Below are positions 1 through 64,000 of a DNA stretch of 64,000 nucleotides, piece after piece (position 1 is the first letter of the stretch; each line of letters opens with the position of its first letter). Source of the stretch: Narcine bancroftii. Its lineage: Eukaryota. Both the position numbers and the translations under genes were made by a program. Below the pieces are notes generated by a model. That model saw only the letters and a list, made by a program, of their open reading frames with translations. It was not told the DNA's origin and searched no databases. The stretch is from NCBI RefSeq assembly GCF_036971445.1, contig NC_091477.1, positions 21,638,001 to 21,702,000 on the forward strand, given 5' to 3'.

Positions 1-119
1 TGCCAATGTGGGTCGTAGCAAGACAGAACACAACTTCTGACTGTTCATCCTTCCCTTCAAAGAATTCAACAATGCAAACAAAAGGGATCATTATCAAGGG
101 CGATGGAAACATTCTAATA

Positions 120-425
120 TTGTGATGCTCCATCTGTGAAAATCTGTTCAACTGCAAGAGATGCAACACATGGTTTTATCTCGCCTCGACCCGATCCTCT
201 CAGATGATGCAGTGGAGAAACCAAAAGTATACTAGGCAATCATTTTGTAGATCACCTTCACTCAGTCCACAAGAGCAAGTTAAACTATTTAACAGTTCCA
301 CTTAACTCACACTTTGACCCATTTGTGGCTTCCTGCACTTTTCTAATGAGGCCCAACTTGGGAGAAATAACAATCTTTTGTTTGGGTAGATTTTACAATC
401 TATCAAATTTAACAATTTTACATAA
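120..425 (+). mobile_element. Old Penelope-like GIY-YIG fragment
   Basis: ggagaaaccaaaagtatactaggcaatcattttgtagatcacctt encodes GETKSILGNHFVDHL, resembling the 28 kb element. Confidence 0.5.
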
Positions 426-3400
426 CTTCCCTACCTCTCCCATATTGTCTGAGAACTCACTGTAGATACTAGAGTCACAGTAAAAACTTGATCCTTTTAA
501 ACCTATATCCAACACCCCCACCCGTTTTTCTTCTCCATTGGAAACTCATTCTGGCCATCTTTCCTGCTCATAATTTTAGATCATCATTTTAATTCTCAGA
601 ATCTTTTACTTTTGGGAAAGCAGACTGAGCTGAAACAATCTCTCCTATAATTTATAATCCATATCATGAGAGCATATTTTTCACATTGTAATCAAGTAGC
701 CTACTGAACTTCATTGTGCAGGCGTACATGCAAATCAATGGCTTAATGAGGGAGAAAAAACAATATTTTGTGGAAAAAAAGGAAACATTTGGCACACAAA
801 AGATTTATTGTTTTCAATGTTAGTAGTGGTAAATTGTAACATAATATCTGTATTCCCAGAACAACCTGTAGGGACTTTTTTGTGCATTAAAATTGAAAAC
901 TTTCTCCATGTATGGCAATTGGCAAAATGACATTGGGGATAAAATACATGGTGTATGACAATTAACAATTCAGCTACAATTTGCGGAGTATGACGAGCAC
1001 TGCATTAAAATTGGCTAAAATTACAGAAACAAGTGGGATCAATACTGGCCAAGAAGCCATTATCTGTGCCCCATATTTCCGAGGTACCTCAAACTAAAAC
1101 CACAACGTTCATACAGAAAACACAGGTGTACCACACTGTACTCCAATATACATGTCACTACCCAAACTTTTCTAGAAAAATCAACGTGAAATAAAGCTAA
1201 GTCAGCATCAGAAAAATTTCAATCTAAAACTGCACCTACATATTGTTCAAATATGGTTTGAACCCATGGCGCTGACATGCAACTGTACTCCTACTCATTA
1301 ATTAAACTGAACTAAAAATGTCCAGGTGAAGTACAGAAACACTGACAAAAATTGTGCCGGAGCACAAACCACCTGACTTGAAACCTACAAAAGCAGGAGT
1401 AAAATCAGTTAGGAGGCTCCCTAAGATTACATTAACCATGAAATTTATTTTCTCCTGAATTTCAGGTTTAAACACAAAAGATGCTGCAAACATTTTCTAA
1501 GGATAATAAAATTATCACAATTCGACATTCATCCTCTCATTAATTATGCAATGTATCAACTGCATGTTGGACACTACATCCAAAAGTTGTTTCTATTAAT
1601 AGGAATAATATTTCAGAAATGGGAGTACAACTCCCTATCACACTCTGCAGTTTTAATTATGTAACAAAGTACACTTTTCTAACCCAAAAGGTTTGGTGAG
1701 AAAGTTTTGGATTTAATGAGTAGTTGCAAATACATAAAATTATGCACTTAATAAAATGATGGTCAATGAAATGAATACACATATTTTTCCATGGGAAGGG
1801 CCATTTATATCATCATGCTATGAAATACACCACTCATTTATGGCAAAAAGTTTAATTACCTTGGTTCAAAAAATTAACTATGGTGACTTGAGAATCAAGC
1901 TTCACAAATCACTTCTCACAGAAAATTAAGTTTGAAAAGGTCTAAACGTTGAAAGGAATAAACATGTATTTTAAAATCTCTTATGAGGGTATAAATATAA
2001 AATTCAAAGTAAATAGGTGCAACTTCAAAATTTTTGACCAGATTTTAACAACTTTATAACAAGATTTGAAATGAAAACAGAAAAACCCAACAGATCAGAG
2101 AGCATATTAATGGATTCTTACCCAGGCTGTTGCTCAAATGTTAGCTAAAATCTTGTTACTGTTAGGTCCTGTTGAGTATTTGCAGCATTTATTACCTCAA
2201 ATTATATCTTCTGCAATTGCATTTATATATTATTTTAAATTCTTATTAGTATCAGAATGGGCAAGAAACAAGAGATTTTGCGCAATAGGTTGAGTCTAAA
2301 TATTCGCATAAGGCAGGAACAAAGAAGGAACTTAAGAAGTGATTATCAACTGCTGAACTGGATTTGTCTCCACATCACAAAGATTGGTAAATGGCACATC
2401 ATTAATAATGAAGTACTTCCAAGTGCCAATAATAGCTACAACAAAAATGAATTTTAAAATTCCTTTTGGCTGCACACCACAGATATACAGACCCTAAGGA
2501 AATCGCCACAATTTTCTCCAATAGAAAATGGAAGGGTTAACAAACCAATGTTTTTTCTAAATACAACAAAATGGAAACAGTGCAGTAATTCAGGTAGTTT
2601 CCATACAGAGCTGTCTATAATTTTAAATGGTTTTTTTAAAGAATTAACAGCCTTTTTATGATCAAAGCTTCCAAAATTAGCCATTTTATAAAAGGCTGAA
2701 ACTCTAGTTGCCAATTCCAACGAATACTTTTGAAACCATACTTGATGGTTTTTAAATAGTTCAGAAAACTACAATATATAAACTACTTTTGCACGTAATA
2801 TATCACTTCACTCGAGTGTGATAAAATCAGTGCTATTGTCAGCTAAAACACATGGTGAAGCCATAGATGAAACCTAAAGGCAAATTAAAAATTGTTCATC
2901 TTGGGAGAATAGGGCAGTAGTGAGTGGTGGCAAAAGCATTTCAAAATAATCAACATATGTATTGCATTAAAGGGCAAAAAAAAGTCTGAAAATACAGTTT
3001 AAACAACCTAATTTAATTAAAATGCTCTGCAGTTGCATGCTTGTGAATTAATTTGAATGAGTTATTGACCAGAACGGTTAAGTAATTCTCTCTCCAAGAA
3101 GATACCGGACTTGAAAAATTTCAATTCTTTCTATTAATTAATTCATTATTTCTTACTACATTTTGTAATTATTTTCACACATTACAAACTGTGCAAGTAT
3201 TTCACCTCAAGTAATACTCAACATTTACAAGGAGAGCTTCTACTTACATTGACCTATTGTTTTAAAAACATTTCTCCAAGAGATATGCAGATGCAAAACT
3301 GGCAATTCCAACTTTGGTAAATTCAAATTGAATACAGCTGATTCTTCATGCACAATCTGTTTTGCAACAAATATACAAAAGCACTGGATACCCACCAATT

Positions 3401-3820
3401 ATAGCCTCTTTAAAAGCCTCCAGCCCAGAAATTTCCACTAGAAATGTCCTTAGTGTCAGCAAATCAAGTGGAAATGCTTGCCACCACAGAAGACTAACAG
3501 GATAATCAATACTACTTCTAGAAATGAAACTGACTGGCACAGAAATAAAGGGGATCTATTGATTACACAAACCAGTGAGTTCTTTCCTATCCCACATTCC
3601 TCCAAGCGAGTGCCCAACATGCAATCAACATGGAATTACTTTTTGGATGTTTACAATAGCCCAAGGAGTAAAAACCAGTTTACTGCACTTTTGCAGGCCT
3701 CAATAATATTAGGCCCAGGTTATTTATATAATTCAAAAAACAGGTGCACTGTAAATTAGTGCACTGATATCTATATTTATGCCCACCATTTTCTTATTCT
3801 AAATTACAACTTTTGTAGTT

Positions 3821-3826
3821 TTTATT
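3821..3826 (-). terminator. Candidate VDAC1 polyadenylation signal (AATAAA); alternatives at 3974-3979 and 3995-4000
   Basis: TTTATT on the plus strand, 390-560 nt downstream of the stop codon. Confidence 0.35.
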
Positions 3827-4386
3827 GGAGTCTTCAATAAGATTACACATACAAGGTAACATTAAATATGTTTCAATTCATGGCTGACAAACAGTAATTT
3901 CCAGAACATGGAAGACAACATTATTTTAAACTAGGAACACCATAAGAGATTTTTAAAAAGATGATCCACTAAATTTATTTTGTGTGTGTCTTTTTTTATT
4001 TTCTATTAAGCCCAACCATCACAAATACCAGCTGAAAACATCTCTCCACATTGCTATGCTGTATCAACTTTTCAGAAGGTGCAGGGATAAGGGACCACAA
4101 TTTCAACCAACAATAAGGGTTTTATGCTACATACAGCCAGTCTGTGAAGGAAAAATAGACATGTATGGGCGAATTGCAGATTTCTAATGGATACAATAAA
4201 TAGACATAATGACATATTTCAAAAATGCACTCTGTTCTTCAGAGGACCCTCCTGAAAGATGATTTGATTTTACAATATTGTTTGGACACATGGCTCACAA
4301 AAAAAAATAAACACCAGGATCCTCAGATTTCTACAGTGGAAAATATTTGTGAATTTACTGATTGTAGGCTCTTCCCATTTTTAGGT

Positions 4387-4478
4387 TTATGCTTCAAATT
4401 CAAATCCAAGGCCAAGTTTATGACCACCACCATTAATATTCTTTCCATCCAGCAGCGCTGACAGGCTTAATTTAATAC
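4387..4478 (-). CDS. VDAC1: VDAC1 last coding exon ([30 protein letters not shown])
   Basis: 92 nt ending in TAA; C-terminal beta-signal KLGLGFEF. Confidence 0.95.
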
Positions 4479-7400
4479 CTAAGAGAAAGAATAATCAGTC
4501 ACAAATACTAAGTCCATTTACCTCTCATTAAACTGTTATTACACGTTCATCCATACAAGTACATTCATAAAACTATTGATACAAGTTAGAACTTAGTTGA
4601 AGTTTACCCAAGTTAAATTCCTCCACTTAAACTTTAGTATTCCTGCATCCTTACAACATTTTAAAGTAATGACTCAAATCCTCAATTCACACATACAATG
4701 AATATAGAGTGTAAATCCAACCTCTAAGAATATACTGGATAAAGGGAATGTTATATATGGAGTCAAACTATTTGAAGTGTTGTGTTTGACTAATCCAGAA
4801 TTTTAAGTTTTGAAGAGATTAAATGAGCAATGAAATAACCTCAGCTGGTGCCTCACTAAACAGGGCATACAAATAAGTTCCAGATCTCAGAAATGTTGTT
4901 TGTGATAATGCCTCAAACAGACCAGAGACCTCGGACTCATTCCTCTTTTTCATTCTATTAGCGGAGTAGCAGAGGAAACAAACTGTATCAGAATCACTGC
5001 CACAGATATTTCATGCAACAGTCATTAATACAAACTGATCAATGGCAAATTTGTACAAGTTTGGGAAAACCTGACAAAGTTGAATATTTAATTACAAAAA
5101 CAATATCAATGAAGGATTGTCATAATTCTCTATTTATGCTATTCCCCCAAGAAGGGGAAAAATCATCACTTAGTGATAGCCGTAAAACATAGTCGATATA
5201 ATAAGTAAAATTAATATTGTGCCACAATACCCATTTAGATATTTTTATACAAGACTAAATTAGTTTAAGTCAAACAGCACTCACCTGGTTTTAGGATTTG
5301 AGAGTATCCAAGTCCAATAAGACTCGAATTGTTCACTTTAATCTGACAATGAAAGAATAAATTCTTTATTAAGCAGTTCTCCCCCCACAAAAAAAAATCA
5401 CATTAACTGTTAATGGTATATTATTGTTATGAGTGTGACATGCACTTTGGAATGCATGTATATCATGGTGCCCTTGCACAAAAAGACAATCCAAACAAAG
5501 AGAAAAAAAAAATATATATATATACTAACTGAGCATGTTGCATCATCATCAATCTTGTATTTTGCTGCAATTCCAAATCGAGTATTACTATTTCCAGCTG
5601 TCCAAGCGAGATTGATGCCAGTTTCAAGATTTTCATTGATTTTTTGATAAATGGAGCCACCAAATTCTGTACCATCATTTCTGTAGCAAGCAACAAGCAT
5701 GTTATTTTGAAGCACTGATTTTAGTTTTCATAAAATCAACGTTATAACCTAGGAACCAATATTTCTCCAATTGTATACTTGTATCAAAATTATTAACTAT
5801 TTTCAATTAATGTCATTTTTAAACCGTCTTATTGTCAGCTGCAAATTGATACAGCTTTGAATTCAAATCAAATGTTTTTGGGTTGAAGATCCACTCCAGA
5901 AACCCAAGCTACCAAGGCTAGCACAATGTGGCATTACTGAGGGAGGAGTGCAATTACACAGATGTTGTCTCTGAATGATGTTATAATTTGGTCTTTTTTT
6001 CCCATATATAATTCTTTTCTGTTTATTTGATTCTGTATCCCATTAATAGTAATACTAATAAAAATGCAATTTTCCAGCCATCGGATCACTTTACTAAATC
6101 TACTAACCATCCATTTTTCCACTCCCATCTCTCTCATTTTTAAAACACTAATATCATATTTTGTAATATTTTTGATATATTTAAGTATATCGAGAGTTAC
6201 AAGCCCAGAGGACCCCAAAACTCAGCAGCAATAGATATTCACCAAGACAAATGGTTACTTAAACAAAAGTTGTTTTTAATTATCTTTAAACATGAAAACA
6301 GGATCAAACTTTATCTTATCACTATTAACTTAACTAATTTAACTTAACCCCCTTCCAATTCTAAGTGCATGTGTATGTAATGTGTGTGTAAGTTTAGAAA
6401 AGTTCTTTGATTCACAGTCCAATCTCACTTCTTATTCCTCCAAGTCCAATTCTTATACTATGCACAAAATTTAACATTTATGAAGTTAACCAGACTTTGG
6501 TGCTTGTAAGGTAAATGGCTCAGGAAGGTTCTTGTCGATTTTCAGAGAGAGATTTGCTGTTCCTGGACACAAACTGATCCCTTTTAATCAGCCATGTCAG
6601 TGTCTTGCCGAAGAAACTTGCCCCATCAGGGTTTTCCAGATGATAACCTCTTTCTTTCAGGTCACCAAAAAAATTCCTTTTCGTTTCTCTTATTTCAAGT
6701 GAAACATTAGGCTGCCAGCCTTCTCAACTTGCATGAACCACAAGGGCCTTGACGAGGCAGAACTAAATGGAGTTTTTCCACAAGCTTTCCATCTTGTCCT
6801 GTTCCAGTCCCAGCTGCTACTGACTTGTAGCACTGAAAAACAGATCTCTCTCTGAGAAAAAGCTGTTCAACTCTCTCTGCTTGCAAAAACCACACGCCCT
6901 CTTCGAACAGCAAGCTTCACTCCGAGACAGCCTGCGGCTCTAAATTACTCCTCCAATCTCTTTCATCTGTTGCTTTTCAAAACAACAATCCATTGATGAA
7001 GTCTCTTGGCCACTCCCCAAAGTTTTTTTTCAAAGGCCCTCAGGAGCTGCCCTGTCTGGCTTGAGCAGGGCTCCAGTATTTTAAGTGAGATCTGTTTTGG
7101 TGTTTGTATGTGACCTACACTAAAAAAACTGCCCCAATTTATCTCCCAAAAACATATCTATATGCAATACAAACACAACATAATCTGTCACATGAGAAAA
7201 AAAAGAAAAACAGAAAAAGATAGAACCCCACCCCCCACCAAAGGCTTTCATTATTAATGATATTTCCATAAAACCCTGATCTATACGAGTTGTGGTCAAA
7301 ACCACACCAGTACTCATGCCTTCGTAGAAGTTAGTCTTCACTCCTAACTAACTCTCTTGAATTTCTGTACTGTCCTTGGTGTATTAGATCTATACAGTCT

Positions 7401-10400
7401 TTGCCAATTACAAATTTTTACTTATTTGTAGATCCTTTGGGTTAAAAACTTTCCTCCCTAATATTCTCTCTCTCAAATTATTTTTTTAATGTTTGCTCTT
7501 TCCCTCTCTATATTATCTGCTATAATCATTCTGTATTATCTCTCATTTCAAACATCACTCACTTCTTGTCTCGCTTTCTCAGGCAATGAATCTGCAAACA
7601 CCTTTGCCTCAATTGGGCTCCTTAAAAAATTTATTTTTCTCTTCTAAACAAAGACTTTCAATACTGATTGATACCCTACGACAGGGGTTCTCAATCTTTT
7701 TGTTCCTCTGTACCCCTTGGGCATTTTTATAGGTTCCCGTATACCCCTAAAAATTAAAGATAAAAAAAACACGACACTGTGCAATCTAACTGCAGATTAC
7801 AACACCATGTATTGTACAGTAGAGGTTCTTCTCTCAGAGCCAATGTACCCCAGGTTCGGAATCCCTGCCCTAGGACAAAAGCGTAACCTTTCTTCCATAA
7901 CACATTTTTAACAGCATTGTATTCTTTTTTTCAACAAATCAAAACTTATATAAGGGTAAAAGAAGATCTTATTTCCATTATAAATTAATGGTGATTGTCT
8001 TTCTTTCACTTGTTTCACTACCATTTCCTACATCTTTTCCCTCACTTCATAGAGAAGCAATTTGACCAATATCGGATGTGAATTTTGATCTGGTTGTGGC
8101 TTCGGTCGTAACACTCTGAGCTCTTTCAATTTCAATGTCTCCTTGAAATTCAGTGAGCCCCCCAAAGATTGCGGAATCCAACATCGCAAAAACTTCTTCA
8201 TTTCCTACCTTCATCACCTTCTTTGTCCAACAATTTTTATATTATTTGTGCTACTAAAATGTCAATTTTTTTAGTTAGTTGATCTTTTGTTGCAGCCGCT
8301 TCAGCTTGAATGTTTTCCATCTGTTCTTTAACATTTTGAATTACAAATTAATTTTCTTTAATTTTTTTGCTTCCACAACTTCAAATTTCTTATACACTTG
8401 CATCATTCTTTCCACTTTCTTTCTAAAATTCTTATTTTCAACTATACGCTCATTACATTTTTTTTAACTTCTACTGTTAATTGCACCAAAGATTGCTGAA
8501 AATTTTCCATGTATTTTTTCATATCAGCTGTAGATATAAAAGTCTCCTTCATTTTTTCTGACTTTTTAGCCATAGCTCCTTGCTCTTGATGTAATTCCTG
8601 TTCTTCTTGGTCTTCATCCTGATCACTGGAGCCTCTTTTTTTGTGCTCTGCTCATGTGTGACTCCTCACGCATGTACAAAGTCACTTCTTCTCCTGTGGC
8701 AGGTGGCCATTGTCGGGGGAAGATCTTATACACCAGCGTTCAAGGTCTCTCCAACTCCAGACTTTTCTCCATGGACTCTGACCTTCCAGATAGCTCCAGG
8801 ATCCTTCTTCAAGGTAGGCCTCTCTTGTTTATCCGTCTCTTTTTCTTGTTCAATTTCTTGTGAAATTACAGCTGCTTTGTCTTTCTTTGGTGACATCTTG
8901 TACTGTTTACTAGATCTTCTAACAACTTTTCCTTTTTTTTTACTACTTCAACCTTTATTAACTTTTTTTCAAACTTTTTCAGAGAGAGAACGGATTCACA
9001 CCCCCCACAAATAACCTGTTTTTTTTTAAAGGTGCCTTGATCAACATTCAATCCTCTAATCAGAGATTTTTAAATTCAAAAATAGACATACAGTATGGTA
9101 ATAGTCACCCAATTAACCTAAAACCCCCAGTATGTTTTGAACAGTGGGAAGAAACTGGAGCTCCCGGGGAAAACCCATGCAGACACAGGGAGAGTGTACA
9201 AACTCCTTACTGACAGAGCAGGATTTGAACCCCCGCCTCAAACATTGGTGCTGCAAGTGTTGCACTCACCTCTACGGTAACTGTGCTGCCCCACATTATC
9301 AAGCGCACAAACTGTTTGCCATTGTTTTTCCTACAGTGACAACTTCAAAAGTACTCTTTTGCTTTAGATTAGGGGTCTCAAAAGTGGTCGATATCAAACC
9401 CTGAGGATCAATGGACAATCCAGGGGGGTCAATAAATGCCATGGGGGGGGGGGGGGGGGGGGGGGGTTGGGGAAATTTTTTTTAATGAAAAATAAAAATC
9501 GATAAACGGCAGAGGGTGGGTTAGACTTAACTTTTGAAAATAGAGCCTATGGCAGGCATGACCAATCGCTCATGAGAGCTAGTCTTGGTGGCCTTCATGT
9601 TGTATTTGACCTTTTAATAAGTAGAGAGCAAAGGACTGATGGAGTTGGAGAAGAAAGAGTTATGTGCCAATTGCCCAACCCAACCATCAGGCGCTGCCAC
9701 CCCCCCCCACTCCCCCAGCCCCAGGGGTCAATGAGGATTCAACAATTCCATGACGGTCCAAAAGGTTCAGGGACCCCTGCTTCATACTCCAGAGAAAACA
9801 ACCAATAACCAAAAAAAACAAACTTGAAAACATGTCTGTGTTCAGTGAAGTAAAACACCACCCAGGCAAATGTTTTCTTGACAAATTGTTTCAATGACAA
9901 AATTACAAAGTACTAAAGGTTTGTTCAAAATATACATTCTTAATGGAAACACTTGGCAAGAAAAATTTCCCAATTCATAATTGTGTAACAATTAAATTAT
10001 GCCTCAAGTCTTATTTTACGGAGTCTAGAAGACCCCAAAAACCAGCCGGAATAAATTATCACCACAACACAGGGTTATTTAAAGAAAAGTAGTTTTAAAT
10101 TATATTTGAACAAGAAAACAGAATTAAACTTTTACTTATTACTTAACCTACCTAACCCCCCCTCTAATACTAAGTGTAGGTGAATGTAATGTATATTTAA
10201 GATTAGAAAAATTCTTTGGATCACAGTCCAATCTCACTGGTTGCAGGCAATTCTTGTACTGTGCCCAGAAGTTAGCATTAACAAAGTTCACCAGTCTTTG
10301 GTGCTTGACAGGCAAATGGTTACCACTCAGGAGGGTTCTTGCTGGTTTTCAGAGAAAGATTCCTTTTCCAGGACATCCGCAACTGATTCCTTCTCAATCA

Positions 10401-13400
10401 GTCTTGCTTACGAAACTTGCCCCCTTCAGGGTTCTCCAGAGGATCCTCTTTCTTTCAGGTCACCTTTCAGACCACCAGTCTTCTCCTTTGTCCAGTCAGC
10501 CTTCCAAAGTTTGCCAGCTTGTCCCTCTGGAATGGATTTCTGTGACTCTTTCTCACTCCCTCCCTCTCTGAGAGCAAAACTGTTCTGTCCCTGCCTACAA
10601 AAATCACATGCTCTCCCAGGCAAGCTGTACATCGATACTTCGTTGCTCCTCTGCAAAAAGCACTCTGCAAATGTCCTGCAAATCCTGTGCTTTAAAATGT
10701 TTGTGTGCAAGCTGCTCTAACAATTCCTCCCAAACCACCTCCAAATACTCTGTTACAATACCTCTAGTCTATTATAAATTATATCATTATATGTGTGTAG
10801 GGGAAACACACACAGAGAACAGAATACTTAGCACTTTTAATTGCATTGATTCAACATTTTTAAAACTTCAAAACAAGTTGCTCAGAAAAAGGTCCAGTCA
10901 ATTCAAATTATGTAATAAAATAATCAACACTTTAAACAACATCACACAATTGTACAGTTCTGTTGTATACTAGAGAAAGAATGTTGCAGCATTTAAAGGA
11001 AAGTAGAAAAAAATTCAACAGAATGTTGCTTAGAATAAGGGGCTTTACTTATAAAGCCCCTTATTCTAAGCAACATCTTGTTGAATCTCTCTTTTTAATG
11101 CTACATCTTTAAGAGAGTGCATAGGCTGGGTTTATTCTCGTTTCTTATTGAAGTTTATAAAATCATGAAGGGCATTAAGTAGATAGAGTCTTTCTCCATG
11201 TGCATGTCTATAACTAGAGGGCAGAGCATTAATATGAGACGTAGAAAGTTTATAGAATCTTTTAAGAGGGCAAAGTCTGGAATATGCTGTCTGAAGAAGT
11301 GGAGAATAGATATTTTCAGAATCTCTAAGCATCTAGTCAAGACTTGAATGGCCATGGTATTGGTCTATGGGCCAAATGCAGGGAAATGAGATTAATGTAG
11401 ATTGACACAACAGGCAGTATATACATTGAAGATTTGTTTCTGCGTTGTATGATTTTCAGATTAAGGACAACAACTCATAACAGTTATCCATTTTAATATA
11501 TCAAAAAGTGCATTTACAAGTATAATTGTTATTTCTAGAAATTATCCAAAATGTCCTTTCTTCGAAGACCATTCACAAACCAAAATTTTGATACTTATTT
11601 CTACAGAAACAAAAGATATGTGTACCTACACATTTGTATGGAGCTGAAAGTCATCTGTCCTGTATCCTACAGCAAAGTTGCTCTGAGATATTCTGGATTT
11701 TGCAGTTTCAAAGGTCATTTGATATCCTGCTAGCCATCCATCAAAACCAAACACAAAGGCACCACGTACAGCTGGACCAGCAATATCGAAGTCAACATCA
11801 ATTCCCAAATTCATGTGTTCCCTCTTGTAACCAGTCTTAATTTTACCGCTTTTCTTCCTATTTTGAAATATAGCCAAAAAAACACAAATTTATTCCATAT
11901 ATTGCTTCATGAATTACTTTTAAGTACACAAAATTAGAATGTACCTTTTCCATTCAAATTGTTACATCTATGGGAAAAAATAATTTTATATATTTAAACT
12001 TCCAACAAGCTGTGGGACTCACGGACAAGTTCCCACCCACCCTGTTTTAGAAAAGTGATTTTTTTTCCACCAATAATCTCAGGTTGCTTGTGGGAGTTTG
12101 AACTGCATGCTCCACAGTATCACTGCCACAACCAGAGAAGATACTCAGTACCAATTTACTCAATAAGGTAGTGTAAATGTTATAAAATGCAAGGTATTTT
12201 TAAAATTTAAACATACAGCACAATAACAGGCCATTTCGAACCATGGTCCATGCTGCCCAATTTACACCCAATTAACCTACAACCTCTGGTACGTTTCGAA
12301 CGGTGGGAGGAAACTACAGCTCCCAGGGAAAACCACGCAGACACAGGGAGAATGTACAAACTCCTTTTAGGCAGCGCAGGATTCAAACACCAATCCCGAT
12401 CATGGCGCTGTGAAGGCATTGCACTAACCACTACGCCAACTGTGCTGCCCTATAAATATAGAATGCTTACAGATACATGAAATTTATTTTAAATTGAAAA
12501 TAATATTTATAAATATTTTGTTCTTTATATTGACTTTTTTTTTAAACTCACCCTGTATTAGGTGCAAATGAAGAGTCAAATCCAATCTTCAGCCCCTTCA
12601 GAAGCTAAACAGAAAAAGTGTTTTGTACTTTAGTTTTAAAAAGCTTAATATTTGCCCTGATGCTTGTTTTTTAAAAAAGCATATTTACCTGATCTTCAAT
12701 AGTGATTTCAGTTCCTAAAATATTATCTGTATTCCATTTTTCTGTGAACGTCAGTCCATAATCCACCCACTTGTATTTTGTTTCCAAACTTCCAGAAACT
12801 TTGGAGGTATCCATGTTTGTCGACCCAGCACTTGTGAATTCCTACAACAGAAAACAAGTTACTTGGTAGGATAATTCCATTTATTAAATAATTAATATCT
12901 CAAAGCAATTATTTCTGTAAGCTGTTAGCATAGTGCTGTAACAGCACTAGCAACTGGGGTTCAAACCTGGGGCTGTCTGTAACAAATATGTACATTCTCC
13001 CCTTGTCTGTGTGGGTTTCCTCCCACCCTTCAAAACGTTTTGGGTTGTAGGCCAATTGGGCGGCACGGACTTGAGGGCCAAAAGGGCCTGCTCCCGTGCT
13101 ATATGTCTAAATTTAAAATTAGCATTTCTGATTAAATGTTAATCATTCACTTAGACAATAAACGATTGTAGTTTCTTCCTTACAGTTAAGCTTTCAACTA
13201 TTAATGCCAAAGATTTTAGGACAACTATGAAATGGAGAAAAGCTATATTTTACCTTCCCCAATCTTGAGCACTAAAGCCATCTGCAATGACCTTTCTGCA
13301 GTTCCAGAAAGCATCCACACAATTTAGCTGTTTGTGGCTTTCTTGGAAAATCCCAAAATGTTGATGCACGACTCATTGGGCATCCTCAAAATTCTTTTGA

Positions 13401-16400
13401 ATACTTCTCCATGCCTGCACACATACTGGTGTGTATTAAACCAAGTCTCAGCACAAACTCATTGATACCATTCAATTCTTCAATTTTACTAAATGAAGAA
13501 TTACATTGAACGATGTGGGGCTTGATGAGTTTTTCCAGCACTTTTATGTCTTAATTACAATGATAGCATCTGCAGACCCTCTGGTTTCATTATTTTCATT
13601 TGCTGTTGGTCCATTTCCAAAAATATTTATTTGATACAGTTTAAAAAGCATGCACTAAAAAGTGTAACTTTAATTTTTTGCTCTTTGGATCATGAATTTT
13701 AAAATAAAATTGGAAAGTAACATAATTGAGCATAATCAGAATGGATTCATGAAATGGATAACATTCAATCTCTTTATCAAGTTCTTTGATGAAGTATCAC
13801 AGAGTAGATGAGGAACAAGAAAATACAATATATTTGAATTTTTAGAAGTCTTTCAACAAAGACTTTCAGAAATATAACTGGTGTGGAACTGGGAATGGAA
13901 TGGGAGTTGTTTAACTGAGATAAAGAAATAAATAGATCCTTCTCACATTAGCAGATTAACACCAGGCTCCCAACTGTTCAATGATTTGGTCGGGGAACCC
14001 CAACATCAAATTATTAGTTAGATTTTATCTTATTGGAGCTACTCATTGCCTGGAAATTACATAGCATGAACATTTGAACATACATAAACATTGTCTACAA
14101 TTGCTGAATGCAGACATGAATTTTGTTATTCTCAAAATGGTGGCAAATGCAATTGAACATTGTGCATCAAGTGACAATCCCACTTCTAATGTTATAATGG
14201 AAGGCAGGTTATGATGATGAAGCTGATGCCACAGCACTCTGAGAAACCCTGCAGTGACTTCTGAGGTTAAAGAATTCAACCTTTGGAATATTACTCCTTT
14301 ACTGCCCAATGGATCACTATTTGAACAAAACTCACCAATGTCATACTCTGTCAAATCCAGCCTTGGTCTCAATGGTCCACTTTGCAAATGAGGTCTGAAC
14401 CCCAAATGGCCCAGAAAGATCTCAAGTGGGCATTGGTGAGCTTCCCATTTCATAACACTGTCATGACACCAAATTTTTTGACATCTTCTTTGTGAACAGT
14501 ACCAACGTGGGAAAATGGTCATACAAGGAAACAAGTGCCATAGGTTCACTCAAACACCTGACCTAAAGGTGCAGCAAGTCTAGAGTATGGGTCTTTAGTA
14601 GAACTGCTAGATTCTTGCCCATTGCTTTACTGTACAATACACTCAACATTTTTTTCATGTCATGCAAACTGAATTTTGTAATGGTGGTGATCTTGGGAGG
14701 AACCCAAAATGAATAACTAGCTCAGCATTTTTAGATACACATAGTTGCAAATATTTCAGCCTTGTCTTTTGCCATCATACATTGAGCCCAGCATATTATA
14801 AGCTCCTCCTCCTTCAGCTATTTAAATTATTTATCATCATTCACAACCAAATGTGGTAGAATGCAGAGATGCACTGGATCAGATCCAGTGGTAATGGGAT
14901 TGCTTAGCCATGACTATTGTTGAACCAAGATTTGGCCAATTCAGTTAGTGGCAGTATTACAAAGCCACTCTTAATGGTGGACATTAGAGACTCCACCCAG
15001 TGTGCATTCTGGGCTACATCCCATGGATTCTTCCATTTTTAGTTCAACATGGAAGAGTATGGATTCATCAGCTGAGAGTGAGCATTTTGAGGTAATACAA
15101 AGGGCTTTCCTTGCCCACAACTGACTCAATGCCAAGATATTTCAGATTAACTATCAGATATGTTCAAAGAACTAAAATCCCACCTCTGATGACTATCCTG
15201 ATGGTTGGTAGGAAATATATACATATAATGTGATGGAGCCTGGCATTGTTGCCAATAAAATATGATTACAAGTAGTTCAGGCTATTGTTTGACTAGTTTG
15301 CATGACAGCTCTCCCAATTTGGATGCCAGTGCATTGATGCTTGTGACAAGGATTTCACAAGATCACCGAGCTGAGACCAACTTTGCAATGTCCAAATCTT
15401 GTGTCTAAACCAGCCATTCTCAACCATTTTTTTGGCTTTGGCTCCCTTAAAAGTCTGCTCAAAGTTTATGGGCCCTTCCCTGTGAAGCAGTCAAGTTTAG
15501 TTGGTTTCTCCGTTCTTCTCTCCTACCGGCTATATAAAAAATATTTTTTAAGATTCCAGTCCATAGACCACCTCCTGAAATGTGCTATGGCCCCCAGGGT
15601 GCCCACATGGCCCCGTTGAGAAATGGCTGGTCTTAATTGTTGAATTGAATGGATTTGTTTATTGTCATGTGTACAGAGATAGAGAAAAACTTTGTTTTGT
15701 GTACTATCCAGGTAAGTCAACCCATATATTAGTACAAGGTAATGCAAAATAAAACAATACATGAGTCGATCATCCAGTTTTATATTTTTCCTGTTAACTG
15801 AATCAACATAATGCCACAGAAAGGCTTACTATCATTGCTGTGGGTTTTGTTATTAAAGCTAGGAAATATAGAATATTAACCCTGGACCATAACCATCCTG
15901 TAGGTTTCATGTTCATAATATATTTTTTACATTTCAGATTATTAACTAAATTTAGCATGAAGGAAGACGTGAGGAAAATAGTTCAATTCCAGTGAAGAAA
16001 AAATACTGTAACGATCAGGCAGTGTGTTTTTTTTTCTCTCACAACTAATCCTACCAATCCTATTTTCTAAAAAAGTAATTGTATTAAAAGATGGATGATA
16101 TTTTCACTCTCCTCAGCACCAATACATGCCTACAACTTGCAAGTGAAAGCTGCACTGTTTAAAAATAAAACAATTTTGTACTACTGACTACATATTCACC
16201 TCAAACATTAAAGGATATTGGCATAACATTAGTAAGAAACAAATTTCACAGTAAATTTTCTTACAACAGCACTTACCAGTCCATTTTCTGACTTTGTTTT
16301 TAAATCCAGCTTGACTAAACCAAATCCTTTCAAGAGATCAAAGATAGATTTAAGATACTTAGTTATTTTTCTGATGTAAAATTTCAATTGGTTGCCTACA

Positions 16401-16824
16401 TAAATGCAGCATATTTAATAATTATAAATCAAAGTATATGTAATTAACACAATCACATACAGTTTAAGTAATGGCTCACAGGCAAGTTTGCAACATAGCC
16501 ACAATTTAAAAAGTAACATCTAAAGAAACAATTTCAGTGCATGGATTCATTCATCACAATTCAAGTGACATCAGCTCATAGCCCTCCTTCTCCGCAAAAA
16601 AAATCTCACGAACACCAAATTAATACAAACTTGTCTCAGCATGGTACCAAAAATGTAATGAAATGCAATAATCTTCCACGTTATAATAGTCCACATGCCA
16701 ATTCTTTGGACAGCAGCTGTTTCTAGTTCTGATAAATTGCATTTTTGAATTTCTTACCATAGCCTTTGGTGAAAACATCTCTGGCTGCTTTTCCAAGATC
16801 TGCATAAGTTGGTGGAACTGCCAT
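4387..16824 (-). CDS. VDAC1: Voltage-dependent anion channel, VDAC1-type; join(complement 16758-16824,16277-16326,12689-12841,12552-12604,11630-11857,5530-5680,5285-5342,4387-4478), 283 aa
   Basis: Eight GT-AG-bounded exons of 67/50/153/53/228/151/58/92 nt total 852 nt and splice in frame, from [23 protein letters not shown] to [18 protein letters not shown]1-type motifs: [30 protein letters not shown]73 is retained. Orthology versus a sister paralogue is not proven. Confidence 0.93.
5285..5342 (-). CDS. VDAC1: VDAC1 coding exon 7 ([19 protein letters not shown])
   Basis: 58-nt exon with AG and GTGAGT boundaries. Confidence 0.95.
5530..5680 (-). CDS. VDAC1: VDAC1 coding exon 6 ([13 protein letters not shown]...KIDDDATCS)
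   Basis: 151-nt exon, contained in ORF 5410..5715. Confidence 0.95.
6195..7192 (-). mobile_element. Solo LTR, family A, copy 1
   Basis: About 1 kb, homologous to 55971-56989; ends (A)GTTAC...GTCACA; flanks cgag/tgag consistent with a 4-bp TSD after CpG decay. Confidence 0.75.
7240..9060 (-). mobile_element. Degenerate L1/Tx1-like ORF1 region
   Basis: T-rich plus strand encoding K/E-rich coiled-coil-like fragments on the minus strand, with many stops. Confidence 0.5.
7682..7867. mobile_element. hAT-type MITE nested in an L1-like fragment
   Basis: Termini CAGGGGTTCTCAA / TTCGGAATCCCTG; 8-bp TSD ccctacga/ccctagga. Confidence 0.75.
9075..9290 (-). mobile_element. V-SINE-like element
   Basis: Homologous to 12205-12450. 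Confidence 0.65.
9370..9779. mobile_element. Probable hAT-type MITE
   Basis: Inverted ends AGGGGTCTC / GGGACCCCTG; weak 8-bp TSD. Confidence 0.5.
10014..10757 (-). mobile_element. Solo LTR, family A-related shorter variant
   Basis: Shares gaccccaaaa, cacagtccaatctcact and gaaacttgcccc blocks with the other copies; ends TGTTACA; no clear TSD. Confidence 0.65.
11013..11086. repeat. Inverted repeat, 25-bp perfect stem with 4-nt loop
   Basis: 11023-11047 is the exact reverse complement of 11052-11076. Confidence 0.95.
11630..11857 (-). CDS. VDAC1: VDAC1 coding exon 5 ([18 protein letters not shown]...DFQLHTNV)
   Basis: 228-nt exon, contained in ORF 11626..11877. Confidence 0.95.
12205..12450 (-). 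mobile_element. tRNA-derived V-SINE-like element
   Basis: Core tttgtacattctccctgtgtctgcgtggttttccctgggagc..tttcctcccac on the minus strand. Confidence 0.7.
12552..12604 (-). CDS. VDAC1: VDAC1 coding exon 4 ([18 protein letters not shown])
   Basis: 53-nt exon following an 84-nt intron; GTGAGT donor. Confidence 0.95.
12689..12841 (-). CDS. VDAC1: VDAC1 coding exon 3 ([51 protein letters not shown])
   Basis: 153-nt exon with canonical splice sites. Confidence 0.95.
12920..13120 (+). mobile_element. V-SINE-like element
   Basis: ggttcaaacc B-box, core, tail atgtctaaatttaaaatt. Confidence 0.65.
14040..15400 (-). mobile_element. Highly degenerate non-LTR element (APE endonuclease region)
   Basis: Minus-strand [11 protein letters not shown] and AQNAHWV..NVHH-like peptides. 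Confidence 0.4.
15411..15629. mobile_element. hAT-type MITE
   Basis: Termini CAGCCATTCTCAAC / GTTGAGAAATGGCTG; TSD gtctaaac/gtcttaat. Confidence 0.7.
16277..16326 (-). CDS. VDAC1: VDAC1 coding exon 2 ([17 protein letters not shown])
   Basis: 50-nt exon with AG and GTAAGT boundaries, in frame. Confidence 0.95.
16758..16824 (-). CDS. VDAC1: VDAC1 first coding exon ([22 protein letters not shown])
   Basis: AG acceptor at 16830-16831, 5 nt of UTR (GTAAA), ATG at 16824, GTAAG donor after 16758. Confidence 0.95.
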
Positions 16825-17749
16825 TTTACCTGAAGAAGGAACACAGTGAAGGTCATCTGAATTACCATTGTCCAACAATGTTATTTATGATTTGCCATCA
16901 CAATTGACACTTCCTTAAAACATTACATCACAGCCTGTCCAAAATAATCCAGATCTTAGAAAAAAGGCTGTGACGACAGCGCTGCCACTGATGCACACCT
17001 GGTAGTGTGGGGAGCAGAGACACACAGCTGCTCTGCAGGGTTCTACCATCTGGTCCTAATGCATGGCTCCGTACAGGCTTGTTAAAGAATCAAAGGTGTT
17101 TTTTTCCTTTAAATCCTACAACCACAGGAGTCTGTGTTCATGGTAGCATTGCCTGCATACCACAAGGAGTTGCAGACTGTGAGGGAGCAGTGGACCAGAG
17201 TAAAGCACCATAAACTGGGAACGCCCCCACCCCCTTTGATAATGAGAAGCAGAGGAGAAAAGCCTACAGGACAGTAACCACAACTGCAGATCAGTGAGGG
17301 GCTCACAGGCTGCGGGTTTTAGGCGGCTTGCATTCAAAGGACTCACACAGGGTGTGGACTGCTGGAGAGTGACTTGTGGGAACCAACGATCAGACTGGAT
17401 TTGAGAGGGTGTTGAAGGTCAGAAGGACTTCCGAAGAGCCTCAAGCGCTGAAGGCTTCCTAATCGTATCAGATGTTTGAATCTGGAGATCAGGCTGCTAA
17501 TGATTTGAACCAGAGTCTGTGCAGCTGCAGGAGCACTGAACACTCTGGCTCACTTTTGCTTCTCTTTCTAGCATTAGAAGCGCCGAGCAATGCTCATGGC
17601 GACTCTTTGTTTGACCTTTGAGATCAACAATATCCCAAAACCATAAAAAGATGGTTACCATAACATTTCAATTATATTTGTAACACTAATATACATTTGC
17701 CAGCAAATTGATAGTGTCCTATTACAGCTTTCCCTAGTGTATCATATGA

Positions 17750-18109
17750 TAGTTCCCAGGTTAAAAACAAGTTCTGTTACCTAGGTCTGTCTTTAATTCG
17801 AATTTGTATTTAAGACAGAACAAGTACATATGGTCCTTATTTAGCATCAGTTAGTCAAATATTTATCACATATAGTATATATTTTACCTTTCTATGTATG
17901 CAAAACATTTAAGAAACACTTCCAAATACACTACATCTTAAACAAGTTGGGCTCCCAGCAGGAGCGGGGACATTGGACTCCCGGAAGGTGATGCTGACTC
18001 GACTATGCTTGAACCGGAAGTTGACCACATTCTACTTCCGGCAAGCTTGTCGGTTTGTAAGTACGAGTTGTTCGTAAATTAGACATTTTTAACCCAGGGA
18101 CTGCCTGTA
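17750..18109. mobile_element. Tc1/mariner (Tigger-like) non-autonomous element
   Basis: Ends ttcccaggttaaaaa and tttttaacccagggactgcctgTA. Confidence 0.5.
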
Positions 18110-21100
18110 CATCTTTTGCAAATGACTATTTTTTTAATGATTGTTACAAATTAATTGCATATTACCTCATTCAATGTGAACAATAAAGTATATTAATTCA
18201 TGTTATCCATTTTCCCCATTATACTGCAAGAACAATCAAGAAATGTCAAAGCTATTTAAAAAAAAATTCATATCCATATCCAAAAACAACTTGCTGCATT
18301 GATGCAAAGACTAAATGCAGTCTTACAGATCAAATTCAAACTAGTTTTCCCCTGTGCATGGCTAATGCTGCGAGGTAGAACTGGATTTCAAGCTTCAAGA
18401 GCATTATCGATGGCTTTAATGGAGTTTTGTGAGCTTAATTACAATGTTTAATCATCTCCAGTCCCCACATGTTATCAACCAAAAGTAATTTCTTTAATTT
18501 CAACACAACTTCCATTTGCCCCAACCTCAATCATTGTCCATATTTTTCAGCTCAACTTCTCCAAAATCCTCTTTCATCCTTGACGAAGAATACCTCTCCA
18601 CCCTCTAAGGTTTTGATAGCTTCTCCAGCATTTAGAAACCATTGAAATCAAGGTTTTTTTTAAACTTTGTCTTATCCAACTTTAGCAACATCTTGCTGTT
18701 GTGTATTCTTGCACACCCTCAAGAATGACATCAACTATCTATTTAGTCCACATGTTCCAATATCAATGGCCTTGACTTTTATAATTCATTCTATAAATTT
18801 ATTTATTTATTTTACCCCCCCCCCCCCCCCCGACTTTTGTCATTGTGTCCGCATCATCTGGAATTCTCAAAATCCAGAATTAATGTTTTTCTTAACATTC
18901 TCCTCAAAGGTCTCACATTGAGCAAATTTGCTTATGACTAGTCTAATTCGAGCCACATTTTATAAAAAAATAGGATATTATAATAGGAAATTCAAAGTGG
19001 CAATAAGAGCCTGCTGAATGCAAGATTAGTAATAAACAGAACAGTATCAAGCTTTTCACAATGGACTAGTGAACCATCTAATGCATGTTTTTTTTTCCTC
19101 TGTTGAAATTTTTAACTAAAATAGTGCAAGCATTTTGCAAACAAACACACCTTAATCACCAGCATGTTGTAGATATAGCTCCAGGCAAAACCAATCCATT
19201 GCAAACTAGCAGAATCATTAGATTTATTCATCAACGATCATTGTAAATTTCACTGTCCACCATAGAGGGACCCTCCACACCAGATCATATAAAAATTGTT
19301 CTCATTTTGATTTGTAATGTAGAAACAAAATGTTAGTGTCATAATTGGATATTTTTTGCTTCAAAAATTTGATTTGTCAGTTAGGAAATCTACATAAGAA
19401 AAAACACAAATGCTGGAGAAACTCAGCAGGTTAAACATTGCCTTTATTTGTGTTTTTTTCACTTAACCATAGTGTCAACAGGAAATCTACATTAGTCATT
19501 ACTACTTAAGAGAATTGTCATCTTTTACCTTTATAGTCTCAGAATGTAAAAAAGGCCATGAGATATATAAAGACAACAACTCAGTTTTCCCTTCATATCC
19601 TTGCACAATTTCAGGTTTAATTCCATCTCTCAGATGGAAAATTAAATCAAGATTTTGTTTGCCTTCTCTGGCAGTCATCCAATATTCCATGACACTTCGA
19701 TATATCGGTTTGTAGCCAGTAATAATCCTGGCACTGACCAGAAAGCAAATTATCTGCCTGAATTTAACATTGGCTTAGAGTAGAATACCACTCTCTGAGA
19801 TGAAAAGCATATTCTTTGGAAAAACACATGCATTTTATCTTAAATCTGAAATTAATAGCACAATAATATTGGTACAATAATGGTTATTTTACTAGAATAG
19901 AATTAGTCTGATCCAGTGGTTCTCAGTCTAATAATCCAGAGAGAATGAAAATTCAAGTAACACTCAGTAGTTTGAGAATATAATTTCATATTAAAATAAA
20001 GTATGACTGCTTTAGTCATGTCTTCAGTGAAGAAATGTTGCTGTTCTCCTCGGAATTCCAAACCCACACAAACATAATTGTCTTCTTCTTAAAGTGGCCT
20101 AGCAAGTTACCCATGTGAGTCAAAATGCAAGCAATAGTTCAAGGGCACACCATCAGGTCAACCAAGAATGGGAAACAATGCTAACCTAGTTTGTGACAAC
20201 AATATTCAAGATTGTAAAAGCTAATTCAATATTACCATCCTCTAAAAGTACAGATGTGGCTCATAATACTATTCAACTGAGATAATGGTAACAAGAGCAT
20301 ATCTAATCAAAAGTATAAAAATTAAAATTGTACTGCAATATTTTACCATCCATTTTTCCTGCAAAACAAATATGTTGAAGGATACAAATACACAAAACTA
20401 ATATTTTAATCTATTCATGAATAATGATTTTGTACTGGGCAATGAACCAACAAACCATTATCTCCTAATTTAATCAATCGCTTTTAAATCTCAGAATAAA
20501 GAGCATCTTGCCATTGTAAATATACAGAATGCAGGGTTCACTCTCTAATATTGTCTCATGTTAGGTAAGCCTAAAAAAAATTGTGAATATGTGAAGAGAT
20601 ATTTACCTCTGCTGAGATTCTCTACTTCTATTCAATTTGAAGAGACTTGGGACCTTTTCATAAATTATTTTCACATGACTTAGTATAATTATTTTCCCTT
20701 CGGGGCTATATTTAATTTTACTTCCTTTCTCTTGACCAAATGATTATTTTTTATTAATAAATTATCAGGATAGCCTGCCCAGTCTTTTTCTTTTCTTTTT
20801 TTCTTCGATTAGGTGGGTTTTATATCATAATTTTTTTTTGACGATTTCAGTTTGAGATGAGAACATATTTGTGGTGGAATGCAGTGTTATATATGATGTC
20901 ATATAGTGATTTTTTTTCCCCTTTTTGATTATGTACTCCTATTCTCCTTGTGTATTATTTACATATATGATTAATAAAAAGATTGAAAAAGAAAGATTCT
21001 CTATGTCAAAGTTTCACATTGAAACTTTATCTAGAGGACTTTATCTAAAGTTATCTAGAGGACCCACTATCCCTGACAACACAATGAAGCTGCTATTCAG

Positions 21101-21431
21101 TAACCTTACAAATAAAGGCCTCATCATACTGACAATAAGTTCTAGTTAAATGCTTCTGTACCAGAAATTAGAGACTTCATCAGAAGTCACTAACAGAGAG
21201 AGAGACTGGGTGACACAACTAGTAGATCCACTGCATCTGAGCCCCAAAGACCCAGGTGACCAATCCTGAGCTTGTCACAGAACTGTTGTGGAAACTGCAC
21301 ATCTCCTCTGGATGTTCCAGTCCCCCCCCCCCCCCCCCATTCCAAAGGCACACTAAATTGACTACTCCAAATTGCCCTTAATGTGTGAGTGAGTGGCAGA
21401 GTCTGCAGGAGTTGGATGGAGCAGAGGGAGA

Positions 21432-21752
21432 AGGGGGTGAACTATGGGCTCAGTGTCAGGGGGTGAACTATGGGCTCAGTGTCAGGGGGTGAACTATGGG
21501 CTCAGTGTCAGGGGGTGAACTATGGGCTCAGTGTCAGGGGGTGAACTATGGGCTCAGTGTCAGGGGGTGAACTATGGGCTCAGTGTCAGGGGGTGAACTA
21601 TGGGCTCAGTGTCAGGGGGTGAACTATGGGCTCAGTGTCAGGGGGTGAACTATGGGCTCAGTGTCAGGGGGTGAACTATGGGCTCAGTGTCAGGGGGTGA
21701 ACTATGGGCTCAGTGTCAGGGGGTGAACTATGGGCTCAGTGTCAGGGGGTGA
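21432..21752. repeat. Minisatellite, 12.3 x 26 bp AGGGGGTGAACTATGGGCTCAGTGTC
   Basis: Twelve identical copies plus a partial one in the probable VDAC1 intron 1. Confidence 0.97.
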
Positions 21753-22049
21753 CTCTGGCAAGCCAAAGGGCCTGCTTTGACTCTCTGACCAATGCAGATC
21801 TCTCACTGTAATACAATCGTCAAAAGATTATTCACCCTCGTGTAGAAAAGAGGAATATTAAATATGCATGGTAAATAGTCTTTATATTTAAAAAAAATTG
21901 AAGACTTCAACCTCTGATAAACATACAACTTGCTCATTCCAAGCTGAAATGGCCTGACATTCAAAGCCCCCCCTCTGTGGGGGGGGGGGGGGGGGGGAGA
22001 AAGACCAAAATAACACAAACACATTCTAAATTATTAATCTCATCAGGGT

Positions 22050-22760
22050 AAAGACGGGCGTGTTCTCGCAAATTCAATCACGCTCAAGGTGACGAAGCCG
22101 TTGCCAACGTCCCAACTTTCGTCCGGAAAGGTCATTCGCTCGCCGCCATCCTCCCGACCTCACCGGGCCGAACCCTGCTCCAAACGGTGCGATCAGAGCC
22201 GCCCACCGCCTTCCTCTTGAACAGATGGAGCAGGAGCAGGAGATCAGTCACCGGGGTAAATGGCCAGACACGTTTTCCCCTCCTGACTCACGGTCCTGGC
22301 CACAAAAAAAATCTAATCCCCTGGAAGAGATACGTTCTTTTACATTAAATGTTCCTTTTGACTGTCGTGTGGGGGGGGGGGGGGGATGAGGAGGGGAAGT
22401 GGGGGGGGGGGGGAAGGTGATACGTACCCACTCGAGTGATCCAGACAGACCGCGACTCTCCCTCCCGCCGACCTCCACTCAGCAGCACGCCCCGGCAGGG
22501 CCAGCAAGGGCGCAGGCGCGAGAAGGTGAGCGGTCGCGGCCGCAGTGACGTCACGGCCGCGCGAACACGTCGGTGGCGGGCCCGACGAGCCGCACGCGCC
22601 CCTCAGCTGGGTCCCAGCCGCCTGCCAATCGGGCGCCGCGAGGGGCGGTCGCCTTCCATCTTCCAAGGTGGGTCGTCTCCGCGGAGGACTCAGGGCGACG
22701 GCTGCCAGAGAGACGCATCCGGCAAGAACGCGGCTTGGCAGTGTGAAACGGGCGAAGTCG
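22050..22760 (-). promoter_or_regulatory. VDAC1: CpG island, VDAC1 promoter and probable non-coding exon 1 (donor GG|GTACGT after 22428)
   Basis: Sharp GC/CpG-rich island upstream of an acceptor-led first coding exon. CRE TGACGTCA at 22546-22553, CCAAT at 22625-22629, GC box GGGGCGG at 22642-22648. Confidence 0.75.
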
Positions 22761-24009
22761 ACATGAGGAAATGTTGCCTTTCAGATGCATGGTTCTGCTG
22801 GTTCCAATGGGGTGCCTTGAGGTTGTGGGGGAGCATTAGCCCTGGCCATGAAGTTCCCACTATCAGATTCAACAGTGATCCCTAATAAATATTAGACCCT
22901 GAGTCAAAATTGTGTTTAGGGTAAATGCAGTAACTTCAGACCAATGGGTTTGCAGGGTGGCAGGGAAGATTGGAGAATCAGTGACCATGGACAGAAGTTG
23001 AAGGTACTTGGGTCAGTAAAATTAATTAGAAAAAGCCAACATGGATCTACTAATGTCAGAGCACGTCTAACCCCCTTGGTTGTTTTACTTTGGGCAAGTC
23101 GTACAGAGGAGCAGAGAATGAAGTATGTTTGATGTGAAACACATAGATTGCCAAAGTTAATAAGCAGCCACATAATAGAGTTATCATCCAGTCCAGTTTA
23201 TTGTCATCTGATTGTAACCCAACAAAACCGTGTTCTCCGGTGCAAAACATGCAGACACACAACCTGCCATAACACACGTACATACAGACAAACAATACAT
23301 ATGCAAGAAAAGTATTTCATCTATACGAATAAATAAATATTGCTTTGTGGATATGAGAGTCTCGGATTGATAGTGCAAGCAGTTCCTTTGGTTGTTCAGC
23401 ATTCTCACTGCCTGTGGGAAGAAGCTGTACCTCAGCCTAGCGGTGCTGAATCTGATACTCCTTTATCTCCTCCCTAATGAGTGCAGGTCAAAGATGCTGT
23501 GTGCAGGTTGGAAGGGGTCCTCAGTGATTTTGTGTGCCTTCTTCATGTCAATGGGGAGGGGAAGGGAGACTCCAGTGATCCTCTTTACCACTCTTATGCT
23601 TCTGTGGATTAACCTCTGATCCATTTATCTGCAGAAACCATGCCACACTGTGATGCACCTGACGAGATCATCATGAATCAGGATGGAAAGATAATTGGCC
23701 AAGTAACAAGAAACAGAGAATAGCAGCGACAGTTTTTCTCAGACAGGGGGAAAGTATACAGAAGACATTCCCAGAAATCAGTCCACTTAATTTCTCAATG
23801 TACAGGAAGTCCTGGATTATGTCATAGTTCTGAGAACTGTCTATAAGGAAATTTAGTCAGAATTTTTTTGTAGTAACACGTACCATATTGCTGAACACAC
23901 CCTTTTTGTAATTATTTTTATTTCATTGAATAATCTTGCTACATATTCAATATCAGTCATTAACAAATTCTATGAAACTTTATTATTGGCTTGAAAATAT
24001 TTTCAATAT

Positions 24010-24314
24010 ATGGGGAGGTGTGTGTGCTCTGTGATTAGTAAGGGATTGCTTAAGTGGGAAGGGAAGGTTGAAAATCACTGCTGTAGCCCTAATTGTTATT
24101 GAAATATTTGCTTGAAAAAAATTGTCATTGGCCAATTTCCTTTGGCGTAATGAAACAGTGTACATAATGAGTCAATTCGAACGTTTAAAGTGGTGATTCT
24201 CAACCTTTTTTTCCACCCACATGCCACCTTAAGCAATCCTTTACTGATCACAGAGCACCTATGGTATAGGGAATACATGGTATGTGAGTGGAAAGAAAAA
24301 GGTTAAGAACCACT
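24010..24314. mobile_element. Adjacent hAT-like MITE pieces sharing an inverted block
   Basis: gtgctctgtgattagtaagggattgcttaag versus cttaagcaatcctttactgatcacagagcac; ttctcaacc/ggttaagaaccact ends. Confidence 0.5.
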
Positions 24315-24319
24315 ACTCT

Positions 24320-24625
24320 AGAGAGAGGAAGAGGTTGAGCAGGCTAGGGCTTTATTTATTAGAGTACAGGAACATGAGGGGAGTTCTCTTGGAGGTGTAC
24401 AAAATCCTGAGAGGAATAGATTGGATGCATGCACAGGGCCTTTTCCCCAGAACACGGGAATCAAAACCAGAGGACAAATGATTAAGGTGAGGGAAGGGAG
24501 ATTTAATAGGAGCCTAAGGGATAACTTTTTTACACAGGCAGGTACTATTGTAACATTTAAGAAACATTTAGAGAGAGACATGAATAAGATAGGTTTAGAG
24601 TGATATGGGCCAAAACAGGCAGGTG
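24320..24625 (+). mobile_element. CR1 3' fragment (similar fragments at 10975-11450 and 47570-48040)
   Basis: RLSRLGLYLLEYRNMRGVLLEVYKILRGID. Confidence 0.7.
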
Positions 24626-25319
24626 GGTTCTGCCTGATACCACAACTCATTGTCATTGCAAATGTAACCACCCTAAGATCACAATGGCGTGAAAAAACAT
24701 AATCGTACCCATAATGTAACACATCATGTTACTGTTGTTGTCTTTATCCATTTTATTGGACTTTACCTGTACTGTATTTGGTAGCTGAAAGCTGCACCAT
24801 AATAACTTGAGATCCTTTGTGCTTCCTGTGAGAATGTTTTGATTTTTGAGTTTCTAAACAAAAGTAATATTGTGGAACCTTTCTTGTTGGTTGTCCTCTT
24901 CTTGTTAAAATATTTTCCAACAGAACATAAAGCAACAAATATAATTTGTTTTGAAATGGCTGAAATAGATTTTTTTTTAATCTGCCTGTTGCTGATCCAC
25001 TTTTTAGTATATCCTGCCTTCCGATTCAACAGGAAAAATAATAGAAAAGGGGATATTAAATTCAAACTGAATTCTTCTGTCAATCAAAACACTTCAAAAT
25101 GCAATATTGATAAGTAAGTAAATCTTTTGCCTTATCGACTCCAAAAACATAAAAGAATAGCTTCTGCCAGAAATAAAACCAGAAAATACTCAGAATGCTC
25201 AGCAGGTCAGGCAGCATCTTTGGTGTGAGCAACACACTTAATGTTTCAAATGTCTATTCTCTCTTTCTCAGTTGATGTCCTAAATGCCAGCAAAATCCAA
25301 GGAGCTGGTTTATATGGCT

Positions 25320-25995
25320 CCAAAGAAGGGTGGAACTTAATTGTCTCTCTATGTCAATAGTCCTGAGGCGGAAACAGTATATTGTCTTAAAATTTTAGGG
25401 GTAAATATCTCCAACAACCTGTCCAAAAAAGCACAACAGTGTCTCTAATTCCTCAGAAGTTTGAGAAAATTCAGAATATCACCTCCATCCCTAAATATCT
25501 TCCACAGATGTGTGATCTAAAATATCAAGTCAAGATGCCTCACTGTTTGGTACAAGAACTGTTTTGCCCAAGATCACAAGAAACTGCAGAGAGTTGTGAA
25601 CACAAATCAGACCATCACACAATTTTGCATCCGCTCTATTGACTCCATCTATATTTCCCACTGCCTTGGAATAGCATCCAATCTATTAAAAGACATATCC
25701 AAACCTGGTCATTCTCTCTTCTCCCTCCTGCCATTGAGAAGTAGATTCATGAATGTGAGATCACACACTACCAAATACAAGGACAGTTTTTTTTCCAGTC
25801 AATATCAGAGTTTTGAATGAACTTCACACCAGTAAAATAATTCTGCCTTTGCTCTTTATTCTAATTGGTCTCTCTCTGCAACTCTGAACTTGGTATTGTG
25901 ATACTACTGTACTATGCATGGGTTGACAAGCTGGATGACTCAAAAGACAAGCCTTCTTATTGTAGCTTGGGTAAATGTAACAATAAACCTGAACT
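25320..25995 (+). mobile_element. L2/Rex-like LINE 3' fragment (related reverse copies at 23180-23660 and 32440-33030)
   Basis: LKDISKPGHSLFSLLP..RSHTTKYKDSFF; tail aataaacctgaacttgaa. Confidence 0.6.
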
Positions 25996-27779
25996 TGAAT
26001 TGGAGCAATGAAGCTCTATGGTACCGTATGTTGTTCAAATTATCATTCTTCAAGTTCATCCCTGGAAAATGAAACTCAATCAGGTTGTTTGTAAATGCAA
26101 ACATCCAAAAGTAATCAGTTATTTGCTGTCATCTGCACATGGTTACATTCCAATGAGAACTCTGCTGGGTGGGGAAGAAATAAAATGGCCGGATTCAGGA
26201 AAGCAGAATTTCATAGATTCTTCCTATTTAAATTGAGTCTACATATTTGAATCTCATCTTGATTCCAGTTAATTCTATGTAGATAAGTGTTGCAGATGTA
26301 TGTACAAAGTAATTAAGAGAGAAAATCTGGCCTATAAATCTGATTTTGAGCTGAGTGAATGGCTTTGATAATATGCAATCAGCATTTTCACATGCAAATT
26401 TTGGAGAACACTGCACAAGGACAAAAAGCCTTATGTTAACTATTTATTTGAGAAGCATGGTTTATTTCATTCACACAGGGAAAGATTTTTAAGAGCCTAC
26501 ATTCTGTTCAACATTTTCAAATGTCCACCCCTTCTGAAGCATGATGGTAATTTTTGATTCATTAGACTGTTGGAAAATCAGCAACATATTTAATTTAACT
26601 GAAAAATGCATTTTTCATTTAATTCAATTTATTTTGATCCTGCTGCCACATTTATGTGAAGTTCAGTGGCAGAGCATCCAGGCAGCATCCAAAATTTGTT
26701 TCAATTCATTGCCTTGTTCACAAGGTCATCTTTTAAATTGTTTTCTCTGAATATGGTTTTCTATAAATTTCAGTCAATGTTAAATGAATAATTTGGAACA
26801 TTCATGCTTGTTACTTTATTGTAAATATTGTAAATTTCATCATATAGAACCCATGTCTATCTGTCTATAACAAAATCCATGGATCTCGTGACTCTTAATC
26901 TTATTTTCACAATATTTTATTTTGTAATGCAGATATTTTCATCTGCTCTATAGGGTCTGAACAAACATACAAATGAAATACTTGCTTCAAGTACAATATG
27001 TTTTCACTACAAAAGAAGCATTCTTTATCAACTACTTGTGCCAGAGGCTGGGAAAAGATTTTCATGTGCCAGAGGTAAAAGTCTAATGATGACAAGTTAA
27101 CTGATTTTCATAATGATAGATTATCACAGTAAAAATTGATATCATATTTATATTTTTCTCCTTCTATCAGGTAAGGGCAGGATGGGTTGTAATGAAAGTA
27201 ACATTTTCACATCACAGATAACAACTAATTAATCATGCTTCACATGTATCCGCTCGTGAATTAGATAAAAGATTAATGTGGTTTAATATGATAATAAAGT
27301 GTGTTTGCAGGTTATTTCATGTCTCCTGACATGGAGTAATACCAGTAGTCTCCTGTGCTTTACTTATAATTATCTCTAGCAGATACCAGGAAAGTTACAA
27401 CAATGATGATTTTTGATGATTTGATACTTTAATGATGTATCTTTACTTAATCCTGCTAATTATGTACATATGAAATTACCACTTTTTTTCTCTTTGAAAA
27501 TATGCCTTAATTATACAATTTACGTTCATTTTTCGCATGCTCATTACTTCTTGTTTTGAAGAATACATGGTATTGGTTTGACTCAATGTCTTTATTCATT
27601 GATTTTATATTCATATCTGTAACTAATGTGCCATTATTTCTATCTTCTGGTTTGCCTTTCAGTATAATTAATTTGGTTATTATGGACTAGTGCAACTCAT
27701 TCAAGTCAAACAAAATAACATTAGTTCAAGTACTGCAAACGTATGATTTCATCAATCTCTCTCTGCTCAATAAAGTCAA

Positions 27780-30130
27780 ACACCAAAATGCTGAAAGAAT
27801 TCAGCTGGTCTATTCAGCGTCTATAGGAGACAGATATATTGCCGACGTTTGGGTCTTTAAGGAATAAGCAGAATAACTCAGAAGCAGGAAGTCTCAGAAT
27901 TCAAACAATGGGGGAAGAATCTAGACCAACAAAAGGTGTTAATTGGATAAGATAAGGGACAAGGTAAGAATTTATCATGTCTGTGCAAAAGGAGACAGAG
28001 AATGGAAAGACATGGAGGAAGAAAGGGGCAGAGTGTTCAATGAAAACCAGAGAAGTCAATATTAATGTCATCCAGTTGGATGGTGCCAGGTCGGAAGGTG
28101 AGGTGTTGTTCCTCCAATTTATGGGTGGTCTCATTCTGGCAGTGCATGAGAACATGAACAGATATGTCAGCAAGAGAATGGGATGGGGAATTGAAATGAG
28201 TGGCCACTGCGAGATCCACACTATTGTTGTAGACAGAGCCGAGGTGCTCAACAAAGCGACCTTCCAGTCTGTGTCCAGTTTGAGGACACCACAATGGGAA
28301 CACTGGATGCAGTAGATGGCCCTTGCAGATTCACACATGAAATGTTGATTCACTTGGAAGAACAGTTTGTAGCCACAAATGGTGAGAGAGAAGGTGTGGG
28401 TGCAAGGTGAGCGTCTCCTGCGGTCACAAGGGTAGGTTCCAAGGGAACATTCAGTGGGAAGGGAGGAGTGTAAAGGGAAGTCACGGAAATAGTGGTCCCT
28501 GCGGAAGGCAGAGGAGGAGAGAGAAATATATGTCTAGTGGTGGGATCGTGTAGTAGGTAGTGGAAATGGCGGAGGAGGATGTTTTGGATGCAGAGGCACT
28601 TAGGTGGTAGGTAAGGACAAGAGGAATCCTGTTCTTGTTGCTCGTGAGGGCAGAGGGGGCCAGCACAGATGTGAGAGTAATGGAGAATGTGCGGGTGAGC
28701 ACTGAGTTGATGGTGGTAGATGGAAAGTCACAGTATTTGAAGAAGAAAGATATCTCTGATGATCTGGCATGGAAGTTCTCATCCTGCATGTAGATGTGAC
28801 AGAGATGGAGAAATTGAGAGAATTGAATGGAATCCTTACACAATTGGAAGAGGTGTACTGAGGTAGCTGTGGAAGTTAGTGGGTTTATAGAAGATGTCTG
28901 TCAAGAGTTTGTCTCCTGACATGGAGTCAGAGAGATAAGGAATGGGAGAATGTTGCTAGCGATGGACCAAGAGAATATGAGGATAGGGTGGAAGTTGGCA
29001 GCAAAGTGGATGAAGTCAATGAGCTCATCATGAGTACATGAGGCAGCATCAAAATAGTAATTGATGTAGCGGAGGAAAAGGTATTTATGGGGAATGACCT
29101 GTGTAGGCTTGTAGCATGGATTGTTCCACGTAGCCAACACAAAGGCAGGCATAGATGGGGCCCATGTGGATTCTCATCATTACCCCTTTAACCTGGAGAA
29201 CGTGGGTTGAGTCAAAGGAGAAATTATTAAGGATGATGACAATTTTTGACAGCCAGAGGAGGGTGGTAGTGGAGGGGGACTGCTTCATCCAGAATGAAAC
29301 AAAAGGCTTTGAGGCCTTCAGTATTGGGGCCTGGAGATTATAGGGATTGGATATCCATAGTGAACATGAGGCAATGAGTTCGGGGAATTGAAAGTTGCTG
29401 AAGTGATGGAGCGTGTGTGAGTGTCTCGGAAGTAGGTGGGGAAGGAGTGGACTAGGGGGAACAAAACAGTCGAGGTAAGAGGAGACCAATTCGGTGTGGC
29501 AGGAGTATGCTGACAAAATGGTCTGCCAAGAGAATTGGGTTTGTGGACCTTGGGTAGGAAGTAGAAACTGGTGGTATAGTGTTTGGAAACAATAAGATTG
29601 GAGGCCGTGCCAGGGATACATTGGTTTGATGAGTTTTGGTGGGGTCCTGTTGGAGGGGTAAGTAAGAGGAGCTGACTTCAGCCAGTTAGAGGAGAGTGCG
29701 CAAGACCACAACAGCGCCACCCTTGTCTGCAGGTTTGATGGTGAGGTTCGGATTGGTGCAGAGTGAGTGGAGGACCAGGCATTCTGAGGGGGTGAGATTG
29801 GAATGAGTGAGGGGAGTGGTGAAGTTGTTACGGTTGATGTCATGGTGACAGTTAGAAATATAAAGAAGGCAGAAAGCCGGAACAAAGTGTCCAGGAGAAG
29901 GAGTTCAGCATCATGGAGTGCGCTTAACCCATTGAAGTGTGAGCAAAAGGGGATGAAGCAGAGGCCTCTATTGAGGACAGAGCATTCAATCTCAGAGCGC
30001 GTAGGTCAGAGGGGATGGTGAACACCAGGTAGTGGTTAGGGGGAGGTTGATGAAGGTTGGCAACCAAAATCCCAACAACACCATTCGCCCACTGTTGCTG
30101 CTCAACCCATTGAATTCCTCCAGTAGATTG
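27780..30130 (-). mobile_element. Degenerate Penelope-like retroelement (RT + GIY-YIG endonuclease)
   Basis: Frameshifted fragments: LNNFSFDSTHVLQVKG..MGPIYACL, RIPLVLTYH, IYCIQCSHCG, RLEGRFVEHL, VATHFNSPSHS, KLEEQHLTFR. Confidence 0.8.
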
Positions 30131-33100
30131 ATTTTTGAGCCAGATTCCAGCATATGCCATCTCCCATCTCTCCAATCATAAAATAATTAAATAGCATCCT
30201 GAAGTGAGTGGACTTTTTTGGGGGTGGGTGCTAAATATCACAGGGGTCTGTAAGACTTCAGTACATTAAGATAAACCAGCTAGACCATTAATAAAAAAGC
30301 AAAAATAAATAAATGTTTGCATATTAGCTGGCTGCATGGCTGTCTGCTAGCACTGTGGATACCCAAGAAAACCAAATATGGAGTGGTCCACATCATCATC
30401 AGGTATTTAAGGGAAATGACCAAATGGTCTTTCACTCAAAAGATTATGAACCACAGCACTACATTGTGAACTGTTGCAGTTTGTAAGTTGGGATCTCTGG
30501 AGCCTTAACCAATGCTGTATAGATTGGATTTCCAGACAAACTTGGAAATCCATTTGACATAGTCAGAACCTACTCACAAAATCATAAGGATACATATCTT
30601 TCCCAATTTTATTTTTTGTAATATTTTATTGGTTCCTATTCCCAGATAAATACTTCCTGCTTTTAATGCTTAATACATTCAATGTGTGAAGAATCTACAT
30701 TTTTACATGTACCCAAAAGATAAACTAAATGGAAAATCCAAATCTTATAGAAAAATCAAGCCATGCATTTATAGCAATAATTTGTATCATATTTTTCATG
30801 TGAGAAATTTTATCTTCTTATTTTAATAGCAACTATTCTGATGAACCCTGCTTCCTTGTGTATCCCTGATGAATAAGGTTTTATGATGTTTGTACATAAC
30901 ACCCAGCCAACAGAAGATAATCTTTTGGAAATGCATGATGTGACAAACCAATTGATTAACATTTGAGCATTCAGAGTAATTTAGATTTGCTCAGGAAAAT
31001 GCACTGAATGAATTGTATTAACAAATCAATAGCACGGGAAAAGATTTTCTGGTTAAAATAATGATAGACCATACATTGAGAGTTTAAGGTGACATCATGA
31101 AGCATAAAAATTGAAGCTAAATGAGTTTTCCATTTGTTCCAAAAATAGATGATTCAGAGACTCTCATATTCACAAAGTAAAATCTATTTATTTATTTGCA
31201 TATATGAATATTTGTTCTGCAAATGTATTGTTTGTATTATATCTGGTTGTGTGTCTGCATGTTTTGTATCGAGGAGCAGAGAATGCTCTTTCATCAGGTT
31301 ATACTTGTGCAATCAGATAATAATAAACTCAACATGATTTGACTTGATCGGTTCCTATTTATGTATTGCATAATTAGACTCAGGGTAATATCAAAATGTA
31401 TTTATCTGGTTATTACAATTAATATTAGTACTTCTGAAAGATATATATTGAAATCATTCTGAAGCACAGGCCCAACGGATCTGTGAAGAGAGAAACAAAA
31501 TTAGTGCTTTAGGTTGATGATCTTTCATCAAAAAGTTCAGTTAAACATTTCCAGGGTCAGGTTGCTTTGGCAGACAAGTCATGTTCGTCCTCCCAACAAA
31601 ACGACTACAACCCGAAACCACATCTGGAGTATAACATATGGTCTTGGGCTTCTTATTTGAGGAGGCATATATTTGTTTCGAGGATGTTCAGGGAAAGTTC
31701 TCTGGGATGATTCCTGGAATCCCAACCTTTGCCGATTACAAATCTTAGCACTCCAGGGCAATTCAAGAGACAAGCAAAGGCAGATATCTGAAGGTTGCCA
31801 GACATTTACCTTGATCCTATGCTGATGGAGGATTGAATTTTTAAATCCGTTGGTCCTTGCCCAACTGACACATCTTACAGTGTTGCAATAGCAGTCACCA
31901 TTTCAAGGCACAATGCCAGGGTGATGTTCCCTCCATACATTAAGTTGCTTGAGCCTTAGATCAAGTTACCTTTCAGGACTGCAGTTATCAGCTTGTCCCT
32001 ATTTAAAGACTGCACTTTTGAATTTGACACCATCAAGTCTGAGCAATTCCACCCTGACCTGAAAGAAATGGACATGTTCTATATTTGTCGATTAGCCCCT
32101 TGGTTAGATCTATTTTGACAGAATGGCTGAAATCGCAATTCACAGCATAAACATTTCATCCAATTAGCTCAAAGAATGGAGCATATGGACACTAAGTGCC
32201 CAGTCTATATATGAAATGATGGAAATACCCACTCTGATCAGGGATTGGAAGCACTGTTAATACAAGTAGAAGTGTTCTAAAGTAAATTAAGATGATCGTG
32301 TGAATAAAGGGACACTGAAGAAATGGATTGTGAATAATACACAAGACCATCTTCAGTGGACTTCAAGCCATACTGCAAACCCATCCTGCAGCGGATAGCC
32401 AAAATCTAAGCTTCCAGAAAAAGTAGGGTTTTGTTAAAGTTCAAAGTTAGATTTTCGTCAGAGTACATACATGACATAGCGTAAAACCCTGAGATTCTTT
32501 CTCCTGCAGGCAAGGCAGAATAACAACATATTGATAGTTAAAAAAAAGTGTACTCACGAAAATTCATAGACATGTAAACAAATAAAGAAATATTTTAAAA
32601 ATTGAATGTGCAATGCAGAGAGAAAAATAAAAAAGTGCAAAGTAAGAGTCCCTAAATCAGTAGTCTGATGGTCAAGGTGTAGCATCTGTTCTTGAACCTG
32701 ATGATGTGAGTCTTGTGGTGCCTATTACTTCTTTCCTATGGTAGCAATGAGAACAGAGCATGTGCTGCGTGATGTGTACCCTCGATGTTTGTTGCTGCTC
32801 TCTGATGGCAGCGTTCCCTGTAGATGGTGGGAGGGTTTAGCCTGTGATGTTCTGGGCTATGTCAACTACTTTTTCAGGGCTTTCCGCTCAAGAGTATAGG
32901 GGTCCCCATACCAGACCATGATGCAGCTGGTCAGCACACTTTTCACTACACATCTGTAGAAATCTGCAGACTTTTGTGTTTCACTTAACAATCACCTGCT
33001 TGGTTTTGGTGACATTGAGTGTGAGGTAATATCCAATAAAAGACTCCATAACATGTGTGAGAGGTCAAGCTATCGTCAATTAGGATGCACAAGACAAATA

Positions 33101-33654
33101 AAACATTGATAAGCTTGCCTTAGTATTGAAGATCTTGCTCACTACCTAATCTTTTGGCGGTCATTTAAACACACATAATTCAATTTCGGAAATTCCAAAT
33201 GGATTTTGGATCATTTTTAGCCAGATAATTTTGCCCTTATTTCTGAAGGACAATAGGATAAATGAATGTGCCAACTACAATTATTTGACCACACTTCCAT
33301 GCTGAAATGGAGGGAGCCCTGAAACCTTTCCCTACTTGATTCTGCAATGCATAAACAGTTTCCTGCTATCCACCTCAATCAGGGAAAAAGTCTATTATAT
33401 CTACTTGATTAAGTCTTGCAATTAGTAATACAAGCAGTTGGGAGATTCACCTGAATGAGGCTCAGTTGACATATATTCAGAGGGTACATTCCTGCGATGT
33501 CAGATTCCAAGGACAGAATTGAATCTGGATGACCATATGGTGCCTGCCACTGCAGTTTCATGATGGCTCTGCTCTCCTTCCTGAGATTTTTTTTCTCTTC
33601 AGCCTTCCCAACCATATCCACCTATGGTTTTCAATGTGTTAGCCTGTACCGCTC

Positions 33655-33926
33655 TGCCTCCCCTACCCCTCCCCCTCCCCCTCCCTCCTCCTCCTCCTCC
33701 TCCCCCTCCCTCCTCCTCCACCCCTCTCCTACCCTTCCCCCTCCCCTACCCCTCCCCCTCCCTCCTTCCCCCTCCCCCTCCCTCCTCCCCCCTCCCCTAC
33801 CCCCTTCCCCTATCCCCCCTCCCCTACCTCCCCTCCCCTATCCCCCCTCCCCTAACCCTCCTCCCCTCCCTTCCCCTCCTCTCCCTCCCATTCCTTCTCC
33901 TCCCCCTGCCCCACCCTCCTCCCCAC
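33655..33926. repeat. Low-complexity polypyrimidine (C/T) tract
   Basis: Irregular (CCT/CCCCT)n sequence with almost no G. Confidence 0.95.
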
Positions 33927-35299
33927 CTTTTTACCTCATACTTTGACAAAGGGCTTACATTGATTACCCTTTTCCTTCCAAGAGATGCTCGCACTTTAGT
34001 GTATTGTACTACAACTCCAGTGTCTGCAGACTTTTCGGTTTTAACTGTAATTTTTACTGCTGGTTATAGATGCTGTATTAACTCATTACCCCCACTTGAG
34101 GGTGCTCTGATGCAGCAGGGACATTCAAAACCAAGCCAGATTTTGGATTTTGTTTCACAGTTGCACGAGTCCTGTATTGTTTAAGATACTGGATACAGAT
34201 GTTATTTTATTATCTAACATTATTTTGCCTAGAAGTCTTAGTGTCTTTTGTTCAGTGTAACCCTGTTGCATCTTCATAGTTAACAACAATTCAAATGCAA
34301 AGCTGATATCAACTGGTAGGTAGAGATTCAATGATCAACTAAGAGTAGGAAATAAAGAATCTTCTCAGCAGTTCATACATTGTGTGTAGAAAGTGTTAAT
34401 GGATCAGATTTTTGTGACAAAATTGTCAGTAAACTGTGGACACTCCAGAAATGTGCATTAAAATCATTCATGAACCTCATTACAGGTGGCTGCCCATGAT
34501 TTCTAACTGGACCTTGATGTTAGACCTTTCATGGAGCCCAACAGCAGAACATTATCTTAATGGTTACAATGGGAAATTTGCTAATCTTGTCCAAGGGTGG
34601 ACCTGCCACAGATTCAGTGGCTCCATTAATTGCAAGGGAGAGAAGTGTAAGATATTTTAATTAATTTAGTTAAAAAAAGTATTCAGCTGTTTAAATTCTC
34701 AATATTTTGAGTACATTTTATTATTTGTTATTAAGTTTTGGGTCTCTTTAAATATTTGTAAATTTCAGGAAGTGTAATCAAACATCTACTTTTCCATTCA
34801 CTACCTTCTCACATCAACAACATGAGGCCATTAACTGAAGATGAAGAGTTTTGAATTTTACATATGACCTTTCTTTGCTGTGCCATTATGCCTTTCATTT
34901 AGTTTTCAAATGTAACTCTTGTTTAATGTTGTGCAGGATATAGGTCATGTTGACCAATCATTTCTGCCTTTTCTGTGATGCCCATGGTGAGAGTTCATTT
35001 AAAATCTGTGTAATCTATCCCATGATACTTTTGTGGAAATTTTAGATAAGAGCTTTTGAATTTTGACCATGAAAATTATAAGAATGATCATCTATTTCCA
35101 GGTCAGAATGGGATGTGACATGTCAAAGAACATGTGGTAGCATCCCCATATCCCTTCTCTCCTTGTCCTTTTCGGTGGTAGATTTTGCAATCTTTGAAGA
35201 TTTTGTGGCAGAATTTGTTGCAGTATATTTTGCAGATGGTACATAAAAGAGGATGGTGTGAGAGAGAGAGGGTGAGTCCTTTGGTTGGTGATCATGCAG

Positions 35300-37255
35300 A
35301 AAATCAAACAAGGTTCAGGAACAGCTGATACCTCTCCTCCATCAGACTCTAACAATAAACTCAATCAGGGACTCAGTTAAGGGCTCTTACTTTTGCAATT
35401 TATTGATTTTTTTCTCTCTCTGTATTGCAGTCAGTTTATTTACATTTCTTTATTTGTTTATATGTGTACCTATCTTCTTGAGTACAGTTTTTTGCACCTC
35501 CAATAAGTGCTAATTCTGCCTCACCCACAGGAAAACAATACAATCTCAGGGTTGTATGTGATGCCATGTATGTACTCTGACAATAAATCTGAATAAACAA
35601 ACTAAGCTCTTTACCAGATAGATGTCTAACTGCTTGCATATCGTTGAAGCTACAGAAAAAAATATTCCATATGAGCATACAAATTAAAGAGTTAGGAGTG
35701 AGATACTCAATACTTTCAACCAGATCTGTTTAACAAGATCATTTCTAATCATATTCTAATCTCCTCTATGCCATCATCCATTTGCTTATCAAGTATTTAT
35801 CTACATCTGCCTTCAAATATTCAGCTACAACTAACCTCTGTGGAAAAATTCCAAAATGTCTGAGTGAAATTTAATACTTTTTGATCTTTCTCTTTCCCTT
35901 CCTTTTCTCTTTCTAACACAAGACTCGCACCAAAAGGTTAAGGAACAGCTGCTACCCCTCCACCATCAGATTACTTAATAACAAACTCAATTAGGGACTA
36001 ATTTAAGGACTCTTACTTTTGTATTTTATTGATTTTTCCTCTCTGTATTGCTGTTGTGTGTGGAGGAGGCATGGCCTCCCTCCCTGTGTGTATTGTGGGT
36101 GGTCACGTGTCCTCCCCAACTGAAACTTATTCGGAAGATACATCACCTCTCAGTATATTGTGTACTTTTTGTTTAACTCAAAATTACAATTTATAGATTC
36201 AAAGTTACTGTGTGCAGGTGGAGTATCAGTTAAGGTTGGGCTCTGGCCATTAATCAGTGCACACCTTGCCATTGGCTCATTCAAATCACCTAACATCCTT
36301 ATTGACCAGAGCCCTGTACTTGGCACCAGCACAGAGCACATTTGCCCTCTCTACCTCAAGGTCTGAACTCCAGACACCACTCCATGCCAGGTCGCTACTG
36401 TGGATGTTGCTTGGCAGGGTTGCAGGTAAGGTGTGCACTCCACTATAGATCAAATTGCTATAGATCAAATTGTTGTAGATCAATACTTGCAATAGAGCCA
36501 CTGCTCCCAACCATCAGGTGTCTGGGATCATGTGTGGACCCCTAATACAGTGTGTATTAGAGCCACCTCCCATCAATCAGAGGTCTGGGAGGTGGTGTGG
36601 AACCCCTGCTTATAATGTGTGAATGTCTCCATTGCCTGTGTGAATTTGTAATTGTGTACTGTTTAATGTTTTCCCATGTTCTTTTATAAATGGTGTATTT
36701 TATTCTCATTACAATTTTCCCATGGTCTTCTATAAATTGTGTGTTAATAAAGTTGTGTGTGTGATTGCAAACCCTTGTGTCCAGATTTATGTCTCTGAAA
36801 ACCCACTGAACCTGACACTCTTTCACAACAACTGCACTGTCAGTTTCTTTACATTTCTTTATTTAACATGTGTGCATTGAGTACAGCTTTTTTTGAACTC
36901 AGCTGGTCCAGCAGCCCCTGGGATCTTTCCCAGTGATGCTGCCTCACCTGCCTCCCATCAAGAAAGGGATAGAGGTGCCACAAGACTTCCACCACCAGGT
37001 TCAGGAACACCTGCTACCTCTCCACCATCAGACTCCTCAACAACAAACTCAATCAGGGACTCATTTAAGGACTCTTACTTTTACACTTTGATTTTTTTTG
37101 ACATCTTTGTATTGCAATCAGTGTGTTTACGTTTCTTGATTTGTTTACGTCCACAGTTTTTTCTGCAATTCTAATAATTGATCAATTCTGCCTCACCCAC
37201 AGGAAAAAGAATCACAGGGTTGTAGGTATGCACTCTGACAATAAATCTGAAATCT
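35300..37255 (+). mobile_element. Three related LINE 3'-tail copies (35300-35590; 35920-36890 split by an LTR; 36970-37255)
   Basis: Repeated ggttcaggaaca..ccatcagactc..aaactcaatcagggactc..ctcttacttt block. Confidence 0.65.
36052..36830 (+). mobile_element. Solo LTR, family B, 670 bp upstream of the CYP ATG
   Basis: 7-bp inverted termini TGTTGTG/CACAACA; flanks attgc/actgc; AATAAA at 36746-36751; interrupts a LINE-tail repeat. Confidence 0.7.
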
Positions 37256-37419
37256 GCCCCCTAAAAAGACGTATACCATAGCAATCCTAACCTCAGCCTA
37301 TCAGAGACTCCTGCCCATATCCTTTCTCAGCATTCCTGCAATGTAATATTCAACTTGTTTTTAAATCCCCAATCACTGAAGATGAACCCGAGCTGGAGAA
37401 ACTCTTTGACTCTTCCAGC

Positions 37420-37499
37420 TGCTGTGACCCAGCCTCGTCTGACCTTTGACCTTGGCCGGATCGTGACGTCACCCTGCCGCGGCCCGTCGGCGAGGGACA
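37420..37499 (+). promoter_or_regulatory. CYP proximal promoter: DR1 TGACCTtTGACCT (37440-37452) and CRE GTGACGTCAC (37463-37472) at the start of a CpG island
   Basis: Exact consensus motifs within 60 bp of the ATG; the CpG-rich stretch runs through exon 1. Confidence 0.6.
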
Positions 37500-37860
37500 A
37501 TGGCGGAAGCTGCCGGCGTTTGCTGGCCGGCTGTCCTCTTTATCGCCGCTGTTTTCTTGTTGACCCGTTACGTGATGAAATGCTGGGCTCCGAGGCAGCC
37601 CAGGCTTCCCGCCGGCCCGCGGTGCTGGCCCCTGGTCGGGTCGCTGCCAGGCTTCGGCTGGAAGGCTGGTCTCCCTCCGCACCTGCTGCTCACCGCGATG
37701 GGACAGGCCTACGGCAGCGTTTCCAGCCTGTACCTGGGCAGCCGGCTTCTGGTGGTGCTGAACGGATTCCAGGGGGTCAGAGACGCCCTGCAGCGCAATG
37801 CCGACGTGTTCTCCGACCGGCCAACCATTCCCCTGATCACCAAAATAACCCAACGCAAAG
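37500..37860 (+). CDS. CYP2U1: CYP2U1-like exon 1 (TM anchor to ...[17 protein letters not shown])
   Basis: Strong Kozak context acaATGG, in-frame upstream stop at 37464-37466, donor AG|GTTAGA. Confidence 0.9.
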
Positions 37861-40800
37861 GTTAGAGAGAGTGTCGAGAGGATGGCACCCGAGTCCGATG
37901 ACTAACCGATTAGCTTTACATTAGTGATTATAGGTTTGTGGCCATGAAAGTCCGTGAGCTAACTGCGTAACGACGTGTGAATAGTGAGCAAATTTCTGGA
38001 ACGGCTGACAGAAGTGAGTCCGTGTCCAAGGATGCCGCTCATCAAGATGTGCTTGTCCAAGGATGCTGCTCATCAAGATGTGCTTGTCCAAGGATGCCTC
38101 TCATCAAGATGTGCTTGTCCAAGGATGTGCTTGCTTGCTTATACAAGGATGCCACTCATCAAGATGTGCTTGTCCAAGAATGTGCTTGCTTGCTTGTCCA
38201 AAGGATGCCGCTCATCAAGATGTGCTTGTCCAAGAATGTGCTTGCTTGCTTGTCCGAGGATGCCACTCATCAAGATGTGCTTGTCCAAGGATGTACTTGC
38301 TTGCTTGTCCAAGGATGCCGCTCATCAAGATGTGCTTGTCCAAGGATGTACTTGCTTGCTTGTCCAAGGATGCCGCTCATCAAGATGTGCTTGTCCAAGG
38401 ATGTGCTTGCTTGCTTGTCCAAGGATGCCGCTCATCAAGATGTGCTTGTCCAAGGATGTGCTTGCTTGCTTGTCCAAGGATGCCGCTCATCAAGATGTGC
38501 TTGTCCAAGGATGTGCTTGCTTGCTTGTCCAAGGATGCTGCTCATCAAGATGTGCTTGTCCAAGGATGCCTCTCATCAAGATGTGCTTGTCCAAGGATGT
38601 GCTTGCTTGCTTATACAAGGATGCCACTCATCAAGATGTGCTTGTCCAAGAATGTGCTTGCTTGCTTGTCCAAGGATGCCGCTCATCAAGATGTGCTTGT
38701 CCAAGGATGTGCTTGCTTGCTTGTCCAAGGATGCCGCTCATCAAGATGTGCTTGTCCAAGGATGTGCTTGCTTGCTTGTCCAAGGATGCCGCTCATCAAG
38801 ATGTGCTTGTCCAAGGATGAGCTTGCTTGCTTGTCCAAGGATGCCGCTCATAAAGATGTGCTTGTCCAAGGATGCCGCTCATAAAGATGTGCTTGTCCAA
38901 GGATGCCGCTCATCAAGACGTGCTTGTCCAAGGATGCCGCTCATCAAGACGTGCTTGTCCAAGGATGCCGCTCATCAAGACGTGCTTGTCCAAGGATGCC
39001 ACTCATCAAGATGTGCTTGTCCAAGGATGTACTTGCTTGCTTGTCCAAGGATGCTGCTCATCAAGATGTGCTTGTCCAAGGATGTACTTGCTTGCTTGTC
39101 CAAGGATGCCGCTCATCAAGATGTGCTTGTCCAAGGATGTGCTTGCTTGCTTGTCCAAGGATGCCGCTCATCAAGATGTGCTTGTCCAAGGATGTACTTG
39201 CTTGCTTGTCCAAGGATGCCGCTCATCAAGATGTGCTTGTCCAAGGATGTGCTTGCTTGCTTGTCCAAGGATGCCGCTCATCAAGATGTGCTTGTCCAAG
39301 GATGAGCTTGCTTGCTTGTCCAAGGATGCCGCTCATCAAGACGTGCTTGTCCAAGGATGCCGCTCATCAAGACGTGCTTGTCCAAGGATGCCGCTCATCA
39401 AGACGTGCTTGTCCAAGGATGCCGCTCATCAAGACGTGCTTGTCCAAGGATGCCGCTCATCAAGACGTGCTTGTCCAAGGATGCCGCTCATCAAGACGTG
39501 CTTGTCCAAGGATGCCGCTCATCAAGACGTGATTGTCCAAGGATGCCGCTCATCAAGACGTGCTTGTCCAAGGATGCCGCTCATCAAGACGTGCTTGTCC
39601 AAGGATGCCGCTCATCAAGACGTGCTTGTCCAAGGATGCCGCTCATCAAGACGTGCTTGTCCAAGGATGCCGCTCATCAAGACGTGCTTGTCCAAGGATG
39701 CCGCTCATCAAGACGTGCTTGTCCAAGGATGCCGCTCATCAAGACGTGCTTGTCCAAGGATGCCGCTCATCAAGACGTGCTTGTCCAAGGATGCCGCTCA
39801 TCAAGACGTGCTTGTCCAAGGATGCCGCTCATCAAGACGTGCTTGTCCAAGGATGCCGCTCATCAAGACGTGCTTGTCCAAGGATGCCGCTCATCAAGAC
39901 GTGCTTGTCCAAGGATGCCGCTCATCAAGACGTGCTTGTCCAAGGATGCCTCTCATCAAGATGTGCTTGTCCAAGGATGTGCTTGCTTGCTTATACAAGG
40001 ATGCCACTCATCAAGATGTGCTTGTCCAAGAATGTGCTTGCTTGCTTGTCCAAGGATGCCGCTCATCAAGATGTGCTTGTCCAAGGATGTGCTTGCTTGC
40101 TTGTCCAAGGATGCCGCTCATCAAGATGTGCTTGTCCAAGGATGTGCTTGCTTGCTTGTCCAAGGATGCCGCTCATCAAGATGTGCTTGTCCAAGGATGA
40201 GCTTGCTTGCTTGTCCAAGGATGCCGCTCATAAAGATGTGCTTGTCCAAGGATGCCGCTCATCAAGACGTGCTTGTCCAAGGATGCCGCTCATCAAGACG
40301 TGCTTGTCCAAGGATGCCGCTCATCAAGACGTGCTTGTCCAAGGATGCCACTCATCAAGATGTGCTTGTCCAAGGATGTACTTGCTTGCTTGTCCAAGGA
40401 TGCTGCTCATCAAGATGTGCTTGTCCAAGGATGTACTTGCTTGCTTGTCCAAGGATGCCGCTCATCAAGATGTGCTTGTCCAAGGATGTGCTTGCTTGCT
40501 TGTCCAAGGATGCCGCTCATCAAGATGTGCTTGTCCAAGGATGTACTTGCTTGCTTGTCCAAGGATGCCGCTCATCAAGATGTGCTTGTCCAAGGATGTG
40601 CTTGCTTGCTTGTCCAAGGATGCCGCTCATCAAGATGTGCTTGTCCAAGGATGAGCTTGCTTGCTTGTCCAAGGATGCCGCTCATCAAGATGTGCTTGTC
40701 CAAGGATGCCGCTCATCAAGACGTGCTTGTCCAAGGATGCCGCTCATCAAGACGTGCTTGTCCAAGGATGCCGCTCATCAAGACGTGCTTGTCCAAGGAT

Positions 40801-43800
40801 GCCGCTCATCAAGACGTGCTTGTCCAAGGATGCCGCTCATCAAGACGTGCTTGTCCAAGGATGCCGCTCATCAAGACGTGATTGTCCAAGGATGCCGCTC
40901 ATCAAGACGTGCTTGTCCAAGGATGCCGCTCATCAAGACGTGCTTGTCCAAGGATGCCGCTCATCAAGACGTGCTTGTCCAAGGATGCCGCTCATCAAGA
41001 CGTGCTTGTCCAAGGATGCCGCTCATCAAGACGTGCTTGTCCAAGGATGCCGCTCATCAAGACGTGCTTGTCCAAGGATGCCGCTCATCAAGACGTGCTT
41101 GTCCAAGGATGCCGCTCATCAAGACGTGCTTGTCCAAGGATGCCGCTCATCAAGACGTGCTTGTCCAAGGATGCCGCTCATCAAGACGTGCTTGTCCAAG
41201 GATGCCGCTCATCAAGACGTGCTTGTCCAAGGATGCCGCTCATCAAGACGTGCTTGTCCAAGGATTCCGCTCATCAAGACGTGCTTGTCCAAGGATGCCG
41301 CTCATCAAGACGTGCTTGTCCAAGGATGCCGCTCATCAAGACGTGCTTGTCCAAGGATGCCGCTCATCAAGACGTGCTTGTCCAAGGATGCCGCTCATCA
41401 AGACGTGCTTGTCCAAGGATGCCGCTCATCAAGACGTGCTTGTCCAAGGATGCCGCTCATCAAGACGTGCTTGTCCAAGGATGCCGCTCATCAAGACGTG
41501 CTTGTCCAAGGATGCCGCTCATCAAGACGTGCTTGTCCAAGGATGCCGCTCATCAAGACGTGCTTGTCCAAGGATGCCGCTCATCAAGACGTGCTTGTCC
41601 AAGGATGCCGCTCATCAAGACGTGCTTGTCCAAGGATGCCGCTCATCAAGACGTGCTTGTCCAAGGATGCCGCTCATCAAGACGTGCTTGTCCAAGGATG
41701 CCGCTCATCAAGACGTGCTTGTCCAAGGATGCCGCTCATCAAGACGTGCTTGTCCAAGGATGCCGCTCATCAAGACGTGCTTGTCCAAGGATGTGCTTGC
41801 TTGCTTGTCCAAGGATACTGCTCATCAAGATGTGCTTGTCCCAGGATGCCTCTCATCAAGATGTGCTTGTCCAAGGATGTGCTTGCTTGCTTATACAAGG
41901 ATGCCACTCATCAAGATGTGCTTGTCCAAGAATGTGCTTGCTTGCTTGTCCAATGATGCCGCTCATCAAGATGTGCTTGTCCAAGGATGTGCTTGCTTGC
42001 TTGTCCGAGGATGCCGCTCATCAAGATGTGCTTGTCCAAGGATGTACTTGCTTGCTTGTCCGAGGATGCCGCTCATCAAGACGTGCTTGTCCAAGGATGT
42101 ACTTGCTTGCTTGTCCGAGGATGCCGCTCATCAAGACGTGCTTGTCCAAGGATGTGCTTGCTTGCTTGTCCAAGGATGCCGCTCATCAAGACGTGCTTGT
42201 CCAAGGATGCCGCTCATCAAGACGTGCTTGTCCAAGGATGCCGCTCATCAAGACGTGCTTGTCCAAGGATGCCGCTCATCAAGACGTGCTTGTCCAAGGA
42301 TGCCGCTCATCAAGACGTGCTTGTCCAAGGATGCCGCTCATCAAGACGTGCTTGTCCAAGGATGCCGCTCATCAAGACGTGCTTGTCCAAGGATGCCGCT
42401 CATCAAGACGTGCTTGTCCAAGGATGCCGTTCATCAAGATGTGCTTGTCCAAGGATGCCGCTCATCAAGATGTGCTTGTCCAACCAAGGATGCCGCTCAT
42501 CAAGATGTGCTTGTCCAAGGATGCCGCTCATCAAGATGTGCTTGTCCAAGGATGCCGCTCATCAAGATGTGCTTGTGCAAGGATGCCGCTCATCAAGATG
42601 TGCTTGTCCAAGGATGCCGCTCATCAAGATGTGCTTGTCCAAGGATGCCGCTCATCAAGATGTGCTTGTCCAAGGATGCCGCTCATCAAGATGTGCTTGT
42701 CCAAGGATGCCGCTCATCAAGATGTGCTTGTCCAAGGATGCCGCTCATCAAGATGTGCTTGTCCAAGGATGCCGCTCATCAAGATGTGCTTGTCCCAGGA
42801 TGCCGCTCATCAAGATGTGCTTGTCCCAGGATGCCGCTCATCAAGATGTGCTTGTCCCAGGATGCCGCTCATCAAGATGTGCTTGTCCCAGGATGCCGCT
42901 CATCAAGATGTGCTTGTCCCAGGATGCCGCTCATCAAGATGTGCTTGTCCCAGGATGCCGCTCATCAAGATGTGCTTGTCCCAGGATGCCGCTCATCAAG
43001 ATGTGCTTGTCCCAGGATGCCGCTCATCAAGATGTGCTTGTCCCAGGATGCCGCTCATCAAGATGTGCTTGTCCCAGGATGCCGCTCATCAAGATGTGCT
43101 TGTCCCAGGATGCCGCTCATCAAGATGTGCTTGTCCCAGGATGCCGCTCATCAAGATGTGCTTGTCCCAGGATGCCGCTCATCAAGATGTGCTTGTCCCA
43201 GGATGCCGCTCATCAAGATGTGCTTGTCCCAGGATGCCGCTCATCAAGATGTGCTTGTCCCAGGATGCCGCTCATCAAGATGTGCTTGTCCCAGGATGCC
43301 GCTCATCAAGATGTGCTTGTCCCAGGATGCCGCTCATCAAGATGTGCTAGTCCCAGGATGCCGCTCATCAAGATGTGCTTGTCCCAGGATGCCGCTCATC
43401 AAGATGTGCTTGTCCCAGGATGCCGCTCATCAAGATGTGCTTGTCCCAGGATGCCGCTCATCAAGATGTGCTTGTCCCAGGATGCCGCTCATCAAGATGT
43501 GCTTGTCCCAGGATGCCGCTCATCAAGATGTGCTTGTCCCAGGATGCCGCTCATCAAGATGTGCTTGTCCCAGGATGCCGCTCATCAAGATGTGCTTGTC
43601 CCAGGATGCCGCTCATCAAGATGTGCTTGTCCCAGGATGCCGCTCATCAAGATGTGCTTGTCCCAGGATGCCGCTCATCAAGATGTGCTTGTCCCAGGAT
43701 GCCGCTCATCAAGATGTGCTTGTCCCAGGATGCCGCTCATCAAGATGTGCTTGTCCCAGGATGCCGCTCATCAAGATGTGCTTGTCCCAGGATGCCGCTC

Positions 43801-46800
43801 ATCAAGATGTGCTAGTCCCAGGATGCCGCTCATCAAGATGTGCTTGTCCAAGGATGCCGCTCATCAAGATGTGCTTGTCCCAGGATGCCGCTCATCAAGA
43901 TGTGCTTGTCCCAGGATGCCGCTCATCAAGATGTGCTTGTCCCAGGATGCCGCTCATCAAGATGTGCTTGTCCCAGGATGCCGCTCATCAAGATGTGCTT
44001 GTCCCAGGATGCCGCTCATCAAGATGTGCTTGTCCCAGGATGCCGCTCATCAAGATGTGCTTGTCCCAGGATGCCGCTCATCAAGATGTGCTTGTCCCAG
44101 GATGCCGCTCATCAAGATGTGCTTGTCCCAGGATGCCGCTCATCAAGATGTGCTTGTCCCAGGATGCCGCTCATCAAGATGTGCTTGTCCCAGGATGCCG
44201 CTCATCAAGATGTGTTAGTCCCAGGATGCCGCTCATCAAGATGTGCTTGTCCCAGGATGCCGCTCATCAAGATGTGCTTGTCCCAGGATGCCGCTCATCA
44301 AGATGTGCTTGTCCCAGGATGCCGCTCATCAAGATGTGCTTGTCCCAGGATGCCGCTCATCAAGATGTGCTTGTCCCAGCATGCCGCTCATCAAGATGTG
44401 CTTGTCCCAGCATGCCGCTCATCAAGATGTGCTTGTCCCAGCATGCCGCTCATCAAGATGTGCTTGTCCCAGCATGCCGCTCATCAAGATGTGCTTGTCC
44501 CAGCATGCCGCTCATCAAGATGTGCTTGTCCCAGGATGTGCTTGCTTTCTTGTCCAAGGATGCCGCTCGTCAGGGTGGGCTTGCCGCTCGTCAGGGTGGG
44601 CTTGCCGCTCGTCAGGGTGGGCTTGCCGCTCGTCAGGGTGGGCTTGCCGCTCGTCAGGGTGGGCTTGCCGCTCGTCAGGGTGGGCTTGCCGCTCGTCAGG
44701 GTGGGCTTGCCGCTCGTCAGGGTGGGCTTGCCGCTCGTCAGGGTGGGCTTGCCGCTCGTCAGGGTGGGCTTGCCGCTCGTCAGGGTGGGCTTGCCTCTCG
44801 TCAGGGTGGGCTTGCCGCTCGTCAGGGTGGGCTTGCCGCTCGTCAGGGTGGGCTTGCCGCTCGTCAGGGTGGGCTTGCCGCTCGTCAGGGTGGGCTTGCC
44901 GCTCGTCAGGGTGGGCTTGCCGCTCGTCAGGGTGGGCTTGCCGCTCGTCAGGGTGGGCTTGCCGCTCGTCAGGGTGGGCTTGCCGCTCGTCAGGGTGGGC
45001 TTGCCGCTCGTCAGGGTGGGCTTGCCGCTCGTCAGGGTGGGCTTGCCGCTCGTCAGGGTGGGCTTGCCGCTCGTCAGGGTGGGCTTGTCGAAGGATGCCA
45101 CTCATCAAGGTGTGCTTGTATGTGGCTGCTCCTCCAATGAGTGAATGTTAAATCCTTGACTTGTGCACAAAGTATATTCGATTACATGACAAAGAAGTGA
45201 AATTTCTCAACAAATATCTATAACTTTTAAATCTCCACATATCCTTGATTTTGTTGGTAAGTTTGTAATAAAAGAACATCTCATTTCCTTATCTGATAAA
45301 TCTTGTAATTTGATACTTTTTTTTAAATAAAATTGATTTCTATGTTGTCGGACATTCCAAATACAGGAGTGGTTTATTGTCAACAACAAAAGTATAGAGG
45401 CATTATTTAGGTAAAGAAGTCCCTGCAGATGCTGGGGTTTAATGGAGTACACAAAAGTGCAGCAGAAACTCAGCAGGTCATGTTCTGTAGATAGTTTGTC
45501 TAGCAAGATGGAGAAAAGGGAGAGTTACCAGAAACGGACCAAGTGAATTTGAAGCCAGCGTGGAAGATGGCAGCAAAGTTGTTAAGTTTCTGGAGAGTTT
45601 GTCTCTTGAAATGAGTTAGAGATCTTTCGGTAGATATTTTGTCTCCCAAAACGTTTCTGCAGATAATTTGACTCCAGAATTTTTTTAGTTTGTCTCCCGA
45701 AATATTTTTTTAAAAAGTCATTATTTACATTTTTTTGGAAAAACCTGTAACAATAAATTTGGTCTACTGGTTCAGCTGCTGGATGCTCTTTAAAAAGAAT
45801 GAATTTTAAACAATCCCAGTTGGTTGTAGGTTTTTTTCTACGGATTATTGCTTTTCAGGGAGTACTTTGGAGATAAAAATGACAGGGTTAAAAAATCAAC
45901 TAAAACAGGATTTGAGGGAAAAAAATTGTAAGTTGTACATGTTATGTTGCTAATTTTAAATTGGAAATTTTAGTTTTAATCAGATTTAGGAAGAAATTAA
46001 TTGAAAGGCCAAAGTTATATTGACTGGGATAGATGTAACTAGAAAGAAGGGTCACACTCCTGTGGATATTTTCTTTTGCTCCTCTACTCCTACGTAGGGC
46101 CTCTGAAATAAAAACAAAAATTACCAGGAATACAGTGAACATGCCAATTCAGAAAGGGCAATGGGTATAGCAGAAGATATTCACTGTTTCAAATAAATGT
46201 CAAATCAATTAAATACATGAAGTGACAAAAATGAGGTCAGTTTGTTTAAAATGCTGAGAGGTAAAGAATCAATACGAAAAAGGATCTGAAAAGCATATAA
46301 AACAAAATCCCCTACCTCCCATCAAAAAAAATCCAAAATCTAAAAAAGAAAACTAAAACTCCAGTGGTCTCCCCAAAAATACCCAAAGGGGAAAAAATTG
46401 TTTCCGTCATATACTTCTCCCATGAGAGCATTGACTGGTTCTATTTTTAAAAAAAATGAAAATTGGTAAAGGCTAGAATTATATAAATTTTCAGGGTAAT
46501 TTACAGAGGAGATTAGAATCAATTTCATTTTAAACTAATTCTGTAATGACTTGGTGTAATGATGGTTTAAAGAATTTTCACAGCATTGCGGGGGCAGACT
46601 CCAGTCATAGCCAGAATTCTTGCTCTAAGCAGTAGAGGTACAAGATCTGAGCATTCACTGTTTAAATGGTTGCTGAGTCTGGTTCCAATAGGGACTAGCT
46701 CTCCTTCATGACTAGGAAAATAGTGTGGAAAGAATGTATGTAGCTTTGATTGAGTAAGGAATTGGGAGAAATTGAAGTTGGGTACTTACATTGGAAATCA

Positions 46801-49800
46801 AGTTGCTCTATAGAATTTTTTTTGCGTTATGATGGCACCATTTAGTACATCTCAATACAATGGAATGCAGGTAACTTTCCTGAAGATTCTGATTTGTATT
46901 TCAAGCAGAAACATTAATTTCATATGTAGAATGACTTTCCAGCAAAGTGCATCTTGTTATTTATGGAGAGTGTGGCAGGTGTCTGATTCTATGCTTTTGG
47001 CGAAGATTTCTGTGTCGTCGGAGGTGACATCTTTTGTCGAAGATGTTAAGACTTCTAATCCAGGGATCTCTCTTGGTATCAAAGATAATATTTCCCAAGT
47101 CAAATTGCTGCGGTAGTACAGCCAAAAAATGCTGGGGCAATTCAGCAAGACAGATAACAACCCTTGGAAAGAAAAATTAACAATCTAAGACTGATCATGA
47201 TATGAATCTGAAAAACCTGCACTAATGAAATGTGCAATAGCAGTATTGTTTCTTGTTCCACAGAAACAAAAGTACAAATACATTATTTGCATCTATAAAA
47301 CCAACTATGGCAATAATTTTATAGTCTGCTTGAGACTCCAGATGATACCTTATTTTGAACAGTAATGTAAAATATTGGAATACCAGTCTGCATATTCCAA
47401 GCGGAATTGGCCACCTGATTTCAGGTAAGACACTAAGGGGATTGGAAGGCTTTATAGTTTGAGATGCTAGTTTGATTTGGTAAAAATTTTCACTCAAAAA
47501 TCTGTTTTCTTGATATATTCTCGAAATGCCACATACAAATAATATATATATAGTATAACAAGATAGAAATATAAGAGTTGGAACTTAATATTGCAGTTAT
47601 ATTAAAAAAAAGTTAGTTTGATCACACTTGAGTTCTATGTGCAGTTCTGGCAGGCCACACTACAGGAAAATGATTGCAATAGAGAGAGTTCAGAAGGGGT
47701 TCACCAGGACATTGCATGAAAAGGGCGGCTACAGTTATAAGAAGTTGGATGGACTAATTCTCACTGGGATGTATGAGGCTGAGAGGTAACCTTATTGATA
47801 TTTACAAAATTCTGAAGGGCATCAATAGTGTAAGTAGTTAAAGGCAGGACAGGAGAGTCTAAAATTAGAGGACACAATTTAAGGTGAGACAGGATCTGAG
47901 GACTAGGTTTTGCACACAGAGGGTGGCAAGTGTTTGGAATGAGAAACCAGAGAAGCTTGTAATGGCAGGTACATGAATAGGAAAGAAATTGGGGAATACT
48001 GGCCTAATGCAGAAATGTGATGTCCCAGACTAGCAATTGGGTTGTTGATTACTGAGAACAACTGAATTGAATCAAATGTAATATGAAAGAATTTAATTTC
48101 ACAAATTTTCAATGAAACAGGAGTGTGAAAAGAAGGTATGAATGCAATTGAGTGAAACCTCTAATTGCAAAACATCTATAATTGTAAAATCGCTTTGATT
48201 GATAGCCATTTAGGAGAATGCAAGAGCTCTTTAAAGTGATACATAAATGCTCATCTGTTTATTTTTAGGAATAGTCTTTGCTCCATATGGTTTGATCTGG
48301 AAGGAGCAAAGAAGATTTTCCCTCTCCACTCTGAGACATTTTGGTTTTGGGAAGCTTGATCTTGAGCCTAAAATTCAAGAGGAACTACAACTTGTGAAGT
48401 CACAGCTTTCCAAAGCAGTCGGGACAGCCTTTTCTCCTTTTCATGTCATTAATAATGCTGTATCTAACATAATTTGCTCAATGTGTCTTGGAAAACGGTT
48501 TGACTATGATGATGAGGAATTTCGAACCATTTTGCATCTGATTGCCCGAGGAATGAAATTGGCATCAAACAGCCCTGCAATGCTTATCAATGTATTTCCT
48601 GTACTTCAGTATTTACCTTTTGGGGCTTTCAAGGAGGTTTCCCAGACAGTAAAGGACGTAACATCATTCCTGAAGAACATCATTGCTGAACATCGAAGAA
48701 CTATGGACCCTGAAAATCCACGCGATTTTGTTGATTTTTATCTAAACGAAATTGACTGTGAAATAACAAAAAAACAAAGCACAAGCTTCAATGAAGATTA
48801 TTTATTTTACATAATTGGTGACCTCTTTGTAGCAGGAACAGATACAACATCCAACACTTTGTTGTGGGCTATTCTCTTAATGGCCTCGTATCCAGAAATT
48901 CAAGGTACTGATTAACCATTTTTAATCAAGATAATAATGTTTGTAAATGTTAAGGTGGAAGGATGATTCCTACATTACAAAAACTATACCCCTACCATAA
49001 TAACAATAGCTATAGATAAACATGGTGATTTCATTGAGGATGTCATTATAAGCCCGCAGCTTTTTTTAAAAAAAACATACAAAACCTTGCCTTTCAACTT
49101 TTGACAAGTGCTCTTTGAAATGGAGGGAGAAAGACATCATTAGCTATCTTTAATTATTCTGGAAATGACTATTCTACTGTTTCAGATTTCCTGTAATTTA
49201 ACTACAGTCTCATCACCAACCTCAGATTTTGCTCTGATAACTTGTCTCTGCAGTCCATGTCAATTTGGCCAGGATTCCATGATTGATTCTGATTAATCAG
49301 GTTTCCCCTCATTCATAGTACTAAAATTATTTTTACTCAAGTCAAAAATTAACCTCTTTTGGGATTGTGATGAAGTTGTTACTGTCCCTCCTTGACCTTT
49401 ACCTGTAATGCAGATTTTAATGCTGACTGTGCAGTTTTCTTCCAATATGTCTTCAAAATTCTCGAGCAGAATAGGATTGTTCTGCACATTCTCCAATCAG
49501 TGGAATCTAAATTTACAGTTAGAAATTTTCTTCCCACTTGTTCGGCATTATGGCGCAGATAGTGTAGCAATTAGCCTTTACAGCAGGGGTTCGAACACTG
49601 AATTCTCTCTAAAGAAATTGTATGTTCTCCCTATGTCCACTTTATCTCTTTTAATAAATTGACCTCCTATAATTAAATGTCAAATTGTTTGCTTACACTT
49701 CTTTAAGGTACAGTACCTAGGGCTGATTTATGACATTTAAGATAATTAGTAAGGTGGCACAGAGTATTGACAGTATGAGTATATATGAGCTGTGATCCAC

Positions 49801-52800
49801 TTGCTATCTTCCACAAGAATGGTTTGCAGACTCTGGTTTGCACAGGTTTTGAAATGGATATTTGGTTGCCGTAGGAAGAAAGGAACAGTAGGAGGGAGAG
49901 TCTATCAAATGGTGAAATTGATAGAAACAGAGTTCAAATGTTGTCACCATACTTTGGTATATGCATAGGCAGTCTTGCAAAATAGATGGAAAATCAATCA
50001 TTTTAAGAATTGAGGGGACAGAAGTTGCTGAGAATTAGGAGAAAAAATTTAAATATATTGAAACTATTAAAGGAAGTTTTGCTTTTGAAGGCTATCTAAA
50101 GTTTAAAACTGGCAAGGATGTTGCTAAGTTGATGACTTCTAAAATGTTAGGTCCAAAAGTTGCATAGATGTTTGTTGAGATTATTAAAAAGAGCTGGAGT
50201 TTTAAACTGATATATGAAGATAGGAAAGCCAACTGGCATTGGAATCTTTGATTGACAGAACAATGTTGACTGTCATGTCATGCCAATGAAACAAATGTAG
50301 CAAATTAATGCAGCTATGGTCTATTATACTGATGTACAATTATATTACATTCAGTTTTACTTCTTGAAAAGAGCAATTATAACTTAATTTCTATAGGTCA
50401 AATATGTGCAAAGATTTTTTTCTGTTTTTCAGTAAATGATAATTCATTTCAAACAATAACACCTCAATGTAAGCCCTAAAACTATTCTTTAGAACATTTC
50501 CCCATGTTAAGTGTTGACTTTTTCGAGTAGACCTTGACCATTAATTCATCGTAACATTGATGAATTTCAATGCTTTATTCAATTTCATCCCATTCTTAAC
50601 TGGGACAAACCTTTGACAATCTCTAACTCTGTAGCTAAACTGAATGAATTGGTCTGTAAACAAAGTTATTCTTTTGTAGAACAGGTTCATAGAGAGATCA
50701 GGGATGTTATTGGTGAGTCCAGATCTCCTTCCTTCAAAGACAGACATCGTATGCCATTCACAGAGGCAACAATAATGGAAATTCAGCGGATGACTACAGT
50801 TGTTCCACTAGCCATTCCACATATGGCATCAGAAACTGTTGGTAAGTTTGCAATTAATAGTCATTACACAAGAAACTATGAATTAAAGATTCACCCAGTT
50901 TTATTCTGCATTTCCCATAGTTAATTGACGTAGCGGTTAGCATAATGCCTTTACAACACCAGCATCAGGACCAGGGTCTGTGAGGAATTTGTACATTCTT
51001 CCCATGTCTGCGGGGGTTTTTCCCAGGGGCTCCGGTTTCCTGCCACCATTCAAAAACATGATGGGGGTGTAGGTTAATTGGGTGTAAATTGGATGGCATA
51101 GACTCGTGGGCCGAAATGGCCTGTTACCATGCTGTATGTCTAAATTTTAAAAATTAAAATCATAATTTGTGATACACTTTTACATTATTAATCGTAGCAA
51201 ACTTGACACAAATTTGGATAATAAAAGCAATAATGCTCAAAACATCTTGGAACATCTGTAGAAACAGAAGCAATTAATATTTCAAGTTGAAGACTGGGAA
51301 ACCAAGAGAGGCTTTAAGTTGCAGATACTGTGAGGAAGGATTGGATAGATCAGAGTATTCTCTGTCCCAGGGTTGCCTTGGGAACAAAATGTTAATTAAG
51401 TCATATACATAATAAAATGTGCATGTGTAATGAAATTCTTCATTGGATAAGTCAATCGCCATTTGGAAAGAGAGTACATGAACGAAGAATATTAAATTTC
51501 CAACTTGTAGAGCTGAAAGAAATGGTCCGTAGATCAAGCTATACTAAAAGTGAGAGAATTTTATTTATCTGATCTCTCCAATATTTTTATTAACATCAAA
51601 AAATACATAAGGATATATGTTAAAAGTCAGGAAGATGCATTACTCTTAAATCATATCATTTCATCCAAGGTACCCCACATTTTCAATCAAGCAAATTGTT
51701 TTGTATTGACATTTTATTATAAAAACGAAAATCTGAACCCACTACCAAGAAAGAAATTGTTTGGCCAAAAAAAAGACAGAATTCTTATTAGAGTGATAAA
51801 TTACCTCATTAGTCAACACATTCTACCTTCATATCAAATCAAAGATTATGAAAGTAATTCAAAAAGGGTCCCCATAATGTTTGAAAATTTGAATTCAAAT
51901 CAGAAATTGAGCATCTAATCTTCCATAAATTTAAACATGACATCCGTAATCATTGAGCATGAGTAGGCGGAACAACGTGCCTCCATCTAGCCATAAGAGA
52001 AATAAAAGCTAATACATGCAGATCAGATGCTGTTAAAGTTGTGTTATTCTCTCCAGCAATACCAAATAAACCAGTTAAGGGATTAGGTTTAAATTTAACT
52101 TTAAAAGTGCAGAGAAAGTTTATCACAACGAGGAGATACATCTGCATAAAAACAAGATAGTTTGACTTTGGAAATGTGAGCCCTATGGACTACTTTAAAT
52201 TATAAGAGAGTGGCAGGCAAATAAAGATGAGGTATAAACTAATTTGAAAATTACACTTCGTTTCTTCAGAAATCTAAAGCTGTAGGTTCTGTTCCCAGGC
52301 TTGTTTTTAATCTTATCTGAGGGAGTCTCTTATTCCCAACAACATATCATAAATGTTAGATATTGAACCATTATAGAAAGGTTGTAAGTTAAAAATTGCA
52401 CCAATTAAATTCTTATCAGTTCTCTTAGGAAATGTATGATCTGATCCCTCAATTGGATTTTGTACAACAGAACTGATCAGTTCTGATGCAGACAAGTGAA
52501 GTCATTGAACAACAACGAGAAGCTGGAGGAAGTCTGCGAGTCAGATTGCATCCATAGATAGAAATGGTCAATCAATATTTTGGATTTAATTGAGATGATC
52601 AATCAAGACAATGCCAAACCTGCTGAGTTCCTCCAGCTTCTCATTGTTTGCTCATGCGCTCCTGTATCTGCAACTTTTGTGTTTCTCCTGTTGAGTTCAT
52701 TGCTGAGTCTGGAGGACCATAGCATATCCAAATGGAAGATTAAGGTGCTGCTCCTCAAGCTTGCATAGAGCCTCATTATCGTAGCATTGGCCATGGGTAG

Positions 52801-55800
52801 GTAGGTTAGCTGAGAGGTGGAATGGAGAATTAAAGTGGCAGGCATTAGGGAAGGAATTAGAGCGGCAGCCTCTTGAGGAAAGGTTCTGGCCCAAAACATT
52901 GACAATTCTTTTTCTCCTATTGATGCTGCACGGCTTGCTGAGTTCCTTCAACAGATTTTTTTTGCAATTAATTTAAATAGTTTAAATTTAAATCAATTTA
53001 ATTCATGCCTTTGCTCCTCACAAGTATAAATAAATTGGATGGAACTATTCCAGGTGCTTAGGGCCATCTCATGTAACCAATGAAGCAGAGGACATTCTGT
53101 AAAGTAAGAAAAATATGTGCTGAAATTAGAAATAACACATTTTTATTTCTAAGATTCTGAAATTTAGCAGGATTGAGCAAAATAATTTTGGATTTAAAAA
53201 AAAAAGTAAGATTTATCTCTCTCCCAAAAATATTTTTTTGCAGACTTTAAAGGTTATTCTATTCCAAAGGGAAGCATTGTGATTGCAAATCTTTGGTCAG
53301 TCCACAGAGATCCGAGCATGTGGGAGCAACCTGATGAATTTAATCCTTCTCGCTTCTTGGATGCAGATGGAAATATAATAAAAAATGAAGCTTTCATGCC
53401 TTTTGGAATCGGTAAGAGTTTGTATTTTGTGTCATATCACTAGTTAAACAGTTTTTCTTAAATTATTCTATTTAAACAGTACCATTTCTCAGCTAAGGGA
53501 AAAATGTGGGCATGTTCAAAGAAACTATGTGCTTATGCACAGGTTTTGAATATTGCTGCCACAACAAGCAACATGAAAGCTAAATGGTGGGCTGGACTTG
53601 ATTGTAAAAAGCAATGAGAACATGAGTGGAGATGTTTTACAGAAATTATATAAGGGCCCCTGTGATACCACAGGTTCATGTAACAAAGGGGAAACTGAGA
53701 TGTCAAATGAGGAGACATCAAGCAATAATGCCTATATTCTTTCAAGACCTGATTGTATTGAAATACAACATGTGTAAGAGCCCTCAGAGCAGAGGTGCAA
53801 CTAGTTGAACGGCTACCTCACAACATCAGAGATCTGGCTTCATTCCTGAGCTTGGATGCTGTCTCTATAGTATTTGCACATTCGTCCAGACACCACCTGG
53901 GTTTCCTTTGGGTGCTCTGGTTCCCTACCACATCCCAAAATTTGCAGTTCAGTGGGTTAATTGCCCATTGTGAATTGCCCCTCCTAGAGAGTAAGTGAGC
54001 AGTAGAATCGGGTGGGGGTGGGGGGGGGGGGAGTTTATGACATGTGAGAATTGGGTTGCTGTGGTGTTTGTAGAAAGTATCAGGTTCGGTGGGTTCACAA
54101 AGAGTCGAGTTTGGACGTAAGTATTACAATCAAAGGTAGCTTAAATGAGCACATGGGAGACAAACAGAGGAAGACATCAAACGATACTTAATTACTCTGC
54201 TACCAAATAACTATATAGACATTCACATCAGACCCAGGTTGAACTCCAATACCGGTGGCCACCAATCTTCTACACGGCATGAGACAAAAAACTATAATGG
54301 TGCAAGCAGGCACAAGGGACTCTGATACTCGTGGCTGCTTACCCTACCACACTTCGTGCATGTGCACACACTTCACAGACACGGACTTTCAAACACAGTC
54401 CTGATTCCCTGTACCAATGGGGGTGCAGCTCTATTCAAGTACTGATCTATTGCAGTACTATGGCTCAATTCTGTGTAGTGCACGCCTTACCTGTGACTCC
54501 TCTAGTGATGTTCACAGTAACAACCTGGCATGGAGTGATGTCTGGGACTTGCACCAAGAGGCAGAGAGAAATAAATGTGGCAGGCATCGATCTTTGTACC
54601 ATTCTGAGCTGGTCATCAATGATGACACTGAATCATTTAAGTGAGCCAGCGGTAAGTTGTGCACTAATGGATGGCTGGGGTCCACCTTGATGTGACTTTC
54701 GAATATGATTCAGACAGGGAGGTCTGGTGTGTTCCACCACAATCCACGTATGACAGATGCAGACGCAAGATAAGAGGTTAGCCATTCAAGTCAGAAGGCC
54801 ATTTTATGTCAGGCCTCCTACAAGGGTGGATCGAAAACTCTCCACCATCGCATTCATATCGAGAGGTGCCTCATAATGCCCTCTGGAGCCGATGGAGGCA
54901 GGCAACTGGTGCTGTAGCATAAATTTATAGCAGAGCAATGGCCATCTTCCCTACCCAGTGATCTGGATGATAATGTGGTAAATTGGACCAGCAAGTTTGC
55001 TAATGACACAAAGATAGGGGGCGCTGTGGACAGCAAGGAAGATTTTCAAAGCTTGCATAGGGATCTGGACCAACTGGGAGAATAGACCAAAAAATAGTAG
55101 ATGGAGTTTAATGCAGACAAGTGTGAGGTGATGCATTTTGGAAGGATAAACCAAGGTATGGTGATGGTTGGAAGGATAAACCAAGGTATGGTGTGGTGTA
55201 CACAGTAAATGGTAGGGCACTGAGGAGTTTGGAAGAGCAGATACATTGTTCCCTGCAGGTGACTGCAGATGGACAGGGTTGTTATGAAAGCTTTTGGCAT
55301 CTTGGCCTTTATAAATCAAAGTATTGAGTATAGGAGTTGGGATGTTATGTTGAAGTTGTTAAGACATTGGTGAGGCCAAATTTGGAATATTGTGTGCAGT
55401 TCTGGTCGCCCAACTACAGGAAGAATATTAATAAGATTGAAAGAGTGTAAAGATATTTACTGGGATGTTGCTGGGTCTTCAGGTGTTGAGTTACAGGGAA
55501 AGATTAAACAGGTTAAACTTTATTCCTTGGAGTGAAGAAAAATGAGGGGAGATTTGATAGACGTTTACAAGATTATGAGTGGTATAGACAAAGTGGATGT
55601 GAGTAGGCTTTTTCCATTTAGATTGGTGGAGATAAATACAAGAGGTCATAGCTTTAAGCTTAAAGGGGGAACACTAGGGGAAAGTTCTTCACTCAGAGTG
55701 TGGAATGAGCTGCCATCTGATGTGGTGAATGCAAGCTTGATCTTGAGCTTTAAGAATAAATTGGATAGATACATAGATGGGAGAGGTCTAGAGGGTTATG

Positions 55801-57343
55801 GAATGGGAGCAGGTCAATGGGACTAGTGAAATAATGGTTGGCACAAACTAGAAGGGCCGAAGGCCTGTTTTCTGTGGTGTAGCATTCTTTTGTCCTTCTG
55901 AGATTGGCTGTCAGCTGCAATTAAAGTTAAAGTAGGGTGCTCTTGACACACACACACACGCTATTGAAAATGTTACGAGCCCAGAGGACCCCAAAACCCA
56001 GCAGTAATAGGTAATCACCAAGACAAATGGTTAAACAAAAGTTGCTTTTAATTATTTTCAAACATGAAAACAGGATCACACTTTAACTTATCACTATTAA
56101 CTTAGCTAATCTAACAACCCCCTTCTAATTCTAAGCGCACATGTATGTAATGTGTAAGTTTAGAAAAGTTCTTTGATTCACAAGTCCAATCTCACTTCTT
56201 ATTCCTCCAAGTTTACTAGTTGCAGGCAATTCTTGTACTGTGCACAGAGGTTCACCAGGCTTTGGTGCTTGAAAGTTAAATGGTTACTGCTCAGGAACAT
56301 TCTTGTCGGTTTTCAGAGAGAAATTTGTTGCTTGCTGGACATCCACAACTGGTTCCATTAATCAGTCACTTCAGTGTCTTGTTGAAGAAACTTGCCCCCT
56401 TCAGGGTTTTCCAGATGATAACCTCTTTCTTTCAGGTCACCTTTTTGTTTCTCTTAGTTCAAGTGAAACATTAGGCAGCCAGTCCTCTCCTCTTGTATGA
56501 ACCACAAGGGCTTTGACCAAGCTGAACTAAGCAGTCAAAAACCCATCTTCAAAATGGGGTTTTTCCACAAGCTTGTCAGGTTCCAGCTCACCTGCTGCTG
56601 CTGAACTCTAGTACTGCAGAACTGATCTCTCTCTCTCTCTCTCTCTCACATGCACAGAGAAAAGCCTGTTTGACTCCCTCTCTGTTTGCAAAGACCACAT
56701 GACTCTCTTAGAACAGGAAACAGCATTCCCAGACAGCCTACGGCTCCGAACCTACTCCTCTGAGTTCTTTCATCTGTTGCTTTTTTTTTGTAAACAACAA
56801 TCCATCATTGAACTCTCTTGGGCACTCTCCAAAGCTTTTGTAAGGGCTCTTGGAGGCTGCCCTGTCTAGCTTGAGCAGAGCTCCAGTATTTTAAATAAGA
56901 TAATAAGATCTGTTTGAAATGTTTTATGTGACCTACACTTAAAAAAAACTGCTCCAATTTATCTCCAAAAAAATCTATAATCTCTCACAAAAAAGAGAAG
57001 AGGGCTTTGAGTTTCAGCCATAAAATTAGATGGTTTTGTTTTCTTCATTAATTTGAAGAGAAGTAGGGCTATGCAATGGAAGAAATCTGTCACTAGATGG
57101 CACTGTGCAATAGTATGTTGTACTTCAGATTTCTCTTACATTGGTCCCTTGTTTTTTTAATCAGGAAAAAGAATCTGCATGGGAGAGCAAATGGCAAAGA
57201 TGGAACTGTTCATCATCTTCAGCAGTCTCCTGCAGTCATTTTTCTTCAAACTACCTGAAGCTATTGATGCACCAAATATGACTGGTCAATTTGGTCTCAC
57301 TCTGTCTCCACATCCTTTTAAAATCATTCCTGTTAGAAGATGA
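37500..57343 (+). CDS. CYP2U1: Cytochrome P450 2U1-like; join(37500-37860,48269-48904,50680-50841,53244-53411,57165-57343), 501 aa
   Basis: Five exons of 361/636/162/168/179 nt (1506 nt), all phase-1 GT-AG introns. N-terminal TM helix followed by PAGP; WxxxR (WKEQR); I-helix AGTDTT; ExxR (EIQR); PSRF; heme motif FGIGKRICMG. CYP2U1-type segments: [27 protein letters not shown]. May be a paralogue rather than the orthologue. Confidence 0.88.
38023..44561. repeat. Tandem satellite, 31-bp unit GATGCCGCTCATCAAGAYGTGCTTGTCCMAG with interspersed 55-bp (31+24) units
   Basis: Directly visible, about 6.5 kb in CYP intron 1. Confidence 0.98.
44562..45086. repeat. Minisatellite, 25 x 21 bp GCCGCTCGTCAGGGTGGGCTT
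   Basis: 525 bp, near-perfect, abutting the 31-bp array. Confidence 0.98.
45540..47560 (-). mobile_element. Degenerate L1/Tx1-like ORF2 fragments
   Basis: Broken minus-strand frames, e.g. GFIDANN, RQKYLPK, ESAPAML. Confidence 0.4.
48269..48904 (+). CDS. CYP2U1: CYP2U1-like exon 2 (GIVFAPYG...ASYPEIQ)
   Basis: 636 nt, within ORF 48247..48915; ttttag acceptor and G|GTACT donor. Confidence 0.93.
50680..50841 (+). CDS. CYP2U1: CYP2U1-like exon 3 ([12 protein letters not shown]...PHMASETV)
   Basis: 162 nt, K-helix ExxR motif, GTAAGT donor. Confidence 0.93.
50925..51155 (+). mobile_element. V-SINE-like element (older copy at 53780-54000)
   Basis: gtagcggttagc A-box, core gctccggtttcc, tail atgtctaaattttaaaaatt. 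Confidence 0.65.
51550..52490 (-). mobile_element. Degenerate L1-like 3' ORF2 fragment
   Basis: Minus-strand PNPLTGLFG and LAFISLMAR peptides, typical of fish L1 C-termini. Confidence 0.45.
52500..52955 (-). mobile_element. Penelope-like 3' fragment with inverted terminal segment
   Basis: KLEEQHL peptide; GCTGAGTTCCTCCAGC-type motif present in both orientations. Confidence 0.55.
53244..53411 (+). CDS. CYP2U1: CYP2U1-like exon 4 ([10 protein letters not shown]...FMPFGI)
   Basis: 168 nt, PERF-like PSRF motif, ttgcag acceptor and GTAAG donor. Confidence 0.93.
54060..54741 (-). mobile_element. Diverged family B-related LTR in CYP intron 4
   Basis: TGTGGTG/CACCACA termini; shares the acctggcatggagt block with 36375-36391 in reverse orientation. 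Confidence 0.6.
54960..55885 (+). mobile_element. CR1-type LINE 3' fragment
   Basis: [49 protein letters not shown]. Confidence 0.8.
55971..56989 (-). mobile_element. Solo LTR, family A, copy 3
   Basis: TGTTAC...TCACA termini, AAAA on both flanks, homologous to 6195-7192. Confidence 0.75.
57165..57343 (+). CDS. CYP2U1: CYP2U1-like exon 5 ([16 protein letters not shown]...IIPVRR*)
   Basis: 179 nt, contains the heme-ligand Cys, TGA at 57341-57343. Confidence 0.93.
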
Positions 57344-57841
57344 ACTATTTTCTGGAACAGGTTATTGTCTTCCAAGTTGTGTTTACATTTGCAGCAATGA
57401 AGGAAGATGATATCTCTTCAGTACTTTGTATATATAACTTTGTATACATTATAACTTGTATAAGATGCCAATCTCTAATTTGTCTCCTTTATTAGTGTAG
57501 CAATAGATGTGTCACCAAGGGCAATAAATGAAAGTTACAATTAACCTGAGGAAGTATTCAGTTTCATTCATGTTCTTTTCTTCCTTTGCACAAAGACCAA
57601 GACATTTCCTATTTCTGGGATCTGACATCTGTATTTGAGATGCTTAAGATTGCAATGTACATTCCATTTTAAATCTTTTATTCTTGTAAACTGCCTACAC
57701 TGCAAGAGAAAAAAACACTATTGTGCACAGTTTTTATACTTCTGTTTTTTTGTTTTAATTTCCAATACTGACTCAGAGACATCACAATGTTGAAGTGAGA
57801 AGCAGGGCTCCTATTATATTTACAGTTTAATCTTTCAGTGA

Positions 57842-57857
57842 AATAAATAACAATAAA
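57842..57857 (+). terminator. Candidate CYP polyadenylation signals (two AATAAA; another at 57523-57528)
   Basis: AATAAA hexamers followed by a T-rich tract. Confidence 0.45.
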
Positions 57858-58199
57858 GATCCAAATGCTGTAGATTTTTTTTAAACTTTCTCTTCCTGTT
57901 AAGTGGCTTTGGACTCATGGTTCTTATTATGTATTCTAAAACATTTGTACATTGTGGAGTTGCCATGTAAGGTTCTAAATTGGTAACCAGTGCACATGTA
58001 CTTATTCCTAATAGAGTGTGCTAGGTGCCATAGACCATTCAACTGCACAGAAATGAGCCTTTCAGTTTGTGCCAGCTGAGCTGCCTACTTGTGTCAGTTC
58101 CATTTGCCTACATATGGCTATAATCCTCTAAATTCCTTGTCTGTGTACCTATCGAAATGTCTTTAAGACATTGTAATTTTACTCAACCTCTACTGGAGT

Positions 58200-59190
58200 G
58201 TCGGGAGTTTTGCTTTTTTTCAGGTGAGTTTAAATTGATGCAGAGCAAGAACCTTGGCAATTGGTTGGTCTCTGATACAGATAGAGCCAGCAGCAAATAA
58301 AAAGGGAAGCTCAAGCAGAGAGTCCATTGTTGGAGTTTCCAGTGTGTGAGTGGCCTGCTGGAGGATGGGTGAGTTGGAGGCTTTGGCTCAAAGGGCTTCT
58401 GCAAGCAGAGGCTGAGATGTTGGTGCAGGAATTGAGATAAAGTAAAGACAACCCTGTTGAAAAACAAAAGGATTCAGCAAGAGGGCACAGGCAAGGACAG
58501 GTTTTTCTAACTTTTTTTTCCTCTATTTCATAGGGAGTGGAATAGCAAGCCAGGGTAAACACATACTCCTCTTGCAGAATGTGGATAGTGAGGGAAGCCA
58601 ACAGTGTCTCTGACTTCATCTATGAGAAGTGCATCCAACTGCAGCTCCTTTCAAACCATGTTAGAGAATTGGAACTGGAGTTGGATCATTCGGGAGGCTA
58701 AGGGGCTAATAGACAGAAGGTGCAGGGACCCAATAGGAGATGCAATAGGAGGAAGGTAGCTGGGTCACAGTCAAGAGTGACAAAGGGAGTAGACAGGCAG
58801 TGCAGGATACTCCTATGGCTATTCCCCTTAATAGAATGTTTACATACTGTTCAGAGGGATGAGCTACCAGGGACAGGTAACAGCGGTTAGGTCTCTGGAG
58901 GAGAAGAGGCAAGCTGTAGTGATAGGGGGATTCAATATAAGTTGAAAGATTTTGTGGAAGAGACAGAATCCCAGATGGTATGTTGCCTCCCAGCTGCCAG
59001 GGTCCAGGACATCTCAAATCAAGTTCATGGTATTCACAAGAGGAAGGTGAGCAGCCAGATGTCATGGACAGTGTAGGGACCAATGATATGGGAAGGAATG
59101 GCGATGAGGTCCTGCAAAGTGAGTTCAGGGAGTTAGGTGGGTGGGGGGGGGGGGGGGGGGTGGGGTGGGGAGATAATATCAAAGGATAGA
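58200..59190 (+). mobile_element. CR1-type LINE 5' region (ORF1 zinc finger/esterase remnants)
   Basis: EKCIQLQLL, RELELELD and VGTNDMGR peptides. Confidence 0.6.
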
Positions 59191-60641
59191 TCAATAAATA
59201 TTCATCATTGCAACTAGTGCAAGAAAAACAAGTGGTGTTTCAGTAGTATAGAGAGTTCTGTTGGTGGTCCTGGATACTTTCAATGGATGGGAGGTTGTCC
59301 ATGGAAGCATAGGTGTATCTAGGGTGTGGCAGCCAGTTACATGCCCTGGGCGCCATTGTCCTTGCTTGCCCAATATCAAACTCCTGAGCCCAACAAACAA
59401 TCTCCATCTGACAAAAGAACTTCCAGTTATGGATGACAGTCTGAAGTTCTTTAATGACACAATCACTTTTTGCTTTCTGATGGAAATCAAGCCAGTGTCT
59501 GTCAGACAGGTTGAACGGATTTGTAAACAGACGATTTAGAGACCCACTAAGCTTATCAACTAGTCTCATAATGAAGCACTGGATAAAACAAAGCCATGTG
59601 GCAAGGATCCTCTGTGATTGTGCAGCTCTTCACGTGCTTTGTGAAGCACATTTATTTATACATGTAAATATAATTGTCAAGTTCATCTATTTTACAAAAA
59701 TAAAATGTTTCTTTAGTTTGGTAGGAGCGTGGCTGAATATGTGACTATTAGATTAATGCTATTAGATTAATGGCAGACCGCAGGCTGTCGCTGATCCCTA
59801 CGGTACCTAACTCCATCCGTTGACACTCCCCACCTCCCACTCCCCGCAAACTCCCAATGCCAATTGCTCTAGGATCGAGCTGTATCGCTATCTTTGGCAC
59901 ACTTTTCAATTTAAAAGGGTGGAAAATTTGCTAAAAGTATAACTTTTAAAATAATTGCATATAATGGAATAAACTAAAAGCAATATATAAAAAAGCAAAT
60001 GAAAACCAATTTCAAAGAAAAAGTGAAGCCAAGGTCCAGGCTTCAAAGAATTTTTTGCATTTGGCTTTTTAAAAAATCTAAGCTACTTGATAATCAGTCT
60101 ACCCATTGAAAGACAACAAGATCATTCTGATTTAAGGCTGGAGTCTTGATAATTTCAGATTGAAACATTGACAATTATTTTTCTCGCAATGATTCTTGAC
60201 CTGCTGAGTTCATCCAGTAAATTGTATTTTGATATAGTTACAATAAAACTCTGCAAACTGTTGATTGTTTGGCATATGGTTGAAAACTGACTTTTACAGG
60301 ACTCCCTCCAAACTCTTTGAGGACCCCGTTCACTTTTCCTTGACTAATTGGGTTGTTATCTTTGAAACTAAACCACGGCCCTATTACTAGCACTCACTTG
60401 AAATTCATAAGGGTCCTGTTTCCACCACACTCCCTTGAAATTCAATAGGCCACTGTTTCCAGTGCTTGCTGTAAACTCTTGTTTCACTGGAAAATGTATT
60501 ATACCACTGTGTATCATCTTTAAAACGGGAATTAAAAGCGTGTTGGTGTGTGACTGAAAAGAGTAATGTACTATAATCTGAAGAATTACCATTTCAACAG
60601 ATCTGTGAAAGATTAAACCTATGGATAATATTTTAAAAATT

Positions 60642-61476
60642 CTTTCTTTGGCTTGGCTTCGCGGACGAAGATTTATGGAGGGGGTAAAAAGTCCACGTCA
60701 GCTGCAGGCTCGTTTGTGGCTGACAAGTCCGATGCGGGACAGGCAGACACGATTGCAGCGGTTGCAGGGGAAAATTGGTTGGTTGGGGTTGGGTGTTGGG
60801 TTTTTCCTCCTTTGCCTTTTGTCAGTGAGGTGGGCTCTGCGGTCTTCTTCAAAGGAGGTTGCTGCCCGCCAAACTGTGAGGCGCCAAGATGCACGGTTTG
60901 AGGCGTTATCAGCCCACTGGCGGTGGTCAATGTGGCAGGCACCAAGAGATTTCTTTAGGCAGTCCTTGTACCTTTTCTTTGGTGCACCTCTGTCACGGTG
61001 GCCAGTGGAGAGCTCGCCATATAACACGATCTTGGGAAGGCGATGGTCCTCCATTCTGGAGACGTGACCCATCCAGCGCAGCTGGATCTTCAGCAGCATG
61101 GACTCGATGCTGTCGACCTCTGCCATCTCGAGTACTTCGACGTTAGGGATGTAAGCGCTCCAATGGATGTTGAGGATGGAGCGGAGACAACGCTGGTGGA
61201 AGCGTTCTAGGAGCCGTAGGTGGTGCCGGTAGAGGACCCATGATTCGGAGCCGAACAGGAGTGTGGGTATGACAACGGCTCTGTATACGCTTATCTTTGT
61301 GAGGTTTTTCAGTTGTTTTTTTTTCCAGACTCTTGTGTAGTCTTCCAAAGGCGCTATTTGCCTTGGCGAGTCTGTTGTCTATCTCATTGTCGATCCTTGC
61401 ATCTGATGAAATGGTGCAGCCGAGATAGGTAAACTGGTTGACCGTTTTGAGTTTTGTGTGCCCGATGGAGATGGAG
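60642..61476 (-). mobile_element. 5'-truncated copy of the same RTE LINE
   Basis: Near-identical to 62769-63600; flanked by a possible TSD AAAATT (60636-60641 and 61477-61482). Confidence 0.92.
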
Positions 61477-62768
61477 AAAATTAGAGTTCTAATAAATTAC
61501 AACGTAATGTGTGAAATTTACAGCAATATGTCAGGTGGCACGGTTGGTGTAGCGGTCCCCCATCTAACTCCCAACGTGACAGTGATGGATGCGCAGAGTT
61601 GATTTGAATTGTTTATCAGGTTTCAATGCATTCCAGAAATACCAACTGTTTGCATTGTCAGTGAAGACTCGCCCTCGACTCCTGATAGGTGACAGGCAGT
61701 ACAGGGCACAATGAAAATGTAGAGCTTTGTTGGCAGTGGGTGGGGTTAAACTTGGTGGCTCTCTTCTTCTCAACGACTGCTGTCATAAAAACACTGGTGC
61801 GAGGGGAGCCAAAAAATGCCAAACCAAACTGCAGCAAAGGCACAAAATTAAACTGTATCAACTTTTAATGGAAACGGAACAGCTATTTCCACAAAGGAAT
61901 TTGATATTCTTTTGAAGAAAACATAATTAGTGTCGTTGACTGTCTTTTATCGTGATTCTTTGATGAGCAAGCATTGGCCTACACTGGAGCACCCGACGCT
62001 GGACTCCGTACCTCCCCTCAGCCTATATCGGAGCTCCCGACACCCAAATCTGAGCCAGGGCTGAGGAGGGTGTGTGCTGAAGGATGAGTTTGAGTGTGGG
62101 CTTCGGCATCTTCCTGCTTCTCTCCCACCAGGGGCTCAGTGCCGAGTGTCACCTCTCTACCAAAGGTAAGAGAAGACACCTGTAGGGATGGTGACAGCTA
62201 CTCAACACCTTTAACTTTGGTGGCTCCACTCTGGCCCGGGGAACGCCACTTGTTGCTTTTATTCAGTGAATGCTGACCTTTGAAGTAGGCAGAGGGTTTT
62301 TTTAAATTGAAACGGACTGTCGTGCTTTTTAAGGTGTAGATAGCTTTCCAATATCTCAATATATCCCACACAATGTTGGTTATTACTATTTTAGGGTTCT
62401 ACTGCGGTGAAGACAGGAAGGGAAGGGAGAGTTGATGGCATGGTGGCGGTGTGGGATGATTGTGGGATGAATGGTTGAAGTAAGTAGTTTTAACATGGGG
62501 GTGCAATTTCAGTGCTTGCCATAGGTGCTATTTTCCCTGGATACAGTTCTACATGGTAGACTTGTCTAGGTTTGCCACTCTGCACCTTCTGTGTTCCTGG
62601 GCACTTGAGTTTCCAAATGGACAAAGTTCATACCTAATCATTCCTTGCCCTTCCAAATTCCATGTTTAGCCTGCCTTCTGAAATGAATTTCAATATCAAT
62701 TGCGTTGCAATAAATACCAGCTCGCCAGTAGTGTTCTCATTTGTAAAGGAACCAGTAGAAATAATATA

Positions 62769-64000
62769 TTCTTTGGCTTGGCTTCGCGGACGAAGATTTA
62801 TGGAGGGGGTAAAAAGTCCACGTCAGCTGCAGGCTCGTTTGTGGCTGACCAGTCCGATGCGGGACAGGCAGACACGATTGCAGCGGTTGCAAGGGAAAAT
62901 TGGTTGGTTGGGGTTGGGTGTTGGGTTTTTCCTCCTTTGCCTTTTGTCAGTGAGGTGGGCTCTGCGGTCTTCTTCAAAGGAGGCTGCTGCCCGCCAAACT
63001 GTGAGGCGCCAAGATGCACGGTTTGAGGCGTTATCAGCCCACTGGCGGTGGTCAATGTGGCAGGCACCAAGAGATTTCTTTAGGCAGTCCTTGTACCTTT
63101 TCTTTGGTGCACCTCTGTCACGGTGGCCAGTGGAGAGCTCGCCATATAATACGATCTTGGGAAGGCGATGGTCCTCCATTCTGGAGACGTGACCCATCCA
63201 GCGCAGCTGGATCTTCAGCAGCGTGGACTCGATGCTGTCGACCTCTGCCATCTCGAGTACCTCGACGTTAGGGGTGTGAGCGCTCCAATGGATGTTGAGG
63301 ATGGAGCGGAGACAACGCTGGTGGAAGCGTTCTAGGAGCCGTAGGTGGTGCCGGTAGAGGACCCATGATTCGGAGCCGAACAGGAGTGTGGGTATGACAA
63401 CGGCTCTGTATACGCTTATCTTTGTGAGGTTTTTCAGTTGGTTGTTTTTCCAGACTCTTTTGTGTAGTCTTCCAAAGGCGCTATTTGCCTTGGCGAGTCT
63501 GTTGTCTATCTCATTGTCGATCCTTGCATCTGATGAAATGGTGCAGCCGAGATATGTAAACTGGTTGACCGTTTTGAGTTTTGTGTGCCCGATGGAGATG
63601 TGGGGGGGCTGGTAGTCATGGTGGGGAGCTGGCTGATGGAGGACCTCAGTTTTCTTCAGGCTGACTTCCAGGCCAAACATTTTGGCAGTTTCCGCAAAGC
63701 AGGACGTCAAGCGCTGAAGAGCTGGCTCTGAATGGGCAACTAAAGCGGCATCATCTGCAAAGAGTAGTTCACGGACAAGTTTCTCTTGTGTCTTGGTGTG
63801 AGCTTGCAGGCGCCTCAGATTGAAGAGACTGCCATCCGTGCGGTACCGGATGTAAACAGCGTCTTCATTGTTGGGGTCTTTCATGGCTTGGTTCAGCATC
63901 ATGCTGAAGAAGATTGAAAAGAGGGTTGGTGCGAGAACACAGCCTTGCTTCACGCCATTGTTAATGGAGAAGGGTTCAGAGAGCTCATTGCTGTATCTGA
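62769..64000 (-). mobile_element. RTE-clade non-LTR retrotransposon, 3' part with open RT frame, continuing past the window edge
   Basis: ORF 62823..63953: QGCVLAPTLF, LFADD, FTYLG, C-terminal CNRC..HKRAC; short 3' UTR ending in short tandem repeats (CCAAG CCAAAGAA). Confidence 0.92.

Follow-up and report, generated by a model that had tools for sequence, protein, structure and literature searches.

A CYP2U gene beside VDAC1 in the ray Narcine bancroftii, and the possible reciprocal loss of a pair from the second vertebrate genome duplication

The window, a stretch of 64,000 nucleotides from the electric ray Narcine bancroftii (NC_091477.1, positions 21,638,001 to 21,702,000), contains a VDAC gene on the minus strand and a CYP2U gene on the plus strand that point away from each other. 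Both frames are without internal stops, the introns of both gene models are all GT-AG, and the window has no N letters. The VDAC stop lies at 4387 and the CYP stop at 57343. An earlier note, made from the letters alone, had described an intact divergent pair with only repeats recognisable in between, and the open frames, the splice sites and the Pfam domains agree with this. The features are the following.

4387..16824, minus strand: VDAC coding region, most likely VDAC1, 8 exons, 283 aa (open frame, GT-AG introns, Porin_3, 96.5% identity to Pristis VDAC1, VDAC1 clade 100/100)
16824-16758, 16326-16277, 12841-12689, 12604-12552, 11857-11630, 5680-5530, 5342-5285 and 4478-4387, minus strand: exons of this VDAC
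22050..22800, minus strand: CpG island, putative VDAC1 promoter and non-coding first exon (GC 0.58 and CpG o/e 0.85 in 22001-23000)
22800..37400, no strand: spacer of about 14.6 kb with the divergent genes on either side, only repeat-type sequence recognised
about 27.9-30.1 kb, no strand: degraded retroelement in the spacer, repeat-type sequence
33.66-33.93 kb, no strand: C-rich tract in the spacer, repeat-type sequence
37500..37860, plus strand: CYP2U exon 1, with hydrophobic N-terminal anchor and proline-rich hinge, in a short insert-free form; CpG-rich (o/e 0.77)
38023..45087, no strand: satellite arrays in CYP intron 1, a 31-bp unit x214 followed by a 21-bp unit x25
48269..48904, plus strand: CYP2U exon 2, including the I-helix AGTDT; 100% identity to Narcine CYP2U1
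50680..50841, plus strand: CYP2U exon 3 (EIQR, K helix)
53244..53411, plus strand: CYP2U exon 4 (PSRF, first half of the heme motif)
57165..57343, plus strand: CYP2U exon 5 (heme Cys; stop)

The long ORFs at 38-45 kb are spurious, being artefacts of the satellites. A candidate donor-like GT is present near 22427, in the CpG island upstream of VDAC. The pair had been called head-to-head, which is correct as far as the divergent orientation goes, but a shared bidirectional promoter is unlikely because the CpG island and the CYP start codon (37500) are some 15 kb apart, with about 15 kb of repeats separating the promoters. The divergent layout may instead be a relic of gene order with no common promoter. 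A tblastn search of the window for exons of C5orf15/KCT2, HADH and SAMD8 domains gave a single match, which was the last exon of VDAC itself.

The eight coding exons of the VDAC gene are 67, 50, 153, 53, 228, 151, 58 and 92 nt long, and three of the four exons tested matched Porin_3 in Pfam. The protein is about 81-84% identical (80.6% at the lowest) to VDAC1 of elephant shark and bony vertebrates, as compared to 70-73% to VDAC2/3, and its best PDB matches are VDAC1. In the tree it falls inside the VDAC1 clade (23 rows, 100/100) and joins the elephant-shark VDAC1 (91/82). E73, a mark of VDAC1, is present, and 22 alignment columns set all VDAC1-type proteins apart from VDAC2/3. The differences from VDAC1 are a long elasmobranch stem (0.10) and a single cysteine, at 233; I127 and T232 stand at positions where mammalian VDAC1 has cysteines. 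A 417-aa VDAC-like model (P0123) was considered as a C5orf15 fusion, and on checking it had no fused C5orf15 part.

Gene order in skates gives the same picture. The promoters on Leri_11C of the little skate include Ube2a-1 at 50.21, Ppp2ca at 50.27, Vdac1 at 50.69 and C5orf15 at 50.73 Mb, while Papss1 (116.81 Mb) and Hadh (116.96 Mb) are found on Leri_1C (PMC10115646, SI Table 10, as far as its rows are listed). We infer that the skate Vdac1 is the same gene as the VDAC in the window. The latter is most likely an ordinary VDAC1, because it nests in the VDAC1 clade and because the skate Vdac1 is accompanied by C5orf15, Ppp2ca and a Ube2 gene, on another chromosome than Hadh and Papss1. It had also been proposed that the window holds the true CYP2U1 of the LEF1 segment next to a fourth VDAC, a sister of VDAC1. 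The tree alone does not reject this, since an elasmobranch VDAC outside all other VDAC1 has a p-AU of 0.278. Two alignment columns point to that outside position, against four that join the elasmobranchs to elephant shark, and the identity of the elasmobranch protein to elephant-shark VDAC1, 80.6%, is not higher than the 82-83% that it shares with tetrapod VDAC1. Nevertheless, the C5orf15-Ppp2ca neighbourhood of the skate Vdac1, on chromosome 11, makes a fourth VDAC very unlikely, and so does the location of a skate CYP2U entry, described below. Among the 120 of 1443 database matches listed, reaching down to VDAC3, there are seven named chondrichthyan VDACs, and the elasmobranch VDAC1-type clusters, which have 11 and 14 members, are all of the same kind as the window protein; this comparison would miss a copy that shares 90% identity or more with a representative from outside the sharks. 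The searched literature mentioned a VDAC4 only in plant papers, subscription journals being outside the search.

The CYP gene encodes 501 aa in five coding exons of 361, 636, 162, 168 and 179 nt, all five of which matched the p450 domain in Pfam. The P450 patterns are (A/G)GxDT in the I-helix, ExxR, PxRF and the heme motif FxxGxRxCxG, and the protein has AGTDT at 309, EIQR at 366, PSRF at 421 and FGIGKRICMG at 440, which places it in cytochrome P450 family 2. Our model is identical over its first 386 aa to 'cytochrome P450 2U1 isoform X2 [Narcine bancroftii]', in which the first 19 aa of exon 4 are missing and the rest agrees with the model to the end; an internal acceptor near 53300 fits as the source of the 19-codon gap.

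P450 proteins share a subfamily name when they are more than 55% identical. Over the catalytic domain, the window CYP is about 58-60% identical to bony-vertebrate CYP2U1 (57.7-59.5% for six intact entries) and 40-44% to other CYP2, with 48% to a coelacanth CYP2U1 model that has an aberrant C-terminus. The CYP2U proteins form one clade of 28 rows (100/99) against four other CYP2, in a tree made without any CYP2R1 sequence. The gene thus belongs to the CYP2U subfamily, and its I-helix and heme regions are near-identical to those of bony-vertebrate CYP2U1. Human CYP2U1 hydroxylates long-chain fatty acids at the omega and omega-1 positions (PMC3012610, PMC4964396, in the parts available). From the conserved motifs and helices, the ray enzyme would do the same job, as a P450 anchored in the membrane that hydroxylates long-chain fatty acids close to their omega end.

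Exon 1 differs from that of bony vertebrates. The interval after the proline-rich hinge is 14 residues in the ray as compared to 29-42 in 18 of 19 bony-vertebrate CYP2U1, so that an insert of roughly 15-25 residues is absent from the ray and from the elasmobranchs (8 of the 8 stored proteins covering the region). The one remaining CYP2U1, that of echidna, has 18 residues and also lacks the insert, which therefore does not strictly define CYP2U1. The suggestion that a missing CYP2U1-specific insert favours a second CYP2U gene is thus right about the absence and wrong about its diagnostic value, and the insert was discarded as a paralogy marker.

The number of CYP2U genes in cartilaginous fishes is important here, as the locus had been taken to hold an additional copy. 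Among the 120 of 835 database matches listed there are 12 chondrichthyan CYP2U entries from 11 species, whose identity to the window gene is 77-100% throughout; NCBI names most of them plainly 'cytochrome P450 2U1'. They form one clade (99/98), separated by 0.22+0.14 changes per column from bony-vertebrate CYP2U1, and no second shark group was found in these 11 species among the matches listed. It is conceivable that cartilaginous fishes also have a canonical CYP2U1 between SGMS2 and HADH. The matches listed include a single ray-finned CYP2U1, so that a fast-evolving second shark copy could hide; four unnamed matches at 57-60% stand outside the copy count, and the 150 kb between the skate Papss1 and Hadh promoters leave room for a gene. 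On the other hand, all 12 named entries among those listed are of the window's type, and from the branch lengths a slow-evolving canonical shark copy is expected to reach at least the scores of the tetrapod entries, of which roughly 95 are listed, and none appears among these matches. Furthermore, the 19 'cyp2' rows listed in the skate file include no CYP2U and no gene on Leri_1C, and no cyp2u1 row is present among the rows listed of the skate promoter table (PMC10115646). We consider two genes quite unlikely. A search of 50%-identity representatives, with 3 of 150 listed rows at 59% or above, is blind to a second copy, since a copy of about 60% identity would be in the same cluster.

Among bony vertebrates, CYP2U1 is found at 4q25 in human (PMC4964396), and the zebrafish gene is syntenic (PMC3012610), in what is available of these papers. 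In the window, the strict position between SGMS2 and HADH is not found: the upstream neighbour is VDAC1 and not HADH, there is no HADH exon, and the downstream neighbour lies beyond the window. Fused gene models reflect the two neighbourhoods, VDAC1 being joined with C5orf15/KCT2 in sturgeon, whitefish and camel, and CYP2U1 with HADH in turtle. The skate Vdac1 lies 40 kb from C5orf15 on a chromosome with the same number as that of TCF7, while the window itself reaches neither C5orf15 nor TCF7. The thorny skate has TCF7 on chr11 and LEF1 on chr1 (PMC9303524, available supplement), and the two genes are a sister pair that arose in the second duplication (PMC9303524, section 4.1). The CYP2U entry of Amblyraja is on a 66.07-Mb sequence, which is too short for the HADH/LEF1 chromosome (more than 117.6 Mb in its little-skate counterpart) and, judged by its size, fits chr11. 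The segment of the ray CYP2U is most likely that of VDAC1 and TCF7, which is the 2R sister of the LEF1 segment. Thus, the location proposed in the earlier note most likely holds, as judged from skate gene order and the 66-Mb entry, but not the additional copy, as only one clade was found among the 120 of 835 matches listed.

The adjacency of CYP2U and VDAC1 was observed in the Narcine window only. It could be a rearrangement specific to Narcine or an assembly join, and the large chromosomes of this species (125 and 255 Mb) suggest fusions. This is highly improbable, as the window is without N and the skate CYP2U entry, too, comes from a sequence that is not long enough to be the HADH/LEF1 chromosome. 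The literature supplements searched contained no rows on VDAC-CYP2U linkage in lamprey or amphioxus.

The explanation that we cautiously lean towards is a reciprocal loss, where cartilaginous fishes kept the CYP2U of the TCF7 segment and bony vertebrates that of the LEF1 segment. VDAC, CYP2U and TCF/LEF would have been neighbours before the second vertebrate genome duplication, which would then have given a TCF7 segment and a LEF1 segment with a CYP2U on each. Both copies may have persisted until the split between sharks and bony vertebrates, after which the LEF1-side copy would have disappeared in sharks and the TCF7-side copy in bony vertebrates. This would imply that the shark 'CYP2U1' is a hidden paralogue, an ohnologue and not a strict orthologue of human CYP2U1, and that the window is an ordinary VDAC1 locus on the TCF7-carrying segment, adjoined by the only CYP2U found in cartilaginous fishes. 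A retained 2R ohnologue lost in mammals had been suggested; the ohnologue origin stands as the best explanation, but the loss would not be limited to mammals: if the copy is an ohnologue, it seems to be gone from all bony vertebrates sampled, and mammals keep its sister.

Alternatively, there could be a single true orthologue that changed segments, either in the stem of chondrichthyans or in that of bony vertebrates, through transposition or because duplicated chromosomes that were still similar exchanged material. One CYP2U copy is found per lineage, and NCBI names the shark proteins CYP2U1. Human CYP2U1 has five exons, as the ray gene has. The same number is found in zebrafish CYP2R1 (PMC3012610, in the part available). 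The topology and depth of the CYP2U tree also fit orthology. Tree depth is not decisive as a paralogy test, with distances of 0.82-0.88 between shark and bony-vertebrate CYP2U and 0.75 between tarpon and salamander, but the internal CYP2U branch is 0.36 long as compared to 0.25 between elephant shark and sharks. As TCF7 and LEF1 are second-duplication sisters, a random move is unlikely to land beside VDAC1 on the sister of the gene's own segment. Moreover, Skp1 is displaced in the opposite way at the same pair of segments. Human SKP1 adjoins TCF7. In the little skate Skp1 is located on Leri_1C at 117.61 Mb, adjoining Rpl34 on the LEF1 side (PMC10115646, rows listed). A relocation of the orthologue is for these reasons rather unlikely. 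Sharks are sister to bony vertebrates in the CYP2U tree, which is the shape that a true orthologue also gives.

The skate Skp1 on the LEF1 segment is apparently the mirror case of CYP2U. More tentatively, and with some doubt, reciprocal loss could be extended to both genes: of the TCF7 and LEF1 segments, sharks would have CYP2U on the former and SKP1 on the latter, and bony vertebrates the reverse. The segments may then still have carried duplicates, or still have exchanged material, when the lineages split; two supposedly universal 1:1 orthologues would be hidden paralogues, and the shark CYP2U an insert-free sister enzyme found in no bony vertebrate.

The little skate paper reports 68 cases of differentially retained 2R ohnologues (PMC10115646), and its workbook sheets before SI Table 4 have no row for cyp2u1, Vdac or Skp1. 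The ray CYP2U would resemble these as a gene that cartilaginous fishes retain on a 2R segment where bony vertebrates lack it, and differs in that the loss appears reciprocal, with one copy per lineage, and passes as 1:1 orthology. It would be a new instance of a known phenomenon, and is neither a new enzyme family nor an extra gene. The literature describes CYP2U1 as stable and single-copy, with orthologues in a 1:1 relation (PMC3012610, available part), and cyp2u or cyp2u1 was not mentioned in the related literature among the matches listed. Nor did the search, with subscription journals outside it, find literature on CYP2U1 synteny in sharks or on CYP2U1 in elephant shark.

Should shark CYP2U be the second of the 2R copies, its orthology as given in databases is wrong. 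This would add evidence that the loss of duplicates after 2R continued past the split between sharks and bony fishes, and calls for caution in using such genes as single-copy markers. Loss of human CYP2U1 leads to the spastic paraplegia SPG56, and the shark CYP2U is a natural insert-free form that is useful for probing the function of the insert.

Both strands of the window were read, with 35.0-36.5 kb and 38.3-45.0 kb covered by ORF and repeat scans. The gene models bear out the layout seen in the earlier note, an intact VDAC gene on the minus strand and an intact CYP2U gene on the plus strand, pointing away from each other. Every intron in both models is GT-AG and there are no internal stops; the window has no N, and Pfam found p450 on 5/5 CYP exons and Porin_3 on three of the four VDAC exons tested.

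Features of the window (window positions)
16824 to 4387, minus strand: VDAC coding region, 8 coding exons, 283 aa, gene model
37500 to 57343, plus strand: P450 (CYP2U), 5 exons, 501 aa, gene model
about 22.0-22.8 kb: CpG island by CpG content, putative VDAC promoter
38023-45087, no strand: satellite of about 6.5-7 kb in CYP intron 1, 31-bp unit x214 and 21-bp unit x25, repeat scan

The CpG island is likely to be the VDAC promoter. Some 15 kb separate it from the start of the CYP gene, so that the two genes, although divergent, probably have no promoter in common. Repeats are present in the spacer and the introns, and the 64-kb window holds no exons of C5orf15, HADH or SAMD8.

CYP exon 2 matches a Narcine bancroftii protein named cytochrome P450 2U1 isoform X2 at 100% identity; this protein differs from our model solely by 19 residues absent at the start of exon 4. 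The missing codons (window 53244-53300) belong to the conserved core, and the annotated isoform is therefore probably inactive. Among the best 120 of 835 matches, 4 of them unnamed, all 12 named chondrichthyan proteins, from 11 species, are of the window type and 77-100% identical, followed by tetrapod and coelacanth CYP2U1 at 55-62%; one ray-finned CYP2U1 and six multi-P450 models of other CYP2 also appear. The tree had 32 rows (9 chondrichthyan, 19 bony-vertebrate and 4 other CYP2, with no CYP2R1), partial and duplicate isoforms being left out and the N-terminus and insert trimmed. CYP2U formed a single clade (100/99) within which chondrichthyans (99/98) separate from bony vertebrates (93/91), in a tree with long-branched outgroups and a coelacanth model whose C-terminus is aberrant. 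No second shark CYP2U group was found among these 120 matches or in the tree. A slowly evolving canonical shark CYP2U1 should rank with the listed tetrapods, so this absence is fair but not complete evidence for a single copy, and two copies in sharks are improbable. The additional CYP2U gene proposed earlier finds no support in any of the 12 named entries.

The absence of the insert that follows the proline-rich hinge of bony-vertebrate CYP2U1 had been taken as a sign of paralogy, an argument that fails. From the hinge to the PH motif there are 14 residues in the window protein, 14-18 in other elasmobranchs and 29-42 in 18/19 bony vertebrates, but echidna CYP2U1 has only 18, which implies that the insert is labile. 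It was probably gained in bony vertebrates. The echidna protein, without most of it, looks like an independent loss within mammals.

The little skate chromosome Leri_11C carries the series Ube2a-1, Ppp2ca, Vdac1 and C5orf15, which we take to be the human 5q31.1 order reversed. These genes are listed at 50.21, 50.27, 50.69 and 50.73 Mb, and on Leri_1C Papss1, Hadh, Rpl34 and Skp1 at 116.81, 116.96, 117.59 and 117.61 Mb (PMC10115646 SI Table 10); the listed rows of that supplement include none for cyp2u1. Independently of these positions, VDAC1 is joined to C5orf15/KCT2 in fused gene models of sturgeon, whitefish and camel; other such models join VDAC2 with SAMD8 and, in turtle, CYP2U1 with HADH. 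Thorny skate chr11 carries TCF7, at 10.5 Mb, and chr1 carries LEF1 (PMC9303524 supplement). The Amblyraja CYP2U entry is on a 66.07-Mb sequence, too short for chr1, since the counterpart of chr1 in little skate is longer than 117 Mb; its size would fit chr11. For whale shark, zebra shark and sevengill the entries come from sequences of 74-79 Mb. Taken together, skate gene order, fused models and Amblyraja sequence size form an indirect chain by which the window most likely belongs to the VDAC1/TCF7 segment, the skate Vdac1 presumably being the window VDAC, and by which at least two batoids most likely have CYP2U apart from HADH/LEF1; a rearrangement confined to Narcine is very unlikely. Of the earlier suggestion of a second CYP2U on the TCF7 segment, the location most likely stands and the extra gene probably does not.

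The identity of the VDAC bears on the other earlier suggestion, a true CYP2U1 beside a fourth VDAC. Proteins named VDAC1 from sawfish and sawshark share 96.5% and 91% identity with the window protein. Elephant-shark VDAC1 shares 80.6% with it, bony-vertebrate VDAC1 81-84%, and VDAC2/3, among them Narcine's own VDAC2, 70-73%. In a 51-row tree it falls inside the VDAC1 clade (100/100), grouped with elephant-shark VDAC1 (91/82). All VDAC1-type proteins share 22 alignment columns; four unite elasmobranchs with elephant shark and two place elasmobranchs outside. The outside placement survives an AU test (p 0.278), which leaves room for a fourth VDAC by sequence alone. Against this, no second elasmobranch VDAC1-type cluster was found among the best 120 of 1443 matches, which extend down to VDAC3 with one representative a row and 13 rows unnamed, so that a second copy would go unseen if it shared 90% identity or more with a non-shark representative; the seven named chondrichthyan entries there are 3 VDAC1, 3 VDAC2 and 1 VDAC3. 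We consider a fourth VDAC very improbable. E73 is kept, and the window VDAC should act as the usual outer-membrane channel. The elasmobranch VDAC1 stem branch is long (0.10), and Narcine VDAC1 (4387-16824) has a single cysteine, 233, together with I127 and T232.

TCF7 and LEF1 arose as sisters in the second genome duplication (PMC9303524 section 4.1). Among bony vertebrates, zebrafish and human have CYP2U1 in shared synteny (PMC3012610), and the human gene is at 4q25 (PMC4964396). The simplest account of shark CYP2U on the sister segment, which we judge slightly more likely than not, is that a single block with VDAC, CYP2U and TCF/LEF existed before the duplication, and that opposite CYP2U copies would then have been lost in sharks and bony vertebrates. 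Relocation of a single gene is less likely, though the tree shape fits an orthologue equally well and the shark/bony-vertebrate depth does not clearly exceed orthologue depth (distances 0.82-0.88, as compared to 0.75 for tarpon-salamander and 0.25 for elephant shark-shark). Differential ohnologue retention in cartilaginous fishes is already known from 68 cases (PMC10115646); the early sheets of that workbook have no cyp2u1, Vdac or Skp1 rows, and among the open-access papers listed we found no report of shark CYP2U1 as misplaced or paralogous. The observation itself is real, and shark CYP2U is probably a hidden paralogue that has gone unreported rather than an additional gene.

Human SKP1 adjoins TCF7. 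In the little skate, Skp1 (Leri_1C, 117.61 Mb) instead adjoins Rpl34 on the LEF1-side segment, with Hadh some 0.65 Mb away (PMC10115646 SI Table 10). Judged by a single promoter position and a gene name that carries no suffix, it is possibly a mirror case of CYP2U and a second hidden paralogue.

All four core motifs are present in the window P450, along with a hydrophobic N-terminus and a proline-rich hinge; in the I-helix and heme regions it is near-identical to CYP2U1. Human CYP2U1 hydroxylates long-chain fatty acids (PMC3012610, PMC4964396), and by analogy the window enzyme most likely does the same.

The satellite at 38023-45087 yields stop-free plus-strand frames of up to 1944 aa. A perfect minisatellite (26-bp unit x12) at 21432-21752 is just within the putative first intron of VDAC1, and three copies, 74-82% alike, of a roughly 1-kb dispersed element lie at 6196-7162, 10013-10467 and 55972-56979. 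Two minus-strand pieces of a LINE-like element, 60644-61473 and 62769-63600, are 98.4% identical to each other, a likeness that indicates recent activity.
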